A DNA stretch of 64,000 nt from an uncultured Nitrososphaerales archaeon (GCA_963841565.1 CAWJCY010000006.1:64001-128000); one strand, 5' to 3'; numbered from the stretch's first letter, positions 1 through 64,000 are shown. The notes: generated by a model from the letters alone, not told the origin. Translations and numbers: made by a program.

Positions 1-549
1 AAACTTCCTCGGTAGGTTTTGGCACATAGGATTGCGTAGGAAGAATCGCGCTATAGCCTTAGAATAAGGAGTAGAATCAAATTCTTCATCTGGACAGACT
101 CCCGCAAGGTGGCTACACATCACATTCCTAACGGTGTTACCACAGGCCTCTCGACTCGTCAGGCCAACTTCAACCAATCCTCTCATAACCTCACTGACAT
201 CTTCAAGCTGAACCCAATGTAGCTGAATATTTTGTCTGGTAGATACATGTGCTGATCCGATCGAAAATGCTTCCGACAAAGAAGCTAATTTTTCTAATTG
301 TATTGGGAGTATTTCACCGCCAGGAACTTTAATCCTTACCATACTGTAATCCATTTGGAGACGTGAGCCATATGCGCCGTGTTGTAATCGAAATCTGCGG
401 AAATCATCTTCTGATAGTTTGCCAGTCCTGAATAACTTTACTCTCTCAGCAAAAATATTAGTTTCCTCCTCCTTTCCCCAGCGAGGATTTGGCCGGGGTT
501 TAGGAATATGTTTTTGATGAGAATGACTAGCATCTTTTCTCGTTTTCAA
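1..549 (-). CDS. Ferredoxin-dependent nitrite/sulfite reductase, N-terminal part (runs off window start)
   Basis: Manual translation from TTG at 549: ...FRRFRLQHGAYGSRLQMDYSMVRIKVPGGE...CQNLPRKF, typical NiR/SiR motifs; not in ORF track because truncated. Confidence 0.85.
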   Translation of the reverse strand, partial: MKTRKDASHSHQKHIPKPRPNPRWGKEEETNIFAERVKLFRTGKLSEDDFRRFRLQHGAYGSRLQMDYSMVRIKVPGGEILPIQLEKLASLSEAFSIGSAHVSTRQNIQLHWVQLEDVSEVMRGLVEVGLTSREACGNTVRNVMCSHLAGVCPDEEFDSTPYSKAIARFFLRNPMCQNLPRKF

Positions 550-801
550 TTTATCTTACCTCCACGCAAAAACCATATATTGTTTGTGGAAGAGAGGTGA
601 GAATGAAAGGAAATGGCTGTTCTGCGGCAAGAATCGACCTCTAACCAGCGTGCATACGATCCCTGATGCTGAAACTTTGCCTTAAAACCTCACTTAAATG
701 ATTCTTGTGCGATTCTAGTCGACGCTAAAAAGCTTACTAACATTTCAACTAAATACTCTTACACTTATATTTCAAACATATTCTGATATGATGAAGAGGT
801 T

Positions 802-1329
802 ATGGGAAAGCTAAATTTTCCTAAGGAATTAAAGTATATCATAATTGCCGTGGTTATAGTGGCTCTTGTTTGGGTAGCAATTAGACTCTCCTTTGGAGTG
901 ATAAACCCCTTTTATGTTGTAGCTAGTGAAAGCATGGTGCCGAGACTAAATGTGGGGGACTTTGTGGTTGTAAGCCACAACATCCCTTTTGACGATTTGA
1001 ATGAAGGTGATATCATAGTCTTTAAAGAACCAGTACCTGATGGAGAAGAAGCGGATGCTATAGTGCATCGAGTTAACGAGATCTTGACTGATCCGGAAGA
1101 CAACCTCGTGATCGTTACGAAAGGCGACGCTAATTCGGGTTCTATCCCTGGCATAGACTTTCCCATTTACGAATCAAATTACGTTGGGAAGGTAGTTATG
1201 GATATTCCAAAACTAGGCTTAGTAACCAAAGCAATAAGCCCGCCAGTTAACTATATTATCATAGCTATAATACTTGTGATCCTATTCTTTCTATTTAAAA
1301 AAGGTAAAGACAAAGACAAGGCACGGTGA
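802..1329 (+). CDS. Archaeal signal peptidase I (Sec11-type)
   Basis: N-terminal TM, SESMVPRLNVGD, IVHRV, TKGDAN motifs, C-terminal TM. Confidence 0.9.
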   Translation: MGKLNFPKELKYIIIAVVIVALVWVAIRLSFGVINPFYVVASESMVPRLNVGDFVVVSHNIPFDDLNEGDIIVFKEPVPDGEEADAIVHRVNEILTDPEDNLVIVTKGDANSGSIPGIDFPIYESNYVGKVVMDIPKLGLVTKAISPPVNYIIIAIILVILFFLFKKGKDKDKAR

Positions 1330-1536
1330 TGACGGCGGTATATTGTGGAAAACTGGTGTAGAAAAAAAGATTGTATAACTATCCAGATATTGGTCTTGAG
1401 TTTAGTGACATCAGTCCAATCAATACCTTCCCGATAAAAAGAATTCAATACTATTTCCGCAATGTTCCTATACCTTCAGCCAGCAACGAATAGTTAATTG
1501 ATTGACACATAAATACTGAACAGTAACATATTCGAT

Positions 1537-1719
1537 ATGAAATTGGATAGCATCAGATGCGGCTGTAGATGTATTAAATGTAAAGAAACAAAATTGATGG
1601 GTTTTACTTTTAGGTCTTCTGATGGTTACGATGAAATCCATCATACATGTTTAGCCTGTGGGATTCACTTCAACCATCTCGATGGTGAGACGTACGTTAA
1701 TTGTAAAATGTGTACCTAA
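1537..1719 (+). CDS. Small Cys-rich putative zinc-binding protein
   Basis: 60 aa with CGCRCIKC, CLAC, CKMC; TATA-like ATAAATA ~28 nt upstream. Confidence 0.7.
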   Translation: MKLDSIRCGCRCIKCKETKLMGFTFRSSDGYDEIHHTCLACGIHFNHLDGETYVNCKMCT

Positions 1720-1729
1720 CATTGAATGT

Positions 1730-1888
1730 TTACTTCGATCTAAACCCATCTACGAGCTTCTTATGATAGATTGAATTGCAAATTCTGTCGGTTTCTTCGG
1801 CCGGAAACTTCCTTACTTTTTTAATCCTTTTCTTGTCATAAATGGTTGATAGGAACATGAAACAAATTGGACAAACTTCCTCCAACAA
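1730..1888 (-). CDS. Putative zinc-finger microprotein (52 aa, below ORF-track cutoff)
   Basis: Manual translation MLEEVCPICFMFLSTIYDKKRIKKVRKFPAEETDRICNSIYHKKLVDGFRSK; CxxC...Cx4H; starts 19 nt after the hjc stop on the same strand. Confidence 0.5.
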   Translation of the reverse strand: MLEEVCPICFMFLSTIYDKKRIKKVRKFPAEETDRICNSIYHKKLVDGFRSK

Positions 1889-1907
1889 TCAAACACCCCA
1901 TTGAAGG

Positions 1908-2444
1908 CTATTTCATAATCGGTACTGTGATTGAAGACCGACTTTGATTACGGGAAGCGCCAATAAAGGGCATAGGGAATTCAGGAAGATTTGATTCAAC
2001 AAATCCTTCATTTCTAAATTCGTATGTTTTTCCATCATAGGTGCACTTGATCATGGAGATGTCCTCGATATTTCCTACTTTTTCAATCGATTTGTAGTAT
2101 TCAACAAGTTTCCGAGGCTCATAAACGGTTTGCCCTTTCCTCACATAACGTTTTTTCTTCATAAACTTAAATGCAAATATTGTATATCTACGCTTGTAGT
2201 AGCCAAACATGTTCTGGATCAAGATGCACCGTCGAATCTGATCTTGAGGTATATAGAGAGCATCACCTGTTCCTGACTTCGCTTCTATGGACAACAAAAC
2301 CGACTTCTTGTTATTAACCGCGACTATGTCAGGAAGGCCAGCACTAGATCCTCCCAGCCTTCTTGCACACCAGTCTCCGATATTGAGACGTTGTACCAAG
2401 GAATGCTCGTAACTATATCCTCTACTTCTGCGAAAGCTGCTCAA
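1908..2444 (-). CDS. hjc: Holliday junction resolvase-like PD-(D/E)xK nuclease (Hjc family)
   Basis: GYSYEH, PDIVA, IEAKS motifs. Confidence 0.75.
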   Translation of the reverse strand: MSSFRRSRGYSYEHSLVQRLNIGDWCARRLGGSSAGLPDIVAVNNKKSVLLSIEAKSGTGDALYIPQDQIRRCILIQNMFGYYKRRYTIFAFKFMKKKRYVRKGQTVYEPRKLVEYYKSIEKVGNIEDISMIKCTYDGKTYEFRNEGFVESNLPEFPMPFIGASRNQSRSSITVPIMK

Positions 2445-2981
2445 TCCGATTCAATAACCTGCCTTTATGTAAATTATACCCAAGCATAATCTAGTCAGTA
2501 TCAAATCGGAAGAAACCAGATTGTCTGTAATATACTTTATCATCATGATGTGTTGGTATGTTCTGGAGTTTATATCAGTATGTTAGTGTTAGAAAATTAT
2601 AAGGTCAGAACTTGTAGGCCATGTTTGAGTGAATGAGTATTATTTTCCCAGTCTCCCTCTTATTGATTTCATTCCCAATATTGAAACTGCTTGGGTTGAC
2701 ACTGAGTTTCCCCTTCTGTTTCACAAGGACTTGATGGCCTAATTTCAGGGTTAAACATTTAGTAACAGCGGGAACATTAAACGAACAGATCATGGGGTCG
2801 AAATTACATTTCAGAAATCCAATTTCATTGTGCTAGGAAAAATTTGCTGGTTCAAGGATTTTCAGACGTAAGTACAACTCGCAATCAAATACAATCAGGG
2901 CTATCTAAGAAATGGCCAAGTCCTTGATCTACTTTTAACACTTATAAGTAATCCAGTACTAATTCGACGACCATTACTGAG

Positions 2982-3680
2982 TTGGAGTTTAAAGCCATCA
3001 CTTCTGATGATATGTACAAAATCGAGGAGAACGCAGAAACGAATTTTGGTGTCCGTAGAATGTATATGATGGAAAATGCGGGGCATGGACTTGCCGACTT
3101 TATTGAATCCAAGATGGGTGAGATGAATACGAAATTCATCGACAAGAAAATTGTTGCCGTATGTGGTGGAGGAAACAATGGTGGTGATGCCATGGTTTGT
3201 ATGAGACATCTTTCCTATAATCCTGAAGCGAAATATACTGTATTGCTATTAATTGATCCTCGTGATCTTCGAACTGAGGAAGCAAGAACAAATTGGACTA
3301 TTCTCACGAGATTAAATTCTGTAGAGTTGTTTTGGAGTAATCAGATAGACCAAATCAAAGGTAGGATTCTAGATTCCGACATATTAATAGATGGCATCCT
3401 AGGAACCGGAGTTAATGGCACCATCAGAGAACCCCATTCTTCCGCGATAGATCTTATCAATAAATCTGGTGCGTACATATTCTCTGTAGATATACCCTCA
3501 GGACTTGATCCTAATACTGGCCAAGTTCATGATAAGTGTGTAAGAGCAACCGCAACTGTCACCTTTCACAGAATCAAGAAAGGGTTGCTGAATAATGAAA
3601 AATATTCGGGTCAGATTCACCTTGAACATATCGGGATTCCGAGAGAGGCAGAAAGGGGAATTTTGGTGAACGAGGTATGA
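2982..3680 (+). CDS. nnrE: NAD(P)H-hydrate epimerase (YjeF N-terminal)
   Basis: MMENAG, GGGNNGGD, DGILGTG, VDIPSG motifs. Confidence 0.93.
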   Translation: MEFKAITSDDMYKIEENAETNFGVRRMYMMENAGHGLADFIESKMGEMNTKFIDKKIVAVCGGGNNGGDAMVCMRHLSYNPEAKYTVLLLIDPRDLRTEEARTNWTILTRLNSVELFWSNQIDQIKGRILDSDILIDGILGTGVNGTIREPHSSAIDLINKSGAYIFSVDIPSGLDPNTGQVHDKCVRATATVTFHRIKKGLLNNEKYSGQIHLEHIGIPREAERGILVNEV

Positions 3681-4300
3681 CAGAAGTAATGTATCAACTC
3701 AAAGTCGGAAATATGGCTAATTTCACTTATGTCATCTCAGATATTCAGACTCACCTCGCTGCCATCGTTGATCCGTCATGGGATCTCCAAGAGATATTTC
3801 AATTACTTACCGAAAAAAAGCTTAAGGCAAAGCATATCATAAACACTCATTCACATTTTGATCATGTATTTGGAAATGATGAAGTCGCAAAAATGACTGG
3901 AGCAACTGTCATTCAGCATTCCAATTCTCGACTTCGCAAAGATATCTCCGTAGCAGAGAATGATGTAATATCAATCGGATCTATTAACCTTCGAGTTCTG
4001 CATACTCCGGGTCATTCTGAAGACAGTATCTGTCTCATTATCGATAAAGAGGCTGTGTTCACTGGAGACACTCTCTTTGTTGGTGCTGTAGGGAGGATAG
4101 ATCTTCCAGGAGGGAATCCAAAAGACATGTATCTTAGTTTGTATAGAAAGGTTTCAGCCTTGGAGGATCAACTTACCGTTTATCCTGGTCATGATTATGG
4201 CTCCTCTCCAGTTTCAACGATTGGAAAAGAAAAGCTATCAAATCTTGCGTTACAAGCAAAATCAGAAAATGAGTTTCTAGCTTTCATGGGCGTTGGTTGA
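3677..4300 (+). CDS. MBL-fold metallo-hydrolase (glyoxalase II-like)
   Basis: THSHFDH, HTPGHS, FTGDTLF, YPGH. Confidence 0.9.
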   Translation: MTEVMYQLKVGNMANFTYVISDIQTHLAAIVDPSWDLQEIFQLLTEKKLKAKHIINTHSHFDHVFGNDEVAKMTGATVIQHSNSRLRKDISVAENDVISIGSINLRVLHTPGHSEDSICLIIDKEAVFTGDTLFVGAVGRIDLPGGNPKDMYLSLYRKVSALEDQLTVYPGHDYGSSPVSTIGKEKLSNLALQAKSENEFLAFMGVG

Positions 4301-5429
4301 AGCCAATTTGAAATATGATGGGGTAGATTATCCAGACCTCAAATCCATCAACCAAGATCAGACTTTTAAAATACCTCTATCAACAAGTAATCCCTTATTT
4401 GCACTAGTAATATCATACACTTACACGAGTCTCATACCTGGAATTACGGCAGCTGGCCAAAATGAAAATCTAATAAAATATACATCTCCCGCTGACGCAG
4501 AATTCTTAAATTACGGTCACTGTAAATGTTTGGATTCAGTTCCTGTTACTCCAGATGGAATGCCTACTCCTGCGATTATCACAAAGACCGCATTAGATCT
4601 ATCGAATATCCCATTTTTCATAATCAACGCTGGGTCATTAGTTAAACCTCAAGTTCCCTGTATCTCATTTGACATGAATCCAGGAAACGATATACGAACA
4701 GGAAATGCCTTAGACGAAAGTTATATCAAGAAGGGTCTAGAGTATGGTGAAGCATTTGGTCGCGAACTGGCCAAACTTAGTAAAATGGTTATCATCGGTG
4801 AAAGTATCCCAGGAGGAACGACTACTGCTTTAGGTGTGCTCATTGCACTTGGAATCGATGCCTGGTCTAAGGTGAGCAGTAGCCTCACTAAAAATCCTCA
4901 CAGTTTAAAGAACAGAATAGTAAAGGAAGGGATGGCCAAAGCTGGCATTTCATTTGGGAGTTTTAGAAATGATCCTATAAGAGCAATTGCTGCGGTTGGG
5001 GATCCTATGATCCCTGTTGTTGCTGGGCTTGCTTGTGGCATCAGTAGTTCAGGAAGCAATGTCATGTTAGCTGGAGGGACGCAAATGACAGCCATTGTTG
5101 CGGTAATAAGTGCGATGAACAGAGCGTTAGGAAATATTTGCATCGGGACGACCTGCTATGTTGCAAATGATCCTGATTCAGACATTCAGGGGATTGCCAA
5201 TGAAATCTGTTCTGATTTTCCGATTTGTGCTATAGATCTTCACTTTGATGATTCCGAGAGACCGGGCCTAAAGGCATTTGCGAACGGTTTCGTAAAAGAT
5301 GGAGCAGGAGCCGGAGGCGTATCCATTCTTGCAATGCTAAAGAGTAGAGGATCGCTTACAGGTACTTCGATACTAAGATCCATAGAAATAGAATACGATA
5401 AACTCATGCGAAAGCAACAGAAGAAATGA
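4293..5429 (+). CDS. cobT: Archaeal nicotinate-nucleotide phosphoribosyltransferase CobT (cobalamin lower-ligand activation)
   Basis: PTPAIIT, GESIPGGTTTA, LAGGTQM, GFVKDGAGAGG. Confidence 0.88.
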   Translation: MVEANLKYDGVDYPDLKSINQDQTFKIPLSTSNPLFALVISYTYTSLIPGITAAGQNENLIKYTSPADAEFLNYGHCKCLDSVPVTPDGMPTPAIITKTALDLSNIPFFIINAGSLVKPQVPCISFDMNPGNDIRTGNALDESYIKKGLEYGEAFGRELAKLSKMVIIGESIPGGTTTALGVLIALGIDAWSKVSSSLTKNPHSLKNRIVKEGMAKAGISFGSFRNDPIRAIAAVGDPMIPVVAGLACGISSSGSNVMLAGGTQMTAIVAVISAMNRALGNICIGTTCYVANDPDSDIQGIANEICSDFPICAIDLHFDDSERPGLKAFANGFVKDGAGAGGVSILAMLKSRGSLTGTSILRSIEIEYDKLMRKQQKK

Positions 5430-5517
5430 TCTAATGAAAGGACCAAACCCTCTCAATTATGAAGAGATGCGGGGGATCGACATTATATATTGAATTCTAA
5501 AAGGGCTAATATAGATC

Positions 5518-5736
5518 ATGTCTGGAAGAGCCAAAAAACACGACGGCCCATCTGCACCCGTGACGGGAAAAGAACTTACAGAAATAGAGGAGATTACTGT
5601 AATGTTAGATGTTCTCATCGAAGAATTACAGCACAGAGGCGCCATTGATAAAAAAGAATATAATAGATTGGTTGCGATGCGTCTGCACGAAATTTCCAAA
5701 GCCAGGGCGTTTGAAGAATTAGACGAGGAATTATGA
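5518..5736 (+). CDS. Small hypothetical protein
   Basis: 72-aa helical-looking ORF, TATA-like TTATATAT upstream. Confidence 0.65.
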   Translation: MSGRAKKHDGPSAPVTGKELTEIEEITVMLDVLIEELQHRGAIDKKEYNRLVAMRLHEISKARAFEELDEEL

Positions 5737-5789
5737 AGCGGAAGGCTCGCACTATTATCACGACGTAGGCTTATCGTAATAGGAAAGAG

Positions 5790-5893
5790 CGCCGGGAGAG
5801 GGATTCGAACCCTCGTGACCCCAAGAGATCACAAGCTGGCTGGATATTTTGCAATTTCCAGGCTTGCGCCCTACCAGGCTAGGCGACCCCGGC
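5790..5893 (-). tRNA. tRNA-Ser(GGA) with 18-nt canonical 37/38 intron (5838..5855)
   Basis: Reverse complement GCCGGGG...CAAGC CTGGAA [ATTGCAAAATATCCAGCC] A GCTTG, long variable arm, GGTTCGAATCC; CTGG/CCAG central helix of relaxed BHB. Confidence 0.93.
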
Positions 5894-6081
5894 CTGATGT
5901 GGTAACCATTGTTACCTTTCGATTACGAGATACAAGGTTCCACCAACTTATGTGTTTATCCGAGCGATTAATTCATTGAGAGTGATATGATAAAGATGCA
6001 AATATTTTCTCTGTTCAGTCAACTAGACTCAAAGTTGAAATGTTAGTTCTAACATGGTGTTGCGCCTTATTTCTAGTCTAA

Positions 6082-7092
6082 TTAGCTTACTTTTGATGCC
6101 AAGTTTGTTGTGCGCCATGATTTAGGGTAGGACCCCGGTTTCATAATTATCCTCTTGATATTAACAGCAATGCCTTTTACGTTGGATTCGATTTCCTCCC
6201 TCGTCATTGCAACTTCACCAAATCCCACGATCTCTCCTTTCATAGAATAAATACCAACAAAGCTCCCCACCTTAAGTGCCTTGGATACATATAATATCCC
6301 TGGGATAGCGAGCTGGGCGCCGTGACATAAGGCATCAATCGCCGTATCTCTGACGACTACGGTCTCCACACCATCCATACAATATTCAATAGGCTTGATC
6401 AGTTTCCTTAACTTTGTATCGTCTTCTTCATGTCTATACAATTCTAGAGCATCAGCTAAATCGTGCATCCTAACCAGGCTGTCTTTTCGATCTGACAGAT
6501 TGCTTACCTGCGTCCGACGGAGCTCCACCATGGTAGCTCCTGTCCCAAGAATTTCCCCAATATCATATACTATTTTTCTTATGTAAGTACCTGACTGAGA
6601 TAATATACGCATCAAGATAAGACGTTCGTGCCTCTCCAGCTTTTCTATTTCATATATTGTTCGAATTCTAGTCGCTCTTTTTACGGATGATCTCTGGGGT
6701 GGCCTTTGATATATATCACCAACAAATTGGGCTATCACAGTATCCAATTTATCATCGCTGATATGGTCATGGAGCCTTGCCAATGCATAATACTCTTTTG
6801 GCCCGAAAAGCAATATGGAAAGGGCCTTCGTGCCCTCCCCCAGTCCAATAGGGAGAAGTCCCGTAGTGCCAGGATCCAAGGTCCCACTATGCCCTGCCTT
6901 ACTGATTCCGATGATTCTTTTCACCCATGCGACTACCTCATGGCTAGTAGGACCAGGGGGCTTATCCAGCAAAATCAAGCCATAATCCAGTAAAGAGCTA
7001 ATAGGTCTACTGGATGGGTAATATCCATACTTCTCATTAGTTACATCATCATCCAGTTTAACCAAATTATCAAAAGGAGAAGATATCAACAC
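6082..7092 (-). CDS. cbf5: H/ACA RNA-guided pseudouridine synthase Cbf5
   Basis: DKPPGPTSHEV, GHSGTLDP, GTYIRK, C-terminal PUA domain. Confidence 0.95.
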   Translation of the reverse strand: MLISSPFDNLVKLDDDVTNEKYGYYPSSRPISSLLDYGLILLDKPPGPTSHEVVAWVKRIIGISKAGHSGTLDPGTTGLLPIGLGEGTKALSILLFGPKEYYALARLHDHISDDKLDTVIAQFVGDIYQRPPQRSSVKRATRIRTIYEIEKLERHERLILMRILSQSGTYIRKIVYDIGEILGTGATMVELRRTQVSNLSDRKDSLVRMHDLADALELYRHEEDDTKLRKLIKPIEYCMDGVETVVVRDTAIDALCHGAQLAIPGILYVSKALKVGSFVGIYSMKGEIVGFGEVAMTREEIESNVKGIAVNIKRIIMKPGSYPKSWRTTNLASKVS

Positions 7093-7377
7093 TTGCTCAA
7101 ACTACACAATGAGAGTCCAGATATATAATCGCAGAACCTGCAAGTTATTTAACACTCTCATATTTCCTCAAGGAATCAGAGACAAATGACTTCACCAACC
7201 CAAATGAAGGCATCCACTTCCTGCACTCGTTTGAAGTTAGTTGACTTACTTTTGACCCATCATGTCAGTTTTGACTGAATGCAACCTTTACAAATTAAAT
7301 GATAGATTGGTGAATCTGTTTGTCTGGTTTCACTTGACCCAAGAATTTTATACTAGAAAAGCATAACAACACTTAAC

Positions 7378-7644
7378 GTGATGAGGAATCGCCACCGAAG
7401 CAGGGGAGAGATTATTGCATCTATCCTTCAGGCAGTAAATGGGAATAGCCTTAGGCAGACGGAAATACTTTATCGCACATATCTATCACATAACCTTCTG
7501 AAAGATTACTTAGTCCTTTTGCTTGAAAATGAACTAATTGATTATACCGCAGGAGAACGAACATTTAAGACCACTGGAAAGGGGATGAGATATCTTCAGA
7601 TGTATGCTCAGTTGGGTCAGCTCATAGTAAAGCATAATACGTAA
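7378..7644 (+). CDS. Winged-helix DNA-binding protein (ArnR1-like family expanded in Nitrososphaera)
   Basis: RSRGEIIASIL...TEILYRTYLS...YLVLLLENELI...TTGKG pattern. Confidence 0.8.
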   Translation: MMRNRHRSRGEIIASILQAVNGNSLRQTEILYRTYLSHNLLKDYLVLLLENELIDYTAGERTFKTTGKGMRYLQMYAQLGQLIVKHNT

Positions 7645-7871
7645 GTTAACTCTGTCTGATGCCAGCCCTGTGTGGGGATAGTTTTAGTATTTAAATCGTC
7701 TAGAAAATCTGCAAACTTGGTGGCTAATGCCGAAGAGCGGATCGGAATATAGAGATATATTGTTAGTGATCTGAATGAGCCCAAGACATACAAATTACTA
7801 CCTTTCTTGATTGGTCAGATCACCTAAGAGCTTTTGTCCCATAAAAATGGTGAGGCGTTAAAGCACTAGTC

Positions 7872-8495
7872 CTAAGCTTTTGCTTGCTGCAACCTTTTAT
7901 CCACATCATCCCAATTCACAACGTTCCACCAGGCCGAAATGTAGTCAGGTCTTTTATTTTGATATTTGAGATAATACGCATGCTCCCACACATCGCAGCC
8001 TAATAGGGGGTTTAACCCTTCAGTTCTTGGGCTGGTTTGATTTGACATTGCCTTATATTCTACTTTCTTTGATGATGGATTGTAGGCAAGCCATCCCCAA
8101 CCACTACCTTGTATAACTGCAGTTTCTGACGAGAATTTTTCCTTAAACCCAGAAAAACTTCCGAAAGACGAATTTATTGCATCAGCAACCGCACCTCCTG
8201 GCTCTCCACCACCATTTGCTTTCATATTATTCCAAAATATTCGATGATTATCGAATCCTCCTCCATTGAAATTGATTGCACTTTTTTGAGCAGCTGGAAC
8301 TTGATCCAAGTTTGATAATATTTGTATGATGTCCTTTTCTTGAATTTCAGGAGGGCATTTTTCGAGGGCTGCATTTAATTTGTCTGTATAAGTTTGATGG
8401 TGTTTTGTATGATGGATCTCCATTGTTCTTGCATCGATATGCGGTTCAAGTGCATCGTATGCATACGGAACTGGTGGCAATTCATATTTTTTCAT
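7872..8495 (-). CDS. sod: Fe/Mn superoxide dismutase
   Basis: LPPVPYAYDALEPHID, HHTKHH, DVWEHAYY. Confidence 0.97.
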   Translation of the reverse strand: MKKYELPPVPYAYDALEPHIDARTMEIHHTKHHQTYTDKLNAALEKCPPEIQEKDIIQILSNLDQVPAAQKSAINFNGGGFDNHRIFWNNMKANGGGEPGGAVADAINSSFGSFSGFKEKFSSETAVIQGSGWGWLAYNPSSKKVEYKAMSNQTSPRTEGLNPLLGCDVWEHAYYLKYQNKRPDYISAWWNVVNWDDVDKRLQQAKA

Positions 8496-8532
8496 ACATT
8501 TTAAAGTAAATCTTTTACTATTAACTGTTCTG

Positions 8533-8557
8533 TTAGCATATCCTAAATATTATTTAG
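8533..8557. promoter_or_regulatory. Candidate DtxR/MntR-like operator plus adjacent palindrome upstream of the sod promoter
   Basis: Minus-strand TTAGGATATGCTAA (8533-8546) overlapping perfect CTAAATA-T-TATTTAG (8543-8557), just upstream of TATA-like TTAATA (8519-8524). Confidence 0.35.
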
Positions 8558-8795
8558 AGCGAATTAAAACGAAAAGATAGATCAAAGATCATTATATCTT
8601 GTATATCACGAAGAGGTAACTAGAGGTCAGTGCAAATTTGCACTAAATAGAAACAAGGTGGTTCAACATGGAATCAAATTTCCTGCGTTGCGTTGTGTTT
8701 ACAGGGATGTGGTCTGCCCGAACTCATTATGCCTCTGAGGAATTTCTGGGAAACGTATTTATTAAAATCTATAGCACCTGATGGGTGAATAACGT

Positions 8796-9221
8796 TTGCC
8801 AATAAATGATGAATTGTTACGTGCCAGGAAGAAAGTTTCTGCAACTCGACCTAAGTTTGTAAGGCAGGAAAGCTGGAGATATATCAGGCTTGCGGAAAAT
8901 TGGAGGAAACCAAAAGGCATGGATAACAAGATGAGGAAGCAGGTATCTGGAGTCCCGCCGCTTGTCAAAGTGGGATACAGGGGCCCTAAGAAAGCCAGAG
9001 GTCTACATCCTTCTGGATATATGGATAGATTAATTCATAACATCAGAGACCTGGAAAAATTGGATCCCAAGATTGACGCTGCGAGAATTGGTCACACAGT
9101 GGGTCGGCGGAAACGAATAGATATTGTGAATAAGGCCAACGCTTTGGGGATCAAGGTTCTTAATAAGGGTAATGTGCCCCAGGAAAGCGTTCAAAAGGAT
9201 CAGAATAAGGAGCAATCATAA
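8796..9221 (+). CDS. rpl32e: 50S ribosomal protein L32e
   Basis: RPKFVRQESWRY, WRKPKGMDNKMR, RGLHPSG. Confidence 0.97.
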   Translation: MPINDELLRARKKVSATRPKFVRQESWRYIRLAENWRKPKGMDNKMRKQVSGVPPLVKVGYRGPKKARGLHPSGYMDRLIHNIRDLEKLDPKIDAARIGHTVGRRKRIDIVNKANALGIKVLNKGNVPQESVQKDQNKEQS

Positions 9222-9667
9222 TGGTAATTAATATACGAAAGAAGAGAGAACTCGTCGCACGGATATTGGAGGTAGGTGTGAACAGAGTTAGATTTGAACC
9301 AGATAAGCTTGAAGATGTGGCTGACTCCATTACAAGGGAAAATCTTAGAGCACTCATCAAGAACGGGGCCATCTGGACCGCAAGACGGCAAGGAACTTCT
9401 AGATATCGAGCTAAGCTGAAGCATATGACAAGAAAAAAGCGTGGAATGGGAAAAGGCTCAAAGAAGGGGAAAAAAACTGCAAGAGTAGGAAAGAAGAAAC
9501 TGTACATTACAAAGATCAGAGGCATGCGACATTACTTAAAGGTCCTCAAAGATCGGAATGACATAGATAGAAAAACATACTGGTCGCTATACAAGAAGGC
9601 CAATGGTGGTCAAGTCAGAACGTTGGCGCATTTGCGAGATTTAGTAAAGGCTTCTAAATCTAGATAA
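9221..9667 (+). CDS. rpl19e: 50S ribosomal protein L19e
   Basis: LEVGVNRV, ITRENLRALI, GKGSKKGKKTAR; coupled to rpl32e. Confidence 0.97.
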   Translation: MVINIRKKRELVARILEVGVNRVRFEPDKLEDVADSITRENLRALIKNGAIWTARRQGTSRYRAKLKHMTRKKRGMGKGSKKGKKTARVGKKKLYITKIRGMRHYLKVLKDRNDIDRKTYWSLYKKANGGQVRTLAHLRDLVKASKSR

Positions 9668-9969
9668 ATAAAAAGACTTTTCTCTCGATGCGACAAATGG
9701 CCTCCCTCAATCATCTTACAGATGCCCGGTTTGAGATTATTTGTAACTTCGAAACAACAGATTGCTTTAAACGAAATCCGTTTTCAGCTTTAAACGATAT
9801 TTGAATCTAGAGACGGAGAATGTTTATGAGATTTAGCACTTGTAAGCATCGTTCAACCGTCAAGAATAGACTGGTAGTAAGTTAGAAGATTAGCTAAAAT
9901 CACACCCAATGACAAAAATAAGGACAAAATGGCAAGGATGCTGATGCTGATGTTTATCCATTGACTTTG

Positions 9970-10308
9970 CTAACCTTTGATGAATCCCAGAATAAAGCCT
10001 GCGGCTAGGCTGCCAACCAGAGGAATTCCGAAAGCTGCCATGACTGAAGAAATACTTTGCTCAGTCCCTGGAATATTAGAGCTGCTCACGTTGCCCATCA
10101 AGCCCGATCCCGCTTCTTGTATCTTGGTCCAGTCAACTGAAACATATTGTTGATAACCAAGGCCCACAATAGCAACTATCATTAGTCCAGCGATAATAAG
10201 GACGATCTTGATTACTTTTTTTATCGCATATCCCACAAGAAATCCCGCTATACCTCCAACTGCTATTGGAGTAGCACTCGACGCTAAAGAACCCAAATCC
10301 ATACTCAT
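9970..10308 (-). CDS. FUN14-family membrane protein
   Basis: GGIAGFLVGYAIKKVIK, YVSVDW, GFILGF. Confidence 0.85.
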   Translation of the reverse strand: MSMDLGSLASSATPIAVGGIAGFLVGYAIKKVIKIVLIIAGLMIVAIVGLGYQQYVSVDWTKIQEAGSGLMGNVSSSNIPGTEQSISSVMAAFGIPLVGSLAAGFILGFIKG

Positions 10309-10556
10309 TTTGTCTGCCGATTATTAAATAGCCTAAATATCTATATAGAGTCTGATAGTTTGTATCATAACCTTATCTCTATAAAATTCGCCTCGTCCCC
10401 TTCCTTATTCATGGATTTCTAGAGGAGTTGGTTGGTGTTTAAAAACGATCTAAGCTCACTTAATCACCATGCTTTAAGGGGGTAGGGCGGCTACTTTGTA
10501 TAATATGGGTAGGTGTCTCATATGTCAGAGAACAATGGTGCGCGCGCCCAGGAAGG

Positions 10557-10844
10557 CTAGTGTGGTCTTCTAAAGTGCGATCGACTCCTAATTGCACCGT
10601 CTGCGTCAGTGTACGTTACTTTATCAAGGAAACAGTGTTCAAACCCATTTTCTCGTAGAATAGCAATTGTCTCAGGAGAAAGAGGTCGTACGTGCCCTAT
10701 GATCAAATAAATGTAAAATCGATCTGGCTTGAGTTCGGCTTCGTATCCATGCCTGGCCATCTTGTATAAGATTCCTGCCAATAAGGTAGGAGCTGGCTTA
10801 GAATTTGATTTATTCATATTGTCACGCAGGGCAAACTTGTTCAA
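10557..10844 (-). CDS. Hypothetical protein
   Basis: ORF overlapping the stop of the upstream yyaL-like gene; plausible composition. Confidence 0.55.
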
Positions 10845-12988
10845 TCGCTAACCAAATTATTAGGTCTGATATAATTCTCCAATTCGCGATTTGTGTACAT
10901 AGGAGGGGAACAGGCAAAATTCTTGCAAACATATGCTCGAGTTGAACTATTTGGTTGAGGACCTACAGGTTCCAATTTTCCTCTGAAGAATGGTAGTTGT
11001 TTTTCTAGTTGGTTAAAGTCTGTATTTGATCTTACGTATGCAAATATACCGTTGGGAATATACGCTCTATTTAGAAGCGTCAGCATATTGTAGAAGGTGT
11101 CCTCGTTTGGTTCTCTTCCTTGTACCACTGTGAACTCGATCGGCCTTTTCACGTACATATATAAGGAGATAAGGAAATGTCCGAAGCCGAATGGATTATC
11201 TCTGGCGATAGGAGAAACTGGCCTAAAAATGTCTTCCGATTTTTTAAAGTAATCATCTCTTTGAGAAAAATGATATAACCTCATTAGATTCATCGCTGCA
11301 ACAGAATTCCCGCTAGGAATGGCAAGGTCGTAATAATTTTTCGTTCTGATTATTAGTTCCTCATGGTCGTCCGAAGTGAAAAAAAATCCATCATTCCTCT
11401 GGTTATCCCAGAAATGATTTAGCATAAAATCCATGTGTCTGAGGGCGGAATTCATATAGCGAGGGATAGGAAGAACCTCAAACAGATCAATCAATGAATT
11501 CACATAGAAAGCGTAGTCATCAAGATAGCTATTCAATTTAGGCTGACCATTTTTGAAAATCCTAAAAAGTCTCCCATCTGGGGACGACATTCTGGCCTCT
11601 ATGAAATCTACTGCCTTGACTGCTGCTTTGAGATAGGCCTCCTCTGATGTAACTCGATAGGCCTTTACTAGTGCAGAGATCATTAGTGAATTCCAAGAAG
11701 TAATCGCTTTGTCGTCTTTCCCTGGATGTACCCGATGCTTTCTTGCTTCGAACAATTTTGCCTCTGAACTGCTAAGAATATCATCGATAACATGAACAGG
11801 CTTGTCGAATTTTTGTGAAAGAAATGCTTGATTATTTTGGCTATTTAGAATATTTTTACCCTCAAAATTACCTCCTTCAGTAACGCCATAGTATAAACAA
11901 AATATTTCAGCATCCGTCTTGTTGTTTAAAATTTCCAAGATTTCCTTTTTCGTCCATAAATAATACTTACCTTCCTCTCCTTCTGAATCAGCGTCCTCAG
12001 CAGAATAAAAGCGACCATCCACTGAGGTCATATCTCTGAGAACATATCTAATGGTTTTATGCAAAACTTCGACATACTTTTCATCTCGAGTTACTTGATA
12101 GATTTCAGAGAAGAGTTGGATGAGTAAAGCGTTGTCATAAAGCATTTTTTCAAAGTGAGGGATTAGCCATTTTTGATCCGTTGAATATCTAGCAAATCCT
12201 CCCCCAAGATGATCGTGGATACCTCCCGATATCATCTTATCACCAGTGAATACAACGAAGTCCTTGAACTTGGAAATCTTCGACAGTTCATAGTATCGTA
12301 ACAGGAACAATAGATTGGAGGGGTTTGGAAACTTGGGAGCTTGTCCAAATCCGCCATAAGTAGAATCACCAATATGCAGTAGGCTAACAGCCGCTTCATC
12401 CAGTACGGAACGCTCAGGTTCTGCTCCAAGTGGACGACTAGTGGAGATATCTCCAGCAGCGCCTGATAGGGCAAGCATGAATTCAGAGGTAGCGCTAAGG
12501 ACCTCCTTCCTATTATTAATATATGTATCAGCAAGTTGTCTAATAATAGACATAAAACCAGGCATTCCATATCTAGAATTCTTTGGGAAATATGTCCCGA
12601 TATAGAACGGCTTCTGATCAGGTGTCAGGAAGACTGAAAGAGGCCATCCCCCACTACCTGCCGCTAGTTGACATACACGTTGGTAGACATCATCAAGGTC
12701 AGCTCTTTCTTCTCTGTCAACTTTAATGTTTACGAAATTTTCATTCATAATCCTTGCAATCTCCTCATCTTCAAAAGATTCGTGGGCCATAACATGACAC
12801 CAATGACATGAACTGTAACCTATGCTCAAGAAAATTGGTTTATCTTCGGATCTCGCCTTTTCAAGCGCGTCCTTCCCCCACGGATACCAATCTACTGGGT
12901 TGTAAGCATGCTGCAAAAGGTAAGGGCTAGTTTCGTTGATGAGCTTGTTGGGCTTTTTGTTATTCTTCTCAATGTGATTGTCATCCAT
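10841..12988 (-). CDS. Thioredoxin-domain protein, YyaL/SSP411 (DUF255) family
   Basis: [32 protein letters not shown]. Confidence 0.95.
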
Positions 12989-13190
12989 GGAATGAGAGCA
13001 AAATGGCTTTGATATTATATAAATACTAGCAGAATTACTTCCAGGTCAGAGGCGACATTAGAGAAATTATCTCGCAATTGCTACTGTGGATTAAGTAACG
13101 AAGCATTACTTAGTGAAAGGAATCACAATAGGGTGGGGGTGATCTCGGAGGTCCAGACTTTTAAGGACCTTGAATCTTATTCTCTTTTAA

Positions 13191-13631
13191 TCAGATAGGT
13201 TTGAACATCTCCGGTCTAATCATGCTCCAATAAGGTAAATAAAAAAAGGTCACCGCAAACCGTCTATCACTAGAAGCTAACTTCGAATCGTGAGTAACGT
13301 TTTTTGATGAGAGATTTATCAATCGACCTGTGTCATTTCTAATCATTGGATGCAGCGTAGCGACTATTGGGTCACCTCTAGCAATAGAGGCTGCTGCGAT
13401 AAGTCGATGTATTTCACGCCCTTTGATCCTCGGTATCTTTCTTGATGACTTCACCTGTATAAGCCATTTCCTTTGTTTTTTATTAGAATCTAACACTGCG
13501 ACTATATCAGCAGGTCCTCGGCTATTCTTTGACAAACGTACCCGCCAGCCAATTAATCTTAGGTATAAAGCTACTATGTACTCTGCTTCTCTCCCGAATG
13601 TTCCGATCGAATAAGATAGCTTCAACCTCAA
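13191..13631 (-). CDS. Hjc/restriction-endonuclease-like PD-(D/E)xK protein
   Basis: GREAEY, SRGPADIVA, IQVKS. Confidence 0.65.
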   Translation of the reverse strand: MRLKLSYSIGTFGREAEYIVALYLRLIGWRVRLSKNSRGPADIVAVLDSNKKQRKWLIQVKSSRKIPRIKGREIHRLIAAASIARGDPIVATLHPMIRNDTGRLINLSSKNVTHDSKLASSDRRFAVTFFYLPYWSMIRPEMFKPI

Positions 13632-13806
13632 GATACATACGATCCTAATGACAGCTTTAACTGTTGTTGTGAAAACTCTCTGATAAGGTTATGAAATGTT
13701 CCTTCCATTTGCCTCTAAGCTGCCAATGAGTAGGGATTATTTCTTTGACGCCAGTATTTGACTATATAATCATGACTAAAGAATATGAATATATTTCTAT
13801 TTATGA

Positions 13807-14022
13807 TTGAATTTTCTAATGATCATAAGGAATACGGATCCATACAAATTAAAGAAATGTATATCTTGCAAAAATCCAATTCCACTAAATACCAAATATT
13901 TTACTATGTCACTGTCGCTTCAGCATGTTTGTCTCGGCTGTGCAGATAGAGAGATTCCTAAACTAATTCAAAATCTCCAGCAGGATCTACGAAAAATAAA
14001 GGAAGAATTGAAGAGTAGCTAA
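13807..14022 (+). CDS. Small zinc-finger protein
   Basis: CISC...HVCLGC followed by helical tail. Confidence 0.7.
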   Translation: MNFLMIIRNTDPYKLKKCISCKNPIPLNTKYFTMSLSLQHVCLGCADREIPKLIQNLQQDLRKIKEELKSS

Positions 14023-14072
14023 AATCAAATGCAACATTCAGGTTTACCCGTACTCGGAATGTAGAGAGTCAA

Positions 14073-14975
14073 ATGTCCATAAAAGCTGATTATTTTAATC
14101 CAGAGTTGACCATCAATAGTGGACAGATGTTCTTATGGCAAAAAATAAGGGATGCATGGTATGGAATTCACACCGATCGCGTGTTAAAACTTTCAATTGA
14201 AGATAAATGTAGTGATCAGCATAACAGTCGTATAAAATATGAATCGTTTCCCGAGGATCGTGGATGGGAAAAGAAGTTGTTTAGAATGGATGACGATATT
14301 GACAAAATACTCAATACCATTTCATTTGACCCACTCGTACGTAACTCTATAATGAGATTTAGGGGCCTTCGAGTCATGAGACAGGACCCTATCCAATGCA
14401 TGTTTTCGTTCCTATGTGCTAGTAATATCAATATTCAGCGAATTCGCAAAATACTTTTTAATTTATGTAGGCATTTTGGAAAAAAAATGACCGTGAATGG
14501 GGACCAGTTTTTTACGTTTCCAAGCCCAATAGATCTCCATAAAGCGACCATATCCGAGTTAGTTACATGTGGCACAGGCTACAGAGCCAAATCGGTCAAA
14601 ATGCTTGCAACTAAGATACAGGATAGAGAGATCGTTCCTGAAGAGCTTAACCGAATGAGTTATGAAGACTCAAAACGAGCTCTACTAGGCATCCACGGAA
14701 TAGGAGACAAGACTGCAGATTGCATCCTCCTATTTTCACTTGAGAAATTGGAAGCATTTCCCATAGACACATGGATAGCGAGAATAGTATCTCACAATTA
14801 CGAACTTCCCGTTGGTAAGAAAAAAACGGGAACCAACGGCCAAAAAATTCATCTTAGTCATCAGCAATATCGATATCTCTCTAATCGCATGAGGATGCAT
14901 TTTGGTATATACGCAGGCTATGCCCAACAATATCTATACTATTACAGTAGACATATCGCTGGAAGAAAGTGGTAG
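14073..14975 (+). CDS. ogg1: 8-oxoguanine DNA glycosylase (OGG1-like, HhH-GPD)
   Basis: TINSGQMF, GLRVMRQDP, GIGDKTADC, FPIDTW, AGYAQQYLY. Confidence 0.9.
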   Translation: MSIKADYFNPELTINSGQMFLWQKIRDAWYGIHTDRVLKLSIEDKCSDQHNSRIKYESFPEDRGWEKKLFRMDDDIDKILNTISFDPLVRNSIMRFRGLRVMRQDPIQCMFSFLCASNINIQRIRKILFNLCRHFGKKMTVNGDQFFTFPSPIDLHKATISELVTCGTGYRAKSVKMLATKIQDREIVPEELNRMSYEDSKRALLGIHGIGDKTADCILLFSLEKLEAFPIDTWIARIVSHNYELPVGKKKTGTNGQKIHLSHQQYRYLSNRMRMHFGIYAGYAQQYLYYYSRHIAGRKW

Positions 14976-15167
14976 TGATCTGGCCTAAGTGAAAATTGCG
15001 CATAATGCTTTAATATTGGGATAAGAATCACGTGGTACTAACTGGAGGGTCCAAGGCGTATCCTAGCCTACATTAAGCAAATCCTTAAAAACTCTAAGAG
15101 GCAAGGTGGAGCTTGGTACAGTTATTGTATAATGTCTCAATCCTTTATATTGTAATTCATATACAAG

Positions 15168-16745
15168 ATGATAGAAGAGTATAATCCCATGGATACGAAA
15201 AATGAATCCCAATCGAACTTGCTTGGTAACTATACTAAACAAGAGAACAAGGGACGGTATTTGTACGGAGATTATACGCCATTTGAAGAGAAGAAGAATA
15301 TTATCCATGTCTTGAAGGATTTTGTATCTACTTCTGCAAATATAATTGAGATTCATAAGAATGTAGGCACCCTTCGATTCGTTTTGGAGAATGTTGATGT
15401 TTTTCAGGACGAGATTATAAGAAAGATCGGGAATTTGCAAAACTCGGTAGAATCATCGTTAGACGTATTTCATACCAAGTATCACGAGAAAATCGTGAGC
15501 TCCTCTGACATCAAGAAAGAAGCTGAATCTTCCTTCTTCCGCATGAGAGCCCCTCTAATAAATTCAATAGGGGATATTGAAAAGCAATTTACAAAGTACG
15601 CCAATGAATACAGAGAAGAAATACAGGAGAGGATCATTGATTCATATAATAATGCGATTACTTTACTTCAGCTCTGGCTTTCGAAGGATGAATATAACTT
15701 GCCTGGCACTCTCCTCGAAAGGCGAAACAAGGTTCTGACTGCGAAAATAGACAGGGATCCTTATTCATACACTATTGCTTCTACAAATGAGATTATCGCC
15801 GTCACCAACACAGATACATCTAGTTCTGGTGGTGAGAATATTAACGGTCTCGAGAGTCTGCCTGCATCTACATTTTCGTACCATTTCACTATTGACCCTA
15901 AGTTTTCTGAATTTTGGAAGCATCGAAGAAAAATATCCGATCTAGGAGTAGACGATCTGTTGATCCCAATTGGGTTCAAGAAATCTATATCGGAGAAACT
16001 ACGACGGTCATTCGGGCTTGGATCAAGCCAAGAAGACCCTCAAGACTCGTCTGAGAGAGAGGTCGAATATGTCCACGCGAGTAGTCTATACATAACGTAC
16101 ATCAAAATGAATAGTGGTAAGACGTTAGCAGTTAAGCTCTCAGCAGACCCTTCAAAGAGTGACGAAAAATCGGTCGAACTAGAATATAATTTACCAGACT
16201 TGATGCCTGAAGAGAAAGTCTCCAGTAGTAATAGTAGTAGTACTACTACGATAGAATACTACAAGGGACTCGTATCGGAAGGCAGATTGCCTAGAATTGA
16301 TTACCTTGATAGGGATGAACGAAGGAAAATAGATCTTACTCAGAAAGAATTTCAACAAGGGACAGACATCCTCAAACTCGTAATGATGGGAAAAATGTTA
16401 GCAGATAGAATAAGTGACATCTCGAATATATCTGTAGTATCACCTCACATGAAGCTAGACTCGCTCAGGGTAGGGGACAAGGAAGGCATAATGAGCTCAA
16501 GCGATTCAAGCACGACGCTGATATATTACGAAGAAATTGTAATGTCTTTTCTCGAACTTGTTGCAATAGGATTTTCGCCTCTGATCCAACGGATTTCCAA
16601 TAAGAGCCCAGTGAAGGGAGAATTAATTTTGAGGTACGAAACAGATGAAAAAGAAAGAAAGGAGTATGTATTACGAACTGAGGAGCTAAGTGCACCTTTG
16701 TCTCATGAAGATGGTAGAAGGGTGTTAGAAAGACTCAAACTTTAG
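15168..16745 (+). CDS. Hypothetical 525-aa protein (N-terminal helical/coiled-coil region)
   Basis: Long clean ORF; no catalytic motif recognised; start may be 15189. Confidence 0.85.
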   Translation: MIEEYNPMDTKNESQSNLLGNYTKQENKGRYLYGDYTPFEEKKNIIHVLKDFVSTSANIIEIHKNVGTLRFVLENVDVFQDEIIRKIGNLQNSVESSLDVFHTKYHEKIVSSSDIKKEAESSFFRMRAPLINSIGDIEKQFTKYANEYREEIQERIIDSYNNAITLLQLWLSKDEYNLPGTLLERRNKVLTAKIDRDPYSYTIASTNEIIAVTNTDTSSSGGENINGLESLPASTFSYHFTIDPKFSEFWKHRRKISDLGVDDLLIPIGFKKSISEKLRRSFGLGSSQEDPQDSSEREVEYVHASSLYITYIKMNSGKTLAVKLSADPSKSDEKSVELEYNLPDLMPEEKVSSSNSSSTTTIEYYKGLVSEGRLPRIDYLDRDERRKIDLTQKEFQQGTDILKLVMMGKMLADRISDISNISVVSPHMKLDSLRVGDKEGIMSSSDSSTTLIYYEEIVMSFLELVAIGFSPLIQRISNKSPVKGELILRYETDEKERKEYVLRTEELSAPLSHEDGRRVLERLKL

Positions 16746-16786
16746 TTCGTATTGTACATATTCAATAGTTGATCACAGCTAGGGCA

Positions 16787-18172
16787 TCAATTTCTTGAGA
16801 TCGTTCCATCCACAAAAGTCTTGTAAATCTTAAGTGCATCAGTTTCGCTAGTTGCTCCCACGATGGTAGCTGCTCCACTGGTAAGGATACTGATTGATAC
16901 CTTCCCCTCGACCCCACTGCCTGATGCGGTTATTCCTAAATTTCCACGGGATGTCACATCATACCCAAGATGTTCTGCATTTTTTATTATCATAGAGAGA
17001 CTTATGGATGAGAGTCCAAATGGTGCCACCGTATAAGTTCTCTTACCCCTATCTCGCCCACAAAGCTCCTCAACAAATAACTGATCTCCTGGAACTACCT
17101 TAGTCTGGAGAGACTTTGAGATATTAGCAGCTGAACCACAAGATGGACAAGCTTCTTGTCTCAATATTTGTACCTTCTCCATCGTCAAATCGTTTAGATC
17201 TATATAAAGCAGCTTATCGACTAACGATGGCTTTTGACCGGTGATTATCTTAACGGCTTCTGACACCTGCGTTCCTGCAACTAAGTAAAGTATCGATGGA
17301 TGGACACCCTCCGTACTACAAGTAGGCATATCTTCTTCCTCTAATTCAGGGAACATACACCGCAAACATGCTGATTCGCCAGGAAGAATTGTGCACACCG
17401 AACCAAGCATCCCCAATGCCCCAGCATATATGAATGGTATCTTTTGCTTTATACAAGCATCATTCAATGCATATCTTGCATCTACGCTATCAAGCGCATC
17501 AATAACTATGTCTGCCCCCTCCACGAGGCTTTCTGCGTTATATATTGTAACCGAGATCGGTATTGCCTCGATTTTGGCGGTTAGATTTAATTTCTGCAGG
17601 CGCTCAGCTGCTACTTCCACCTTAACTTTACCGATATCATCCTCGTTATACAAATGCTGTCTGTGAAGATTAGAAATTTCGATAACATCCCGGTCTATTA
17701 TTCTTAGTTTACCCACACCCATAGCACTGAGCATTGTTGTGACAGGATTGCCTATTCCCCCAACTCCAACTACGCATACAGTAGCCTTCCTTAGTTTTTC
17801 CATCCCAGTAAAACCAATTTCTTCGAGCATGATCTGCCTTGAATATCGCTGCATGTCCTTCCCAGAAAACTGTTCATCTCCTTCTCGTTCTCCTCCTCCT
17901 GCGACTGCAGGGAGTATGTAGATGCTGTCATCTTTGTTCAATGCCGTGGCCATGCCATCGCTACTGAATCTTATGTTTTTTCCGTTTAGGTAGATATTGA
18001 TCAATGACCGTGGTTTACCATTAAGATCAAATACTCTTCTCTTGAAATCTTCGCCCATTGTCTCTGACACTTTTTGAAAGGCGTCACTCAAACTTTCAGC
18101 TTCGATGGGTAACTTACGTTCTCCTCCACCTTTGTTTAGGACTGACGGAATCACAAATTCTATCTGAACCAT
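16787..18172 (-). CDS. MoaD/SAMP-like ubiquitin fold fused to ThiF/MoeB E1 adenylyltransferase
   Basis: N-terminal beta-grasp ending ILPAVAGG; RYSRQI, VGVGGIG, SNLHRQ, CLRC, PTC, CPSC. Confidence 0.92.
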   Translation of the reverse strand: MVQIEFVIPSVLNKGGGERKLPIEAESLSDAFQKVSETMGEDFKRRVFDLNGKPRSLINIYLNGKNIRFSSDGMATALNKDDSIYILPAVAGGGEREGDEQFSGKDMQRYSRQIMLEEIGFTGMEKLRKATVCVVGVGGIGNPVTTMLSAMGVGKLRIIDRDVIEISNLHRQHLYNEDDIGKVKVEVAAERLQKLNLTAKIEAIPISVTIYNAESLVEGADIVIDALDSVDARYALNDACIKQKIPFIYAGALGMLGSVCTILPGESACLRCMFPELEEEDMPTCSTEGVHPSILYLVAGTQVSEAVKIITGQKPSLVDKLLYIDLNDLTMEKVQILRQEACPSCGSAANISKSLQTKVVPGDQLFVEELCGRDRGKRTYTVAPFGLSSISLSMIIKNAEHLGYDVTSRGNLGITASGSGVEGKVSISILTSGAATIVGATSETDALKIYKTFVDGTISRN

Positions 18173-18200
18173 ATTCTCTGTGTCAGCTCCAATTTTTAGT

Positions 18201-19427
18201 TCATCTAATCAGCGCCGATACTACCTGTATATCGGGCTTTACGGCATCTAGTTTTGGAAGTACATCCACAATTGCTTCGGTCGCTTTAAGTCCGTTACCT
18301 GTAACATAACACACAATATTTTCGTCCTTATCAATTCTGCCATCCTGAACCAACTTTTTAAGTGCTGCGACAGATACGCCTCCAGCCGGTTCGGTAAAGA
18401 TCCCCTCGGTCTTTGCAAGAGTCAAGATACCATCCACAATCTCTTCGTCTGTGACCTCTTCTGCAATACCATTATACTGAGCAAGACGTCTAAGTACATA
18501 AAGACCATCGCCAGGATCCCCGATTGCCAGACTTTTTGCTATCGTTTCAGGCTTTTCTATTGGCCTGACTTCATTGCTTTTGTTCTTAAAAGCGTCGACT
18601 ATTGGTGCGCAACCATGGGGTTGAGCTGCAATAATTTTCATTTTTGACACATTATCTATCAGCCCTAAGTTTTCTAGTTCCTCAAATCCCTTACAGACTG
18701 CGTTGAGCATAGCCCCACTACCTACCGGGATTATAAGAGTATCTGGAACTTGCCAGCCTAGTTGTTCTGCAACCTCGAAGGCGAGTGTCTTTGAGCCCTC
18801 AACATAATATGGTCGCATATTGATATTGACTACTCCAATACCTTTGGAATCACCAATTACAGATGCTACTCGGTTGGCATCATCATAGGTGCCGTCTACT
18901 GCAACAAATTCTGCACCATACGACAATGCTTGAAAGATCTTTACTCGCTCAATATCAGAGGGTGCAAAGATAAAGCATGGCAACTTAGCCTTGGCAGCAT
19001 GTGCGGCTGTTGCAGAAGCTAGATTCCCAGTAGATGCACAACCGACTGCTCTTAACCTAATTTCTTTTGCTTTAGATACTGCAACGCCAGCCGGTCTATC
19101 TTTGAATGAATATGTAGGATTGACAGAATCATTCTTTATGAATATATTCTTCAAGCCCCCAATCTGTTCTCCTAGTCTATCTGCTAGTTGGAGCGGAGTG
19201 AATCCCGCACTCAGACTAATAATATTATTTTTATTTGCAATTGGCAAGAGTTCAAAATATCGCCAATATGACTTCTCCTGCCTCTTTGAAAATAACTCCC
19301 TTGTTAGGGCAGAATTGGTCTCATACTCAACATCTATAGGGCCGAAACAATCCTCACAGATATATCTAAAATCTGGCTCATATTCCCTGTTACATTCCCT
19401 ACACTTAAGACATCTTACATTACCCAT
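18201..19427 (-). CDS. thrC: Threonine synthase (fold-type II PLP enzyme)
   Basis: NPTYSFKDR, CASTGN, EGSKT, TGNGLK; start set at ATG 19427 (MGNVRCLKC), TATA ~30 nt upstream. Confidence 0.88.
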   Translation of the reverse strand: MGNVRCLKCRECNREYEPDFRYICEDCFGPIDVEYETNSALTRELFSKRQEKSYWRYFELLPIANKNNIISLSAGFTPLQLADRLGEQIGGLKNIFIKNDSVNPTYSFKDRPAGVAVSKAKEIRLRAVGCASTGNLASATAAHAAKAKLPCFIFAPSDIERVKIFQALSYGAEFVAVDGTYDDANRVASVIGDSKGIGVVNINMRPYYVEGSKTLAFEVAEQLGWQVPDTLIIPVGSGAMLNAVCKGFEELENLGLIDNVSKMKIIAAQPHGCAPIVDAFKNKSNEVRPIEKPETIAKSLAIGDPGDGLYVLRRLAQYNGIAEEVTDEEIVDGILTLAKTEGIFTEPAGGVSVAALKKLVQDGRIDKDENIVCYVTGNGLKATEAIVDVLPKLDAVKPDIQVVSALIR

Positions 19428-19469
19428 AAGAATCAGACTATATCGATTAGCGGTATAAATAAGGATCTC

Positions 19470-19502
19470 TAACAATAAGTTTAGTAATACTGAACTTTGT
19501 TA
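19470..19502. promoter_or_regulatory. Candidate operator upstream of the thrC promoter
   Basis: AAGTTTAGTA-A-TACTGAACTT (10-1-10, one mismatch) flanked by TAACA/TGTTA. Confidence 0.45.
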
Positions 19503-19733
19503 CTTAAGGAGAATATTGATTCAAATACCAACTATATTGTGAGAATTATCACTACATGGCTGCCAAATACTGATTTTCTCACAATCGGTAAGATACTTTG
19601 TTTTTATTGCAAATATTCTTCGGTGAGATTTCGAGTACAAGTTCAGTACCTCTGTTAACCCCATCTATGATACTTAGAAGTAGATATAAATCACAATATA
19701 ATGAATCAAGAATAATTCCATGAGTAGATAAAA

Positions 19734-21102
19734 ATGAAGATTTCCACCAAATCTTCCATAAAGTCACCGATAGTTCATGTTGGGCTAGACGATACAGATT
19801 CAACTCAAGGCAAATGCACCACCCATGCTGCTTATAGGATTACTGACTACTTGTTGAATACTAAGTCGATTGAATTTGTTGACTATCCTCTGCTTATCAG
19901 GTTGAATCCAAACATTCCGTGGAAAACTAGAGGTAATGGGGCTGTATGCCTGAGATTCAGAACTTCATATCATGAAGATGTTTTGGAAAGAATAATGGAT
20001 TTAGTTCACAAAGAAAATCTAGTAGCAACTGGTGCTAATCCGGGAATAGCAATCTACCGTGGGGAAACAATACCATACAGTATTCGATGTTTTGCTCGTA
20101 AAGCGTTATGTGACGTAGTTAGCAGGAAAACGGCAGAAGAATTAGCTAAACGTCATGAGATTCATTTTTTCATAGATGGAAATGGACAAGGGCTGGTTGG
20201 ATCTATAGCGAGCTATTGGTACACCTCTACACGAAGACCACACTTTCGAAGCTGTAGCCTATAGAAAACAGGAAAAATGTGGAACGGTAAGAAAACTTGA
20301 TAGTGCGCAGGTAGTTCAATGTGATGCAGAAACGTTCCCTTACACCTTCAATAACTACGATAAGGCACATCATAGGGTACTAATTCTTCCTCATGGACCA
20401 GATCCTGTTTTTTGTGGAGTAAGAGGTGAAAGTGCAGAGGTAGTATGCTCAGCACTTAGAAAATTAAAGATTAGTGAGAAACTTGAAGGGTATATGGTTT
20501 TTAGAACAAATCAAGGTACGAATCAGCATCTTCAAAATGAGGTCGGATTCACAGACATCAAATGTTACACAGCCGGTTTCAGCCAATGCAAAGTCGATTC
20601 CAGACCCACGGTGATTGAAGGTGGCCATGCAATGTTCAGCGTTAAGGATCCCATTGGCGCCGTTGTTAATGCTGCAGTCTACGAACCGACAGATATGGTA
20701 AATATTGCATCCAAACTAGTAGTGGGGGACATCATAAGGATAGGGTTTGGTGTCAGGAAGTCTAGTGCAAAGCATCCAAGAATACTAAATGTAGAATATT
20801 TGCAAGTGTTGGAGACCATGGAAATCTTTGAAACTGTTAATCCCCTCTGCTTAACCTGCAATAAGCGGATGAAATCAGAGGGAACTAACAAAGGATTTCG
20901 TTGTCAGAAATGCGGTCTTCGCGATAGAGAGGTTAAAAAAATCTCGATTCCAAAACCTCGAATGATAGAGACCAAGCTCTTTGTTCCTACCCCAAGGGCT
21001 CACAGGCATTTGACTAAGCCCATTCATCGTTACGGAATGGAGAAGAATTTTGAAGGTACCTCGGAAATAAATTTGTGGTCAGCGTGGTTCTCTAAAACCT
21101 AA
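19734..21102 (+). CDS. tiaS: tRNA(Ile2) agmatidine synthetase TiaS; one extra base at ~20210 (probable sequencing error)
   Basis: GLDDTDS..CTT, RLNPNIPWKTRGNGA; removing 1 nt gives GSIAAIGTPLHEDHTFE, continuing through PHGPDPVFCGVRGE into ORF 20494..21102 (TNQGT, Zn ribbon, RHLTKP). Confidence 0.92.
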
Positions 21103-21187
21103 AAGCTAGCGCTGGTAGAGTCTTGTGAAAACCGACAAGTCGTGCACAAAATTTGTCAATGTCAATATCAATATTGTGAACACAGGA

Positions 21188-21313
21188 TAGCGGGGGGTTG
21201 ATTTGAACTTACGGCATGTACGTGTGAACGTAACAAGTAACCGCTCTGCGGGTTATGAGCCCGCCGGGATAACCTAACCTTCTCCTTGGAGAATCTGGCT
21301 TCCCCACCCCGCT
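21188..21313 (-). tRNA. Initiator tRNA-Met(CAT) with two non-canonical introns (21274..21294 in D-loop, 21209..21238 in T-stem)
   Basis: A1:U72 pair, GGG/CCC anticodon stem, CAT; removing 21 and 30 nt at BHB-defined cuts gives a 75-nt cloverleaf. Confidence 0.92.
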
Positions 21314-21628
21314 AAAAATGCATCAGGGATGAGATAATATATCTTTATTTGTCTTCAAAATTGACATCATAAAGAACAGTCAGAATTTAGTAACTTCTAG
21401 CGAATTGCATCTCTGCACATTTTGATGAAAGGCCGTGTGGGAGATGCTTTGTTTGGTCTCTTACTAAGTAGGTCCCCCTACGACCTCATATTGCGGCATC
21501 TAGGTGATGCTACAATCTACAAACCCACTCCCGGAATACGACATCTAAAACCCTCCTCATCACATTGCGTCAAATTGATTTAACAAGAAAAGATAACTTG
21601 ATTTTCTAGGCAAATCATAGAAACTCTG

Positions 21629-22660
21629 ATGGAGCGGTATCCATACTTCATTGAAGGAGATGCGGACACTATTATCGATCGCCTTTCATTATTACCGAAA
21701 CAAAGGAAAAAATATAGGCTTATAGTTACTTCCCCTCCCTACTACAAGCACAGAAAATATGGCGGTGATGTTAGGGAGCTGGGTAGAGAATCCACTGATT
21801 ACGCATTTGTTGAACGACTTGTCAAGTTATTTGCAAAATGCAAAAGGCTTTTACGTGATGATGGAAGTTTGTGGGTTGTAATCGGGGATAGCCGAAGAAA
21901 TTATGGCAAGCTCTTGATTCCTCATCGTCTCACTGCGGGTTTAGTCAAGGAAGGTTACATTCTTCGAGAGGACATTATTTGGTACAAGAGAAACTACTTA
22001 GCTTCAGGCTCTCAAATTAACTTCTCCCAGGCTTACGAATACGTACTTTTCTTCGCAAAACATAATAATTGTTTTACCAATATGGACTTGATAAGAACCA
22101 AGGGCAATGAAGCAAGGGAGGGACGAAATAAAGAGCCACCCCTAAATATGTTACAATTTGGTCCTGTTCGGCCAGACAAAAAAAAGATTGCCCGCATAAT
22201 GGGGAAAATAACAAAATGGAGCTCTGCTCTGACGACGGAATTTTTGCCGTCTACAAGTGAAATAGCGAGAGCATACGGCTACGACCCCGAAAAATATTGT
22301 CCCACATGCTATCGAAAATTTAAACGTCATGCCACGAGGAATAGGATTGGTGATCACAAACATTATCCTATATTTGCTGTGTGCAATTTGAGAGGCAAGA
22401 ATCCAGGAAATGTGTGGGATATATCAACTAAGGCTCACCATGGAAATGAGCACTTTGCAATCTTTCCTGAAGAGTTAGTGGAGAGAATAGTTAAATTTGC
22501 TACCCAAAAAGGAGATTGGGTGATGGATCCGTTCTCAGGTAGAGGGACTACAGGTATTATTTGTAAAAAATTGAAAAGACGGTTTGTAGGCATTGACCTT
22601 TACCCCAATAATATCTTGCTCTCAAAGAGGAATGTTCAAAAAGCGTCAACTTGTGACTAG
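21629..22660 (+). CDS. Orphan beta-class amino-DNA methyltransferase (probably m4C)
   Basis: Motif IV TSPPY N-terminal, HFAIFP and motif I DPFSGRGTT C-terminal; no neighbouring endonuclease. Confidence 0.9.
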   Translation: MERYPYFIEGDADTIIDRLSLLPKQRKKYRLIVTSPPYYKHRKYGGDVRELGRESTDYAFVERLVKLFAKCKRLLRDDGSLWVVIGDSRRNYGKLLIPHRLTAGLVKEGYILREDIIWYKRNYLASGSQINFSQAYEYVLFFAKHNNCFTNMDLIRTKGNEAREGRNKEPPLNMLQFGPVRPDKKKIARIMGKITKWSSALTTEFLPSTSEIARAYGYDPEKYCPTCYRKFKRHATRNRIGDHKHYPIFAVCNLRGKNPGNVWDISTKAHHGNEHFAIFPEELVERIVKFATQKGDWVMDPFSGRGTTGIICKKLKRRFVGIDLYPNNILLSKRNVQKASTCD

Positions 22661-22753
22661 GAATAGCGCCGGAATAGTTCTTCCATCTGTTATTCCTATG
22701 TTAACCGCGAACTTTTATATTACCAGATTTGGTTCATAATCAAAAGCAACAAC

Positions 22754-23872
22754 ATGCATGCTGCGGTTTTCCACTCACCAAATAATATTTCATTAGAAGA
22801 AAGACATGATGGATATTCCTTAAGTCATCATCAGCGGAGAGGGGTTTTGGTGCGGATGAATGCATGCGCTGTTTGCGGGTATGATGTAAATGTGTATAGA
22901 AATGGACATATCAAAGTCAGGGCCCCCGTTGTCCTAGGGCATGAGATTTGTGGGGAACTCGTAGAATCTCCCAGTTGTGCAATATCACATTCTTATCCAG
23001 ATGAAGATATTTACAAACTCGATCTAGTCGAAGGCACACGAGTGGTACTTTCGCCCGTTGTACCTTGTTTGAATTGTATGTATTGTGATACCGGACAATA
23101 CAACCTATGCACTAACCTTGGAGAAATTGGATCTTCTATAGATGGAGGATTTGCCGAATTCGTACGCATTCCAATCAATACTCTGAGAATTGGAGGGCTC
23201 ATCCCACTCCCTAATTCGCTTACCAATGAAGAATCGACATTGATTGAGCCTCTGGCTTGCTGCCTTAACGGCTTTAAGCGCATTAATTCTATCGTTAATG
23301 ATCGATTGGAAGATAAAACTTTTGTGATACTTGGAGATGGACCAATTGGGCTCATTCACTTACAACTTGCAAAATATCTATATGGTGCTAAAGTGATAGT
23401 TGTCGGACGAGTAAATCATCGACTACAAACAGCAAGAAACATGGGGGCCGATGTTGTGATAGAGCTCGAAGAGAATAAAGACTCACCAACTTGTGCTATC
23501 AAAGAGGTGTTAGACCTAACTAATGGAAAAGGGTCAAGTGTATCGATAATAGCCACTCCAAATCCTGACGCGTTAGAGGTAGCTGCTGGAATCGCTTCTA
23601 AGAATTCTATTATTAATATCTTCGCAGGTATGCCAAGGCATTTGAGTTTTCAACTGGATCCCAACTGGGTTCACTATAATCAGATTGCTCTTATTGGAAG
23701 TTTCAGTGCTACGCCTAAATTAATTCATGAATCAATTGCACTTGTCGCCGAAAAGCGGGGGATTAACCTTTCTTCGATCATCACTCATCGGTGTAAGCTC
23801 GACGAAATATACAAAGCGCTTGAAATTACCGAAGAATTTTTGGGCTTACGGGTAGTAATAAATTCCTTCTAA
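22754..23872 (+). CDS. Zinc-dependent alcohol dehydrogenase (threonine/sorbitol dehydrogenase-like)
   Basis: VCGYD, LGHE, CLNCMYC..C, EPLACC, GDGPIG. Confidence 0.9.
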   Translation: MHAAVFHSPNNISLEERHDGYSLSHHQRRGVLVRMNACAVCGYDVNVYRNGHIKVRAPVVLGHEICGELVESPSCAISHSYPDEDIYKLDLVEGTRVVLSPVVPCLNCMYCDTGQYNLCTNLGEIGSSIDGGFAEFVRIPINTLRIGGLIPLPNSLTNEESTLIEPLACCLNGFKRINSIVNDRLEDKTFVILGDGPIGLIHLQLAKYLYGAKVIVVGRVNHRLQTARNMGADVVIELEENKDSPTCAIKEVLDLTNGKGSSVSIIATPNPDALEVAAGIASKNSIINIFAGMPRHLSFQLDPNWVHYNQIALIGSFSATPKLIHESIALVAEKRGINLSSIITHRCKLDEIYKALEITEEFLGLRVVINSF

Positions 23873-24243
23873 ATCATTGCTAATGATTCCACCGATGTTC
23901 TTCTCACAGAAAATGATGCGATCAAAACGGCTCGTAAAATCTGGAGTGTAAATAGACCAGAATTTTGCATTTAAGAGATTTCGTTTAATTTCACAAAGAA
24001 TAAGGGACAATTTACTTGTTCCCGAACCAGCATCGATTGACTGGATCCTGTGAAAAAGGTCGACTATGTGGAATAAAATCAAAATAACGTCATACGTCTA
24101 GGAAATAAAAAGTGTGAAATCTAAATAAATGCAATTATTTGATGAAGTATGCGGGATCCGAAACAAATTCCAAAGGGCCTCTGACCCTGACCTATATTCG
24201 TATACATTGAAAATAGGGTTAATGATAGGAATTCGTCGAGAAA

Positions 24244-24807
24244 TTAGTACTTATGCTGATGTTTGTAAATCGGAGAATTCAAATCACGTTGCTGAAATAA
24301 CGATTTGATTCGTTTCACACCGTTTATCGTTGCTATGAATTCAGCCGTTGTGTGAGGGACTAGGCTCTGCCAGTCCCTATCTATTACCATTCGACGTCGA
24401 ATTTGGGTTGCTGACAATGCTCTTCTCTTATGTAATCGTGGTTGCACTACCTTTACTCCCCTTTCGGTAAAAAGGTTTTTCGTAAAGGGATCATTTGTAT
24501 AAACCCTGTCATATCGTGGCACAAGTAAATCCATCTGATATGTCCAGAGATAATGAATATCGATGTCTGGAACCGGGATCAAAATAATCCTATGCTCATC
24601 AATTTCTTGCTCTGCGGTTAGGGTCTCACGGATCATCTCTATACGTTCACCTGCTGTAAACGGATTTCTAAATTCATGGCTCCTTTGAGAACTTCCGACC
24701 ACTATTATCAATTCGTCTACTTCTTTAGACGAATCTCTCACAGCCGATAAATGGCCCAAGTGGAACGGTTGGAACCTTCCCACAAGAATCCCTCTTGCTA
24801 TTGCCAT
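24244..24807 (-). CDS. nadM: Nicotinamide-nucleotide adenylyltransferase (NadM)
   Basis: GRFQPFHLGH, NPFTAGERIEMI, SATQIR. Confidence 0.93.
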   Translation of the reverse strand: MAIARGILVGRFQPFHLGHLSAVRDSSKEVDELIIVVGSSQRSHEFRNPFTAGERIEMIRETLTAEQEIDEHRIILIPVPDIDIHYLWTYQMDLLVPRYDRVYTNDPFTKNLFTERGVKVVQPRLHKRRALSATQIRRRMVIDRDWQSLVPHTTAEFIATINGVKRIKSLFQQRDLNSPIYKHQHKY

Positions 24808-25187
24808 AGCTTATTACCCCCGTAGATGGAGGTCCAATTTAAAGGAACATAGTTAGTATTAGGTTATCGAAAACAAGCCAACAAATTCGCGTCATAGGAA
24901 TGTACCAACCCTTTTTTAAATCGGCTTTCAAGCATAGGACCAATGGGATATGGGAGTGGTTTTCAAACAAGAACTAGCAGGGATACCTGTGATTTTCGAG
25001 AAAAAGGATTAATTGCAATAGAATTGACTATATTTTATTAGGAATCTATCTAGTATGGAATACTGTTAGATCAGCTCTTGGTGTCTTTTCATTAGGTTTT
25101 TTACTATAAAGACATGGAGTTGACGAGAGGAAAAATATAGGAAGTAAAACTATTTCCTTTAATATGTCAACGATCCTACTATAATCA

Positions 25188-25586
25188 TTGTTTCCTGTAC
25201 GCAAGAAGGAAAAAGACGCAATGATGAGGAAGAGACAGCAAAGTGTTCCATATGGACCTTGGTTCAATGATCTAAACAAACTGACAACTGAAGAACTTAT
25301 GCGCATGTACAATGTGATTTCAACAGGATCCTACGAGTTTGCAAAGAATGCTTGGTATTTTCCAATAGGAGGTGACCAGAGGTGTCCGATAATGATCGCC
25401 AAAGGCTATAAGCTTCCAATTACATCAAATGAGATGATAGACTTCCAAGATATAGCTTTAGGCCTCGAGAAACAATTCAAAGAATTCGTCGATGCATGGG
25501 ACTACGGGAAAATTACAACAAGAGATATAGAGAATGCAATACTTGAGTTGTTCGAAGTCAGAAGCATTAAGATTATTCAAGATTAG
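25188..25586 (+). CDS. Hypothetical protein
   Basis: 132-aa ORF with protein-like composition; start uncertain. Confidence 0.6.
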   Translation: MFPVRKKEKDAMMRKRQQSVPYGPWFNDLNKLTTEELMRMYNVISTGSYEFAKNAWYFPIGGDQRCPIMIAKGYKLPITSNEMIDFQDIALGLEKQFKEFVDAWDYGKITTRDIENAILELFEVRSIKIIQD

Positions 25587-25905
25587 ATCGGAATGCTAAT
25601 GTATCTCAGAAAACCGGCAACGTGATTTACATTTCCATTAGGTCGTGGGTAAGACAATTTAATCATACAACGTGGTCTCTTACCCCAAAATGAAGCGTTC
25701 ATGATCCAATGACTCAGATTCAGTAGTTCAAATCTACACCTTCATTTGTGGATCATTTTTCTCTACAGTGAAATCCCAACTCATATCCTTAAAGACGCAG
25801 CAAAGAATATCGGGCAAGGCCTGCACAACACCTTTGAGCGTTCCCAAAACAATTAATACCCTATAACATGCAGGAATTACTCCAATTCGTTGTGGGTAAT
25901 ATACG

Positions 25906-27321
25906 ATGAGGGATCTGAAAAATAATGTACCCGATTCTAAACATGAAATGAATGACAAAAATGCTTCACCCGGAGACTGGGTAGTCGTAACTACACACAA
26001 CGGAGATACATTTCAAGGTACTCTTATGCCTAGGTACGCATCAATGGATAAGAAGCACGTTGTCCTAAAATTGAAGAGCGGATATAATCTAGGAATTTTA
26101 TCTTCTAAGGTAAAGTCTATCTGTAAATCTGAACACAATTTAGGACGTGCTACAAATCTTGTAGATACTGCCAAGCCAATGCTACAAATAGAGAAAGAAA
26201 ATTTGCAGCCTGTTCACAAAATTTCACTTATTGGCACCGGCGGCACGATTGCCAGTAAAGTAGACTATCGGACAGGTGGAGTAAGCGCTGCATTGTCTGC
26301 GTCAGAGATCTATGATGCTGTACCAGAGCTTAGAGAATATGCATCTATAGACGCTGATTTCATGTTCAATGAATATAGCGAAAATCTTGAGCCTCATCAT
26401 TGGACTCGGATCGCTAACAGGATCGCTGAGAAAGTAAGGAGTGGAGGCTATCGAGGCATAGTGGTCTCACATGGTACTGATACGATGCACTATACAGCTG
26501 CTGCACTGAGTTTTGCTCTTCACAATCTGCCTATCCCAGTAGTTTTAGTTGGATCTCAAAGATCATCGGATAGACCCTCTTCCGACGGAGCCCTTAATCT
26601 TATAGGTGCCACGATTTTCGCGATAAAATCTCCTTATGCTGGAGTGTTTGTTGCGATGCACGGAAGCACGTCAGATGACTTTATCTCCTGTCATTTGGGA
26701 ACAAGGGTTAGGAAGAATCATACAAGCCGACGAGATGCATTTGAATCAATAGACAGGTTGCCTATCGCCACAGTGAACAATACAGAGGTGAAGATAGAGT
26801 CACAATTTATTAACATGGATATTCCAAATCGTCTTAATAATTACGATGCAAGCTTCTCCAAAAAACTTGAGAGTAATTTCGAAGTCAAGTCGAAATTTGA
26901 TCCAAGGGTTACTCTCATAAAATACCACCCAGGACTAGATCCAAGCTTAATTGGATATGCAGTCAAAACTGGTTGCAGAGCAATCGTTCTTGAAGGAACT
27001 GGATTAGGACATGTAGGAAGAAAATTCTTCCCTGAGGTCGCAAAAGCCATCAAATCAGGTGTGTTGATATTTATGACATCTCAATGTATCTGGGGAAGGA
27101 CGAATATGAAAGTCTATGACACAGGCAGAGACTTGATCGAATTAGGGGTTTTGCCTCTTGAAGATATGACTTCAGAGACGGCTGTGGTAAAGGCGATGTG
27201 GGCAATTGCTAACTCACATGACAATGTAGAGGCAGCAAAAATGATGGAAAGGAACATAGCTAATGAAATATCTTTAATGTCTCCGATAAATAGACGATTG
27301 CTGTATTATGGGAAGGATTAG
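25906..27321 (+). CDS. gatD: Glu-tRNA(Gln) amidotransferase subunit D
   Basis: [41 protein letters not shown]. Confidence 0.96.
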
Positions 27322-27326
27322 ATAGT

Positions 27327-29301
27327 TTGACAACCAAAGCACCTAAGACCGGTTCTAAGTATTCCATTCCAGAATTGGACTCAAAAATTTCAGGAGCCAA
27401 TGTAATGGTAGGCTTGGAGATACATCAACAATTGGCTTCTCAGAGTAAGCTCTTCTGTGAATGTAGTAACAAAGGCGCTGAACAGTCAACCCTGACATTC
27501 ATGCGTAAACTGAGACCTGCATATAGTGAGCTGAGGTGGGTACGATCCAGCAGCCCTCTTCGAAGCAACAAAGATGAAATCTATAAGATATCACAGTCAT
27601 CCCGCCACGAGTTGTTTAGTTGAGGCAGATGAAGAACCACCTCATTCCGTTGATAAGGAGTCTCTCGAAACGGCACTTATAGTTGCGTTGGCGCTTCATT
27701 CTAGGGTAATAGACGAGATTCACGTTATGAGAAAAATTGTGATTGACGGATCCAATACGACTGGATTTCAACGGACTATGTTAGTTGGCACAGGAGGGTA
27801 CCTTGAAATAGATGGAAACAAGAAGGTGGGAGTACAAAGCGTATGCCTGGAAGAGGATGCGGCTCGACTCCTTTCTGACGACAATACCGCGAGAGATTAC
27901 TCCTTAGACAGATTAGGTACTCCATTGGTTGAGGTAGCACTTGAACCTATGAGTGGAACGCCTCAAGAAGTATTACAAGTTGCGGTAACATTAGGAAGGC
28001 TGCTCAGAGCTAGCAAAAGAGTGGAGAGAGGTATAGGTACTATAAGGCAAGATATCAATGTCTCGGTCAACGGAGGAGCGGTAGTAGAAATTAAAGGGAT
28101 TCAGCAACTAGATCAGCTCATCAAAGTTATAGAATTTGAAACAACAAGACAACTTGGCTTGATACAGATCGCAGCTAAATTGACTCAAAGACTTACCCCT
28201 CACGCCTCGGAACACAATAAATATGAAATTCAAGAATCCACGGTAAAAGATGCAACTGACATTTTAAGACGCTCTTCCTCTAAGGCAGTGGTCCAGATTT
28301 TAGAGAGAGAAAGCACACAATTTATGGCGATAAAGGCAGAGGGATTGAATGGAATCTTAGGGTACGAGCCCTATGCTGGGGTGAGACTTGGCAGACAGTT
28401 AGCTGAAATAGTAAGATTCTATGGGTTAGGCGGAATTTTTCATTCTGATGAACTGCCTAACTATGGAATTACAGAGTCCGAAGTTGCAGCAATCAAGGAA
28501 AGATTGGGTATGGCAAGCGGACGTGATGCATTTATTTTGATTGGCGGTGACAGTGATAGGGTTCAATTCGCCGTTAATGCAATTCTTCAGAGGTTGGAGA
28601 AGGCAACGCAAGGTGTTATACCTGAAACGAGGGCAGCGACGCTGGATGGGAAAACGATTTTCATAAGACCGAGACCTGGGTCAAGCCGAATGTATCCTGA
28701 GACTGATGTCCTTCCTATAAAAATAGATGATTTGACTTTGGATTCATTGAAAGCCTCAGTGCCCAAACCATTTGAAAGTTACATAAAAGATATAATGCAA
28801 AGATATCACCTTAACCGCAAACTAGCCCTTGAGATTTTTGACTCTGATCGCCTGAAACTCTTTGAGAACATAGTCAAAAGTACAAAGGTACAACCAACTT
28901 TTATTGCCTCAAAAATAACAGAAGATCTCACTAGCCTAAGGAGGAAGGGCTTGAATCCAGATAGACTTTCCGATAAGTCGATTAAAATAGCATTTCAATT
29001 GCTTGATGCAGGCGATATAGCGAAGGAATCGATTCCAGTAATACTTGAGACTATGCTAACGAAGGATCTCGATGATGTAAAAGAGGCCATTCAGACTCTT
29101 GGTCTTAAACAAGTAAGCGAAAGTGAACTAAATGAAATCATAGACAAGATAATCGGTGAGAACATGGTCTTGATTAAACAAAAAGGGAGAGATTCGTTGG
29201 GAACACTGATGGGCAGGAGTATGTCATTACTAAGGGGCAGAGTAGATGGAAAAACGGTAAGTTCCATTCTTGAAAGTAAATTGGAACAAAGTCTATCGTA
29301 G
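27327..29301 (+). CDS. gatE: Glu-tRNA(Gln) amidotransferase subunit E; one extra base at ~27533 (probable sequencing error)
   Basis: [13 protein letters not shown] in first ORF; removing 1 nt gives [13 protein letters not shown], joining ORF 27574..29301 ([18 protein letters not shown]). Confidence 0.94.
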
Positions 29302-29466
29302 AGTAGCGTAATTTGCAGTTTCGAGTTTATCTAGCAATATGCGAATACGACCTACTTGATGCGATGAGGATTAATTCATCCTGGTTACGTCCAGATTTTT
29401 CGCTGAATATTTTATAACAGAATTTATATTGTTCATTTGTGTTAAAATGCATGAATTTGGATTAGC

Positions 29467-29766
29467 ATGAATGGTTCAACTGAAAGCGCCACAACTTCTA
29501 CGTCAAATGTTCTGGCTTCAACAAACAATGAAACAAATCGAAAGGCAAAAGAAGCCATTTTTGTTCTATGTGACAATTGTCACTGGGCTGCGACATTTAT
29601 TGACAAGTCGAGATTGGATCTCATAGAAAATGGTTGTATTATATGTGAGGAATCTCTTGTTTCGAGTTTTCCGATTCTTGATAATGAATCATTTACCATT
29701 GATATTACTGAACGAAGGGGTGTAGAATTGAACTTCGGGGTCCGTAGGAAAAAAAATAAGACTTGA
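29467..29766 (+). CDS. Small zinc-ribbon-like protein
   Basis: LCDNCHW...CIIC...RGVELNF. Confidence 0.7.
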   Translation: MNGSTESATTSTSNVLASTNNETNRKAKEAIFVLCDNCHWAATFIDKSRLDLIENGCIICEESLVSSFPILDNESFTIDITERRGVELNFGVRRKKNKT

Positions 29767-29867
29767 ATAATTCTAATTCCAACCACTCAAGTTTAAGTAA
29801 CCAATACAAAGTATCGAATCGAAAATGAGATGGGCCTTTCGAGGCTAAAATTATGAGATAACCCTTA

Positions 29868-30284
29868 TTATACCTGCGATTTTCCACATGACCTGCAAAA
29901 TTTGGCTTTAGAGTTAATTTCTGCACCACAACCGTTGCAGCTCCGTTTGAATGGGCTTCCTGGTGTGTTTCCGCTAGATATACTCGGGACAACGACGTTG
30001 TCTGACTCGCTTAACTGATGTGGTTCAACTTGCGACTTACCTCCTTTAGTTTCCAGGTTGCTCTTTAACTCGAGGACAAACCGTGCCTCCAAGAAGTTTA
30101 CTTTGGTCAGATCCAGTAGATAATCGCTTAACTTGTAAAAAAAATTAACATCATCAATCTTACCTTTCTTGTAAAGCTGAGCATCATCGATGAATGATTC
30201 ATACTTATCCTGTACGCCTTCTAAGACCTGCTTTAGCTGCTCTCCTAGTTCGGCTAAATTGCTCTTAGAAGAACCTTTCGACAT
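29868..30284 (-). CDS. Zinc-ribbon domain protein
   Basis: C-terminal CNGCG..AKFCRSCG. Confidence 0.8.
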   Translation of the reverse strand: MSKGSSKSNLAELGEQLKQVLEGVQDKYESFIDDAQLYKKGKIDDVNFFYKLSDYLLDLTKVNFLEARFVLELKSNLETKGGKSQVEPHQLSESDNVVVPSISSGNTPGSPFKRSCNGCGAEINSKAKFCRSCGKSQV

Positions 30285-30450
30285 TATAATACTCCTATTT
30301 TCTAGGACTAATATATCCTATTGATGCCATCGGTACATTTTCATTATGCTGTTCAAAAAGATGTGTCATCTCATTATTAAGATTTAGCGAAGCATCATTG
30401 CCTTGATAAAACACATTAATATCGATTTGAAGTCCAACTGAAGCACTAAA

Positions 30451-30525
30451 GGAGGGGTTGTCTAGACTGGTTAGGATACCTGCCTTACACGCAGGTGGTC
30501 ATGGGTTCGAATCCCATCCCCTCCA
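30451..30525 (+). tRNA. tRNA-Val(TAC), intronless
   Basis: GGAGGGG/CCCCTCC acceptor, CCTGC CT TAC AC GCAGG, ATGGG TTCGAAT CCCAT. Confidence 0.96.
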
Positions 30526-31047
30526 TTGCAGTAATGGGTTTTAGCTGACCTTATAAGTGTAAACTGGTACAGCTCACAAATGTATGATATATCTAGGGTA
30601 ACTCGCGACGAGGATGATATCTTGGGTGTTAGGAAGTTGATGAAATTGTGCTTTTGCGCCAAATTTGTGCCATTGAATCAGCAGTTTCAGAAGAACATTG
30701 GTTGATTGTCTTACCCTAGGCGTAGTGTACGGAGGCATAAATTTTTTTTAATTTAAGGGAGGCAAATTTCCGTGAAGCTTCGGATGACAAGGTTGTATTC
30801 GATTAGAATTTCAAAAGATAAACACCAAAGCTGGTCGACGTCTCATATCGCAACAATTAACCTTACTATTTGGAGAAGTATTTGCACCTTGTCAAAACGG
30901 TCTTACAAATAAATCTCTAGAAGCTCTTTAACGTATGTTTGGATAATCAGAAAGAAGTGGTAAAGTTGTTCTGCCTTTTTTCTAATAAATGATAGTAGAA
31001 TTGGTAATAGTTGATAGAGGAGGCAGAATTGATAAGTCTGATAAGCA

Positions 31048-31668
31048 ATGAGTGCCCGCATTTTTACCCCCGATATAAAGGTAGAACATGTAATTTCATT
31101 TAGTGACGCGGTATTTGCATTTGCCATAACTCTTATGGCGCTCACAATCGATATACCTGATTTACCTCTAAATCTTAGTCAATCAGAACTTTTACAGAGA
31201 CTAGATGATTTTTATCCTCAGTTCGAAGACTACGTTATTAGTTTTGCTGTTATTGCGACCTTCTGGATATCATATCATCAGGTTTTCAACCATATTAAAA
31301 GTTCGCATATCTCGATGGTTTACCTTAATCTCTTATTTTTGTTACTCATAACTCTACTATCATTAACAACTTCATTTGTAACGAACTACGCATCGTATCA
31401 GATACCATACATTATTTACTGCATAGTAGTAATTATGGCAAGCTCGTTACTTGTATTAATATGGTGGTTTGCCACAAGGCAGCACCGATTAGTAGACAAA
31501 GGGATACATCCACTATTCATAAAGGGCACCTTCTTAGTCCTTCTATCGCTACCCATAATTTTTGGTATTTCCATAGTTATCTCCTTTGTTGATTTAGATA
31601 TTGCACAATATTTCTGGTTAAGTATTATCCCAGTGAATATCTGGATTAGACACAAGTATAGACATTAA
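31048..31668 (+). CDS. TMEM175 (DUF1211) family potassium channel
   Basis: FSDAVFAFAITLM signature, YVISF..I..FW..YH, multiple TM helices. Confidence 0.88.
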   Translation: MSARIFTPDIKVEHVISFSDAVFAFAITLMALTIDIPDLPLNLSQSELLQRLDDFYPQFEDYVISFAVIATFWISYHQVFNHIKSSHISMVYLNLLFLLLITLLSLTTSFVTNYASYQIPYIIYCIVVIMASSLLVLIWWFATRQHRLVDKGIHPLFIKGTFLVLLSLPIIFGISIVISFVDLDIAQYFWLSIIPVNIWIRHKYRH

Positions 31669-31752
31669 ATGACTTGCCAATGTAGAAATCCCAATATGCG
31701 TTGTACGAGCTTGTAGGGACTATGGTAAACATTGAACATCTGAAATAAATTA

Positions 31753-31850
31753 GGTTTTAAATGTATACAGTGTCCAGAGTAGGCCATCTTTTAATGGGTC
31801 CCAATGTGGAAAGAATCTATATGACCAACACGTTCGATACGAAGATGAGA
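31753..31850 (+). pseudogene. Possible decayed zinc-finger gene remnant
   Basis: FKCIQCPE*AIF* then, with a frame change, SQCGKNLYDQHV. Confidence 0.25.
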
Positions 31851-32260
31851 AGAAATTATCATTTGTGACTCGCTTTCGATTGGATTGCAATCCCATCTCT
31901 ATCGACTTTGCAGTCGATACCTTGGTCTTTCTAACAGGAGCGATTTCTATTTGTGTGAGTTTATTATACCTGAAAGGATTCGAGTACCGAACATGTCCTT
32001 TCCACTGTCTTGGGAATTCTTAGCGCGAGCCCATGTTTTGGCGAGCCACTAAATTAACGTGAGTTATATGACTTCCAATAGCGAAGGTTTAAAATTACAT
32101 CTTGAAACAGCAGACTAGTGTGGTCACGCAAACATTTATCCTGTAGGGATCTACTACGATTCTTTGAATAACAGGTCTAATATCCTAACTGGAATACGGT
32201 CTTAGAAAATACATAATTTGGGAAAAATTGGGATGTCATACCAAACCCATATGGAATATT

Positions 32261-32752
32261 TCAATTTCGTTGGATTATTTGGATATAGTCAAAGTTCTTA
32301 CCGCTAACCTGAATACATCCACGATTCGTCACTAGTACAGGAGTTAAAGAGAAAAAGTGACTATAGTAAGAATCCCTCTCTATCTTAAGGGATCCTATTT
32401 CTAAAGGAGTATATCCAGAAGTACTTGTGTTTGCTATGGCTTGGCTTGCGATATTTTCACCAATTGATTCGGGGGTTGATACAATGTCCTTGTCAAGTAT
32501 CGCCGATTCGGCTTGTGCCATACCGTGATTTGGTTTATCGGGATCCGTTACGAGTTTTTTAGGTAAATCCTGACTCCCGACGATATCGTCTTTGCCCCTT
32601 TGTCTTAAATCCTTGCTCTCATCGTTTCCAGACCCATCTGAGACGAAACCTTCAAAACGTGCACCAACTCCCTTCACCTTGTCTGAAATCTCATCCTTTA
32701 TTGTTCCTACTTTGTCGTTAGGAAACCTTTCGTTCTTGGTCCATTTCATCAC
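32261..32752 (-). CDS. Hypothetical hydrophilic protein
   Basis: Charged, low-complexity N-terminal half; C-terminus uncertain. Confidence 0.5.
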   Translation of the reverse strand: MMKWTKNERFPNDKVGTIKDEISDKVKGVGARFEGFVSDGSGNDESKDLRQRGKDDIVGSQDLPKKLVTDPDKPNHGMAQAESAILDKDIVSTPESIGENIASQAIANTSTSGYTPLEIGSLKIERDSYYSHFFSLTPVLVTNRGCIQVSGKNFDYIQIIQRN

Positions 32753-32963
32753 AACCAGCTCCTAAATATATGGGAATTCTATGATGTCTTATTAATATAC
32801 TTAAGTCGCGCGACAGGGTATGATTTCCATGTTGATTGGCTGCCCATCGCCCCGCTTTTGGATTATTAGCAATCCAGTCTTAAATCCCGATGAGCTTGTT
32901 TACCTTATCCTAACAATTAGTGGACGCAATAATTAAAAGCGTTACTAGTGAAAGTTCATAGTA

Positions 32964-33359
32964 ATGAAACTGTTCAACGCACGAACGGCCACTGAGGAAT
33001 ATATGTCAACTCATTCGCTTACTTTTTCCACCCCCGAGATGACTCTTAAGAAATTTGCACTCTGGCTAGGGGAACAAGTTACCGCGCCTGATAGTCATGA
33101 AACAGTGCCTAGGTTGACTCTCTTTCTCCAAGAGAAGAAGTCTGGTTCATCGAGTCAGACTACTGAACCGGACATTGATGATACTTTTAGACCCTCTGGA
33201 GCTGTTACAGAGATGTACGGGAGAGAAATATCGAAAATAGGAGGAGACAATCATCCCGTTGTTGAACAGGTTGTAGAGGGAAAACATTGTGTTGACTGCG
33301 GTGCCAATTTAAATTTAAATTCCAAATTCTGTAAAACATGTGGTGCGAAGCAAGTATAA
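32964..33359 (+). CDS. Zinc-ribbon domain protein
   Basis: C-terminal CVDCG..SKFCKTCG. Confidence 0.8.
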   Translation: MKLFNARTATEEYMSTHSLTFSTPEMTLKKFALWLGEQVTAPDSHETVPRLTLFLQEKKSGSSSQTTEPDIDDTFRPSGAVTEMYGREISKIGGDNHPVVEQVVEGKHCVDCGANLNLNSKFCKTCGAKQV

Positions 33360-33761
33360 GTTGGGAGGTTTTTGTAAGCAAGAATTGTGGAATGCAAGGT
33401 TTAGATGATCGATTTGTGCGTCTGTTCACTGAAATTTTGAGTTTTCAAACGCCATCTGTCAATTGTAATTCTAATCAATTCTAGGTGCATAAAGAGTTTA
33501 ATAGTGCAATTGAAGTTTACGGAACTCCATAAGCATATACACTCAGGAATTTTGGTGTAATTTCTCAAAATGATAGATGCGACTCAATATTTAGAATTTT
33601 TTGCCTATTCTTCTTGCTTATCTTATTCTAATGATTGATTAGTCACCTCAGAATTTTCTATCAAGATCCTTACTGCCTTTTAATTATCTTAAGAACCTCT
33701 GAGGAGACACACTGAAAGTTTCATCGTGGCCAAACTGCAATGTACCTGGGTTTTGGAATAC

Positions 33762-33992
33762 TTATATCTTGAGTTTGCTCAAGGTATACAACTTCTTGAT
33801 GCGGTCTAACACCATAACGAGCCCAATGACCAAGAGGATTGCTATCAAGGCTTGAATTAATGAAGTTATTACCCTATTATGGATACCCAGCAAGCTATCC
33901 AGTGGTGCAACAAATATAATCAAAAATCCGCACGCCAATAGAACTATAGTCCACATTACTACAATAAACCCAAATAGCCCCAGTATAGCCAA
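33762..33992 (-). CDS. Small two-TM membrane protein
   Basis: Two hydrophobic helices; directly downstream of the GT4 gene, GGAG upstream. Confidence 0.7.
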   Translation of the reverse strand: MAILGLFGFIVVMWTIVLLACGFLIIFVAPLDSLLGIHNRVITSLIQALIAILLVIGLVMVLDRIKKLYTLSKLKI

Positions 33993-34013
33993 CTCTAAAC
34001 TCCTAAACTCCTT

Positions 34014-35027
34014 CTATACGAATAAGGATTGAATATAGATGGATATGAACGCTAGGGCTGAGCAAAAAATTGCGAGCTTTGTGACCTGCTTAATAATCTC
34101 TTTTTCTGTCAATGGACCATCCGCCAGTATCAATCTTAGTAATGTTACTGGGGCTCTCTTATCCTTAGATGCCATCAATTTGAAGTCATCGGTTAGCATT
34201 GTAGGACGGGCTTTTACTTCTCTGTGCTCTACTATTTTTTTCATACTTGAAAGAAAAAGAAATGAATTCATGACGGCTGGTAAGAGCGCTATCACAGCAA
34301 TGATCTCGGATTTACCTGCAATGGCAATCGCGCCGAGCATTGTTCCCATTAATAACGTGCCAGAATCTCCGGGAAATATCCGGCTTGGGTACCTATGGTA
34401 TTTGTAAAATGCTAGGGTTCCTGCTAGTAAAGGCAACCCGGCCAAAAAAACGTAAACATTACCGAATAACAGAACACTTATCAAGATAGGTATTAACGCA
34501 ATAATTACCGAACTACTTGCTACGCCATTCAGAACATCAATTGAATTAATAGTGTTCCCTACGACAGGTATTATAACGAATATTAAAGGAATGTAAAGGA
34601 TGGGAATAAACGCGCTACCAAATACCAAGTTAAGATAGTTACCATGTGCACCTAGCAGAATTATTGGAATGGCACCGGCCACTAGTGCCAATGGTTTAAA
34701 CCAACCTGGCATTATTTTTCTATCGTCAACTATACCTACTATGAAGCCTATCACAGTGGTCAATAGGATAGCAAGCACCGTATCATTAAGTGTCAATATA
34801 TACAAAATTACTTCGGCCGATGCTATTCCTAATAGCAAGACTGGACCGGCAGGCCTGGGTATATCGGGTTTTCCAGGTTTATGATAGTCTTTTACTACCT
34901 GGCCCTTCGAATTCAACGATTTAATAGACTTAGGCATAAGGAAAAAAATAATTCCGAAAGAAACCAACGATACAATTATTGCAATAATAAGATAAAAGGT
35001 GTCAGATATGGAATCAACGACTATCAA
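34014..35027 (-). CDS. UDP-GlcNAc:dolichyl-phosphate GlcNAc-1-P transferase (MraY/GPT, AglH-like)
   Basis: GIVDD, NSIDVLNG, IFPGDSG, many TM segments. Confidence 0.88.
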   Translation of the reverse strand: MIVVDSISDTFYLIIAIIVSLVSFGIIFFLMPKSIKSLNSKGQVVKDYHKPGKPDIPRPAGPVLLLGIASAEVILYILTLNDTVLAILLTTVIGFIVGIVDDRKIMPGWFKPLALVAGAIPIILLGAHGNYLNLVFGSAFIPILYIPLIFVIIPVVGNTINSIDVLNGVASSSVIIALIPILISVLLFGNVYVFLAGLPLLAGTLAFYKYHRYPSRIFPGDSGTLLMGTMLGAIAIAGKSEIIAVIALLPAVMNSFLFLSSMKKIVEHREVKARPTMLTDDFKLMASKDKRAPVTLLRLILADGPLTEKEIIKQVTKLAIFCSALAFISIYIQSLFV

Positions 35028-35284
35028 GATAGGTTCTGCAAGTTATGTCAGGCCTATTATAAATTTAATTAGTGATAGAATGTGGGAATATGGGTAACGG
35101 GTATCTTGGGCCGCAACCTCAGACCATAATACTTCTATTTGTATACGCAGAATTGGTTTGAGTGGTATCAAGTACCATATATCAGGGAATTCAGGTAGAT
35201 TGATAACTCTTCTAGTTAATTTAAATGCCAATTATAGAATAGTAGTATTAGGTCTTAGTATGATAGTGGTATAATGTGGTCGTC

Positions 35285-37456
35285 CTACATAAATTTGATA
35301 GTTTGCTTCTTTATTTTTCTTGCCATTGTTGTACCTATCTTTGGAATACTTGCAATGTGTTGTTCGTCCACTTCTATAAGATCCTTCATGGAGGCTACGC
35401 CTGCATCAAATAGAGATCTTGCTCTAACTCTACCAATACCTGTCAATCTTAATAGCGACAGCAACTCCGGCTTGACCCCGTATTTAACTCGTTTTCTAAG
35501 CATGTCAACTTCAACTAAAAGATCGTCCCTTTTACATAGTTTAGCGATCTCATAAAAGCCTGAAACTAGCCGCACACCAGCCTCAACAATCCTGTGTAAG
35601 TCTCCTGGTTCTACTCCTAATTCTAATGATATTTGTCTTACACTTGCTTCTTCGATCCAGTTGTGTAATACCAAAAGGCTTCTAGTGCATGCATGTTCGT
35701 CAAGCGGGATTACTAGACAACTTTCGTTCTTACTTAGTAGATCTAACATGGGTTCTAAATCTTTCTTTCTTAATTGAAGCTTTGGAAAAAAATCCTCACA
35801 CGATGTAACTACCTGAAGATATGCAAGTACATGATTATCTTGAGAATCTCTACCATTGCTCTTTATCGCTCTAATGAAGTTTCTAAATTGAATACCAGTA
35901 AACGGATCCATATATAATAAAGAAATGGTTTTGCCAAATGAAGTGGTTATGTATCTATCATTTTTGGACTTGATTAGTTCTTGTTCTTCAAGATTGTATA
36001 GCGTTTCGTCAACCTTACCCAATAACATTGACTTATCATGAGAATACGCACATAGGGTATTTTCAAATAATTCGTGAATTTCCGACCTTCTAATGCCTGG
36101 AACTTCTACTACCGTGCTCAGAACGTGCAACCTTAAAGACTTTCCGTTCATTAAATTAGACCTTATCGGTTCTGGTGTTCCATTGATATAATGGTCATAT
36201 AGATCTTGACCTGGGATATTGTCGTTTGCGATGATTATACCTTCTCCTTTTTCGTCATATTGGGGTCGCCCCGCCCGCCCACAAAACTGCTTGTACTCCA
36301 TAATTCTAATAGGAACATATCCGCCTTGCTCTAGATCATACCTCATTACGCTTGAAAGTATAACTCTTCTTGCAGGGAGATTCACGCCTGATGCCAAAGT
36401 GGGGGTGGCCACGATAAGCTTAATGAATCCTTTCGTGTATGCTGTCTCAACCACTTCTCTACATTGATGGGACAGACCTGCATGGTGAAAGGCAACGCCT
36501 TTGCTAATTAACTTTACTAACGTCTTCGTTAAGTCTGTATCGTCTCCCTTCTTCAAAAGCTTAGATGACGTCTCGGCTGCCATTACAGCTTCTTTTCGCG
36601 ATAACTTCTGATGAACTGTATCAGCAGCCCTAACAGCAAGCGAAACACACCGCTTTCTAGTTTCGGCGAAAATCAAAGATTGGCCACCTTTTGCAACACA
36701 ATCAATAGCAACGTCGACGGAGGCCGAGGCTTTGGTGGAAACCTTGACTGTAAACCGACTGCCATCATTCATAGAGGCTTTGCCATCTTCAAATATTCCC
36801 TCCACCAATTTTGTAGGTCTCCAAGAACTCATGACCAAGTCACAATCGAGCCATTCCGCTAATTCACTAGAATTGGCAACGGTAGCACTAAGTGCTAGGA
36901 TTTGAGCGCTAGAATACCTGTTTCTGATTTTGGTAAGTAGCATCTCTAGAGTTGGGCCTCTCTCTGGATCCGAGAGTAAATGAAATTCATCCGTTATAAA
37001 AAGTCCCACCTTCTGCAGCCAATCAATTCGCCGGCGAAGCAGTGAATCCATCTTTTCGTTAGTTGCTATAATAATATCAGCATCAGATAATCCGCTTCCT
37101 GGTGAATTGTAATCCCCGCTTGCTATCTTAACTTTGACCTGCTTGCCTATCAGAGGATGCTTTTCAAATAACTTGAAGTCATGGTATTTCTCTGATGCCA
37201 GTGCTCGTAAAGGGGTGAGATATATCACCTTTAAGCCTCTTTGAAGGACTGAAATTGTGGCAATCATCGCTGTCAATGTCTTTCCGCTTGCAGTCGGAGT
37301 TACGATTAGTAGATTCTTGCCTTCTGCGACACCTTTTGATAGAGCAAATTCTTGTGGAGGATATAACTCAGAATATCCCAGTATCTTCAATATTTTATGT
37401 AAATTTCTGTTTCCGTCCGTGTTTAAATGACGTTCAGGATCCTCAATTAATCTCAT
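35285..37456 (-). CDS. hel308: Ski2-like SF2 DNA helicase Hel308/Hjm
   Basis: TPTASGKT, DEFH, LSAT, TPTLASGVNLPA, GRAGRP, C-terminal HhH; start probably 37456 or 37483 rather than 37591. Confidence 0.92.
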   Translation of the reverse strand: MRLIEDPERHLNTDGNRNLHKILKILGYSELYPPQEFALSKGVAEGKNLLIVTPTASGKTLTAMIATISVLQRGLKVIYLTPLRALASEKYHDFKLFEKHPLIGKQVKVKIASGDYNSPGSGLSDADIIIATNEKMDSLLRRRIDWLQKVGLFITDEFHLLSDPERGPTLEMLLTKIRNRYSSAQILALSATVANSSELAEWLDCDLVMSSWRPTKLVEGIFEDGKASMNDGSRFTVKVSTKASASVDVAIDCVAKGGQSLIFAETRKRCVSLAVRAADTVHQKLSRKEAVMAAETSSKLLKKGDDTDLTKTLVKLISKGVAFHHAGLSHQCREVVETAYTKGFIKLIVATPTLASGVNLPARRVILSSVMRYDLEQGGYVPIRIMEYKQFCGRAGRPQYDEKGEGIIIANDNIPGQDLYDHYINGTPEPIRSNLMNGKSLRLHVLSTVVEVPGIRRSEIHELFENTLCAYSHDKSMLLGKVDETLYNLEEQELIKSKNDRYITTSFGKTISLLYMDPFTGIQFRNFIRAIKSNGRDSQDNHVLAYLQVVTSCEDFFPKLQLRKKDLEPMLDLLSKNESCLVIPLDEHACTRSLLVLHNWIEEASVRQISLELGVEPGDLHRIVEAGVRLVSGFYEIAKLCKRDDLLVEVDMLRKRVKYGVKPELLSLLRLTGIGRVRARSLFDAGVASMKDLIEVDEQHIASIPKIGTTMARKIKKQTIKFM

Positions 37457-37996
37457 ACGATCTGAATTAATCACTAATACCATATCGCTTAATAAGAATA
37501 GTGTTATATGTGTAAAGACATCAAGATGAAGGTAGTTCTTTACCATGTATCTACGACAATCCGCATGGATTGAAGTAAAGTGCTGAGACAATAGTTATGT
37601 AATTCGAACCGGAGAATGGAAATCGTTCGGCATATATCGGTAAAATTATTATTACATTATATAGCAACCTTCGAAGATTGAAGGAATGCCCTCTATGTAA
37701 CAAGGTAAAGTTTCACAAGATCAACTTTCTATTCTCTAGCTCGATCTGTAACGAGTGTTACTTAATTACAAGTGAAATTAAGAATTGAAACGGAAAGCAA
37801 TCTATCTATCCCTCCTCGTAATGATATTTACAAATGACTCTAGGCAACGGACTACCATGAAGGGATTATCATTGACAGCGCTTATCGGCATGGGCATTCA
37901 AACAAGCGATTTCAACTATTATTGGAGTTTTCTGGCCAGTACTTGTGATGGGTTCGACAAAGTTGATAAAGTGGAGCTTTCAAATGGTAGGGTATA

Positions 37997-38218
37997 TTGA
38001 CAGAAAATTCTGTCAGGCATATTGATGCGATTAGAGAAATGGAAGCGCTAAAACATGAGTATCAAGTACGTTGTAGTCATTTCGAATTGCAGTACTCTTC
38101 AGGCGATAATTCTATAAGCTGCTCAATCTGTAGCAAAAGATGGTTATATCATGAAAGAAGAGGGTTCCAGAATACACTTGAGATTTATACTGCAGAAAGA
38201 GACCAAATGGAGCAATAG
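37997..38218 (+). CDS. Small hypothetical protein, possible zinc binder
   Basis: CSH...CSIC..W pattern. Confidence 0.5.
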   Translation: MTENSVRHIDAIREMEALKHEYQVRCSHFELQYSSGDNSISCSICSKRWLYHERRGFQNTLEIYTAERDQMEQ

Positions 38219-38606
38219 TCTGAAGATATTTTCAGGATCAGTAAATGCAAACTGACAGATCTTGAACGTCTATTTGGTTGCAATCATCGTGTCACAGTAT
38301 AGCAAGTATCAAAGAATTGAATCTAGTAATACTCGTTCCATCGTGATTGGGTACTAGTATGCTTTACTTCAGGTAGACCTCTGTCAATATAGTATCATGT
38401 TACACTTTGGAAAGAACAATTTTGCAATACTTCCATAAATGATGACAAATTTCTTATTTGTTAATCTGAGAGGTGCCAAATAGTTCGTTAGAATGAATAC
38501 ATTACTTAATGGTGATATGATTAGCTTAAGATAATAGCGATGTGATTATCACAGGGCAACAAAACAAAATATATAATTGTTGAGAAAAGAACCTCTAAAG
38601 ACAGTT

Positions 38607-39707
38607 ATGATTTCAATGAGTCAGGTCATCAGTATAGTCGACGCTTATGACAGGAAGAACGTAAGTGTCGGAACAATTGGAAGTCATTCAGCCTTGGAAA
38701 TAATGGATGGATGCAAAGACGAAGGGCTTAAGACAGTTTGCATATGTCAAAAAGGAAGAGAGACTCCTTATTTGAGGTTTAGGCGACTCGCAGACGAGAT
38801 TCTCTTACTTGACAAATTTTCAGATATTCTTTACAAAGAAAATATTCAAAAACTGATCGACCTAAACACAATCTTTGTCACGAATAGAGCGTTCACTGCT
38901 TACCTTGGCTATGAGGCTATAGAGAAAAATTTTTTGGTACCTCTATTTGGTAATAGATCTCTGCTTCGTGCGGAAGAAAGGGAAGAAGAATACAACCAAT
39001 ACAATTTACTTGAGGAGGCTAACATCAGACATCCAAGCATTTTTAATGATCCTTCTGAGATAAAAGGACTTGCAATAGTAAAAATTCCAGAAGCAGCGCG
39101 AAGACTGGAAAGAGCCTTCTTTATTGTTTCATCGTATAATGACTTCATTCGGAAATCAGAAATGAGGATTGAAAAAGGTATTATTAATAGAGACGATCTT
39201 AAGAATGCGGTCATTGAAGAGTATGTGATTGGCACTTATTTCAATTTCAACTTCTTTTACTCACCTCTTAAAAAAGAGATGGAATTTCTCGGAATAGAAA
39301 GAAGGCTACAGACAAATCTTCACGACTTTACTACATCTATCCCTGCAAAGGAACAGATGGAAATAGATATAGATTTACAAAATATTGAAGTTGGCCATAT
39401 GCCTGCCAGCATTAGGGAATCTCTTCTGGAAAAGGTTTTTTTTATTGGGGATAGGTTTGCAAATCTTGTTAACTCAAAATACTCTCCTGGTCTGATTGGA
39501 CCCGTTTCATTGCAGAGTGTGGTGACTCGTGATCTTGAACTTATTGTTTATGACGTCTCTTTAAGAGTCCCAGGAAATCCTATTATGGCGACTACGAGTC
39601 CGTACACAAAATATTCACATGGGTTCGTTCTAGGTGTAGGCAGAAGAATAGCTATGGAAATTAATGAAGCACTAAAGAACAATAAAATCAAAGAAATAAT
39701 AACTTAG
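38607..39707 (+). CDS. purP: PurP-family ATP-grasp ligase (FAICAR synthetase or PurP-like paralog)
   Basis: GSHSAL, PLFGNR, IEVGH, GRRIAMEI. Confidence 0.88.
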   Translation: MISMSQVISIVDAYDRKNVSVGTIGSHSALEIMDGCKDEGLKTVCICQKGRETPYLRFRRLADEILLLDKFSDILYKENIQKLIDLNTIFVTNRAFTAYLGYEAIEKNFLVPLFGNRSLLRAEEREEEYNQYNLLEEANIRHPSIFNDPSEIKGLAIVKIPEAARRLERAFFIVSSYNDFIRKSEMRIEKGIINRDDLKNAVIEEYVIGTYFNFNFFYSPLKKEMEFLGIERRLQTNLHDFTTSIPAKEQMEIDIDLQNIEVGHMPASIRESLLEKVFFIGDRFANLVNSKYSPGLIGPVSLQSVVTRDLELIVYDVSLRVPGNPIMATTSPYTKYSHGFVLGVGRRIAMEINEALKNNKIKEIIT

Positions 39708-39735
39708 CTTTAAAGTAAGTAAGAATGTGAGAGTG

Positions 39736-40167
39736 CTACTGTTCTATTGTCTCTTCGAACAGGTTCCTTCTTACATGTATAGGGATATCATAATAAGCTG
39801 CCAATGCGATAGCATCTGAAGCGCGATAGTTCCTCATGATAAAGTTTTCTTTCCGATTCTTAAAGTATAGATTTGCCCTAAGAACTGATCCGCTTTGATA
39901 CACACGTACTTCTAGAAGTAACAGATCCTGGGTCACCGCTAGCTCTTCCACAAGGTTATAAATTGTAGGTATGGTATTCTTATCTCCTTCTTGGAATCTC
40001 GAGATGTGTCTAGCAACTTCTCCAGAGAAGGCGCGCATAGGAAACTCCTTCCCATCAAATGTTTTAAGTATGACTATCCCCTCTAGGCCTAGTTGGTCTG
40101 CAAATCCAACATAGCTGATCTTGGCAACTATGTATTCATCTTCACCTGTAGGCAAATTGGAAGACAT
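39736..40167 (-). CDS. Bifunctional nuclease (DUF151) family protein
   Basis: RASDAIALA..DIPI motif. Confidence 0.85.
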   Translation of the reverse strand: MSSNLPTGEDEYIVAKISYVGFADQLGLEGIVILKTFDGKEFPMRAFSGEVARHISRFQEGDKNTIPTIYNLVEELAVTQDLLLLEVRVYQSGSVLRANLYFKNRKENFIMRNYRASDAIALAAYYDIPIHVRRNLFEETIEQ

Positions 40168-40576
40168 TTTTACTTAAGGTATACAATTCTAGGAATTAAA
40201 GATTACACTATCCTACTTCTGCCGCTGTAGAAAGGGTTATGTCATGATGGATATCACTAAATACTCATCCATAGAATGCCTATTTAGTCGCCGCACGAGG
40301 AAAATAAATCATATTTTATTTGCATTAATAGCGTTTCATAGGGGTACACAGTTAAACGGTCTACACGCACGCAGGTAGGTATGAATAAAACTAATTGAAA
40401 AAGGAGAGAATTATCATGGACGCCTTATGATTATACAAGGCTTTGTTAATTGTTCCCCATCGTGCTCTGTTCGGAATGTATTCCAAATACTATGGCTTGA
40501 AGTGGTGTTCACAACAGAATAGGATCGAACCGTATCGTCACTAAGATGCTAGGGCAGACAGAATTGAGATAATTCC

Positions 40577-41176
40577 ATGTGTCATCACAAAGACTTTTTA
40601 TTCACGGGGATTACATGGTGGGCTGTGTTCAAAGAGAACATCTATAATTCGCCAGAGAAAAAGGTGGACCCATCATATTTTAGAGGAAAAGTGATCCTGC
40701 AACAGGTGCTTGGTGATGAAAATTCGAGGGAATTAGAGATCTACCACGTACTCTTTAAGGACGGAGCTACTACTACTGTGCATTACCACGAGACCGATCA
40801 GGTCCTGATTGCTACGAAAGGGCGTGGGATAGTAGGGATAATAAATAGTGACTCCATTTCAGATTTTGGGATTGAGGATATTGAAACAGTTTCAATGAAC
40901 AAGGAGGGAGATGTTGTGCAGATTCCTGCCTTTAGGTTGCACTTTCATGGAGCAGCTTCAGAGGAAGAGTTTTCTCACATAGCTATTCGTCAGATGTATT
41001 TCCTTGACAATTCAACAAAAAAAATACGCCGTTCAGAAAACAAGTGGGAGAGTGACATAATATTAGAAAAGAAGGGGGACCTTGATTCATCCTCTCGACG
41101 TAAAATCTCAGATAAAATTGGAAAGATAATACAAAGTGTGATTCATAACAATGAGGTGGCAAAAACCTCGAGGTAG
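40577..41176 (+). CDS. Cupin domain protein
   Basis: HYHETDQVL..KGRG and GDVVQIPAFRLHFHGA; start likely GTG ~40625. Confidence 0.85.
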   Translation: MCHHKDFLFTGITWWAVFKENIYNSPEKKVDPSYFRGKVILQQVLGDENSRELEIYHVLFKDGATTTVHYHETDQVLIATKGRGIVGIINSDSISDFGIEDIETVSMNKEGDVVQIPAFRLHFHGAASEEEFSHIAIRQMYFLDNSTKKIRRSENKWESDIILEKKGDLDSSSRRKISDKIGKIIQSVIHNNEVAKTSR

Positions 41177-41414
41177 TCCCAATAATTGGTTGGGAAACCC
41201 CAGTTAACAATAGCCCGTCAAGAAATTCAGAGCTTATGTAGGTTCTTTATGGCATCGTGTTTACTCTGAAATTCGAATCACTAACGTATAATATTTCAAA
41301 GCTTCTCGTTTTAGTCGTCATCGTGTCCTGGCAAGTCGAAAATAATGAAACAACTCAAAACACATTACCAAAAGAATTTAATACATCAATCAGGTGTAAG
41401 TAAAACCATATTAT

Positions 41415-41705
41415 ATGAACCTATTTCACCGCACCAAATACGAGTGCGACCAAGATGGAGAGAAATTTAAGAGCTACGATGAGCTTATACAACATGCAAG
41501 ACATGTTCATCACCATCCAATCGTAAAATGCCATAACTGTGGAAAAGAGTTCATACATGAAAAGGATAGATTACATCATGAAAGAGAAGAGCATGAAAAG
41601 ACCGTAGACTATAGATTGCACAAAAACTTGGACAAGCATAGCAAGAAAACTACGCCTCAAGAGGGAGTATATGATCAAACACGTAATTTTGGTGATAACT
41701 TCTGA
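41415..41705 (+). CDS. Tandem C2H2-type zinc finger protein
   Basis: YECDQDGEKF..LIQH..H and VKCHNCGKEF..RLHH...H. Confidence 0.8.
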   Translation: MNLFHRTKYECDQDGEKFKSYDELIQHARHVHHHPIVKCHNCGKEFIHEKDRLHHEREEHEKTVDYRLHKNLDKHSKKTTPQEGVYDQTRNFGDNF

Positions 41706-41928
41706 GTTTCTATGAATGCGAAATGATTGTGCTCATTACATTCAATCTAGATTTATAATAAATACCAAATTCATGGGTACCGCATACACCACTAGATGGT
41801 CATTTCTGATATCTGCATCCACATTTTTTTAAGGTGTGAGTTTAGGTATTAGAAGTGGAGATTTTTGCTAAAATTAAGTTCGTATTTGAAGGTCGATACA
41901 GATTAATGTCACAGCATGGAATTTCTCT

Positions 41929-42804
41929 ATGATGTTTGACGTCAAAGATTCCACAGAGCTACGAAATAGAGGTGTTAGGGTAGCCCTGTTAAGCAGCTTA
42001 TCATTGGTGTCGATATTTGTGATTTATAGTAGCTTAACCAGCCCACAAGACAATCAATCACTACAAGTGAGCTCTCAACTCATAAATCTCGCAAACATCG
42101 TATTGTTTTGGACTTTTGTATCCATTCCTATTTGTATCTACGGAATTTATCTTATTTTTAAAGCTGAAACAGCTAGAGCGTACTCAACCGGTAGCTCTTT
42201 AGGATCCTACTTGATGATAACATTCACTGATATCAAATATTGGAGAATTATGGTAGTATCTTCTGTGCTTTATTGGATTGGCTTCGCATTCTTGTCACAG
42301 ATACTGCTATACGAACCTAATATGCCAATCAGTGGAGGAGATGGAATTGTGACTCCTTCATTGATGGTTACGCCTTGCTGCAACCTACCTGGATATGTTC
42401 CTATGCTATCCGTGTATCTAACTGAGTACTTCACGATATTAATAATTCCAGTTAACTTTGCACTTTCTGTTGCTATATCAGCATTGGTCGGATTTAATCT
42501 ATCATTGATGGCCTCTTTCTTTAGTATGTCAAGAAGTCAGAATAGCAACAAAAAACTTTCAGTAGTGAGTGGAATAGGTATTACTGCTGGGCTCTTTGTA
42601 GGATGTCCAACCTGTGCAGGGAGTCTAATTTCGCTATTTGTCGGATTTGGATCAGGGGTTGCTGTAGCAGCATTGGCTCCATTTCAGACCCTGTTCCTTT
42701 TAATTAGTATCCCTACTTTAGTGATATCACCATTTATCGCTTCTAAATTAATGAAAAATAATTTCACTTGCAATTTCAGAGCAAATTCTGTTGGAGCAAA
42801 CTAG
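41929..42804 (+). CDS. Multi-pass membrane protein with CC and CPTC motifs
   Basis: About 6-7 TM helices; TPCCN and FVGCPTCAG. Confidence 0.8.
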   Translation: MMFDVKDSTELRNRGVRVALLSSLSLVSIFVIYSSLTSPQDNQSLQVSSQLINLANIVLFWTFVSIPICIYGIYLIFKAETARAYSTGSSLGSYLMITFTDIKYWRIMVVSSVLYWIGFAFLSQILLYEPNMPISGGDGIVTPSLMVTPCCNLPGYVPMLSVYLTEYFTILIIPVNFALSVAISALVGFNLSLMASFFSMSRSQNSNKKLSVVSGIGITAGLFVGCPTCAGSLISLFVGFGSGVAVAALAPFQTLFLLISIPTLVISPFIASKLMKNNFTCNFRANSVGAN

Positions 42805-43054
42805 AAGCATAAGCATGTCGATTGATTCTCGTCCTAAGGACATACTCAAAGGATAATACACATGTTGAGCCTACAGCAATAATATATAGCTGGTTGGCTT
42901 TCCTTCGTTAACGCAGGATTGGAAGCCGCGTTCATAAGGCAATTTCAATTTCAAATACTGTAAGTTATAGGGTCAAGTAGTCCGTTTTTTCCCATGCCCC
43001 AACGAATTCACCTGACAAATGGGATTGTCACATTATATGACGAATATCGGCGGT

Positions 43055-44752
43055 CTACAGGGATTTCCTTTTGGCTATAACATTTTGTTCGAGTGTTGGA
43101 AGTACCTTAGAAATGCTGTCAAGGTACATTTGAACATGCGGTTCAGCAATCCACATTTTTTTCTTCTCGTCCTCGAAAAGGTATCCATATCTCTGAGAGC
43201 TTCCTACCCTCTCCCGAGATTTAAGCAAGTCCAAGTACTTAGTAGAGATGGTTGATTCGTCAAAACCGTGTTTTCGTGCTATCAAGTCAATCACTTGATG
43301 AATCCCTGATCCGTGTTGAGCTGCTTCCTTGGTACGATAAGCGATATCCCTTGAAATGCCCAATTCTTGCGCGAGCTTTCTGTGTACGTGTTTGCCAAAT
43401 GCATCTGACACACCTTTAACATTCAAACGTAGATCTATTTTCATACTAAGCCTAATCAATCTCAAGTCAAGAAAAGGCTCCCGCATTTCAATACTGTGAG
43501 CCATGGTAATCTTATCCTCTCGCTCCAGTGTCTCTTTATACAAAAGTTGTATATCCTCATTCATGTAATGACGCAAACCAGCATACCCTCCTCCATCTTT
43601 TACTATTTTTCCGTACCATGAATACCCTCCAAATAGCTCATCTGCTGCCTGCCCAGAAAACATCACTTTGATGCCATCTTCATGAGCTAATTTTACTGCA
43701 GCGTATACAGGGATAGCAACTTCGACCTGGCCTGCATTTGTATGTTCAATTGTATTAATCACTTCAGGGATCATTTCTTCTACTTCATTGTAGGTTAATT
43801 CATTGACTCTTAATTTCAAATTCAGCTTTTTTGCAATCTTTCTGGCAAATGCTATATCACTTGATCCTTCCACCCCACCAGTATAGCATATAACTTCACG
43901 AACCATCTTCTTGGCAAGCCAAGCAATGATTACACTATCAATTCCTCCTGAGAAAATTATGCCTATTCGATCAAAATCTTGAGTACGCTTTCTCATAGAT
44001 GAAACTAAAGCCCTTTTGTATGCTTTAATTGCAGAGTTCAGCGTCTTGTACCGGATCTTTTGATTACTTACAGGATTCCTCGTAACCTTGAGCTGCTCAC
44101 CAAATGAACCATCGGGCATAATAATTAAAGCAGATCCTGGATGAATTCTGAGAGTTGGTTCCTTTAACCCAATCTTCCACAGCGCTTTTCTTTCAGAAGC
44201 AAATGCCACTAATTGCGAGTTCTGGCCATAGTAGAGCTGTCTAACACCCATAACATCTCTAACCAAAACAATCTCACCAGTTTCTTCATCTCTTATCACA
44301 ATAGCATATACTCCATCCAATTCAGAGACCGTCTTTTTTATGGCACCTTGAAGATCCCTAGTCTTAGCATAATTATCCTCAAAAATATGTGCAATTACCT
44401 CGCTATCAGTTTGAGAAACAAATCTGTGTGAACTTTCAAGTTTGCTCCTTAGCTTCTTGTAATTGTAGATTTCACCATTATGCTCTACAATAAACCTACC
44501 ATCACAACTTCTAAAAGGCTGTTGTCCACACGTTCCTCCTACAATCGCTAGTCTAACATGTCCCAATGCAGAACAGCTGTCTGACATAGGATGTTTTCTA
44601 AGGTCACTAACAGAATCGGTTTGGACTATTTCCTCCGCCCCGGCAATCGCGGCCCCATCTGGACCTCTACATGCAATACATGAAAGCATAGATTCCACTA
44701 AAGGCACTACATTTTCTCCGGTCTTGCTCAAAATACCAACTATTCCACACAT
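43055..44752 (-). CDS. asnB: Asparagine synthase (glutamine-hydrolysing)
   Basis: MCGIVG, RGPD, HNGEIYN, SGGIDS, GQAADELFGGY. Confidence 0.93.
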   Translation of the reverse strand: MCGIVGILSKTGENVVPLVESMLSCIACRGPDGAAIAGAEEIVQTDSVSDLRKHPMSDSCSALGHVRLAIVGGTCGQQPFRSCDGRFIVEHNGEIYNYKKLRSKLESSHRFVSQTDSEVIAHIFEDNYAKTRDLQGAIKKTVSELDGVYAIVIRDEETGEIVLVRDVMGVRQLYYGQNSQLVAFASERKALWKIGLKEPTLRIHPGSALIIMPDGSFGEQLKVTRNPVSNQKIRYKTLNSAIKAYKRALVSSMRKRTQDFDRIGIIFSGGIDSVIIAWLAKKMVREVICYTGGVEGSSDIAFARKIAKKLNLKLRVNELTYNEVEEMIPEVINTIEHTNAGQVEVAIPVYAAVKLAHEDGIKVMFSGQAADELFGGYSWYGKIVKDGGGYAGLRHYMNEDIQLLYKETLEREDKITMAHSIEMREPFLDLRLIRLSMKIDLRLNVKGVSDAFGKHVHRKLAQELGISRDIAYRTKEAAQHGSGIHQVIDLIARKHGFDESTISTKYLDLLKSRERVGSSQRYGYLFEDEKKKMWIAEPHVQMYLDSISKVLPTLEQNVIAKRKSL

Positions 44753-44926
44753 ACTATTATCACTAAATCGACGAGGACCGACTCAGTTCCAAAACATAAA
44801 GCCAGGAGCTAATTCAGTTCCAGTCATAATAGATTACTCTCAATCCCTTAAAAGCGTTTTTGTTGGCTCAAAAACAAAAGGCCGATTATATCAATACGGG
44901 GACTATATGGATATTATTATCTATTG

Positions 44927-45268
44927 TCAGACCTTGTGTTTACCCTTACTGATTGCAAGGTCTATAGCCTTACGGAGCTCCGCATCATTCTTATTTGTAA
45001 AATCAATTCCCAATGTGTCGGCGATAGACTCGAGCTTCTCTCTACCAATGGATGATTCATCAGTAACATCCTTCGTATTCACCTGGTTCAACTCCTTCTT
45101 GGCCTGAATTTTGGCTTTCTCATATTCAGAAGAAGCCCTTCCCACAGATCGTGCGATCTCTGGGATCTTCTTTACCCCAAAGAACAAAACAACCACAATA
45201 ACTATAATAAAGACCCATTCTAATCCGCCAACTCCAAATGCTTGCATCAATTGGCTTGAAGCGATCAT
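44927..45268 (-). CDS. tatA: Twin-arginine translocase TatA
   Basis: GGLEW..TM..FGVKKIPEIARSVGRA. Confidence 0.93.
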   Translation of the reverse strand: MIASSQLMQAFGVGGLEWVFIIVIVVVLFFGVKKIPEIARSVGRASSEYEKAKIQAKKELNQVNTKDVTDESSIGREKLESIADTLGIDFTNKNDAELRKAIDLAISKGKHKV

Positions 45269-45334
45269 CGGCCCAAGTAATATTCCGATTCTTCTGCATT
45301 TAAGTGTTAATTCTGACTGACGTAATTGGTACCA

Positions 45335-46306
45335 TTAGAATCTTGTACTATGAGCTTCTGCACCTGAATTGGCAAGACGATTATTTTCACTTTTAGATCT
45401 CTTGACTACCATTAAGCCAGCCAAGTAAAGAAGAATCATAGGAGCCACTACGAGCCACATACTGATTCCACCTCCATCTGGGGTAATAATTGCGCCAAAT
45501 ATTACGAAGATAATTATTGCGTACCTAAAGTTCTTTTTCCAAAAGGGCGCATCGACAACTCCAGTCAAGGAGAGTGCATACATGATAGCTGGGAGCTCGA
45601 AAGCAAGTCCGAACGCCACTAATAGCTGAAGCACAAAAGGGAAAAACTCGTTTATATTAAAGAAGGTGGCAACACCGATAGATTCGCCATAGGCGTAGAG
45701 AAAATTCAGGATAAACGGAATGACAAGGACATATGAGAAAATAACCCCAATAACAAAGAGAAGAATTGTCGGAACAAAAGTCTTGACCGTTAGGACGTTC
45801 TTGGTCGATTTACCGAAGGCTGGTGAAATAAACGCATACATTTCTCTAATTATTAGAGGCATTGTAATCAAAATACTCAACATGACGGCAATAAACACTT
45901 GAGAGAAAAATGCTTGTCCCGGTGCAGTTTGAATTAATGAAACTTCAGGAGGAAGAAGCGTCTTTTCCATGAATGTCGTTAGCTGTATAGCAACATTATC
46001 AAACGGATTATAGTAGGGATAGTAAATGGTGATATCAATTGAATCTCTTCCGCCCTGATTACCGCCGCTGTTAGGTGATTCACTTGAAGTAATCATTCCA
46101 GAGCTTGGATCAAACGACAAATGAATAGTGGTCAGCCCGAAACTGAGGCAGAATGCTGTTATGACAAGCATGGCCACTACTACACGTATTAGTCGGAGAC
46201 GTAATTCGTCAAGGTGCTCGCCAATAGTCATTTCCACCGGCAAATCTATTGAATATAGGTTTATTCCACGACTTACTAATATAATTGTGCTAAAATTAAA
46301 TATCAC
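45335..46306 (-). CDS. tatC: Twin-arginine translocase TatC
   Basis: EHLDELRLRL, FISPA, FELP, ITPD; true start probably slightly downstream. Confidence 0.93.
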   Translation of the reverse strand: MIFNFSTIILVSRGINLYSIDLPVEMTIGEHLDELRLRLIRVVVAMLVITAFCLSFGLTTIHLSFDPSSGMITSSESPNSGGNQGGRDSIDITIYYPYYNPFDNVAIQLTTFMEKTLLPPEVSLIQTAPGQAFFSQVFIAVMLSILITMPLIIREMYAFISPAFGKSTKNVLTVKTFVPTILLFVIGVIFSYVLVIPFILNFLYAYGESIGVATFFNINEFFPFVLQLLVAFGLAFELPAIMYALSLTGVVDAPFWKKNFRYAIIIFVIFGAIITPDGGGISMWLVVAPMILLYLAGLMVVKRSKSENNRLANSGAEAHSTRF

Positions 46307-46425
46307 AATTGAACTTTTATTTCCTAAAGTAAGAAAATGGCTAAGCGTTCAATTTTTATATCGCTGTTATAGATTTGGCATAGTGTTTAAATAGTTTCAG
46401 CATGAAACGACATTTAGTGATATAG

Positions 46426-46719
46426 ATGCCAGTCGCAATAATTCCAGATGTTAGCGAACAACACTGTATAGGATGTGCTCTTTGCGTAGAAATATGTACA
46501 GCGCTAGGTCCTGATGTCTTAAGAGTAAAACCAGTTGAAGGGTGGAAGAGAGGAAAAGCATTCGTCTTTTATCCTGAAAGATGTATCTCTGATGGGGCCT
46601 GCATAGGCGTTTGTCCAACAAAGGCAATCTTCTGGATGAGACCAATGGAATATACTCCAGGTCAACCAATTCCACTCAAGAAGAATGCGTTATTCACAAA
46701 GGGCTGGGAAGAAGGTTAG
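46426..46719 (+). CDS. Dicluster 4Fe-4S ferredoxin
   Basis: CIGCALCVEIC and CISDGACIGVCP; TTTAAATA upstream. Confidence 0.93.
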   Translation: MPVAIIPDVSEQHCIGCALCVEICTALGPDVLRVKPVEGWKRGKAFVFYPERCISDGACIGVCPTKAIFWMRPMEYTPGQPIPLKKNALFTKGWEEG

Positions 46720-46737
46720 AGTCGTAATTGGCCTAAA

Positions 46738-46760
46738 TTTTTTTTTCTAATTTTATATTT
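46738..46760 (+). terminator. Oligo-T archaeal terminator after ferredoxin
   Basis: Run of about nine T plus T-rich tail ~20 nt after the stop. Confidence 0.5.
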
Positions 46761-46869
46761 GAGCTATAGACGAGAGTAGGGGGGTACGTATAGTTTTTGG
46801 CCTCTCGGAATATGTCATGTTTGGACCTTATTCCCATGATAAATGTTCTAAGCGTGTGATTGGTTAAGG

Positions 46870-47337
46870 ATGTTAGAGAGGATAAAGTATCATCTTATGT
46901 GGATTTGGGGCCAAGAAGAAGGATTCATGAAGCGAGGCAAGGAGGGGATGCTTGTAATAACGAATACGCGCATCACATTCATAACAAAGACGAAAATGAA
47001 GTACAGCGTACATGAAGAATACTCGCTGAGGCAGCTAAGGCGATTTAAAGACGGTGAATCTGTCTTACTGCCGATAGAACGATATAGCGAGATAGACCTT
47101 CAGAACGATTTGGCCGAAAGCGATAAAAACATAGATATTCCCTTCAACAGATTAATCAAAATCGGGCAAGAAAAGAAAAGATGGGGAACTATACTCAAGT
47201 TAAAGTTTGTTGAAAACGAAGATACGAAGGGCTATAAGTTCATGGTCGTGAAAGGATGGGTAAAGTATCCTCTTAAAGACCCTGTTTCGTTCCAGCAATT
47301 GGATTGGGACCCGATTATAGGGCTAATGAAGAAATAG
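46870..47337 (+). CDS. Hypothetical protein, possible PH-like fold
   Basis: GMLVITNTRITF...IDIPFNRL pattern. Confidence 0.65.
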   Translation: MLERIKYHLMWIWGQEEGFMKRGKEGMLVITNTRITFITKTKMKYSVHEEYSLRQLRRFKDGESVLLPIERYSEIDLQNDLAESDKNIDIPFNRLIKIGQEKKRWGTILKLKFVENEDTKGYKFMVVKGWVKYPLKDPVSFQQLDWDPIIGLMKK

Positions 47338-47609
47338 GCAAGCCTCCGATTTAGGTCAAGTAGTCTAGCGGAATGCTCGTATGACAGCAGCAGGCTCATG
47401 AACAATAGCAATAGCTACCAATGCCCAGCATGATTTTCTGCCTGGGAAACATGTATCAATTGCATGGCTAAGGCTTTCCAGCTATCAAGTTATCTTGATA
47501 ATCAGATAACAATTCGTATCTGAGAGTTGAATATGAAATTTGAAAAATTGGTATCATAGTATTTTTACCGTAGTCAGAAATTAAATAAAGCTCTGGAAAG
47601 TCATAATGT

Positions 47610-47918
47610 ATGGCTAGAGTTCTCGTCGGCAAAAGATCAGACATTCAAGAAGGTGAGTTTACCAATGTTACAGTCGGAGGTAGACAAATCCTAGTGGCAA
47701 ATGTTAAGGGAAGCTATTTTGCGACTGGTAATATTTGCACGCATGAAGGCGCAGAATTGCATGAAGGCGAATTACATAATAAGGAACTCACCTGTCCATG
47801 GCATGGAGCTAAATGGGATCTTACAACTGGGCAATTGATTTGGTTCCGTGAATCTCTGGAATCAATTGAATCCTATACAGTTATAGTCGAAGATGACACG
47901 CTCTTTGTAGAGATATAG
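47610..47918 (+). CDS. Rieske 2Fe-2S ferredoxin
   Basis: CTHEG and CPWHG. Confidence 0.92.
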   Translation: MARVLVGKRSDIQEGEFTNVTVGGRQILVANVKGSYFATGNICTHEGAELHEGELHNKELTCPWHGAKWDLTTGQLIWFRESLESIESYTVIVEDDTLFVEI

Positions 47919-48210
47919 AAATAGGAAAATCGAGAAGAGAATGGACTGGTTCTGGCTCTGAAATCCAACTATTTGAAGATTGTAATTTTCCTTGTTCTCC
48001 CATGCGACATGGAAATTTCGAAACTTTTGAGATCTTTATGTCGTTTCGATTTCTCGATATTGGGGTCTTGTAAAAGATTTTTAATCTATGGAAGGTATGT
48101 CTGAGATAACATAGATTGATCCACCCGATGGGGATCATCTACGTTTGAAAGAAAAGATAATTAGAGTTTAATCACAATTATATTGTCTTATATAGGCTAG
48201 ATAAAATACC

Positions 48211-48285
48211 GCGGAGTTAGCCCAGACTGGTTAAGGTACGAGCTTCCCAAGCTCGGGATCGCGGGTTCAAATCCCGCACTTCGCA
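48211..48285 (+). tRNA. tRNA-Gly(CCC), intronless
   Basis: GCGGAGT/ACTTCGC acceptor, CGAGC TT CCC AA GCTCG, GCGGG TTCAAAT CCCGC; TTATATA upstream. Confidence 0.95.
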
Positions 48286-48521
48286 TGTATGGATTTTATT
48301 GTGACTGTGCTGATTGACCGGTGCTCGCCACTACTAGATCTTCGTTAGAATATCTCGTAGACCTAAATGATGAAAAAAGCTTCCGAGCCTCGGAAAAGAC
48401 GACATATTATTGTTCCTACATTTCAAGGTCCATCCTGCAAGTGAGTTTGTTTATGAAAATCAGACTATTAGAATCGCGATCATAAATCACCAAAAGTGAA
48501 AAGGAATGTCGATCAATAATT

Positions 48522-49427
48522 CTATTTAGGTTCCAAGCGACTCTTTAGATCCTTGAACCGATTCCTAATTGTAACCTCTGTCACACCGGCAGCTTCTGCT
48601 ATATCCATTTGAGTGATGGTTTCTCCTACATTTTTCGACGACAAATATAACACAGAGCCAGCTAATCCCATTGGATCCTTTCCTGCCGAGATTCCGTGCT
48701 TTGTAACATTCTGCATGATACTCATAGCTTCACGTTTTGTTCGTTCACTCAGCCTCGTCTTATTGGCCACTTTTACAATGCATTTTATAGGGTCGACCAT
48801 AGGGACCTTCAAATCCAATTCTAGTATGAGCAATCGGGTGGTTCTTGCCAGCTCTTTCCTTTTAATATTTGTGAGATCGGAGATATCACTAAGGGTTCTT
48901 GAAATACCCATTTCCCTACAGGCTATATATGCTGCTGCAGAAAGTACCGATGGTATGGTTCTACCTCGAACCAAACCCCTTTCTTGGGCCTTTCTGTAAA
49001 TATATGCTGTTTTCTCGATAGCTGCCTCAGACAGCCCAAGCTTATCCCTAATCCGTTCCAAAATACTGAAAGCATGTCGAAGATTCCTATCTGCAGGGGA
49101 ATATGCCTGTGTTCTGAAATCCCAAGCTCGTAATCTATCCATAGTAGATCTGACTACGGCATCTAGCCCTTTCCCACTCGCATCTTTATCAGATCGACCT
49201 ATTACAGTAGCTAGTCCCATATCATGTCTGGCCAGGGACGTTGGCATTCCAGTTCTGCTCCTATGGTTAGCTTCTTCCACACTAAAGGCCCTCCATTCTG
49301 CTCTATTTTCCTCGACATTTTCTAAAATGACGGTACCACAATTACCACAAATTATTTCGCCAGAATCAGGATCTGCAATGTTTTGATTGCTTCGATTGCA
49401 AACAGGGCACTTGATTGAACTTTTCAT
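48522..49427 (-). CDS. tfb: Transcription initiation factor IIB
   Basis: Zn ribbon CPVC..CGNCG, EWRAF, two cyclin repeats, GVTEVTIRNR. Confidence 0.96.
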   Translation of the reverse strand: MKSSIKCPVCNRSNQNIADPDSGEIICGNCGTVILENVEENRAEWRAFSVEEANHRSRTGMPTSLARHDMGLATVIGRSDKDASGKGLDAVVRSTMDRLRAWDFRTQAYSPADRNLRHAFSILERIRDKLGLSEAAIEKTAYIYRKAQERGLVRGRTIPSVLSAAAYIACREMGISRTLSDISDLTNIKRKELARTTRLLILELDLKVPMVDPIKCIVKVANKTRLSERTKREAMSIMQNVTKHGISAGKDPMGLAGSVLYLSSKNVGETITQMDIAEAAGVTEVTIRNRFKDLKSRLEPK

Positions 49428-49561
49428 TATCTTATATAAAAACAGTTATAATGATCCGTATTCAAATATTTAAACCTAACCGTATGTGTTCGAACCTAAG
49501 AAAAATTTAAGCTTGGCCAGATTTTGCTCAAAATAATTTCAAATACCCCAGACTACGTACC

Positions 49562-50221
49562 TTGGATAATATGTTAGGTGGCAGGGATGTTAGAAAGATA
49601 CTAGTGGCCTACTTGAATGAAAGGCATAAAAAGTTAAGAAAAATTATCAACGACCCGACCAGAATTTATGCGTCTGAAGCGTCCCAGTGTACAAGACTTT
49701 CATATTATGAGAGAGTTGACCCAATTAATTCAAATTCAGCAGAACTATTCCAGATTCTGTTGACGCATGGATTTAGACATTCATTCGAAAATATAGAATC
49801 TGAGTATAAGACAGATAATCTGACCCTCGGACTTACAGCAGATATCATTCTAGAAAAGGAGCTTGTAGTAAGGTTGCAAATAACAGATTCCTTGCCAGAC
49901 TCTCCTAAGCCTCAAGATTTGCTCTATCTCAATGCCTGTCTTTATGCTTTTGACAAACCAGAGGGAATTTTGATCTATGTGCGAGGAGATGGGAAATCAT
50001 CAGAATTTTTAGTAGCAAAGAGTGCGAAAATGTTTGAGGAATTAATAAGAAGAGCAAGGGTCCTTAGTACGCTGCTTAAAGAGAAAAGAGTGCCTATCGT
50101 TGAACCGTCTGAATCTTGCATGACTTGCAAGTATTATGGGAGATGTTACATGATGGAAAGAAAGGAAACCAGCTTCTCAATAGAAAGTCTGTTTGGGAAG
50201 TCTAAAGATGAATCTGCTTAA
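49562..50221 (+). CDS. Solo Cas4-like Fe-S protein with degenerate nuclease motifs
   Basis: IYASEASQCTRLSYY at N-terminus, CMTCKYYGRC at C-terminus. Confidence 0.75.
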   Translation: MDNMLGGRDVRKILVAYLNERHKKLRKIINDPTRIYASEASQCTRLSYYERVDPINSNSAELFQILLTHGFRHSFENIESEYKTDNLTLGLTADIILEKELVVRLQITDSLPDSPKPQDLLYLNACLYAFDKPEGILIYVRGDGKSSEFLVAKSAKMFEELIRRARVLSTLLKEKRVPIVEPSESCMTCKYYGRCYMMERKETSFSIESLFGKSKDESA

Positions 50222-50806
50222 TCAAGGGAAACTTAAAGTGAAAGGTCGATCTCCTCCACTAGCTTGAAGTGTAGACGTCTGGCTAAATGAGTATGTGCCG
50301 TTCACTTGGTATGACTCTATCTGGTTCATACTCAACCGATTCCAGATCTCTGAATTTTGGCTATTCCGAGCAAGTTGATCAGTATCTTTCAGAGTCACAT
50401 TCCCAGAAGCTATTACTGGAAAGACGTTATCTTGAGACTCAAGAAAACCCTCCAACCTTTCACCGATTTCGCCTGATGCAATTTCGCTGTTGTTAACTAG
50501 CACTTTGTATTGAATTGACTCAAGGATAATAGTCCCCCTATTGGGATTATGAGCGTCAAAAGTAATCTGCAAATTGGAATGTGAACTATCTATTGGTTCA
50601 ACCGTAACATTCTTGATTGATATGACAATAGGATTGTATGTTCGATCTGTAGATTGTGTTTCAGTGTTTGAAGGACTTTGGAGAGTCGACGCAGGGGCTT
50701 GTGTTTCAGCATTCTCGTTGTTAGAAGCAACCCCCCAATAAGTAACTCCAGTAATTACAGCTATTGCGATGGCTGAAGAGATGTAAATGATCTTCCTCTT
50801 ATTCAT
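50222..50806 (-). CDS. Membrane-anchored LEA type 2 (WHy)-like protein
   Basis: N-terminal TM, HNPN..ILESIQYKVLVN..IASG. Confidence 0.7.
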   Translation of the reverse strand: MNKRKIIYISSAIAIAVITGVTYWGVASNNENAETQAPASTLQSPSNTETQSTDRTYNPIVISIKNVTVEPIDSSHSNLQITFDAHNPNRGTIILESIQYKVLVNNSEIASGEIGERLEGFLESQDNVFPVIASGNVTLKDTDQLARNSQNSEIWNRLSMNQIESYQVNGTYSFSQTSTLQASGGDRPFTLSFP

Positions 50807-51060
50807 CTGATGAGATCACTTCTATGTTCTTATATGAATTCCTTTTCAATCTTGAATCAGAGCGAAAGTGAAAAGAAATTTAGAAAACGAATGCGTCGAT
50901 CTAAACATCAGTGGACATCGCAGTCCATCGGAAAAGTATGTCGTTGTCGCAGATAAGATGATTCAAGATTATACATCAACTACGCATGGTTTGTGAGAAT
51001 CAAGCACTCTAAATAGATTCCAACAACACTAAAATACTAAAAGATATAGAAGAAATCTAA

Positions 51061-51315
51061 ATGCCTACGGCTTACATTTTGGTAAATTGCACATTAGGTT
51101 CGGAAGAGCGAATTATTGGTGAAATCTCTAATTTGCCCGATGTGAAAGAAGTAAGAGGAACATATGGTGTTCATGATGTTTTCGTTAAAGTGAAATCAGA
51201 CAACACAGAGGCGATGAATCACACTATAACTAACAAGATTAGAAAAATCCCGGGAATAACTTCCACCGTAACACTAGTAGTCATAGAAGAGCAAGGCGGC
51301 AAGGAAAATCATTAG
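51061..51315 (+). CDS. Stand-alone Lrp/AsnC ligand-binding (RAM) domain protein
   Basis: AYILVN..VKEVRGTYGVHDVFVKV..IRKIPGITSTVTL. Confidence 0.9.
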   Translation: MPTAYILVNCTLGSEERIIGEISNLPDVKEVRGTYGVHDVFVKVKSDNTEAMNHTITNKIRKIPGITSTVTLVVIEEQGGKENH

Positions 51316-51528
51316 TTACTCATTTTGAGGTAGCTCCTTACCTCGGTCCTCTTTCTTAATCTTCTTGATCATGTAGATGATCAAAGAGGTGCTTATTGGC
51401 ATTATAATCCAGCCAGTTATCCCTACGATGAGATAAACTTCGTATGTTGGTATGAATAAAGAGATACCTGCAAGAGCCGCACCTACCCACCAAGCGATGA
51501 TTAAAATCTGTAGGTTTGATTTTGCCAT
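51316..51528 (-). CDS. Small two-TM membrane protein
   Basis: Two hydrophobic helices, basic tail. Confidence 0.65.
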   Translation of the reverse strand: MAKSNLQILIIAWWVGAALAGISLFIPTYEVYLIVGITGWIIMPISTSLIIYMIKKIKKEDRGKELPQNE

Positions 51529-51539
51529 AAATCAATTAC

Positions 51540-51722
51540 CTAGCCACGCAGATCTTCGTCAAACCCCTTCAGATATCTCAAAATTTTACCGCATTTTGAA
51601 CACTGATCGTATTCCCGAAAGTCAAAGTCATTATACTTCCGAAATGAGAATGATTCAACGTGATTACAGAAGAGTCTTCTTATCAGCTGATGAAGCATCA
51701 GATACTCTATTAAATCGGGCAT
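51540..51722 (-). CDS. Small putative zinc-binding protein
   Basis: LFCNH...CSKCGK. Confidence 0.6.
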   Translation of the reverse strand: MPDLIEYLMLHQLIRRLFCNHVESFSFRKYNDFDFREYDQCSKCGKILRYLKGFDEDLRG

Positions 51723-51766
51723 TTTTTACCATTTCGATTTGGTATGGGAATATTCTCAACCGAAAA

Positions 51767-51860
51767 TGCCGTCGGTGAGATTTGAGCTCACGACAGGTCG
51801 GTCTTCAGCTTCACCCCACACTAATTGGTCGAGTGCTCTCCCGGGCTGAGCTACGACGGC
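51767..51860 (-). tRNA. tRNA-Phe(GAA) with 20-nt non-canonical intron at 30/31 (51810..51829)
   Basis: GCCGTCG/CGACGGC acceptor; CTCG [ACCAATTAGTGTGGGGTGAA] G CT GAA GA CCGA; BHB helix CACT/GGTG. Confidence 0.9.
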
Positions 51861-52190
51861 ATGTTACACTGTTCGTGGATGGATCATATATATTCCTATC
51901 ATATTCTCCGCAAAGCTCAAATTAGATGGTCGACCTGCCTTCGCAAATGACTTTCAATCATATGCGTGAGTCTGCGTGCCTTTTGTTACAAGAAAGGTAT
52001 TGTTACGGTTTATGCAGATAGTTAAAAACCGACCTGATAGCATGTATTTTACTGGTTTTGACAGCTTAGTTCAGCGTGAAAAGCCCCACTCACGTTATGG
52101 TTAGATTGCTTACAACAGAAGCAAATCATTGCACAAGATTTCAACCTTACAAAGTAGTTAAGAAAAGTTTATGAAGAATAACAGTAGGAG

Positions 52191-52749
52191 ATGAATAATC
52201 CAGTTAGGAGATCTCGTTTGAAGATATCGGTTCTAAGAATAGGACATAGATTTGTCCGAGATGATCGGGTAACTACTCACGTTGCTCTGGTGGCTAGAGC
52301 ATTGGGTTGTGATCGAATTTTCATGAATGAAGTGGATAAATCGATTAGATCAATGATGGACGAGATTATAGAGAGATGGGGAGGACAGTACTTTAACATA
52401 GAAATAATCGAGAGTTGGGAATCGACAATAAAGCATTGGAAGAATGAAGGCGGAAAGGTCGCTCATCTGACCATGTACGGTCTAAATATAGACGAAGTCA
52501 TCGATGATTTACGTAACTGTGATAAGTTGCTTGTGGTGGTGGGTGCTTCTAAGGTTCCTAAGGAGCTGTACCAGGTTTCCGATTACAACGTTGCAATAGG
52601 AAACCAGCCTCATTCTGAAATAGCACTTTAGCAATATGCTTGGACAGAATTTTCAATGGAAAGGAGTAACAAAGCAATTTGATGATGCAAAATTAAAAAT
52701 TGTTCCTTCTCCGAATGAAAAAAAGATATTGAACAATTCTCGAGACTAG
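52191..52749 (+). CDS. trm56: tRNA (cytidine56-2'-O)-methyltransferase aTrm56; two single-base deletions near the 3' end (probable errors)
   Basis: RIGHRFVRDDRVTTHVAL, HLTMYG, GNQPHSE; restoring bases at 52625/6 and 52666/7 gives EIAALAICLDRIFNGKELTKQFDDAKLKIVPS. Confidence 0.9.
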
Positions 52750-52944
52750 TATAGTCTTTAAATTAATAGCTGAATGAAGACCTTATTCCAATTCAAGGAA
52801 GGTTTTTGTCAAGCGTACTTGAATGCATATGTCGAGAAATCAACTCACTAACGTTTGGTAGTATATAAAAAGATGGAAGATCGGAATCCCTTTGTCTTTT
52901 GCGGTTGACAAATAATATAACCCTCTCTCGAAAGAGGAGTATCA

Positions 52945-54015
52945 TTGGAAAAAGGTTTAATGAACATATCCTCAGCAATCAAGAACTATTATTCGTATAT
53001 GAATCAAATAGTTACTATGCCTGATTTTTTTTTAGATCGAATCCTACTCCTGCAATCACAAGATGAGCTTTTTCAGTCGATCGTTAACAAGATTAGCGTA
53101 GGGGGAGGGAGTATACGTGAAATTCCAACGGTCGACCGAAAAGGAGGAAATGCGGCCAACATTGCCTATAGTATTGCTAAGCTGGGAGGAAAAGTCGCGT
53201 TTTTCACCGTGGGAGATAAGATTGCGAGATCTGTGATCGAAACCACATTTCAAAAATTTGGAGAAAATGTAGAAATTATGATCTCTGAGGGGATACAAGG
53301 AAAAACCACCTCGATGGAACTTTATGAAAATGTGCAGGGCGATTCTAAAGTTAATGTTATGCTAAGTGATGTTGGAGATAATGCGGACTTTGGGAAAGCA
53401 AGAGTAAACACAGAGAATCATATGAAAATATTAAGTAGAGCTGACGCTGTCATCGTTGCGAATTGGGCAAGCAATTTAAAAGGAACTGAATTAATGAAAT
53501 TCGCATTTGAAAGCTCGCCAAAGGCTCTACATTTCGTTGAATCCAGCTGATTTTGAACTTAGGAAGGAAGAATTTATCGAAATTCTTGCTCTCTTGTCAA
53601 ATCAAATAGATGTGCTTAGTATCAATGAGAATGAATGTAACACGCTTGGATCATCATTGGGATTAGGTACCTTGTTACCCTGGCAATCGTATTCAAGACA
53701 AGAGATCAAGGACGCTCGCTAAAGCTATCTGAGAAAATAGGAATAAGTATTGACATTCATACTAAATTAGGATCGGCTTGGTCAAACGGGAAAGATAGTG
53801 AAATGGTTCCAACAATCAGAAGCGAGATCAGAACCCTGACTGGAGCGGGAGACGTATGGGACACGGCCGATGTCGTTGCATATCTTGCAGGTCTGGATCC
53901 TATAGACAGGTTAACGTTCGCAAATGCCGCATCCTCCCTTTATGTCCGTAATCATTTTGCCGAGTCACCAAGCCTTGAGGAAGTTGTTGAGTTACTGGAT
54001 AGAATCAACATGTAG
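52945..54015 (+). CDS. PfkB-family carbohydrate kinase; two frameshifts (~53540, ~53718; probable errors)
   Basis: GGNAAN, (D)PAD, SINENE and TGAGDVWD distributed over three consecutive frames. Confidence 0.85.
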
Positions 54016-54154
54016 GCCTTTTTGCAAATTATTTTGACAGTGACTTGTTAATCGAGAGTTAAAGAGAAAGTCATTAGCTACTCAAAGGGATTGTAATAGA
54101 GGGGTCTACTAATATAGATTCGGTTATATAAGTATCAATTTATTTAGCAGGTTA

Positions 54155-54475
54155 ATGGCTCCTCCGCCTATCGATGCATCAGAATTCGAAGCGCATAAAG
54201 ACCTAAACCGAATCGTAGTAGATTTCCTGTGTCGAAATAGCGATAAGGCATTTTCGGTAAAAGAAATTGCAGAGTTTACTGGCATTAGAGAAGAAGACAT
54301 TAATTATCTGATGCTTAAACTGTCGTTTCAGGACGTAATCAGCAATTTATCTGGCATTATTGTACATAGAAAGGTTAGTAGGATTGGTAACCTCCGCCCA
54401 ATAAGGATAGAAGATGTCACAATTGATGGAACAATATATTATAGATGTGTAAAATTGGATGCTAAAAAATCATAG
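54155..54475 (+). CDS. Small winged-helix-like protein
   Basis: IVVDFLCRNSDKAFSVKEIAE...GTIYY; TTATATAA upstream. Confidence 0.65.
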   Translation: MAPPPIDASEFEAHKDLNRIVVDFLCRNSDKAFSVKEIAEFTGIREEDINYLMLKLSFQDVISNLSGIIVHRKVSRIGNLRPIRIEDVTIDGTIYYRCVKLDAKKS

Positions 54476-54562
54476 CCTGCCGAAGTGTCCTGTTGTCAAG
54501 TGATTTTTCAATAACTTCCCTCGAATTGATAGAAATTGAAGGCCTGAGATATCTTCTCTGAA

Positions 54563-55837
54563 GTGAGGTTCTCCATCCTGGAAAAGACCGTTCCTTTGAT
54601 TGATCAACAAGCTGGTATTAAGCACTATTGTACTGCGTTTAATGGTATAGGCGGAAAGATCAAACAAAATCCAGAGGATTTTCTAGTAAAAGAGATCCTA
54701 AATAAACAATACCTTGAAAACTTGTCGAAGAATTCATCCTCTGGCCATCGCTTTCCAGTTTTTATTCTAAAAAAGCATAATATCGATTCCAACCACGCTA
54801 TCTTCGAAATACGTAACCAACTTAACTTGGAACTAAGAGTCCTCGGCATAAAAGATGCCAAGGCCAGCACGATGCAATATGCCACCACAATTCAGAATAC
54901 ACGAAATCTACCCCCAAGGGCCAAGACTAACCACACTGAAATTTGTCTTATAGGATACAGCAGTATACTACTCTCAAAATCAGATCTTTGGGGAAATCAA
55001 TTTACTGTTCTGATATTTGAACCCAAGAGCGCAGATTTGACTGATTTTCTACCTGAAATAGATCATATAGCTAATTTCTACGGTCTCCAGAGGTTTGGAA
55101 GTGAAAGGATGGTAACTCATAATGTTGGAAGGGAAATACTTAAGGGGAATTTTAGACGAGCATCTGAATTGCTCCTAACTGAGACTACCAGATATGATAC
55201 CGCATATAGCAGAGAGATCAGAGAGCAATTGTCTGACCCAAGCAACTACTACAAACTCATGGCTCTTTTGCCTAAGGGCATGGATATCGAAAGAGAAATA
55301 GTGCGATCGTTACTCTATAAGAGAGACTATATTCGTGCGCTAAGGGCAATCCCCATTGGAATTCGACGGTTGTACGTCCAGGCCTATCAAGCCTATATAT
55401 TCAACCTTTGTATGAGCGAATCTCTATCTTGCGGTGAGGATATAGCGAAATGTAGGGTTGGTGACTTGTGCTTTGAGATCGAAGGTAATGATGTACTTGG
55501 AAAGATTAGGAAACTAAACCCCACCATTGATACCTTTTCTACAGTGCTTCCCGCGGTACGACTTGTAGGATATTCGTTCCAGACCGGAAAAGGACGCTTC
55601 GAATCTATTTCACAAAAAATCCTCAAAGAGGAAGGACTGACACCAAGAGATTTCTACATTCGAGATATGCAGGAGCTTAGCGCTAAGGGCGGATTCAGAC
55701 AATCGGTTCTTTGGTGTAAGGGATTTAATCATTCTGGATCCCTACACATCAGTTTCAAATTGCCTAAGGGCTCCTATGCCACTACCCTCTTAAGAGAAAT
55801 TATGAAGCCAGATTCCCCGATCGAAGCTGGTTTCTGA
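54563..55837 (+). CDS. truD: tRNA pseudouridine(13) synthase TruD/Pus7
   Basis: PEDFLVKE, GIKDAKA, NFYGLQRFG, AYQAYIFN, FKLPKGSYATTLLRE. Confidence 0.95.
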   Translation: MRFSILEKTVPLIDQQAGIKHYCTAFNGIGGKIKQNPEDFLVKEILNKQYLENLSKNSSSGHRFPVFILKKHNIDSNHAIFEIRNQLNLELRVLGIKDAKASTMQYATTIQNTRNLPPRAKTNHTEICLIGYSSILLSKSDLWGNQFTVLIFEPKSADLTDFLPEIDHIANFYGLQRFGSERMVTHNVGREILKGNFRRASELLLTETTRYDTAYSREIREQLSDPSNYYKLMALLPKGMDIEREIVRSLLYKRDYIRALRAIPIGIRRLYVQAYQAYIFNLCMSESLSCGEDIAKCRVGDLCFEIEGNDVLGKIRKLNPTIDTFSTVLPAVRLVGYSFQTGKGRFESISQKILKEEGLTPRDFYIRDMQELSAKGGFRQSVLWCKGFNHSGSLHISFKLPKGSYATTLLREIMKPDSPIEAGF

Positions 55838-55938
55838 GCTAAGCTGATACAAAAATTAGTCTCTACAGCTCCAACCGCAATGACTGCTAGACAAGGGATA
55901 GAGTATGCTAACCTTCATCTGAGGTTTTAGCACAAGTC

Positions 55939-56426
55939 CTAATTGGTTCTAACAAGTTTTACTATTCTTATCATGACGTTAATAGTAATGGCTGAAAGCA
56001 TCCACGACAATATAGTACTTAGAATAGCTGTCTGATACGGAGATATTATAGCTCAGCTGGAGGAGCTGATAAAGGATCAGAATTTTTGAGGTGGAATAAA
56101 TTATTTCAGAAACTGAAAAAGTAGCAATAAGCTTCTTTATATCGCTTCTTAACTTGTGTGAATCTCTCTTTTTTGTAACCGGATCAAGATACCTGTTTCT
56201 ATTGTCGATATAGAAAAGTACTCCGAATATTGGAAAGAATACACTGTACTCAGTCGCTATTGAGACAAAGGAATTTATGAGATTGCTTCCACCTGTCTGT
56301 GAGTACCAGCTGAGTAACTAGACTACCAACCAGAAGTGATGAAATGCCTGCAATTATTAGATTCTTGTTGAAATACAAAACTTCTTTATACTTCAAGTAA
56401 AGATCGTAGATGCGCTGGTTACTCAT
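55939..56426 (-). CDS. Four-TM membrane protein (GtrA-like); two single-base insertions (~56307, ~56054; probable errors)
   Basis: Removing 1 nt at each site gives MSNQRIY..FNKNLIIAG..VTQLYSQTGG..EYSVFFPIFGVLFYIDNR..DIKKLIATFSVSEIIY..SPYQTAILSTILSW..NVMIRIVKLVRTN*. Confidence 0.7.
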
Positions 56427-56935
56427 TGGATGTTCCTTAACTAAGTTATCTAGCCTTTTCAATTATATATTCTATTCGTGTTAAACCTGTAACAAAGAGA
56501 TATAGATGCTCCAGAATATTTCAATTGTGATAAACTTGCTTGAAAAAATCTTTTAGGCAAAAGACGCAAATCACATCATGATTTTTGAGAAGAAAGTTAT
56601 TTCCATTTAAATATAATAGTCTTTAAGAAAAAAAATGACTGCCCCCCATGAAAATTGGGGAATCACCAATAACTCACTGGCTCAAAGTAAGGAGCAAGTG
56701 CTTAAATCGGAGAAATCCTTAGTGAGGCCTTCAGATTATAGAAATCGTCTTGCCAGTTCAGCGAGGACAATCTTGCTAACAATTTTGGGATCTGCCAAAC
56801 TAATTAATCATGCATTAGATTCGTTGTTTTAGCGGATCATGTATAAGTGGGAATCAACGGAGGAATCAACTTGATTTACAGGATTAAATAAGTTTTAGAT
56901 TTTACGACAAAGTAAAATTCAAAAAAAGGGCACAC

Positions 56936-57829
56936 CTACTTTATCTTGTCAAACTTCTTCATAACATAGGGCAAATTATCGATAAGATCAGTTGCTAGGA
57001 GATGCAAACCTAGTCTTTTAGAGGCTCGCAATGCAGCTAAGCCATTTAGGTAAACGCCCGTGATAGAAGCATGAAATGGATCCAATTTGGTGAGAAGCCC
57101 TCCTACCAGTCCTGACAGAACATCTCCAGTTCCTCCCACAGTCATTGCTGGGGTACTGCGTTTGATCACAGATACATGTCCGCCTATTCCGCTTGCTATT
57201 ACATTATATTCACCCTTCAAGATTATTGTGATGCCGTATTTTTCTGCCATTTCAACCACAACTGATATTAAATTCTTGAGGCTTGCCTTCTTTTGAGTTA
57301 GAAACGAGATAGAGCTTTCTGTTGAGAACAGGCGATTGAATTCTCCAAGATGAGGGGTGATTATTGTATTGGTTCCTGTTATATGTTTTAGAACATCTGG
57401 GATTAACGCTGAAGCGTCAAGGAGGAGTTTGGTGTGCATTCCTTTAAGGTCATTTATCAAGTAAGCCAGCCCCTTGACCTGGGCTATGTTCAATCCCATC
57501 CCTATGGCCGCAGCATCTGGTTTCTTTGGAAGAACATGAAGGATTTCTCTTGCAGAAGTGATATCCAATGAATCGGGTGAGAAAGGAAGTACAATAATGT
57601 TCGGAGAATAGGACCTTAGAGCTAGGACGTTTCGTTGTGGTACACAAGTATAAACAAGGTCGACCCCTGATCTGAGACCGGCCATCGAACTCAATAACGG
57701 GGCACCATGGTATATGTCGCTTGCCCCAACTACGAGCAAGATCCCGTTCTCGCCTTTTCGAGAAGACAAGGATCTGGGAACCATCGTTTGGTTAACGAGC
57801 CGGTCATTAATGATAATTCTCTTTGACAT
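56936..57829 (-). CDS. nnrD: ADP-dependent NAD(P)H-hydrate dehydratase (YjeF C-terminal)
   Basis: SRKGENG, YHGAP, LDASAL, TPHLGEF, MTVGGTGDVLSG. Confidence 0.93.
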   Translation of the reverse strand: MSKRIIINDRLVNQTMVPRSLSSRKGENGILLVVGASDIYHGAPLLSSMAGLRSGVDLVYTCVPQRNVLALRSYSPNIIVLPFSPDSLDITSAREILHVLPKKPDAAAIGMGLNIAQVKGLAYLINDLKGMHTKLLLDASALIPDVLKHITGTNTIITPHLGEFNRLFSTESSISFLTQKKASLKNLISVVVEMAEKYGITIILKGEYNVIASGIGGHVSVIKRSTPAMTVGGTGDVLSGLVGGLLTKLDPFHASITGVYLNGLAALRASKRLGLHLLATDLIDNLPYVMKKFDKIK

Positions 57830-58265
57830 CGGTCTTACTCCTTTTATCATTCATCGAAAAGCATTCCCTCTTTAAATAGCTAGTATCTAGTGCCATCGAT
57901 GAGCGACCTATCAAAGTTAGTTCGATTCCTTTTGTGAATATATACTCAATATCCATTTCACAAGTCTGCATCGAATATGTAGTCATGTCTACTTCTTGGG
58001 ATAACAAGAGCTTGTCATCTGGTCATTGATAAAACCATCAAGGCAATTGTGGATACGCTTCAAGTCTAGAATTAACACTCAAATACCATAGTGTATAGGT
58101 GAAGGTTCCAATGATTCCGGGGCTAAGGCGATCAACCTTTCGTCTAAAGTGATCTAACCACGATCCCAATTGATTCTCTATTTTGGCTCGTAAAGGAACA
58201 CAAAATGATTTAAACTATTTGACTGCGCTGAACATATAGTCTTAGTCTTGGATTTAACGCATAGC

Positions 58266-58493
58266 ATGTTTTCCTCTGGACCTGAACTAGGCCTTGCTGG
58301 GATGCAACGCATTATTAGAAAATCAGGTGCAGAAAGGGTGAGTGACGATGCCGCTAACGAACTACGTACGGTTTTAGAACAAATAGCTGAAAAAATTGCT
58401 AAAAGTGCAGTTGAGTTGTCACTACATGCGGGTAGGAAAACAATAAAACCTGAAGATATTCGTCTGGCTACCAGAAACGTACTTAAAATGTGA
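58266..58493 (+). CDS. Archaeal histone (HMf family)
   Basis: ELGLA..RIIRKSGAERVSDDA..HAGRKTIKPEDIRLA; ATG at 58266. Confidence 0.94.
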   Translation: MFSSGPELGLAGMQRIIRKSGAERVSDDAANELRTVLEQIAEKIAKSAVELSLHAGRKTIKPEDIRLATRNVLKM

Positions 58494-58706
58494 AACAAGT
58501 CGTCGGAACCCTTTTCAGTTTTCTTCAGCAGAGGATCTTAACTGTTGATGTTAAACTATCAACAAGGAAGGAACGTACAGTTGACACATGCCAAATCTTT
58601 TTAACAAGTTACCTAATGCTTACCCTGTATCAATCCATTGAAGTAAGATAGCTCTAGATTCTAAAATGTTAAACTTGATAAGAAAGGGTTTGTCATAATA
58701 TAAAGG

Positions 58707-59495
58707 GTGAGAACCTACCCTCTATTATGTGACGCGCACGTTCATCTAACGGACCCGGAATTTTCTTCATATTTGGAGGAGATACTATCGAGTATTAGAA
58801 CAATGAAGATGCACGTATGTTCAGTGTCAGTAGATATCAATTCAACTATCAATGGAATCAAATCCTTTGGTCAATCCAACAATGACATAGTAACTCAATT
58901 CATAGGAATTCATCCACAATTTGCTCATGAAGCCGATATTGGAAAATTCCTAGAGATATATTCTGAATATTCAGATTCGATTGGAGGGATAGGAGAAATT
59001 GGACTCGATCCGACGTACACACTAACTAAAGGGAATTCATATCAAGAGCAAAGGCATGTGTTCCAAGCTATGCTCAACCTTGCAGAAAAGTCGAAGAAAC
59101 CAGTATCTATCCATTCTAGAAAATCTCTCGACGATATTTTAGATTTAATAAAATCTTACAACTTGGCCAACCTGCTCTTCCATTGGTTCTCCGGTAATAA
59201 GAAACAATTGCGCGTTTTAATGGACATGGGTGCGTATGTCTCTTATGGTCCCCCATTAGTATTTTCTGAAGACAAACGAGTTCTTCTAAAGAATACTGAC
59301 AAAGACAGGATTCTTATTGAGACAGATGGACCCGTTAGGTACCCCAGATGCTTCACAGAATTACCTGCATTGCCAACATCATTCCTGGTAACCGTGGCTA
59401 ACGCCGTTGGAGAAGCTCTAGATATATCTTATTTAGAAGCAATTGAATTCATCGCTTTGAATACTGAGAATTTTTTGCGCAAGAAGCTGAGGTAA
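58707..59495 (+). CDS. tatD: TatD-family deoxyribonuclease
   Basis: DAHVHL, GIHP, IGEIGLD, IHSR, FHWF, IETDGP. Confidence 0.92.
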   Translation: MRTYPLLCDAHVHLTDPEFSSYLEEILSSIRTMKMHVCSVSVDINSTINGIKSFGQSNNDIVTQFIGIHPQFAHEADIGKFLEIYSEYSDSIGGIGEIGLDPTYTLTKGNSYQEQRHVFQAMLNLAEKSKKPVSIHSRKSLDDILDLIKSYNLANLLFHWFSGNKKQLRVLMDMGAYVSYGPPLVFSEDKRVLLKNTDKDRILIETDGPVRYPRCFTELPALPTSFLVTVANAVGEALDISYLEAIEFIALNTENFLRKKLR

Positions 59496-59793
59496 AAGTT
59501 TTCCCAAACACTTGCTTTGTACTGCTTTTATGCTTACAGTTTAGCGTGTTTTACTCCGTAAGTTATTCTGCATAAATATTCAATTTCTCAATGATTAGAA
59601 TGAAATGCATGAAGAATACGTACAAAGCCTGTTGCATGATTGATGATTTCAATTGCTCGCTAAGATTCCATGTCAAAATAGCAGGAAACTAAGTTACGCT
59701 GGATAATAATCAATTGGTCTGTAGGCAACTAGTACGATGAAATATTATCAATAAAATTGATAAAGTCCATTACCAGATAATTCAGGATGAATC

Positions 59794-60588
59794 ATGAAAG
59801 TAGTGCTGCTTGCAGGTGGTAGAGGCACAAGGGCAAGGCCATTTAGCGATTTTGTTCCTAAATCAATGATCCCTATAGGAGGAAGACCTGTTATAGATCA
59901 CGTTGTAAGATATCTTGCACGGTTCGAGACTATAGACGAAATTCTAATCGTGTGTGAGTTTGATTCTTTTGGAAGCCAAATCATAAACTATTTCGAAGGA
60001 AAAGGGAGTATAATCCTCAAGAAGATTTCGTTCATTGAGGACAACAAGAGTGGGACTGGTGGAGCAGTCTTAAGAGCGGAGGATTCGATAAAAAATGGAA
60101 GCGAACCGTTTCTTGTTTGGTTTGCAGATAATCTTTGTGCGTTGAATTTGAAGGAGTTAGTCAGCCGTTATCATACATTGAAAATGCAGCTTGAGAGCGG
60201 CAAAGAAATCACAGGGATTCTGGTAACCAGAAAGCATCGGTATGAAGAAACTGGGAGAGTCACCGTCAAAGCTAAAGAGTGCAACAAAATAGAAGAATTT
60301 ATTGAAAAGCCAGTCGCTGAACTAGAATCACCCGAAGCGCTTGGGATTTATCTATTTAGTAAGGTAGTATTCGAATATTTACATCAGCAACAAGAATCTA
60401 TTATTCAAAACAAGCAAACCAATAGCTTTAACCTGTCGCATGATGTCTTGACACACTTGCCCTCGAAAGGAGCTAACCTTTATTCTTACAGTCTGGGTGA
60501 CAACACAGATTGGATAGATATCGAATCACCGGTTTATGCGGACAGGAATAGCAAGATTATTAGTAGAATCATAGATCAGATGAGCTGA
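59794..60588 (+). CDS. Sugar-phosphate nucleotidyltransferase
   Basis: LAGGRGTRARP..PKSM, GTGGA, FIEKP, WIDI. Confidence 0.9.
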   Translation: MKVVLLAGGRGTRARPFSDFVPKSMIPIGGRPVIDHVVRYLARFETIDEILIVCEFDSFGSQIINYFEGKGSIILKKISFIEDNKSGTGGAVLRAEDSIKNGSEPFLVWFADNLCALNLKELVSRYHTLKMQLESGKEITGILVTRKHRYEETGRVTVKAKECNKIEEFIEKPVAELESPEALGIYLFSKVVFEYLHQQQESIIQNKQTNSFNLSHDVLTHLPSKGANLYSYSLGDNTDWIDIESPVYADRNSKIISRIIDQMS

Positions 60589-60931
60589 TAATTCTCCCCG
60601 GTTACGTAGCCAAGAGGCTATTTTACTGCTTTCACTATTTGATCACAAATCGAGTCAGCAGCCCATTTGATTGTTAACCACGAAATCCCTATATCTTGTC
60701 TTGAAGGAATTCTTTTTGCTGAAAAAGCCTACTATCTTTCATTCTCTTTCGATATTGAACCTCTTGATTTAGAAGTTTGGAGGCTACGAACTATCGTCTC
60801 GATCAGACTAAATCATAAGACGCGTAATCTTGGTTGAATTCGTGAGCCTAATCACGAAAAGCAAATTTAAGGTAGTATAGACAGCTCAGGATATAAAGGA
60901 CAAAGAGATCATAGAAAGATAATAAACATAC

Positions 60932-61651
60932 TTGGACCACTTGGGATACTACAAAACATTGGGAGTTTCAGAGGATTCTAGCTATCATGACATCAGAAAG
61001 GCATACCGCCGGCTGGTCAAGAAGCATCATCCTGATAGAAACACATCAAGTCATTCAGGTGACATGATTAAGAAAATCAACGCAGCCTTTGAAATTCTTT
61101 CAGATAAAGACAAGAGGAAACAGTATGATGTAATAAGTCCTATTCGAAATAGCGATTTATTTACTGAGACTAAAGTAGCCAAGAAAAATCAGCAACCTCA
61201 TGATAGCTTCAGAAACCCAGCCGCAAAGCCTAGAAATTCCCACGAGTCCACATTTTATCCTAATCATAAAGAAAATCAAGAAACTACAGAAAATGAGTAC
61301 AAGGAATGGAGGCACGAGATATTTGGGGACAGACAGAGCACAAGAATCAGAAAGGATCCGTCTGTGACCCTAGGCGTATCAAAGGTTGAAGTTGATGATG
61401 AAGAGAACTCGAAGCCACATTCACGCTTCAACATATCAGTAGAACCTACACTATGTATGGCGTTCGGAAGCTGTGAAGTATTGGCGCCTAAAGTTTTTGT
61501 GTTGGAAAAAAACAAGATCATAAATCCTAAAGTCAGAATTGAATCAGAGGACGGTGCTCCATTTGAAGATATATTATCTGCGGCAGAAACCTGTCCTACT
61601 AAGGCTATCAGAATTATTGATAGAGACAATGGTGAGCAGGTGTTCCCATAG
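60932..61651 (+). CDS. DnaJ-ferredoxin fusion protein (DnaJ-Fer)
   Basis: J-domain with HPD; C-terminal CMAFGSC...CPTKAI ferredoxin. Confidence 0.92.
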   Translation: MDHLGYYKTLGVSEDSSYHDIRKAYRRLVKKHHPDRNTSSHSGDMIKKINAAFEILSDKDKRKQYDVISPIRNSDLFTETKVAKKNQQPHDSFRNPAAKPRNSHESTFYPNHKENQETTENEYKEWRHEIFGDRQSTRIRKDPSVTLGVSKVEVDDEENSKPHSRFNISVEPTLCMAFGSCEVLAPKVFVLEKNKIINPKVRIESEDGAPFEDILSAAETCPTKAIRIIDRDNGEQVFP

Positions 61652-61825
61652 CATTTGTTCATTTAGATGAGCCATTTATATCACAAGTGTAAATGTCCAG
61701 ATAGAATCAGTAGAAGACAATCTATTCTAAATTAGCCAATTTTTGCCCATCAAGTCGGCAATCTACTCCAGCTTAAAACGAAATGGAATGACATACATAT
61801 ATTTCTGTAACTCGAATATCAAGAG

Positions 61826-61990
61826 GTGAGTCTTTCAAGCAATAATGTCACCTCGATTATTGCCTTAATCATGTTAATACTTTTAGTCGCAGTGTCATTC
61901 TTTGTACAGACTCATTTCCCAAATCCAATTGCACAACAAATCAGAGAACAGACACAATTCTTTGATCAAGATAGAAGTAATCTAGGATAG
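61826..61990 (+). CDS. Putative single-TM microprotein (54 aa, below ORF-track cutoff)
   Basis: Manual translation MSLSSNNVTSIIALIMLILLVAVSFFVQTHFPNPIAQQIREQTQFFDQDRSNLG. Confidence 0.45.
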   Translation: MSLSSNNVTSIIALIMLILLVAVSFFVQTHFPNPIAQQIREQTQFFDQDRSNLG

Positions 61991-62572
61991 ATAGCTCTTG
62001 ATAGGACTCGTCCCAATAGTGCGGTATATGCCTATTCACGTACCAAACAATCATTAAGAGCTTTTTACTTATTCGTTTCTATCTTCCTATCGCGAACAGC
62101 ATTGGGTCAAAAGATCTGAATTATCTTCAGTTACTCTAGAAAGAGACCTCCAAATCACGTGCTAGCACCATTTTTTGTCGCTGAATTAGATATGATTTCC
62201 CAAACTAGCTCTATTCCTATCTTTGGTAACAGAGTCTTTTTTTAGTATGCATCGTCAAATATGGATAGAATTTAGTGTCCAATCCCAATATTATTGCGTT
62301 GCCAAAAAGTTCAATTCTTTAAAATTGTAGCAGTAGTACGGTGAAGCCGCAAAAATCAGAATGGATGGAAGTGGGAGTTGCATGAAGCTTCAAGCAAGGA
62401 AATAACCTCTTCTTGCCAATCTTCCTAACTGCTGCTGATGACGACAAATAGAATTTGATGAGACGCTTATCGCCTGCATTCAAGAGTGTTAGATTGCAAT
62501 TAGAGGCTTCACTTTGAAACAAACCCCCCTCGTAAATGTCATTCAATCCATAATAAAGAAAATTTGTGAAGA

Positions 62573-63409
62573 TTAGTGGCTAGTAAATGCAAAAAGATTT
62601 TTCTTGTAGACATCTGTTCTTCTGTTTTTTAGAAGTGGCAGCTTTCCTCTCACTTTTATGATATCTGATTTCTCTAATTCCACTACCTCCATTCCTTCTT
62701 TATTGCCCATATCTAACAAGACAGTCCCAAAGGGATCAACTACCATACTTCTACCAGTATATATGTTTCCTATCTGATCTGGCGCAATTACATAGATGCC
62801 ATTCTCAATTGCTCTGGCCTTTATGAAAGTCTGCCAATGTTCTTCTTTCATGATCCCATGCACCCATGCTGAAGGGATAACCAGAAGCTCTGCACCCAGC
62901 ACGCTCAGTATCCTAGACACTTCAGGAAAGCGGATGTCGTAGCAGATCATGAGGCCAATTTTTGCAGCTTCGAATTGAAAAGGTTTCTCAATGCTATTTC
63001 CGGCTTGAAATTTATCTGATTCTCTAAATCCCAGCGCGTCGTATAAATGAATTTTTCTGTAACGAGCCATGATCATTCCATCTTTTCTGATTGCAACTGC
63101 AGAATCAAAGACTTTGTTCTTGGTTCGAGCCTTTTCATAGATCGTACTTATAATATCAATTTCATTTTCTTTTGCGCATCGGCCTAAAGTCTTTACAAAA
63201 TTACCAGTATTTACTGCTTCAGAGATCTCGCTCAATTCAATGGGTTTTTGATCTGATGGAGAAAAACCCATTTGAAATTCAGGGAAACATATGATCTGTG
63301 CATTTTTATGACGAGCTTCTTTAATGTAGTCTTCTGATTGTGCCAAGTTCTTCTTCTTGTCTGTATCCGACTTCATTTGCACGACTGCTATCCGACACAA
63401 TTTGCTCAT
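62573..63409 (-). CDS. Carbon-nitrogen hydrolase (Nit1-like amidase)
   Basis: FPE, YRKIHLYD, ICYDIRFPE, ARAIEN. Confidence 0.92.
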   Translation of the reverse strand: MSKLCRIAVVQMKSDTDKKKNLAQSEDYIKEARHKNAQIICFPEFQMGFSPSDQKPIELSEISEAVNTGNFVKTLGRCAKENEIDIISTIYEKARTKNKVFDSAVAIRKDGMIMARYRKIHLYDALGFRESDKFQAGNSIEKPFQFEAAKIGLMICYDIRFPEVSRILSVLGAELLVIPSAWVHGIMKEEHWQTFIKARAIENGIYVIAPDQIGNIYTGRSMVVDPFGTVLLDMGNKEGMEVVELEKSDIIKVRGKLPLLKNRRTDVYKKNLFAFTSH

Positions 63410-64000
63410 ATCGTCTTATGACCTAGGTAATCATAATTAGATAAATAATTATCTGGAAATCTCACCCTCGGCGAAGTGAGAAAGGCTAAAATTAATCGGT
63501 ATCACTGATTGTGCGCATCCTATGAATATTTCTAATATCCAAATTTATTAATTACCTAAACTATTCGCTTTGCCTTGCGATATGCAAAAAAAAACCGGCG
63601 TCAAATTTTAGGAGATTCATGAATTCGAAGAATCAATACCAATCACGGCCACAAAAGACCGATACGCTACTATTCAATTAAACTAGTCTCCGAAGCATTT
63701 CTTTTGAGATTATTGAAATGGTTAAGTATTAATTTTTAGAACTGGTCTATATCGCTATCTTCACTGGTTTCAACAGTTGAAAATTATAGCTGGCAGGTTT
63801 CCTAGAATATTATGCGATGATGCGCAGTTCGACGAAAACCAGTGGTCTCATAGTAGACATAAATGTGGATCAAAATATTTTTGTCCAATACGAAACGTGA
63901 CTCCTAGTGAAGAAATAAACTTTAATTAATAAAATCGAGTTTTGGAGTCCGCAAGTGGGTATTGGGACACTTATTCGGGATCAAATGCAGATGCTTAGAG

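Follow-up and report, generated by a model that had tools for sequence, protein, structure and literature searches.

Frameshifts in an ammonia-oxidising archaeal assembly as consensus errors concentrated at AGCT, GCWGC and GTAC, with DNA modification as the likely cause

The frameshifts that interrupt genes in this Nitrososphaerales assembly are consensus errors that cluster at the motifs AGCT, GCWGC and GTAC, most probably brought about by modification of the DNA at these sites. Within the window (the whole 64,000-nucleotide stretch analysed) the indels are errors, and two assemblies of the genus both show an excess of frameshifts at the three motifs. The source organism is an ammonia-oxidising archaeon, with amoA found by profile search on contig C1 (Archaeal_AmoA PF12942, 393 bits). 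Its assembly (G000; 13 contigs, 2.05 Mb, 88% complete) appears to be a long-read metagenome with a nanopore-like error profile, and its consensus carries about 1 coding frameshift per 10 kb. The contig with these indels, C6, was compared with C10, a duplicate of 32.7 kb from this assembly that is 99.12% identical, with L170 and L171, two metagenome contigs whose identity is 99.06% (over 20 kb) and 99.31%, and, at each window site, with five relatives from the same genus.

Interrupted genes in the window

Nine changes described in an earlier note, eight single-base indels and one tRNA substitution, are all present where it placed them, and contig C6 alone has them (strand is given where one applies):

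20210..20211: extra G in GC[G]AGCT, tiaS; absent in 5/5 relatives and L170
27533: extra G right after AGCT 27529-32, gatE; absent in 8/8 relatives, L170 and L171
51767..51860, minus strand: intron-bearing tRNA, 27:43 stem pair broken by G at 51797 (AGGT for AGCT); Rfam tRNA, 39.7 bits
52625..52626: missing G in GCA[G]CT, where GCAGC and AGCT overlap, trm56; G in 5/5 relatives, GCAGCT in C10
52666..52667: missing C of AG[C]T, trm56; 5/5 relatives and C10 read GGAGCTAAC
53540..53541: extra A in GA[A]TC, pfkB-family kinase gene, 4 nt 5' of AGCT 53545-48; 5/5 relatives and C10 read TTGATCC
53715..53716: missing base, pfkB-family gene; 5/5 relatives one base longer, C10 showing a lost C in GACG[C]CTCGCT
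56054: extra C between two AGCT (AGCT[C]AGCT), minus-strand membrane gene; 5/5 relatives and C10 read AGCTAGCT
56306..56307: extra C in GTAC[C]AGCT, touching both GTAC and AGCT, same membrane gene as 56054; absent in 5/5 relatives; C10 reads GTACAGCT

Gene identities were confirmed with Pfam, by which archaeal TiaS, GatE and aTrm56 are all encoded. The insertion in tiaS leaves the gene as two ORFs, 19734-20264 and 20494-21102, with the TiaS_TCKD and Zn_ribbon_TiaS domains spread across both halves, and deleting the extra base turns 178 and 297 codons into one frame of 457. L170 reads GC-AGCT at this site and has an intact TiaS ORF of 455 aa. The relatives read GCGGCT here, not AGCT, and the true GCAGCT is evident only from L170. 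In gatE the insertion severs the N-terminus (ORFs 27327-27623 and 27574-29301), and correction extends the upstream frame from 109 codons to 668; GatE frames measure 656-670 aa in the relatives and 657 aa in L170, versus 588 here. A second alignment at 27533 again found the extra G absent in 5/5 relatives. The Pfam Trm56 match is truncated, covering 83 of 119 profile positions. Once corrected, the site at 53540 reads GATC, and that at 53715 lies 7-8 nt before AGCT, in contact with none of the motifs.

All eight indels are private to C6 in alignments with the five relatives. L170 and L171 lack those at 20210 and 27533, while C10 lacks the remaining six as well as the tRNA base change. The nine changes are consensus errors and not mutations, the indels being faults of base-calling or polishing; the earlier reading of the indels as assembly errors is borne out by 99%-identical sequences that have none of them. 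No site falls in a run longer than 2, in line with the claim that long homopolymers were not involved. Homopolymer-length errors do occur alongside, as A, T, C and G run-length differences from L170 and C10, and they account for several additional differences in the window. It is scarcely credible that the indels are real mutations, from pseudogenisation or mutagenesis at modified sites: beyond their presence in the deposited sequence nothing speaks for it, and it would require about 1 coding frameshift per 10 kb, affecting tiaS, gatE, trm56 and a tRNA stem, with none of the nine changes in 99%-identical sequences and with homopolymer-length errors typical of base-calling nearby.

Rfam flags a non-standard pair at the 27:43 stem position of the tRNA, and ARAGORN did not detect a tRNA at 51767..51860. 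Base 51797 is G here and C in 5/5 relatives and in C10. Substitutions as a class are not enriched at AGCT (4/52, against 933/12,324 or 7.6% overall), and the tRNA change is therefore a lone case. Four more small errors, absent from the earlier note, lie at these motifs, three at AGCT and that at 50913 at GTAC:

50913..50914: two extra G in GT[GG]AC; C10 reads CAGTACATC
51971: extra T in AG[T]CTGC; C10 reads GAGCTGCG
54476: extra C in AG[C]CTGCC, where ORF 54155-54475 reaches its stop; C10 reads TAGCTGCC, 4/5 relatives one base shorter
55860..55863: AG-TCTC in place of AGCTCT, the loss of one base offset by the gain of another, net shift 0; from the C10 alignment

Motif context of the frameshifts

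The mean spacing of AGCT is 264 bp in the window and 285 bp genome-wide, close to the earlier assumption of about one per 300 bp. The same note had placed eight of eight indels at AGCT; with the motif required within 1 nt of the indel, six of the eight qualify, and 53540 and 53715 fall outside. Six of nine coding events in the window are at AGCT against a background of 3.8% (p=2e-7), so co-location is still far beyond chance.

Pairwise alignments yielded 58 events broken in this assembly, at 53 unique places, and 8 broken in five short-contig relatives (of 11 calls broken in a relative, 3 belong to the assembly G003), polarity being assigned from ORF openness against one relative, a procedure that gave 2 false calls out of 11 in the window; one call of GCT[C]GC, at 53715, proved otherwise by C10. 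For 55 events in 528 kb, 19 were at AGCT (background 3.8%, p=6e-14), 10 at GCWGC (p=6e-8) and 7 at GTAC (p=6e-4), and GATC, with 3/55, showed no significant enrichment. The pattern extends beyond the window, where 46 events include 13 at AGCT (p=1e-8), 9 at GCWGC and 6 at GTAC. An extended set of 76 coding frameshifts in 713,486 bp has 23 at AGCT (background 4.1%, p=2e-14), 18 at GCWGC (background 1.8%; 24 with the GCT[C]GC signature) and 9 at GTAC (background 2.6%). About two thirds of this set (50/76, signature included) thus lie on the three motifs; the others are homopolymer-length errors or unexplained. AGCT, GCWGC and GTAC take the top ranks among 48 palindromic 4- and 5-mers tested, and TCGA, CATG, GATC and TGCA, palindromes of similar frequency, are not enriched. 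In an annotation-free ORF-overlap test AGCT was only weakly enriched (odds ratio 1.4, p about 0.01). Products are typically [C]AGCT or AGCT[G] and AG[N]CT at AGCT, and GCT[C]GC, equivalent to GC[G]AGC, at GCWGC.

The second error-rich assembly of the genus, G003, has 79 frameshifts of its own, with 29 at AGCT, 20 at GCWGC and 10 at GTAC. Because both assemblies may come from one laboratory and one pipeline, the replication in G003 covers the pattern and not its cause.

These counts bear on the proposal that AGCT is the sole modified motif and lies behind essentially all frameshifts. The mechanism it invokes is supported. In favour of AGCT as the sole motif, 6/8 window indels touch it, and five GCWGC events also overlap AGCT, as GCAGCT. 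Against this, 19/76 events are at GCWGC or its signature with no AGCT and 8 are at GTAC only, G003 is divided in the same way, and the AGCT share is 30% of events, about a third and not all. A single-motif origin is therefore very improbable. The fraction of motif sites bearing an error is also small, at 23/2,683 for AGCT, 24/1,290 for GCWGC and 9/1,784 for GTAC (0.5-2%), so sequence context or coverage must matter as well. With only about 1% of AGCT sites in error, the idea that the errors map the methylome does not hold; they sample it.

Possible modification and candidate methyltransferases

In our preferred explanation, native DNA would be methylated at AGCT, GCWGC and GTAC, probably as N4-methylcytosine (m4C), and the writers would be SPPY-type PF01555 methyltransferases, which the genus has as three paralogues, two of them in this assembly. 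A base-caller untrained on the modification would misread both strands of the palindrome, and the error would consequently survive consensus. We infer the platform, the modification, its chemistry and the assignment of enzymes to motifs. Points against this explanation include C10, which comes from the same data and is free of the errors at the same sites, and the presence of two candidate enzymes in the assembly for three motifs.

The error-free sites in C10 fit a k-mer bias of the base-caller or polisher at palindromes, one unrelated to modification and acting even in unmodified DNA. A palindrome presents the same k-mer on both strands, so such a bias would also survive consensus, and it would suit the small proportion of sites affected (about 1%), the stereotyped products (GCT[C]GC arises 10-16 times) and a pipeline possibly common to G000 and G003. 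We nonetheless consider it unlikely. The three motifs coincide with published archaeal methyltransferase recognition sites, all contain cytosine, and their number equals that of the SPPY-type enzymes of the genus, whereas TCGA, CATG, GATC and TGCA, at similar frequency, are spared; errors of this kind were, moreover, tied to methylation in PMC6591954.

In that study (Wick et al. 2019) a methylation motif was the site of about 70% of nanopore consensus errors and homopolymers came second; it gave Dcm CCWGG in Enterobacteriaceae as an example for Oxford Nanopore reads. Our errors resemble those it describes in falling on short palindromic methyltransferase sites, in having homopolymers as the second class and in their taxon-dependent motifs. 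They differ from the Dcm case as given there in the motifs themselves, in the presumed mark (m4C, not 5mC), in being mostly single-base insertions and in that the platform is one we deduce.

Methylation of AGCT, which the earlier note mentioned for thaumarchaea, is documented. A Nitrosoarchaeum MAG has m4C at 96% of AGCT sites (PMC6329791), two marine Thaumarchaeota MAGs have 82-91% of AGCT modified (PMC8919816), and a REBASE-derived table lists AGCT m4C in three thaumarchaea and AGCT with GTAC m4C in Methanospirillum (PMC11033074). For the other motifs, GCWGC m4C is reported in the Chloroflexi MAG BD1 and HGCWGCK m4C in Haloferax mediterranei, and Methanospirillum hungatei has M.MhuII and M.MhuIV at GTAC and AGCT (PMC6329791, PMC11033074). 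The link to these type II m4C enzymes is one of identical recognition sequences alone. The Thaumarchaeota methylome described in these sources combines AGCT m4C with GATC m6A (M.Nca01I, M.NspBD3I, M.TarMY3I; PMC6329791, PMC8919816, PMC11033074). The present organism is similar in being an ammonia oxidiser with amoA, in having AGCT among its two top error motifs and in its PF01555 SPPY enzymes; unlike that methylome as described, GATC errors are unenriched here, a Dam-type or DPPY enzyme was not found, and GCWGC and GTAC are additional. Characterised AGCT enzymes include M.Nca01I, M.NspBD3I and M.Mma5219II.

One candidate enzyme is encoded in the window:

21629..22660, plus strand: beta-class N6/N4 DNA methyltransferase gene, 343 aa, TSPPY motif IV; PF01555, 153.8 bits

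Its product has TSPPY and DPFSGRG motifs, and L170 carries the same ORF intact (343 aa). Orthologues with 76-92% identity were found in 10 of 12 genus genomes searched, and close homologues lie within the genus only. The SPPY motif marks N4-cytosine enzymes, as a rule with exceptions. Judged by its sequence, this enzyme is a candidate for one of the cytosine motifs. The assembly has two PF01555 genes, this one included, each with TSPPY upstream of DPFxGxG. A third TSPPY paralogue was found in the four relatives examined and gave no tblastn match in this assembly, which is 88% complete. PDB matches of the methyltransferases were to generic beta-class enzymes only. C5-type PF00145 was found in 0/12 genus genomes, and neither PF02086 nor PF02384 in this genome at its 88% completeness. 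No DPPY enzyme was found and GATC errors number 3/55, though a scarcity of errors is no proof of absent methylation. That no obvious adenine enzyme turned up agrees with the absent GATC enrichment.

Consequences for the genus and its genomes

Both this type of artefact and AGCT methylation in thaumarchaea are already published, and the main use of the finding is as a quality warning and an indirect hint of the methylome. This genome and its relative G003 carry roughly a couple of hundred false frameshifts, which distort gene calls, pseudogene counts and estimated completeness (88%). The essential genes tiaS, gatE and trm56 appear broken and are actually intact, and short-read or modification-aware polishing is needed before gene loss is claimed from the assembly.

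The error pattern also yields an indirect but specific and testable prediction, namely that DNA of the genus is modified at AGCT, GCWGC and GTAC, probably as m4C, and it points to three candidate enzymes, of which the window encodes one. We hold only tentatively the fuller picture of a soil and sediment genus with a three-motif, all-cytosine (m4C) methylome, three SPPY-type PF01555 writers and none of the GATC m6A found together with AGCT in marine and freshwater Thaumarchaeota. If this picture is right, methylation motifs of uncultured lineages could be read, by proxy and at no cost, from the residual frameshifts of public long-read MAGs.

Private indels in the window and near-identical sequence

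The source assembly, G000 (13 contigs, 2.05 Mb, about 40% G+C, completeness 88.4%, contamination 4.4%), encodes an archaeal AmoA and therefore derives from an ammonia-oxidising archaeon. Indels private to it were taken from a pile-up of five syntenic genomes of the same genus (G002, G005, G008, G009 and G010; DNA identity 82-91%), at least three of which covered 62,256 of the 64,000 window positions. The eight indels listed in the earlier note, at 20210, 27533, 52626, 52667, 53540, 53715, 56054 and 56306, are all present and private to the assembly, each supported by five of five relatives (eight of eight at 27533). Pfam searches of the broken genes recovered TiaS as two pieces, GatE without its N-terminus, Trm56 in truncated form, and a kinase of the PfkB family; deletion of the extra base in silico gives tiaS a single frame of 457 codons and gatE 668 codons. 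A ninth change, a base in a tRNA, is also present: at position 51797 the assembly has G, where the five relatives all have C, as does contig C10, a second copy of part of the window inside the same assembly.

51767-51860, minus strand: intron-bearing tRNA (Rfam, 39.7 bits), with a non-standard pair at the stem position of 51797

In its anticodon region this tRNA carries about 20 nt of inserted sequence, and it is identical in the five relatives except at base 51797. Unlike Rfam, ARAGORN reported no tRNA in 51600-52000.

Further candidates in the window were rejected. The indels at 1899, 35101 and 58263 are private to the assembly, yet their correction joins no long ORF (at 58263 the ORF becomes shorter), and correction of another at 7640 affects an 88-aa ORF in its final codons alone. 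All four are clear of AGCT. Two calls of the pairwise pipeline, at 1496 and 5855, were dropped, each difference being private to one relative. The region around the latter (about 5820-5895) is almost invariant across the five relatives, and copies of a 28-29-nt piece of it (5867-5895), 96-97% identical, lie on further contigs in these genomes. The region may represent a repeat or a conserved RNA.

Near-identical sequence was available for all nine changes. A pattern search with the surroundings of the gatE site yielded two public metagenome contigs: L170, 99.06% identical to window 17522-37549, and L171, 99.31% identical to 26982-31767. The extra G at 27533 is absent from both, and L170 reads GC-AGCT at 20210 with intact frames for TiaS (455 aa) and GatE (657 aa). 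C10, which is 99.12% identical to window 31769-64518, has none of the six remaining indels. Since near-identical sequence contradicts each of the nine changes, they are almost certainly consensus errors of a long-read assembly, as judged from these sequence comparisons. Both comparisons, with the metagenome contigs and with C10, also revealed homopolymers of A, T, C and G that differ in length. Across pairwise alignments, 58 calls at 53 unique places had G000 as the broken partner; for the short-contig relatives there were 8. Part of window 50500-59500 is contained in 19 public sequencing runs from 11 studies, with a best share of 0.84.

Relative to both L170 and L171, the window lacks a base at 30615 and has an extra one at 30691, 76 nt apart; the pair reflects local misalignment or else a compensated frameshift, and has no contact with AGCT, GCWGC or GTAC. 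C10 (1-32728) differs from window 31769-64000 by 222 substitutions and 25 gaps. This contig probably comes from a closely related strain assembled alongside, or is a haplotig remaining in the bin, and either origin would raise the contamination estimate of 4.4%.

Motifs at the error sites

The window contains 242 copies of AGCT (1/264 bp) and the whole genome 7,211 (1/285 bp), close to the roughly 1/300 bp estimated earlier; the motif is not depleted (observed/expected = 0.94). All eight indels had been placed at AGCT. Requiring the motif no more than 1 nt from the indel, in either the deposited sequence or its corrected form, leaves six of them (20210, 27533, 52626, 52667, 56054 and 56306). 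C10 revealed four further small errors that had not been listed.

Motif context of window errors (inserted or lost bases in square brackets)
20210 and 52626: within GCAGCT, which is AGCT and also GCWGC
53540: GA[A]TC, 4 nt from AGCT
53715: lost C in GACG[C]CTCGCT (per C10), 7-8 nt from AGCT
56306: GTAC[C]AGCT
50913: GT[GG]AC, revealed by C10
51971: AG[T]CTGC, revealed by C10
54476: AG[C]CTGCC, revealed by C10
55860/63: AGCTCT read as AGTCTC, revealed by C10

For a genome-wide count, about 1.3 Mb of relatives' contigs were aligned to G000, and only isolated gaps with a length indivisible by three were kept. G000 was taken as the source of a gap if the relative's frame stayed open over 40 or more codons to each side of it and that of G000 did not; background rates were derived from 30,000 pseudo-events placed randomly on covered sequence. 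The first set, after removal of the two window calls private to one relative, comprised 55 events in 528,273 bp.

Motif contact of the first set of G000 frameshifts
AGCT: 19 of 55 events; background 3.8%; p=6e-14
GCWGC: 10 of 55 events; background 1.8%; p=6e-8
GTAC: 7 of 55 events; background 2.7%; p=6e-4
GATC: 3 of 55 events; background 4.9%; not significant

Outside the window, 46 events included 13 at AGCT (p=1e-8), nine at GCWGC and six at GTAC. Addition of the comparison with G003, another genome of the genus, gave 76 events in 713,486 bp, with AGCT at 23, GCWGC at 18 and GTAC at nine. The product GCTCGC/GCGAGC, which arises from GCWGC as GCT[C]GC, was carried by 16, and counting this signature 50 of the 76 lie on one of the three motifs. 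Single-base insertions made up 54, and recurrent forms were [C]AGCT or AGCT[G] (7), insertion inside AGCT (4), GCT[C]GC (10) and GCWGC[C] (4). The co-location of errors with motifs is real and far above chance. AGCT is enriched throughout the genome as had been proposed, but it accounts for only about one-third of coding frameshifts; GCWGC has a share about equal to it and GTAC one-eighth.

An annotation-free test on overlaps of same-strand ORF pairs across the genome gave odds ratios of 1.2-1.5 for AGCT (p=0.007-0.16) and 1.4-1.8 for GTAC, and is kept as weak support because ordinary gene junctions dilute the signal. Substitutions were not enriched at AGCT in the five-relative pile-up (4/52 vs 7.6% overall), and clear enrichment was also absent between the window's contig and C10 (12/222 inside an AGCT).

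The pattern recurs in G003 (20 contigs, 4.1 Mb, 86% identical to G000), whose own frameshifts are even more numerous than those of G000, 79 in about 407 kb (loci L125 and L179-L198), and fall on AGCT in 29 cases (p=1e-21), GCWGC in 20 (p=7e-17) and GTAC in 10 (p=6e-5). G003 and G000 may share a laboratory pipeline, and so G003 replicates the pattern and does not prove its cause. CAG[A]C is a frequent product among its frameshifts. A G003 stretch (L189, about 11-15.5 kb) matches four places in G000 (C12:344-348 kb, C4:8.8-13.2 kb, C6:35-40 kb and C2:93-94 kb), suggestive of a several-kb element present in multiple copies.

Candidate methyltransferases and the inferred methylome

Two candidate enzymes are encoded in G000, both with TSPPY upstream of DPFxGxG. 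Such motifs are characteristic of N4-cytosine enzymes of the beta class, whereas DPPY or NPPY is typical of adenine enzymes.

Window 21629-22660: PF01555 DNA methyltransferase, 343 aa
C3:62722-63420: PF01555 DNA methyltransferase, 290 aa

Of the 12 genus genomes, 10 have an orthologue of the window enzyme, at 76-92% identity; elsewhere in the order there are distant paralogues only. G003, G008, G009 and G010 have a third TSPPY paralogue (on contig C199 in G010), which tblastn did not find in G000; a weak third PF01555 match in G000, on contig C2, is a generic UbiE-like SAM methyltransferase. C5 enzymes (PF00145) were found in none of the 12 genus genomes, and G000 yielded no Dam-type (PF02086) or type I/IIG (PF02384) domain. 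Assignment of specificity through PDB similarity returned generic beta-class matches only. We infer a coherent scheme of three cytosine-type enzymes in the genus and three cytosine-containing palindromes, without an adenine enzyme or a GATC signal.

Modification of these motifs has precedents. One study describes a Nitrosoarchaeum MAG with m4C at 96% of AGCT and m6A at 98% of GATC sites, and a Chloroflexi MAG with GCWGC m4C (PMC6329791); another gives 82-91% of AGCT modified in two marine Thaumarchaeota MAGs (PMC8919816). In a REBASE-derived table, three thaumarchaea have m4C at AGCT, others have predicted enzymes for GCWGC and GTAC, and Methanospirillum has m4C at AGCT and GTAC (PMC11033074). 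Of the nanopore consensus errors in Klebsiella, about 70% are placed in the Dcm motif, with homopolymers second (PMC6591954). The motif-linked consensus artefact and AGCT m4C in Thaumarchaeota are both already published.

Motif-specific errors on putatively modified DNA remain the best explanation, as the earlier note had argued, although its restriction to AGCT was too narrow. Its further proposal that the errors map the methylome does not hold: per-site error rates were 23/2,683 for AGCT, 24/1,290 for GCWGC and 9/1,784 for GTAC, and with about 1% of motif sites affected the errors give a sample of the methylome, not a map. The assemblies G000 and G003 both need polishing ahead of any claim of gene loss. 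The putative three-motif cytosine methylome of this genus is possibly new.
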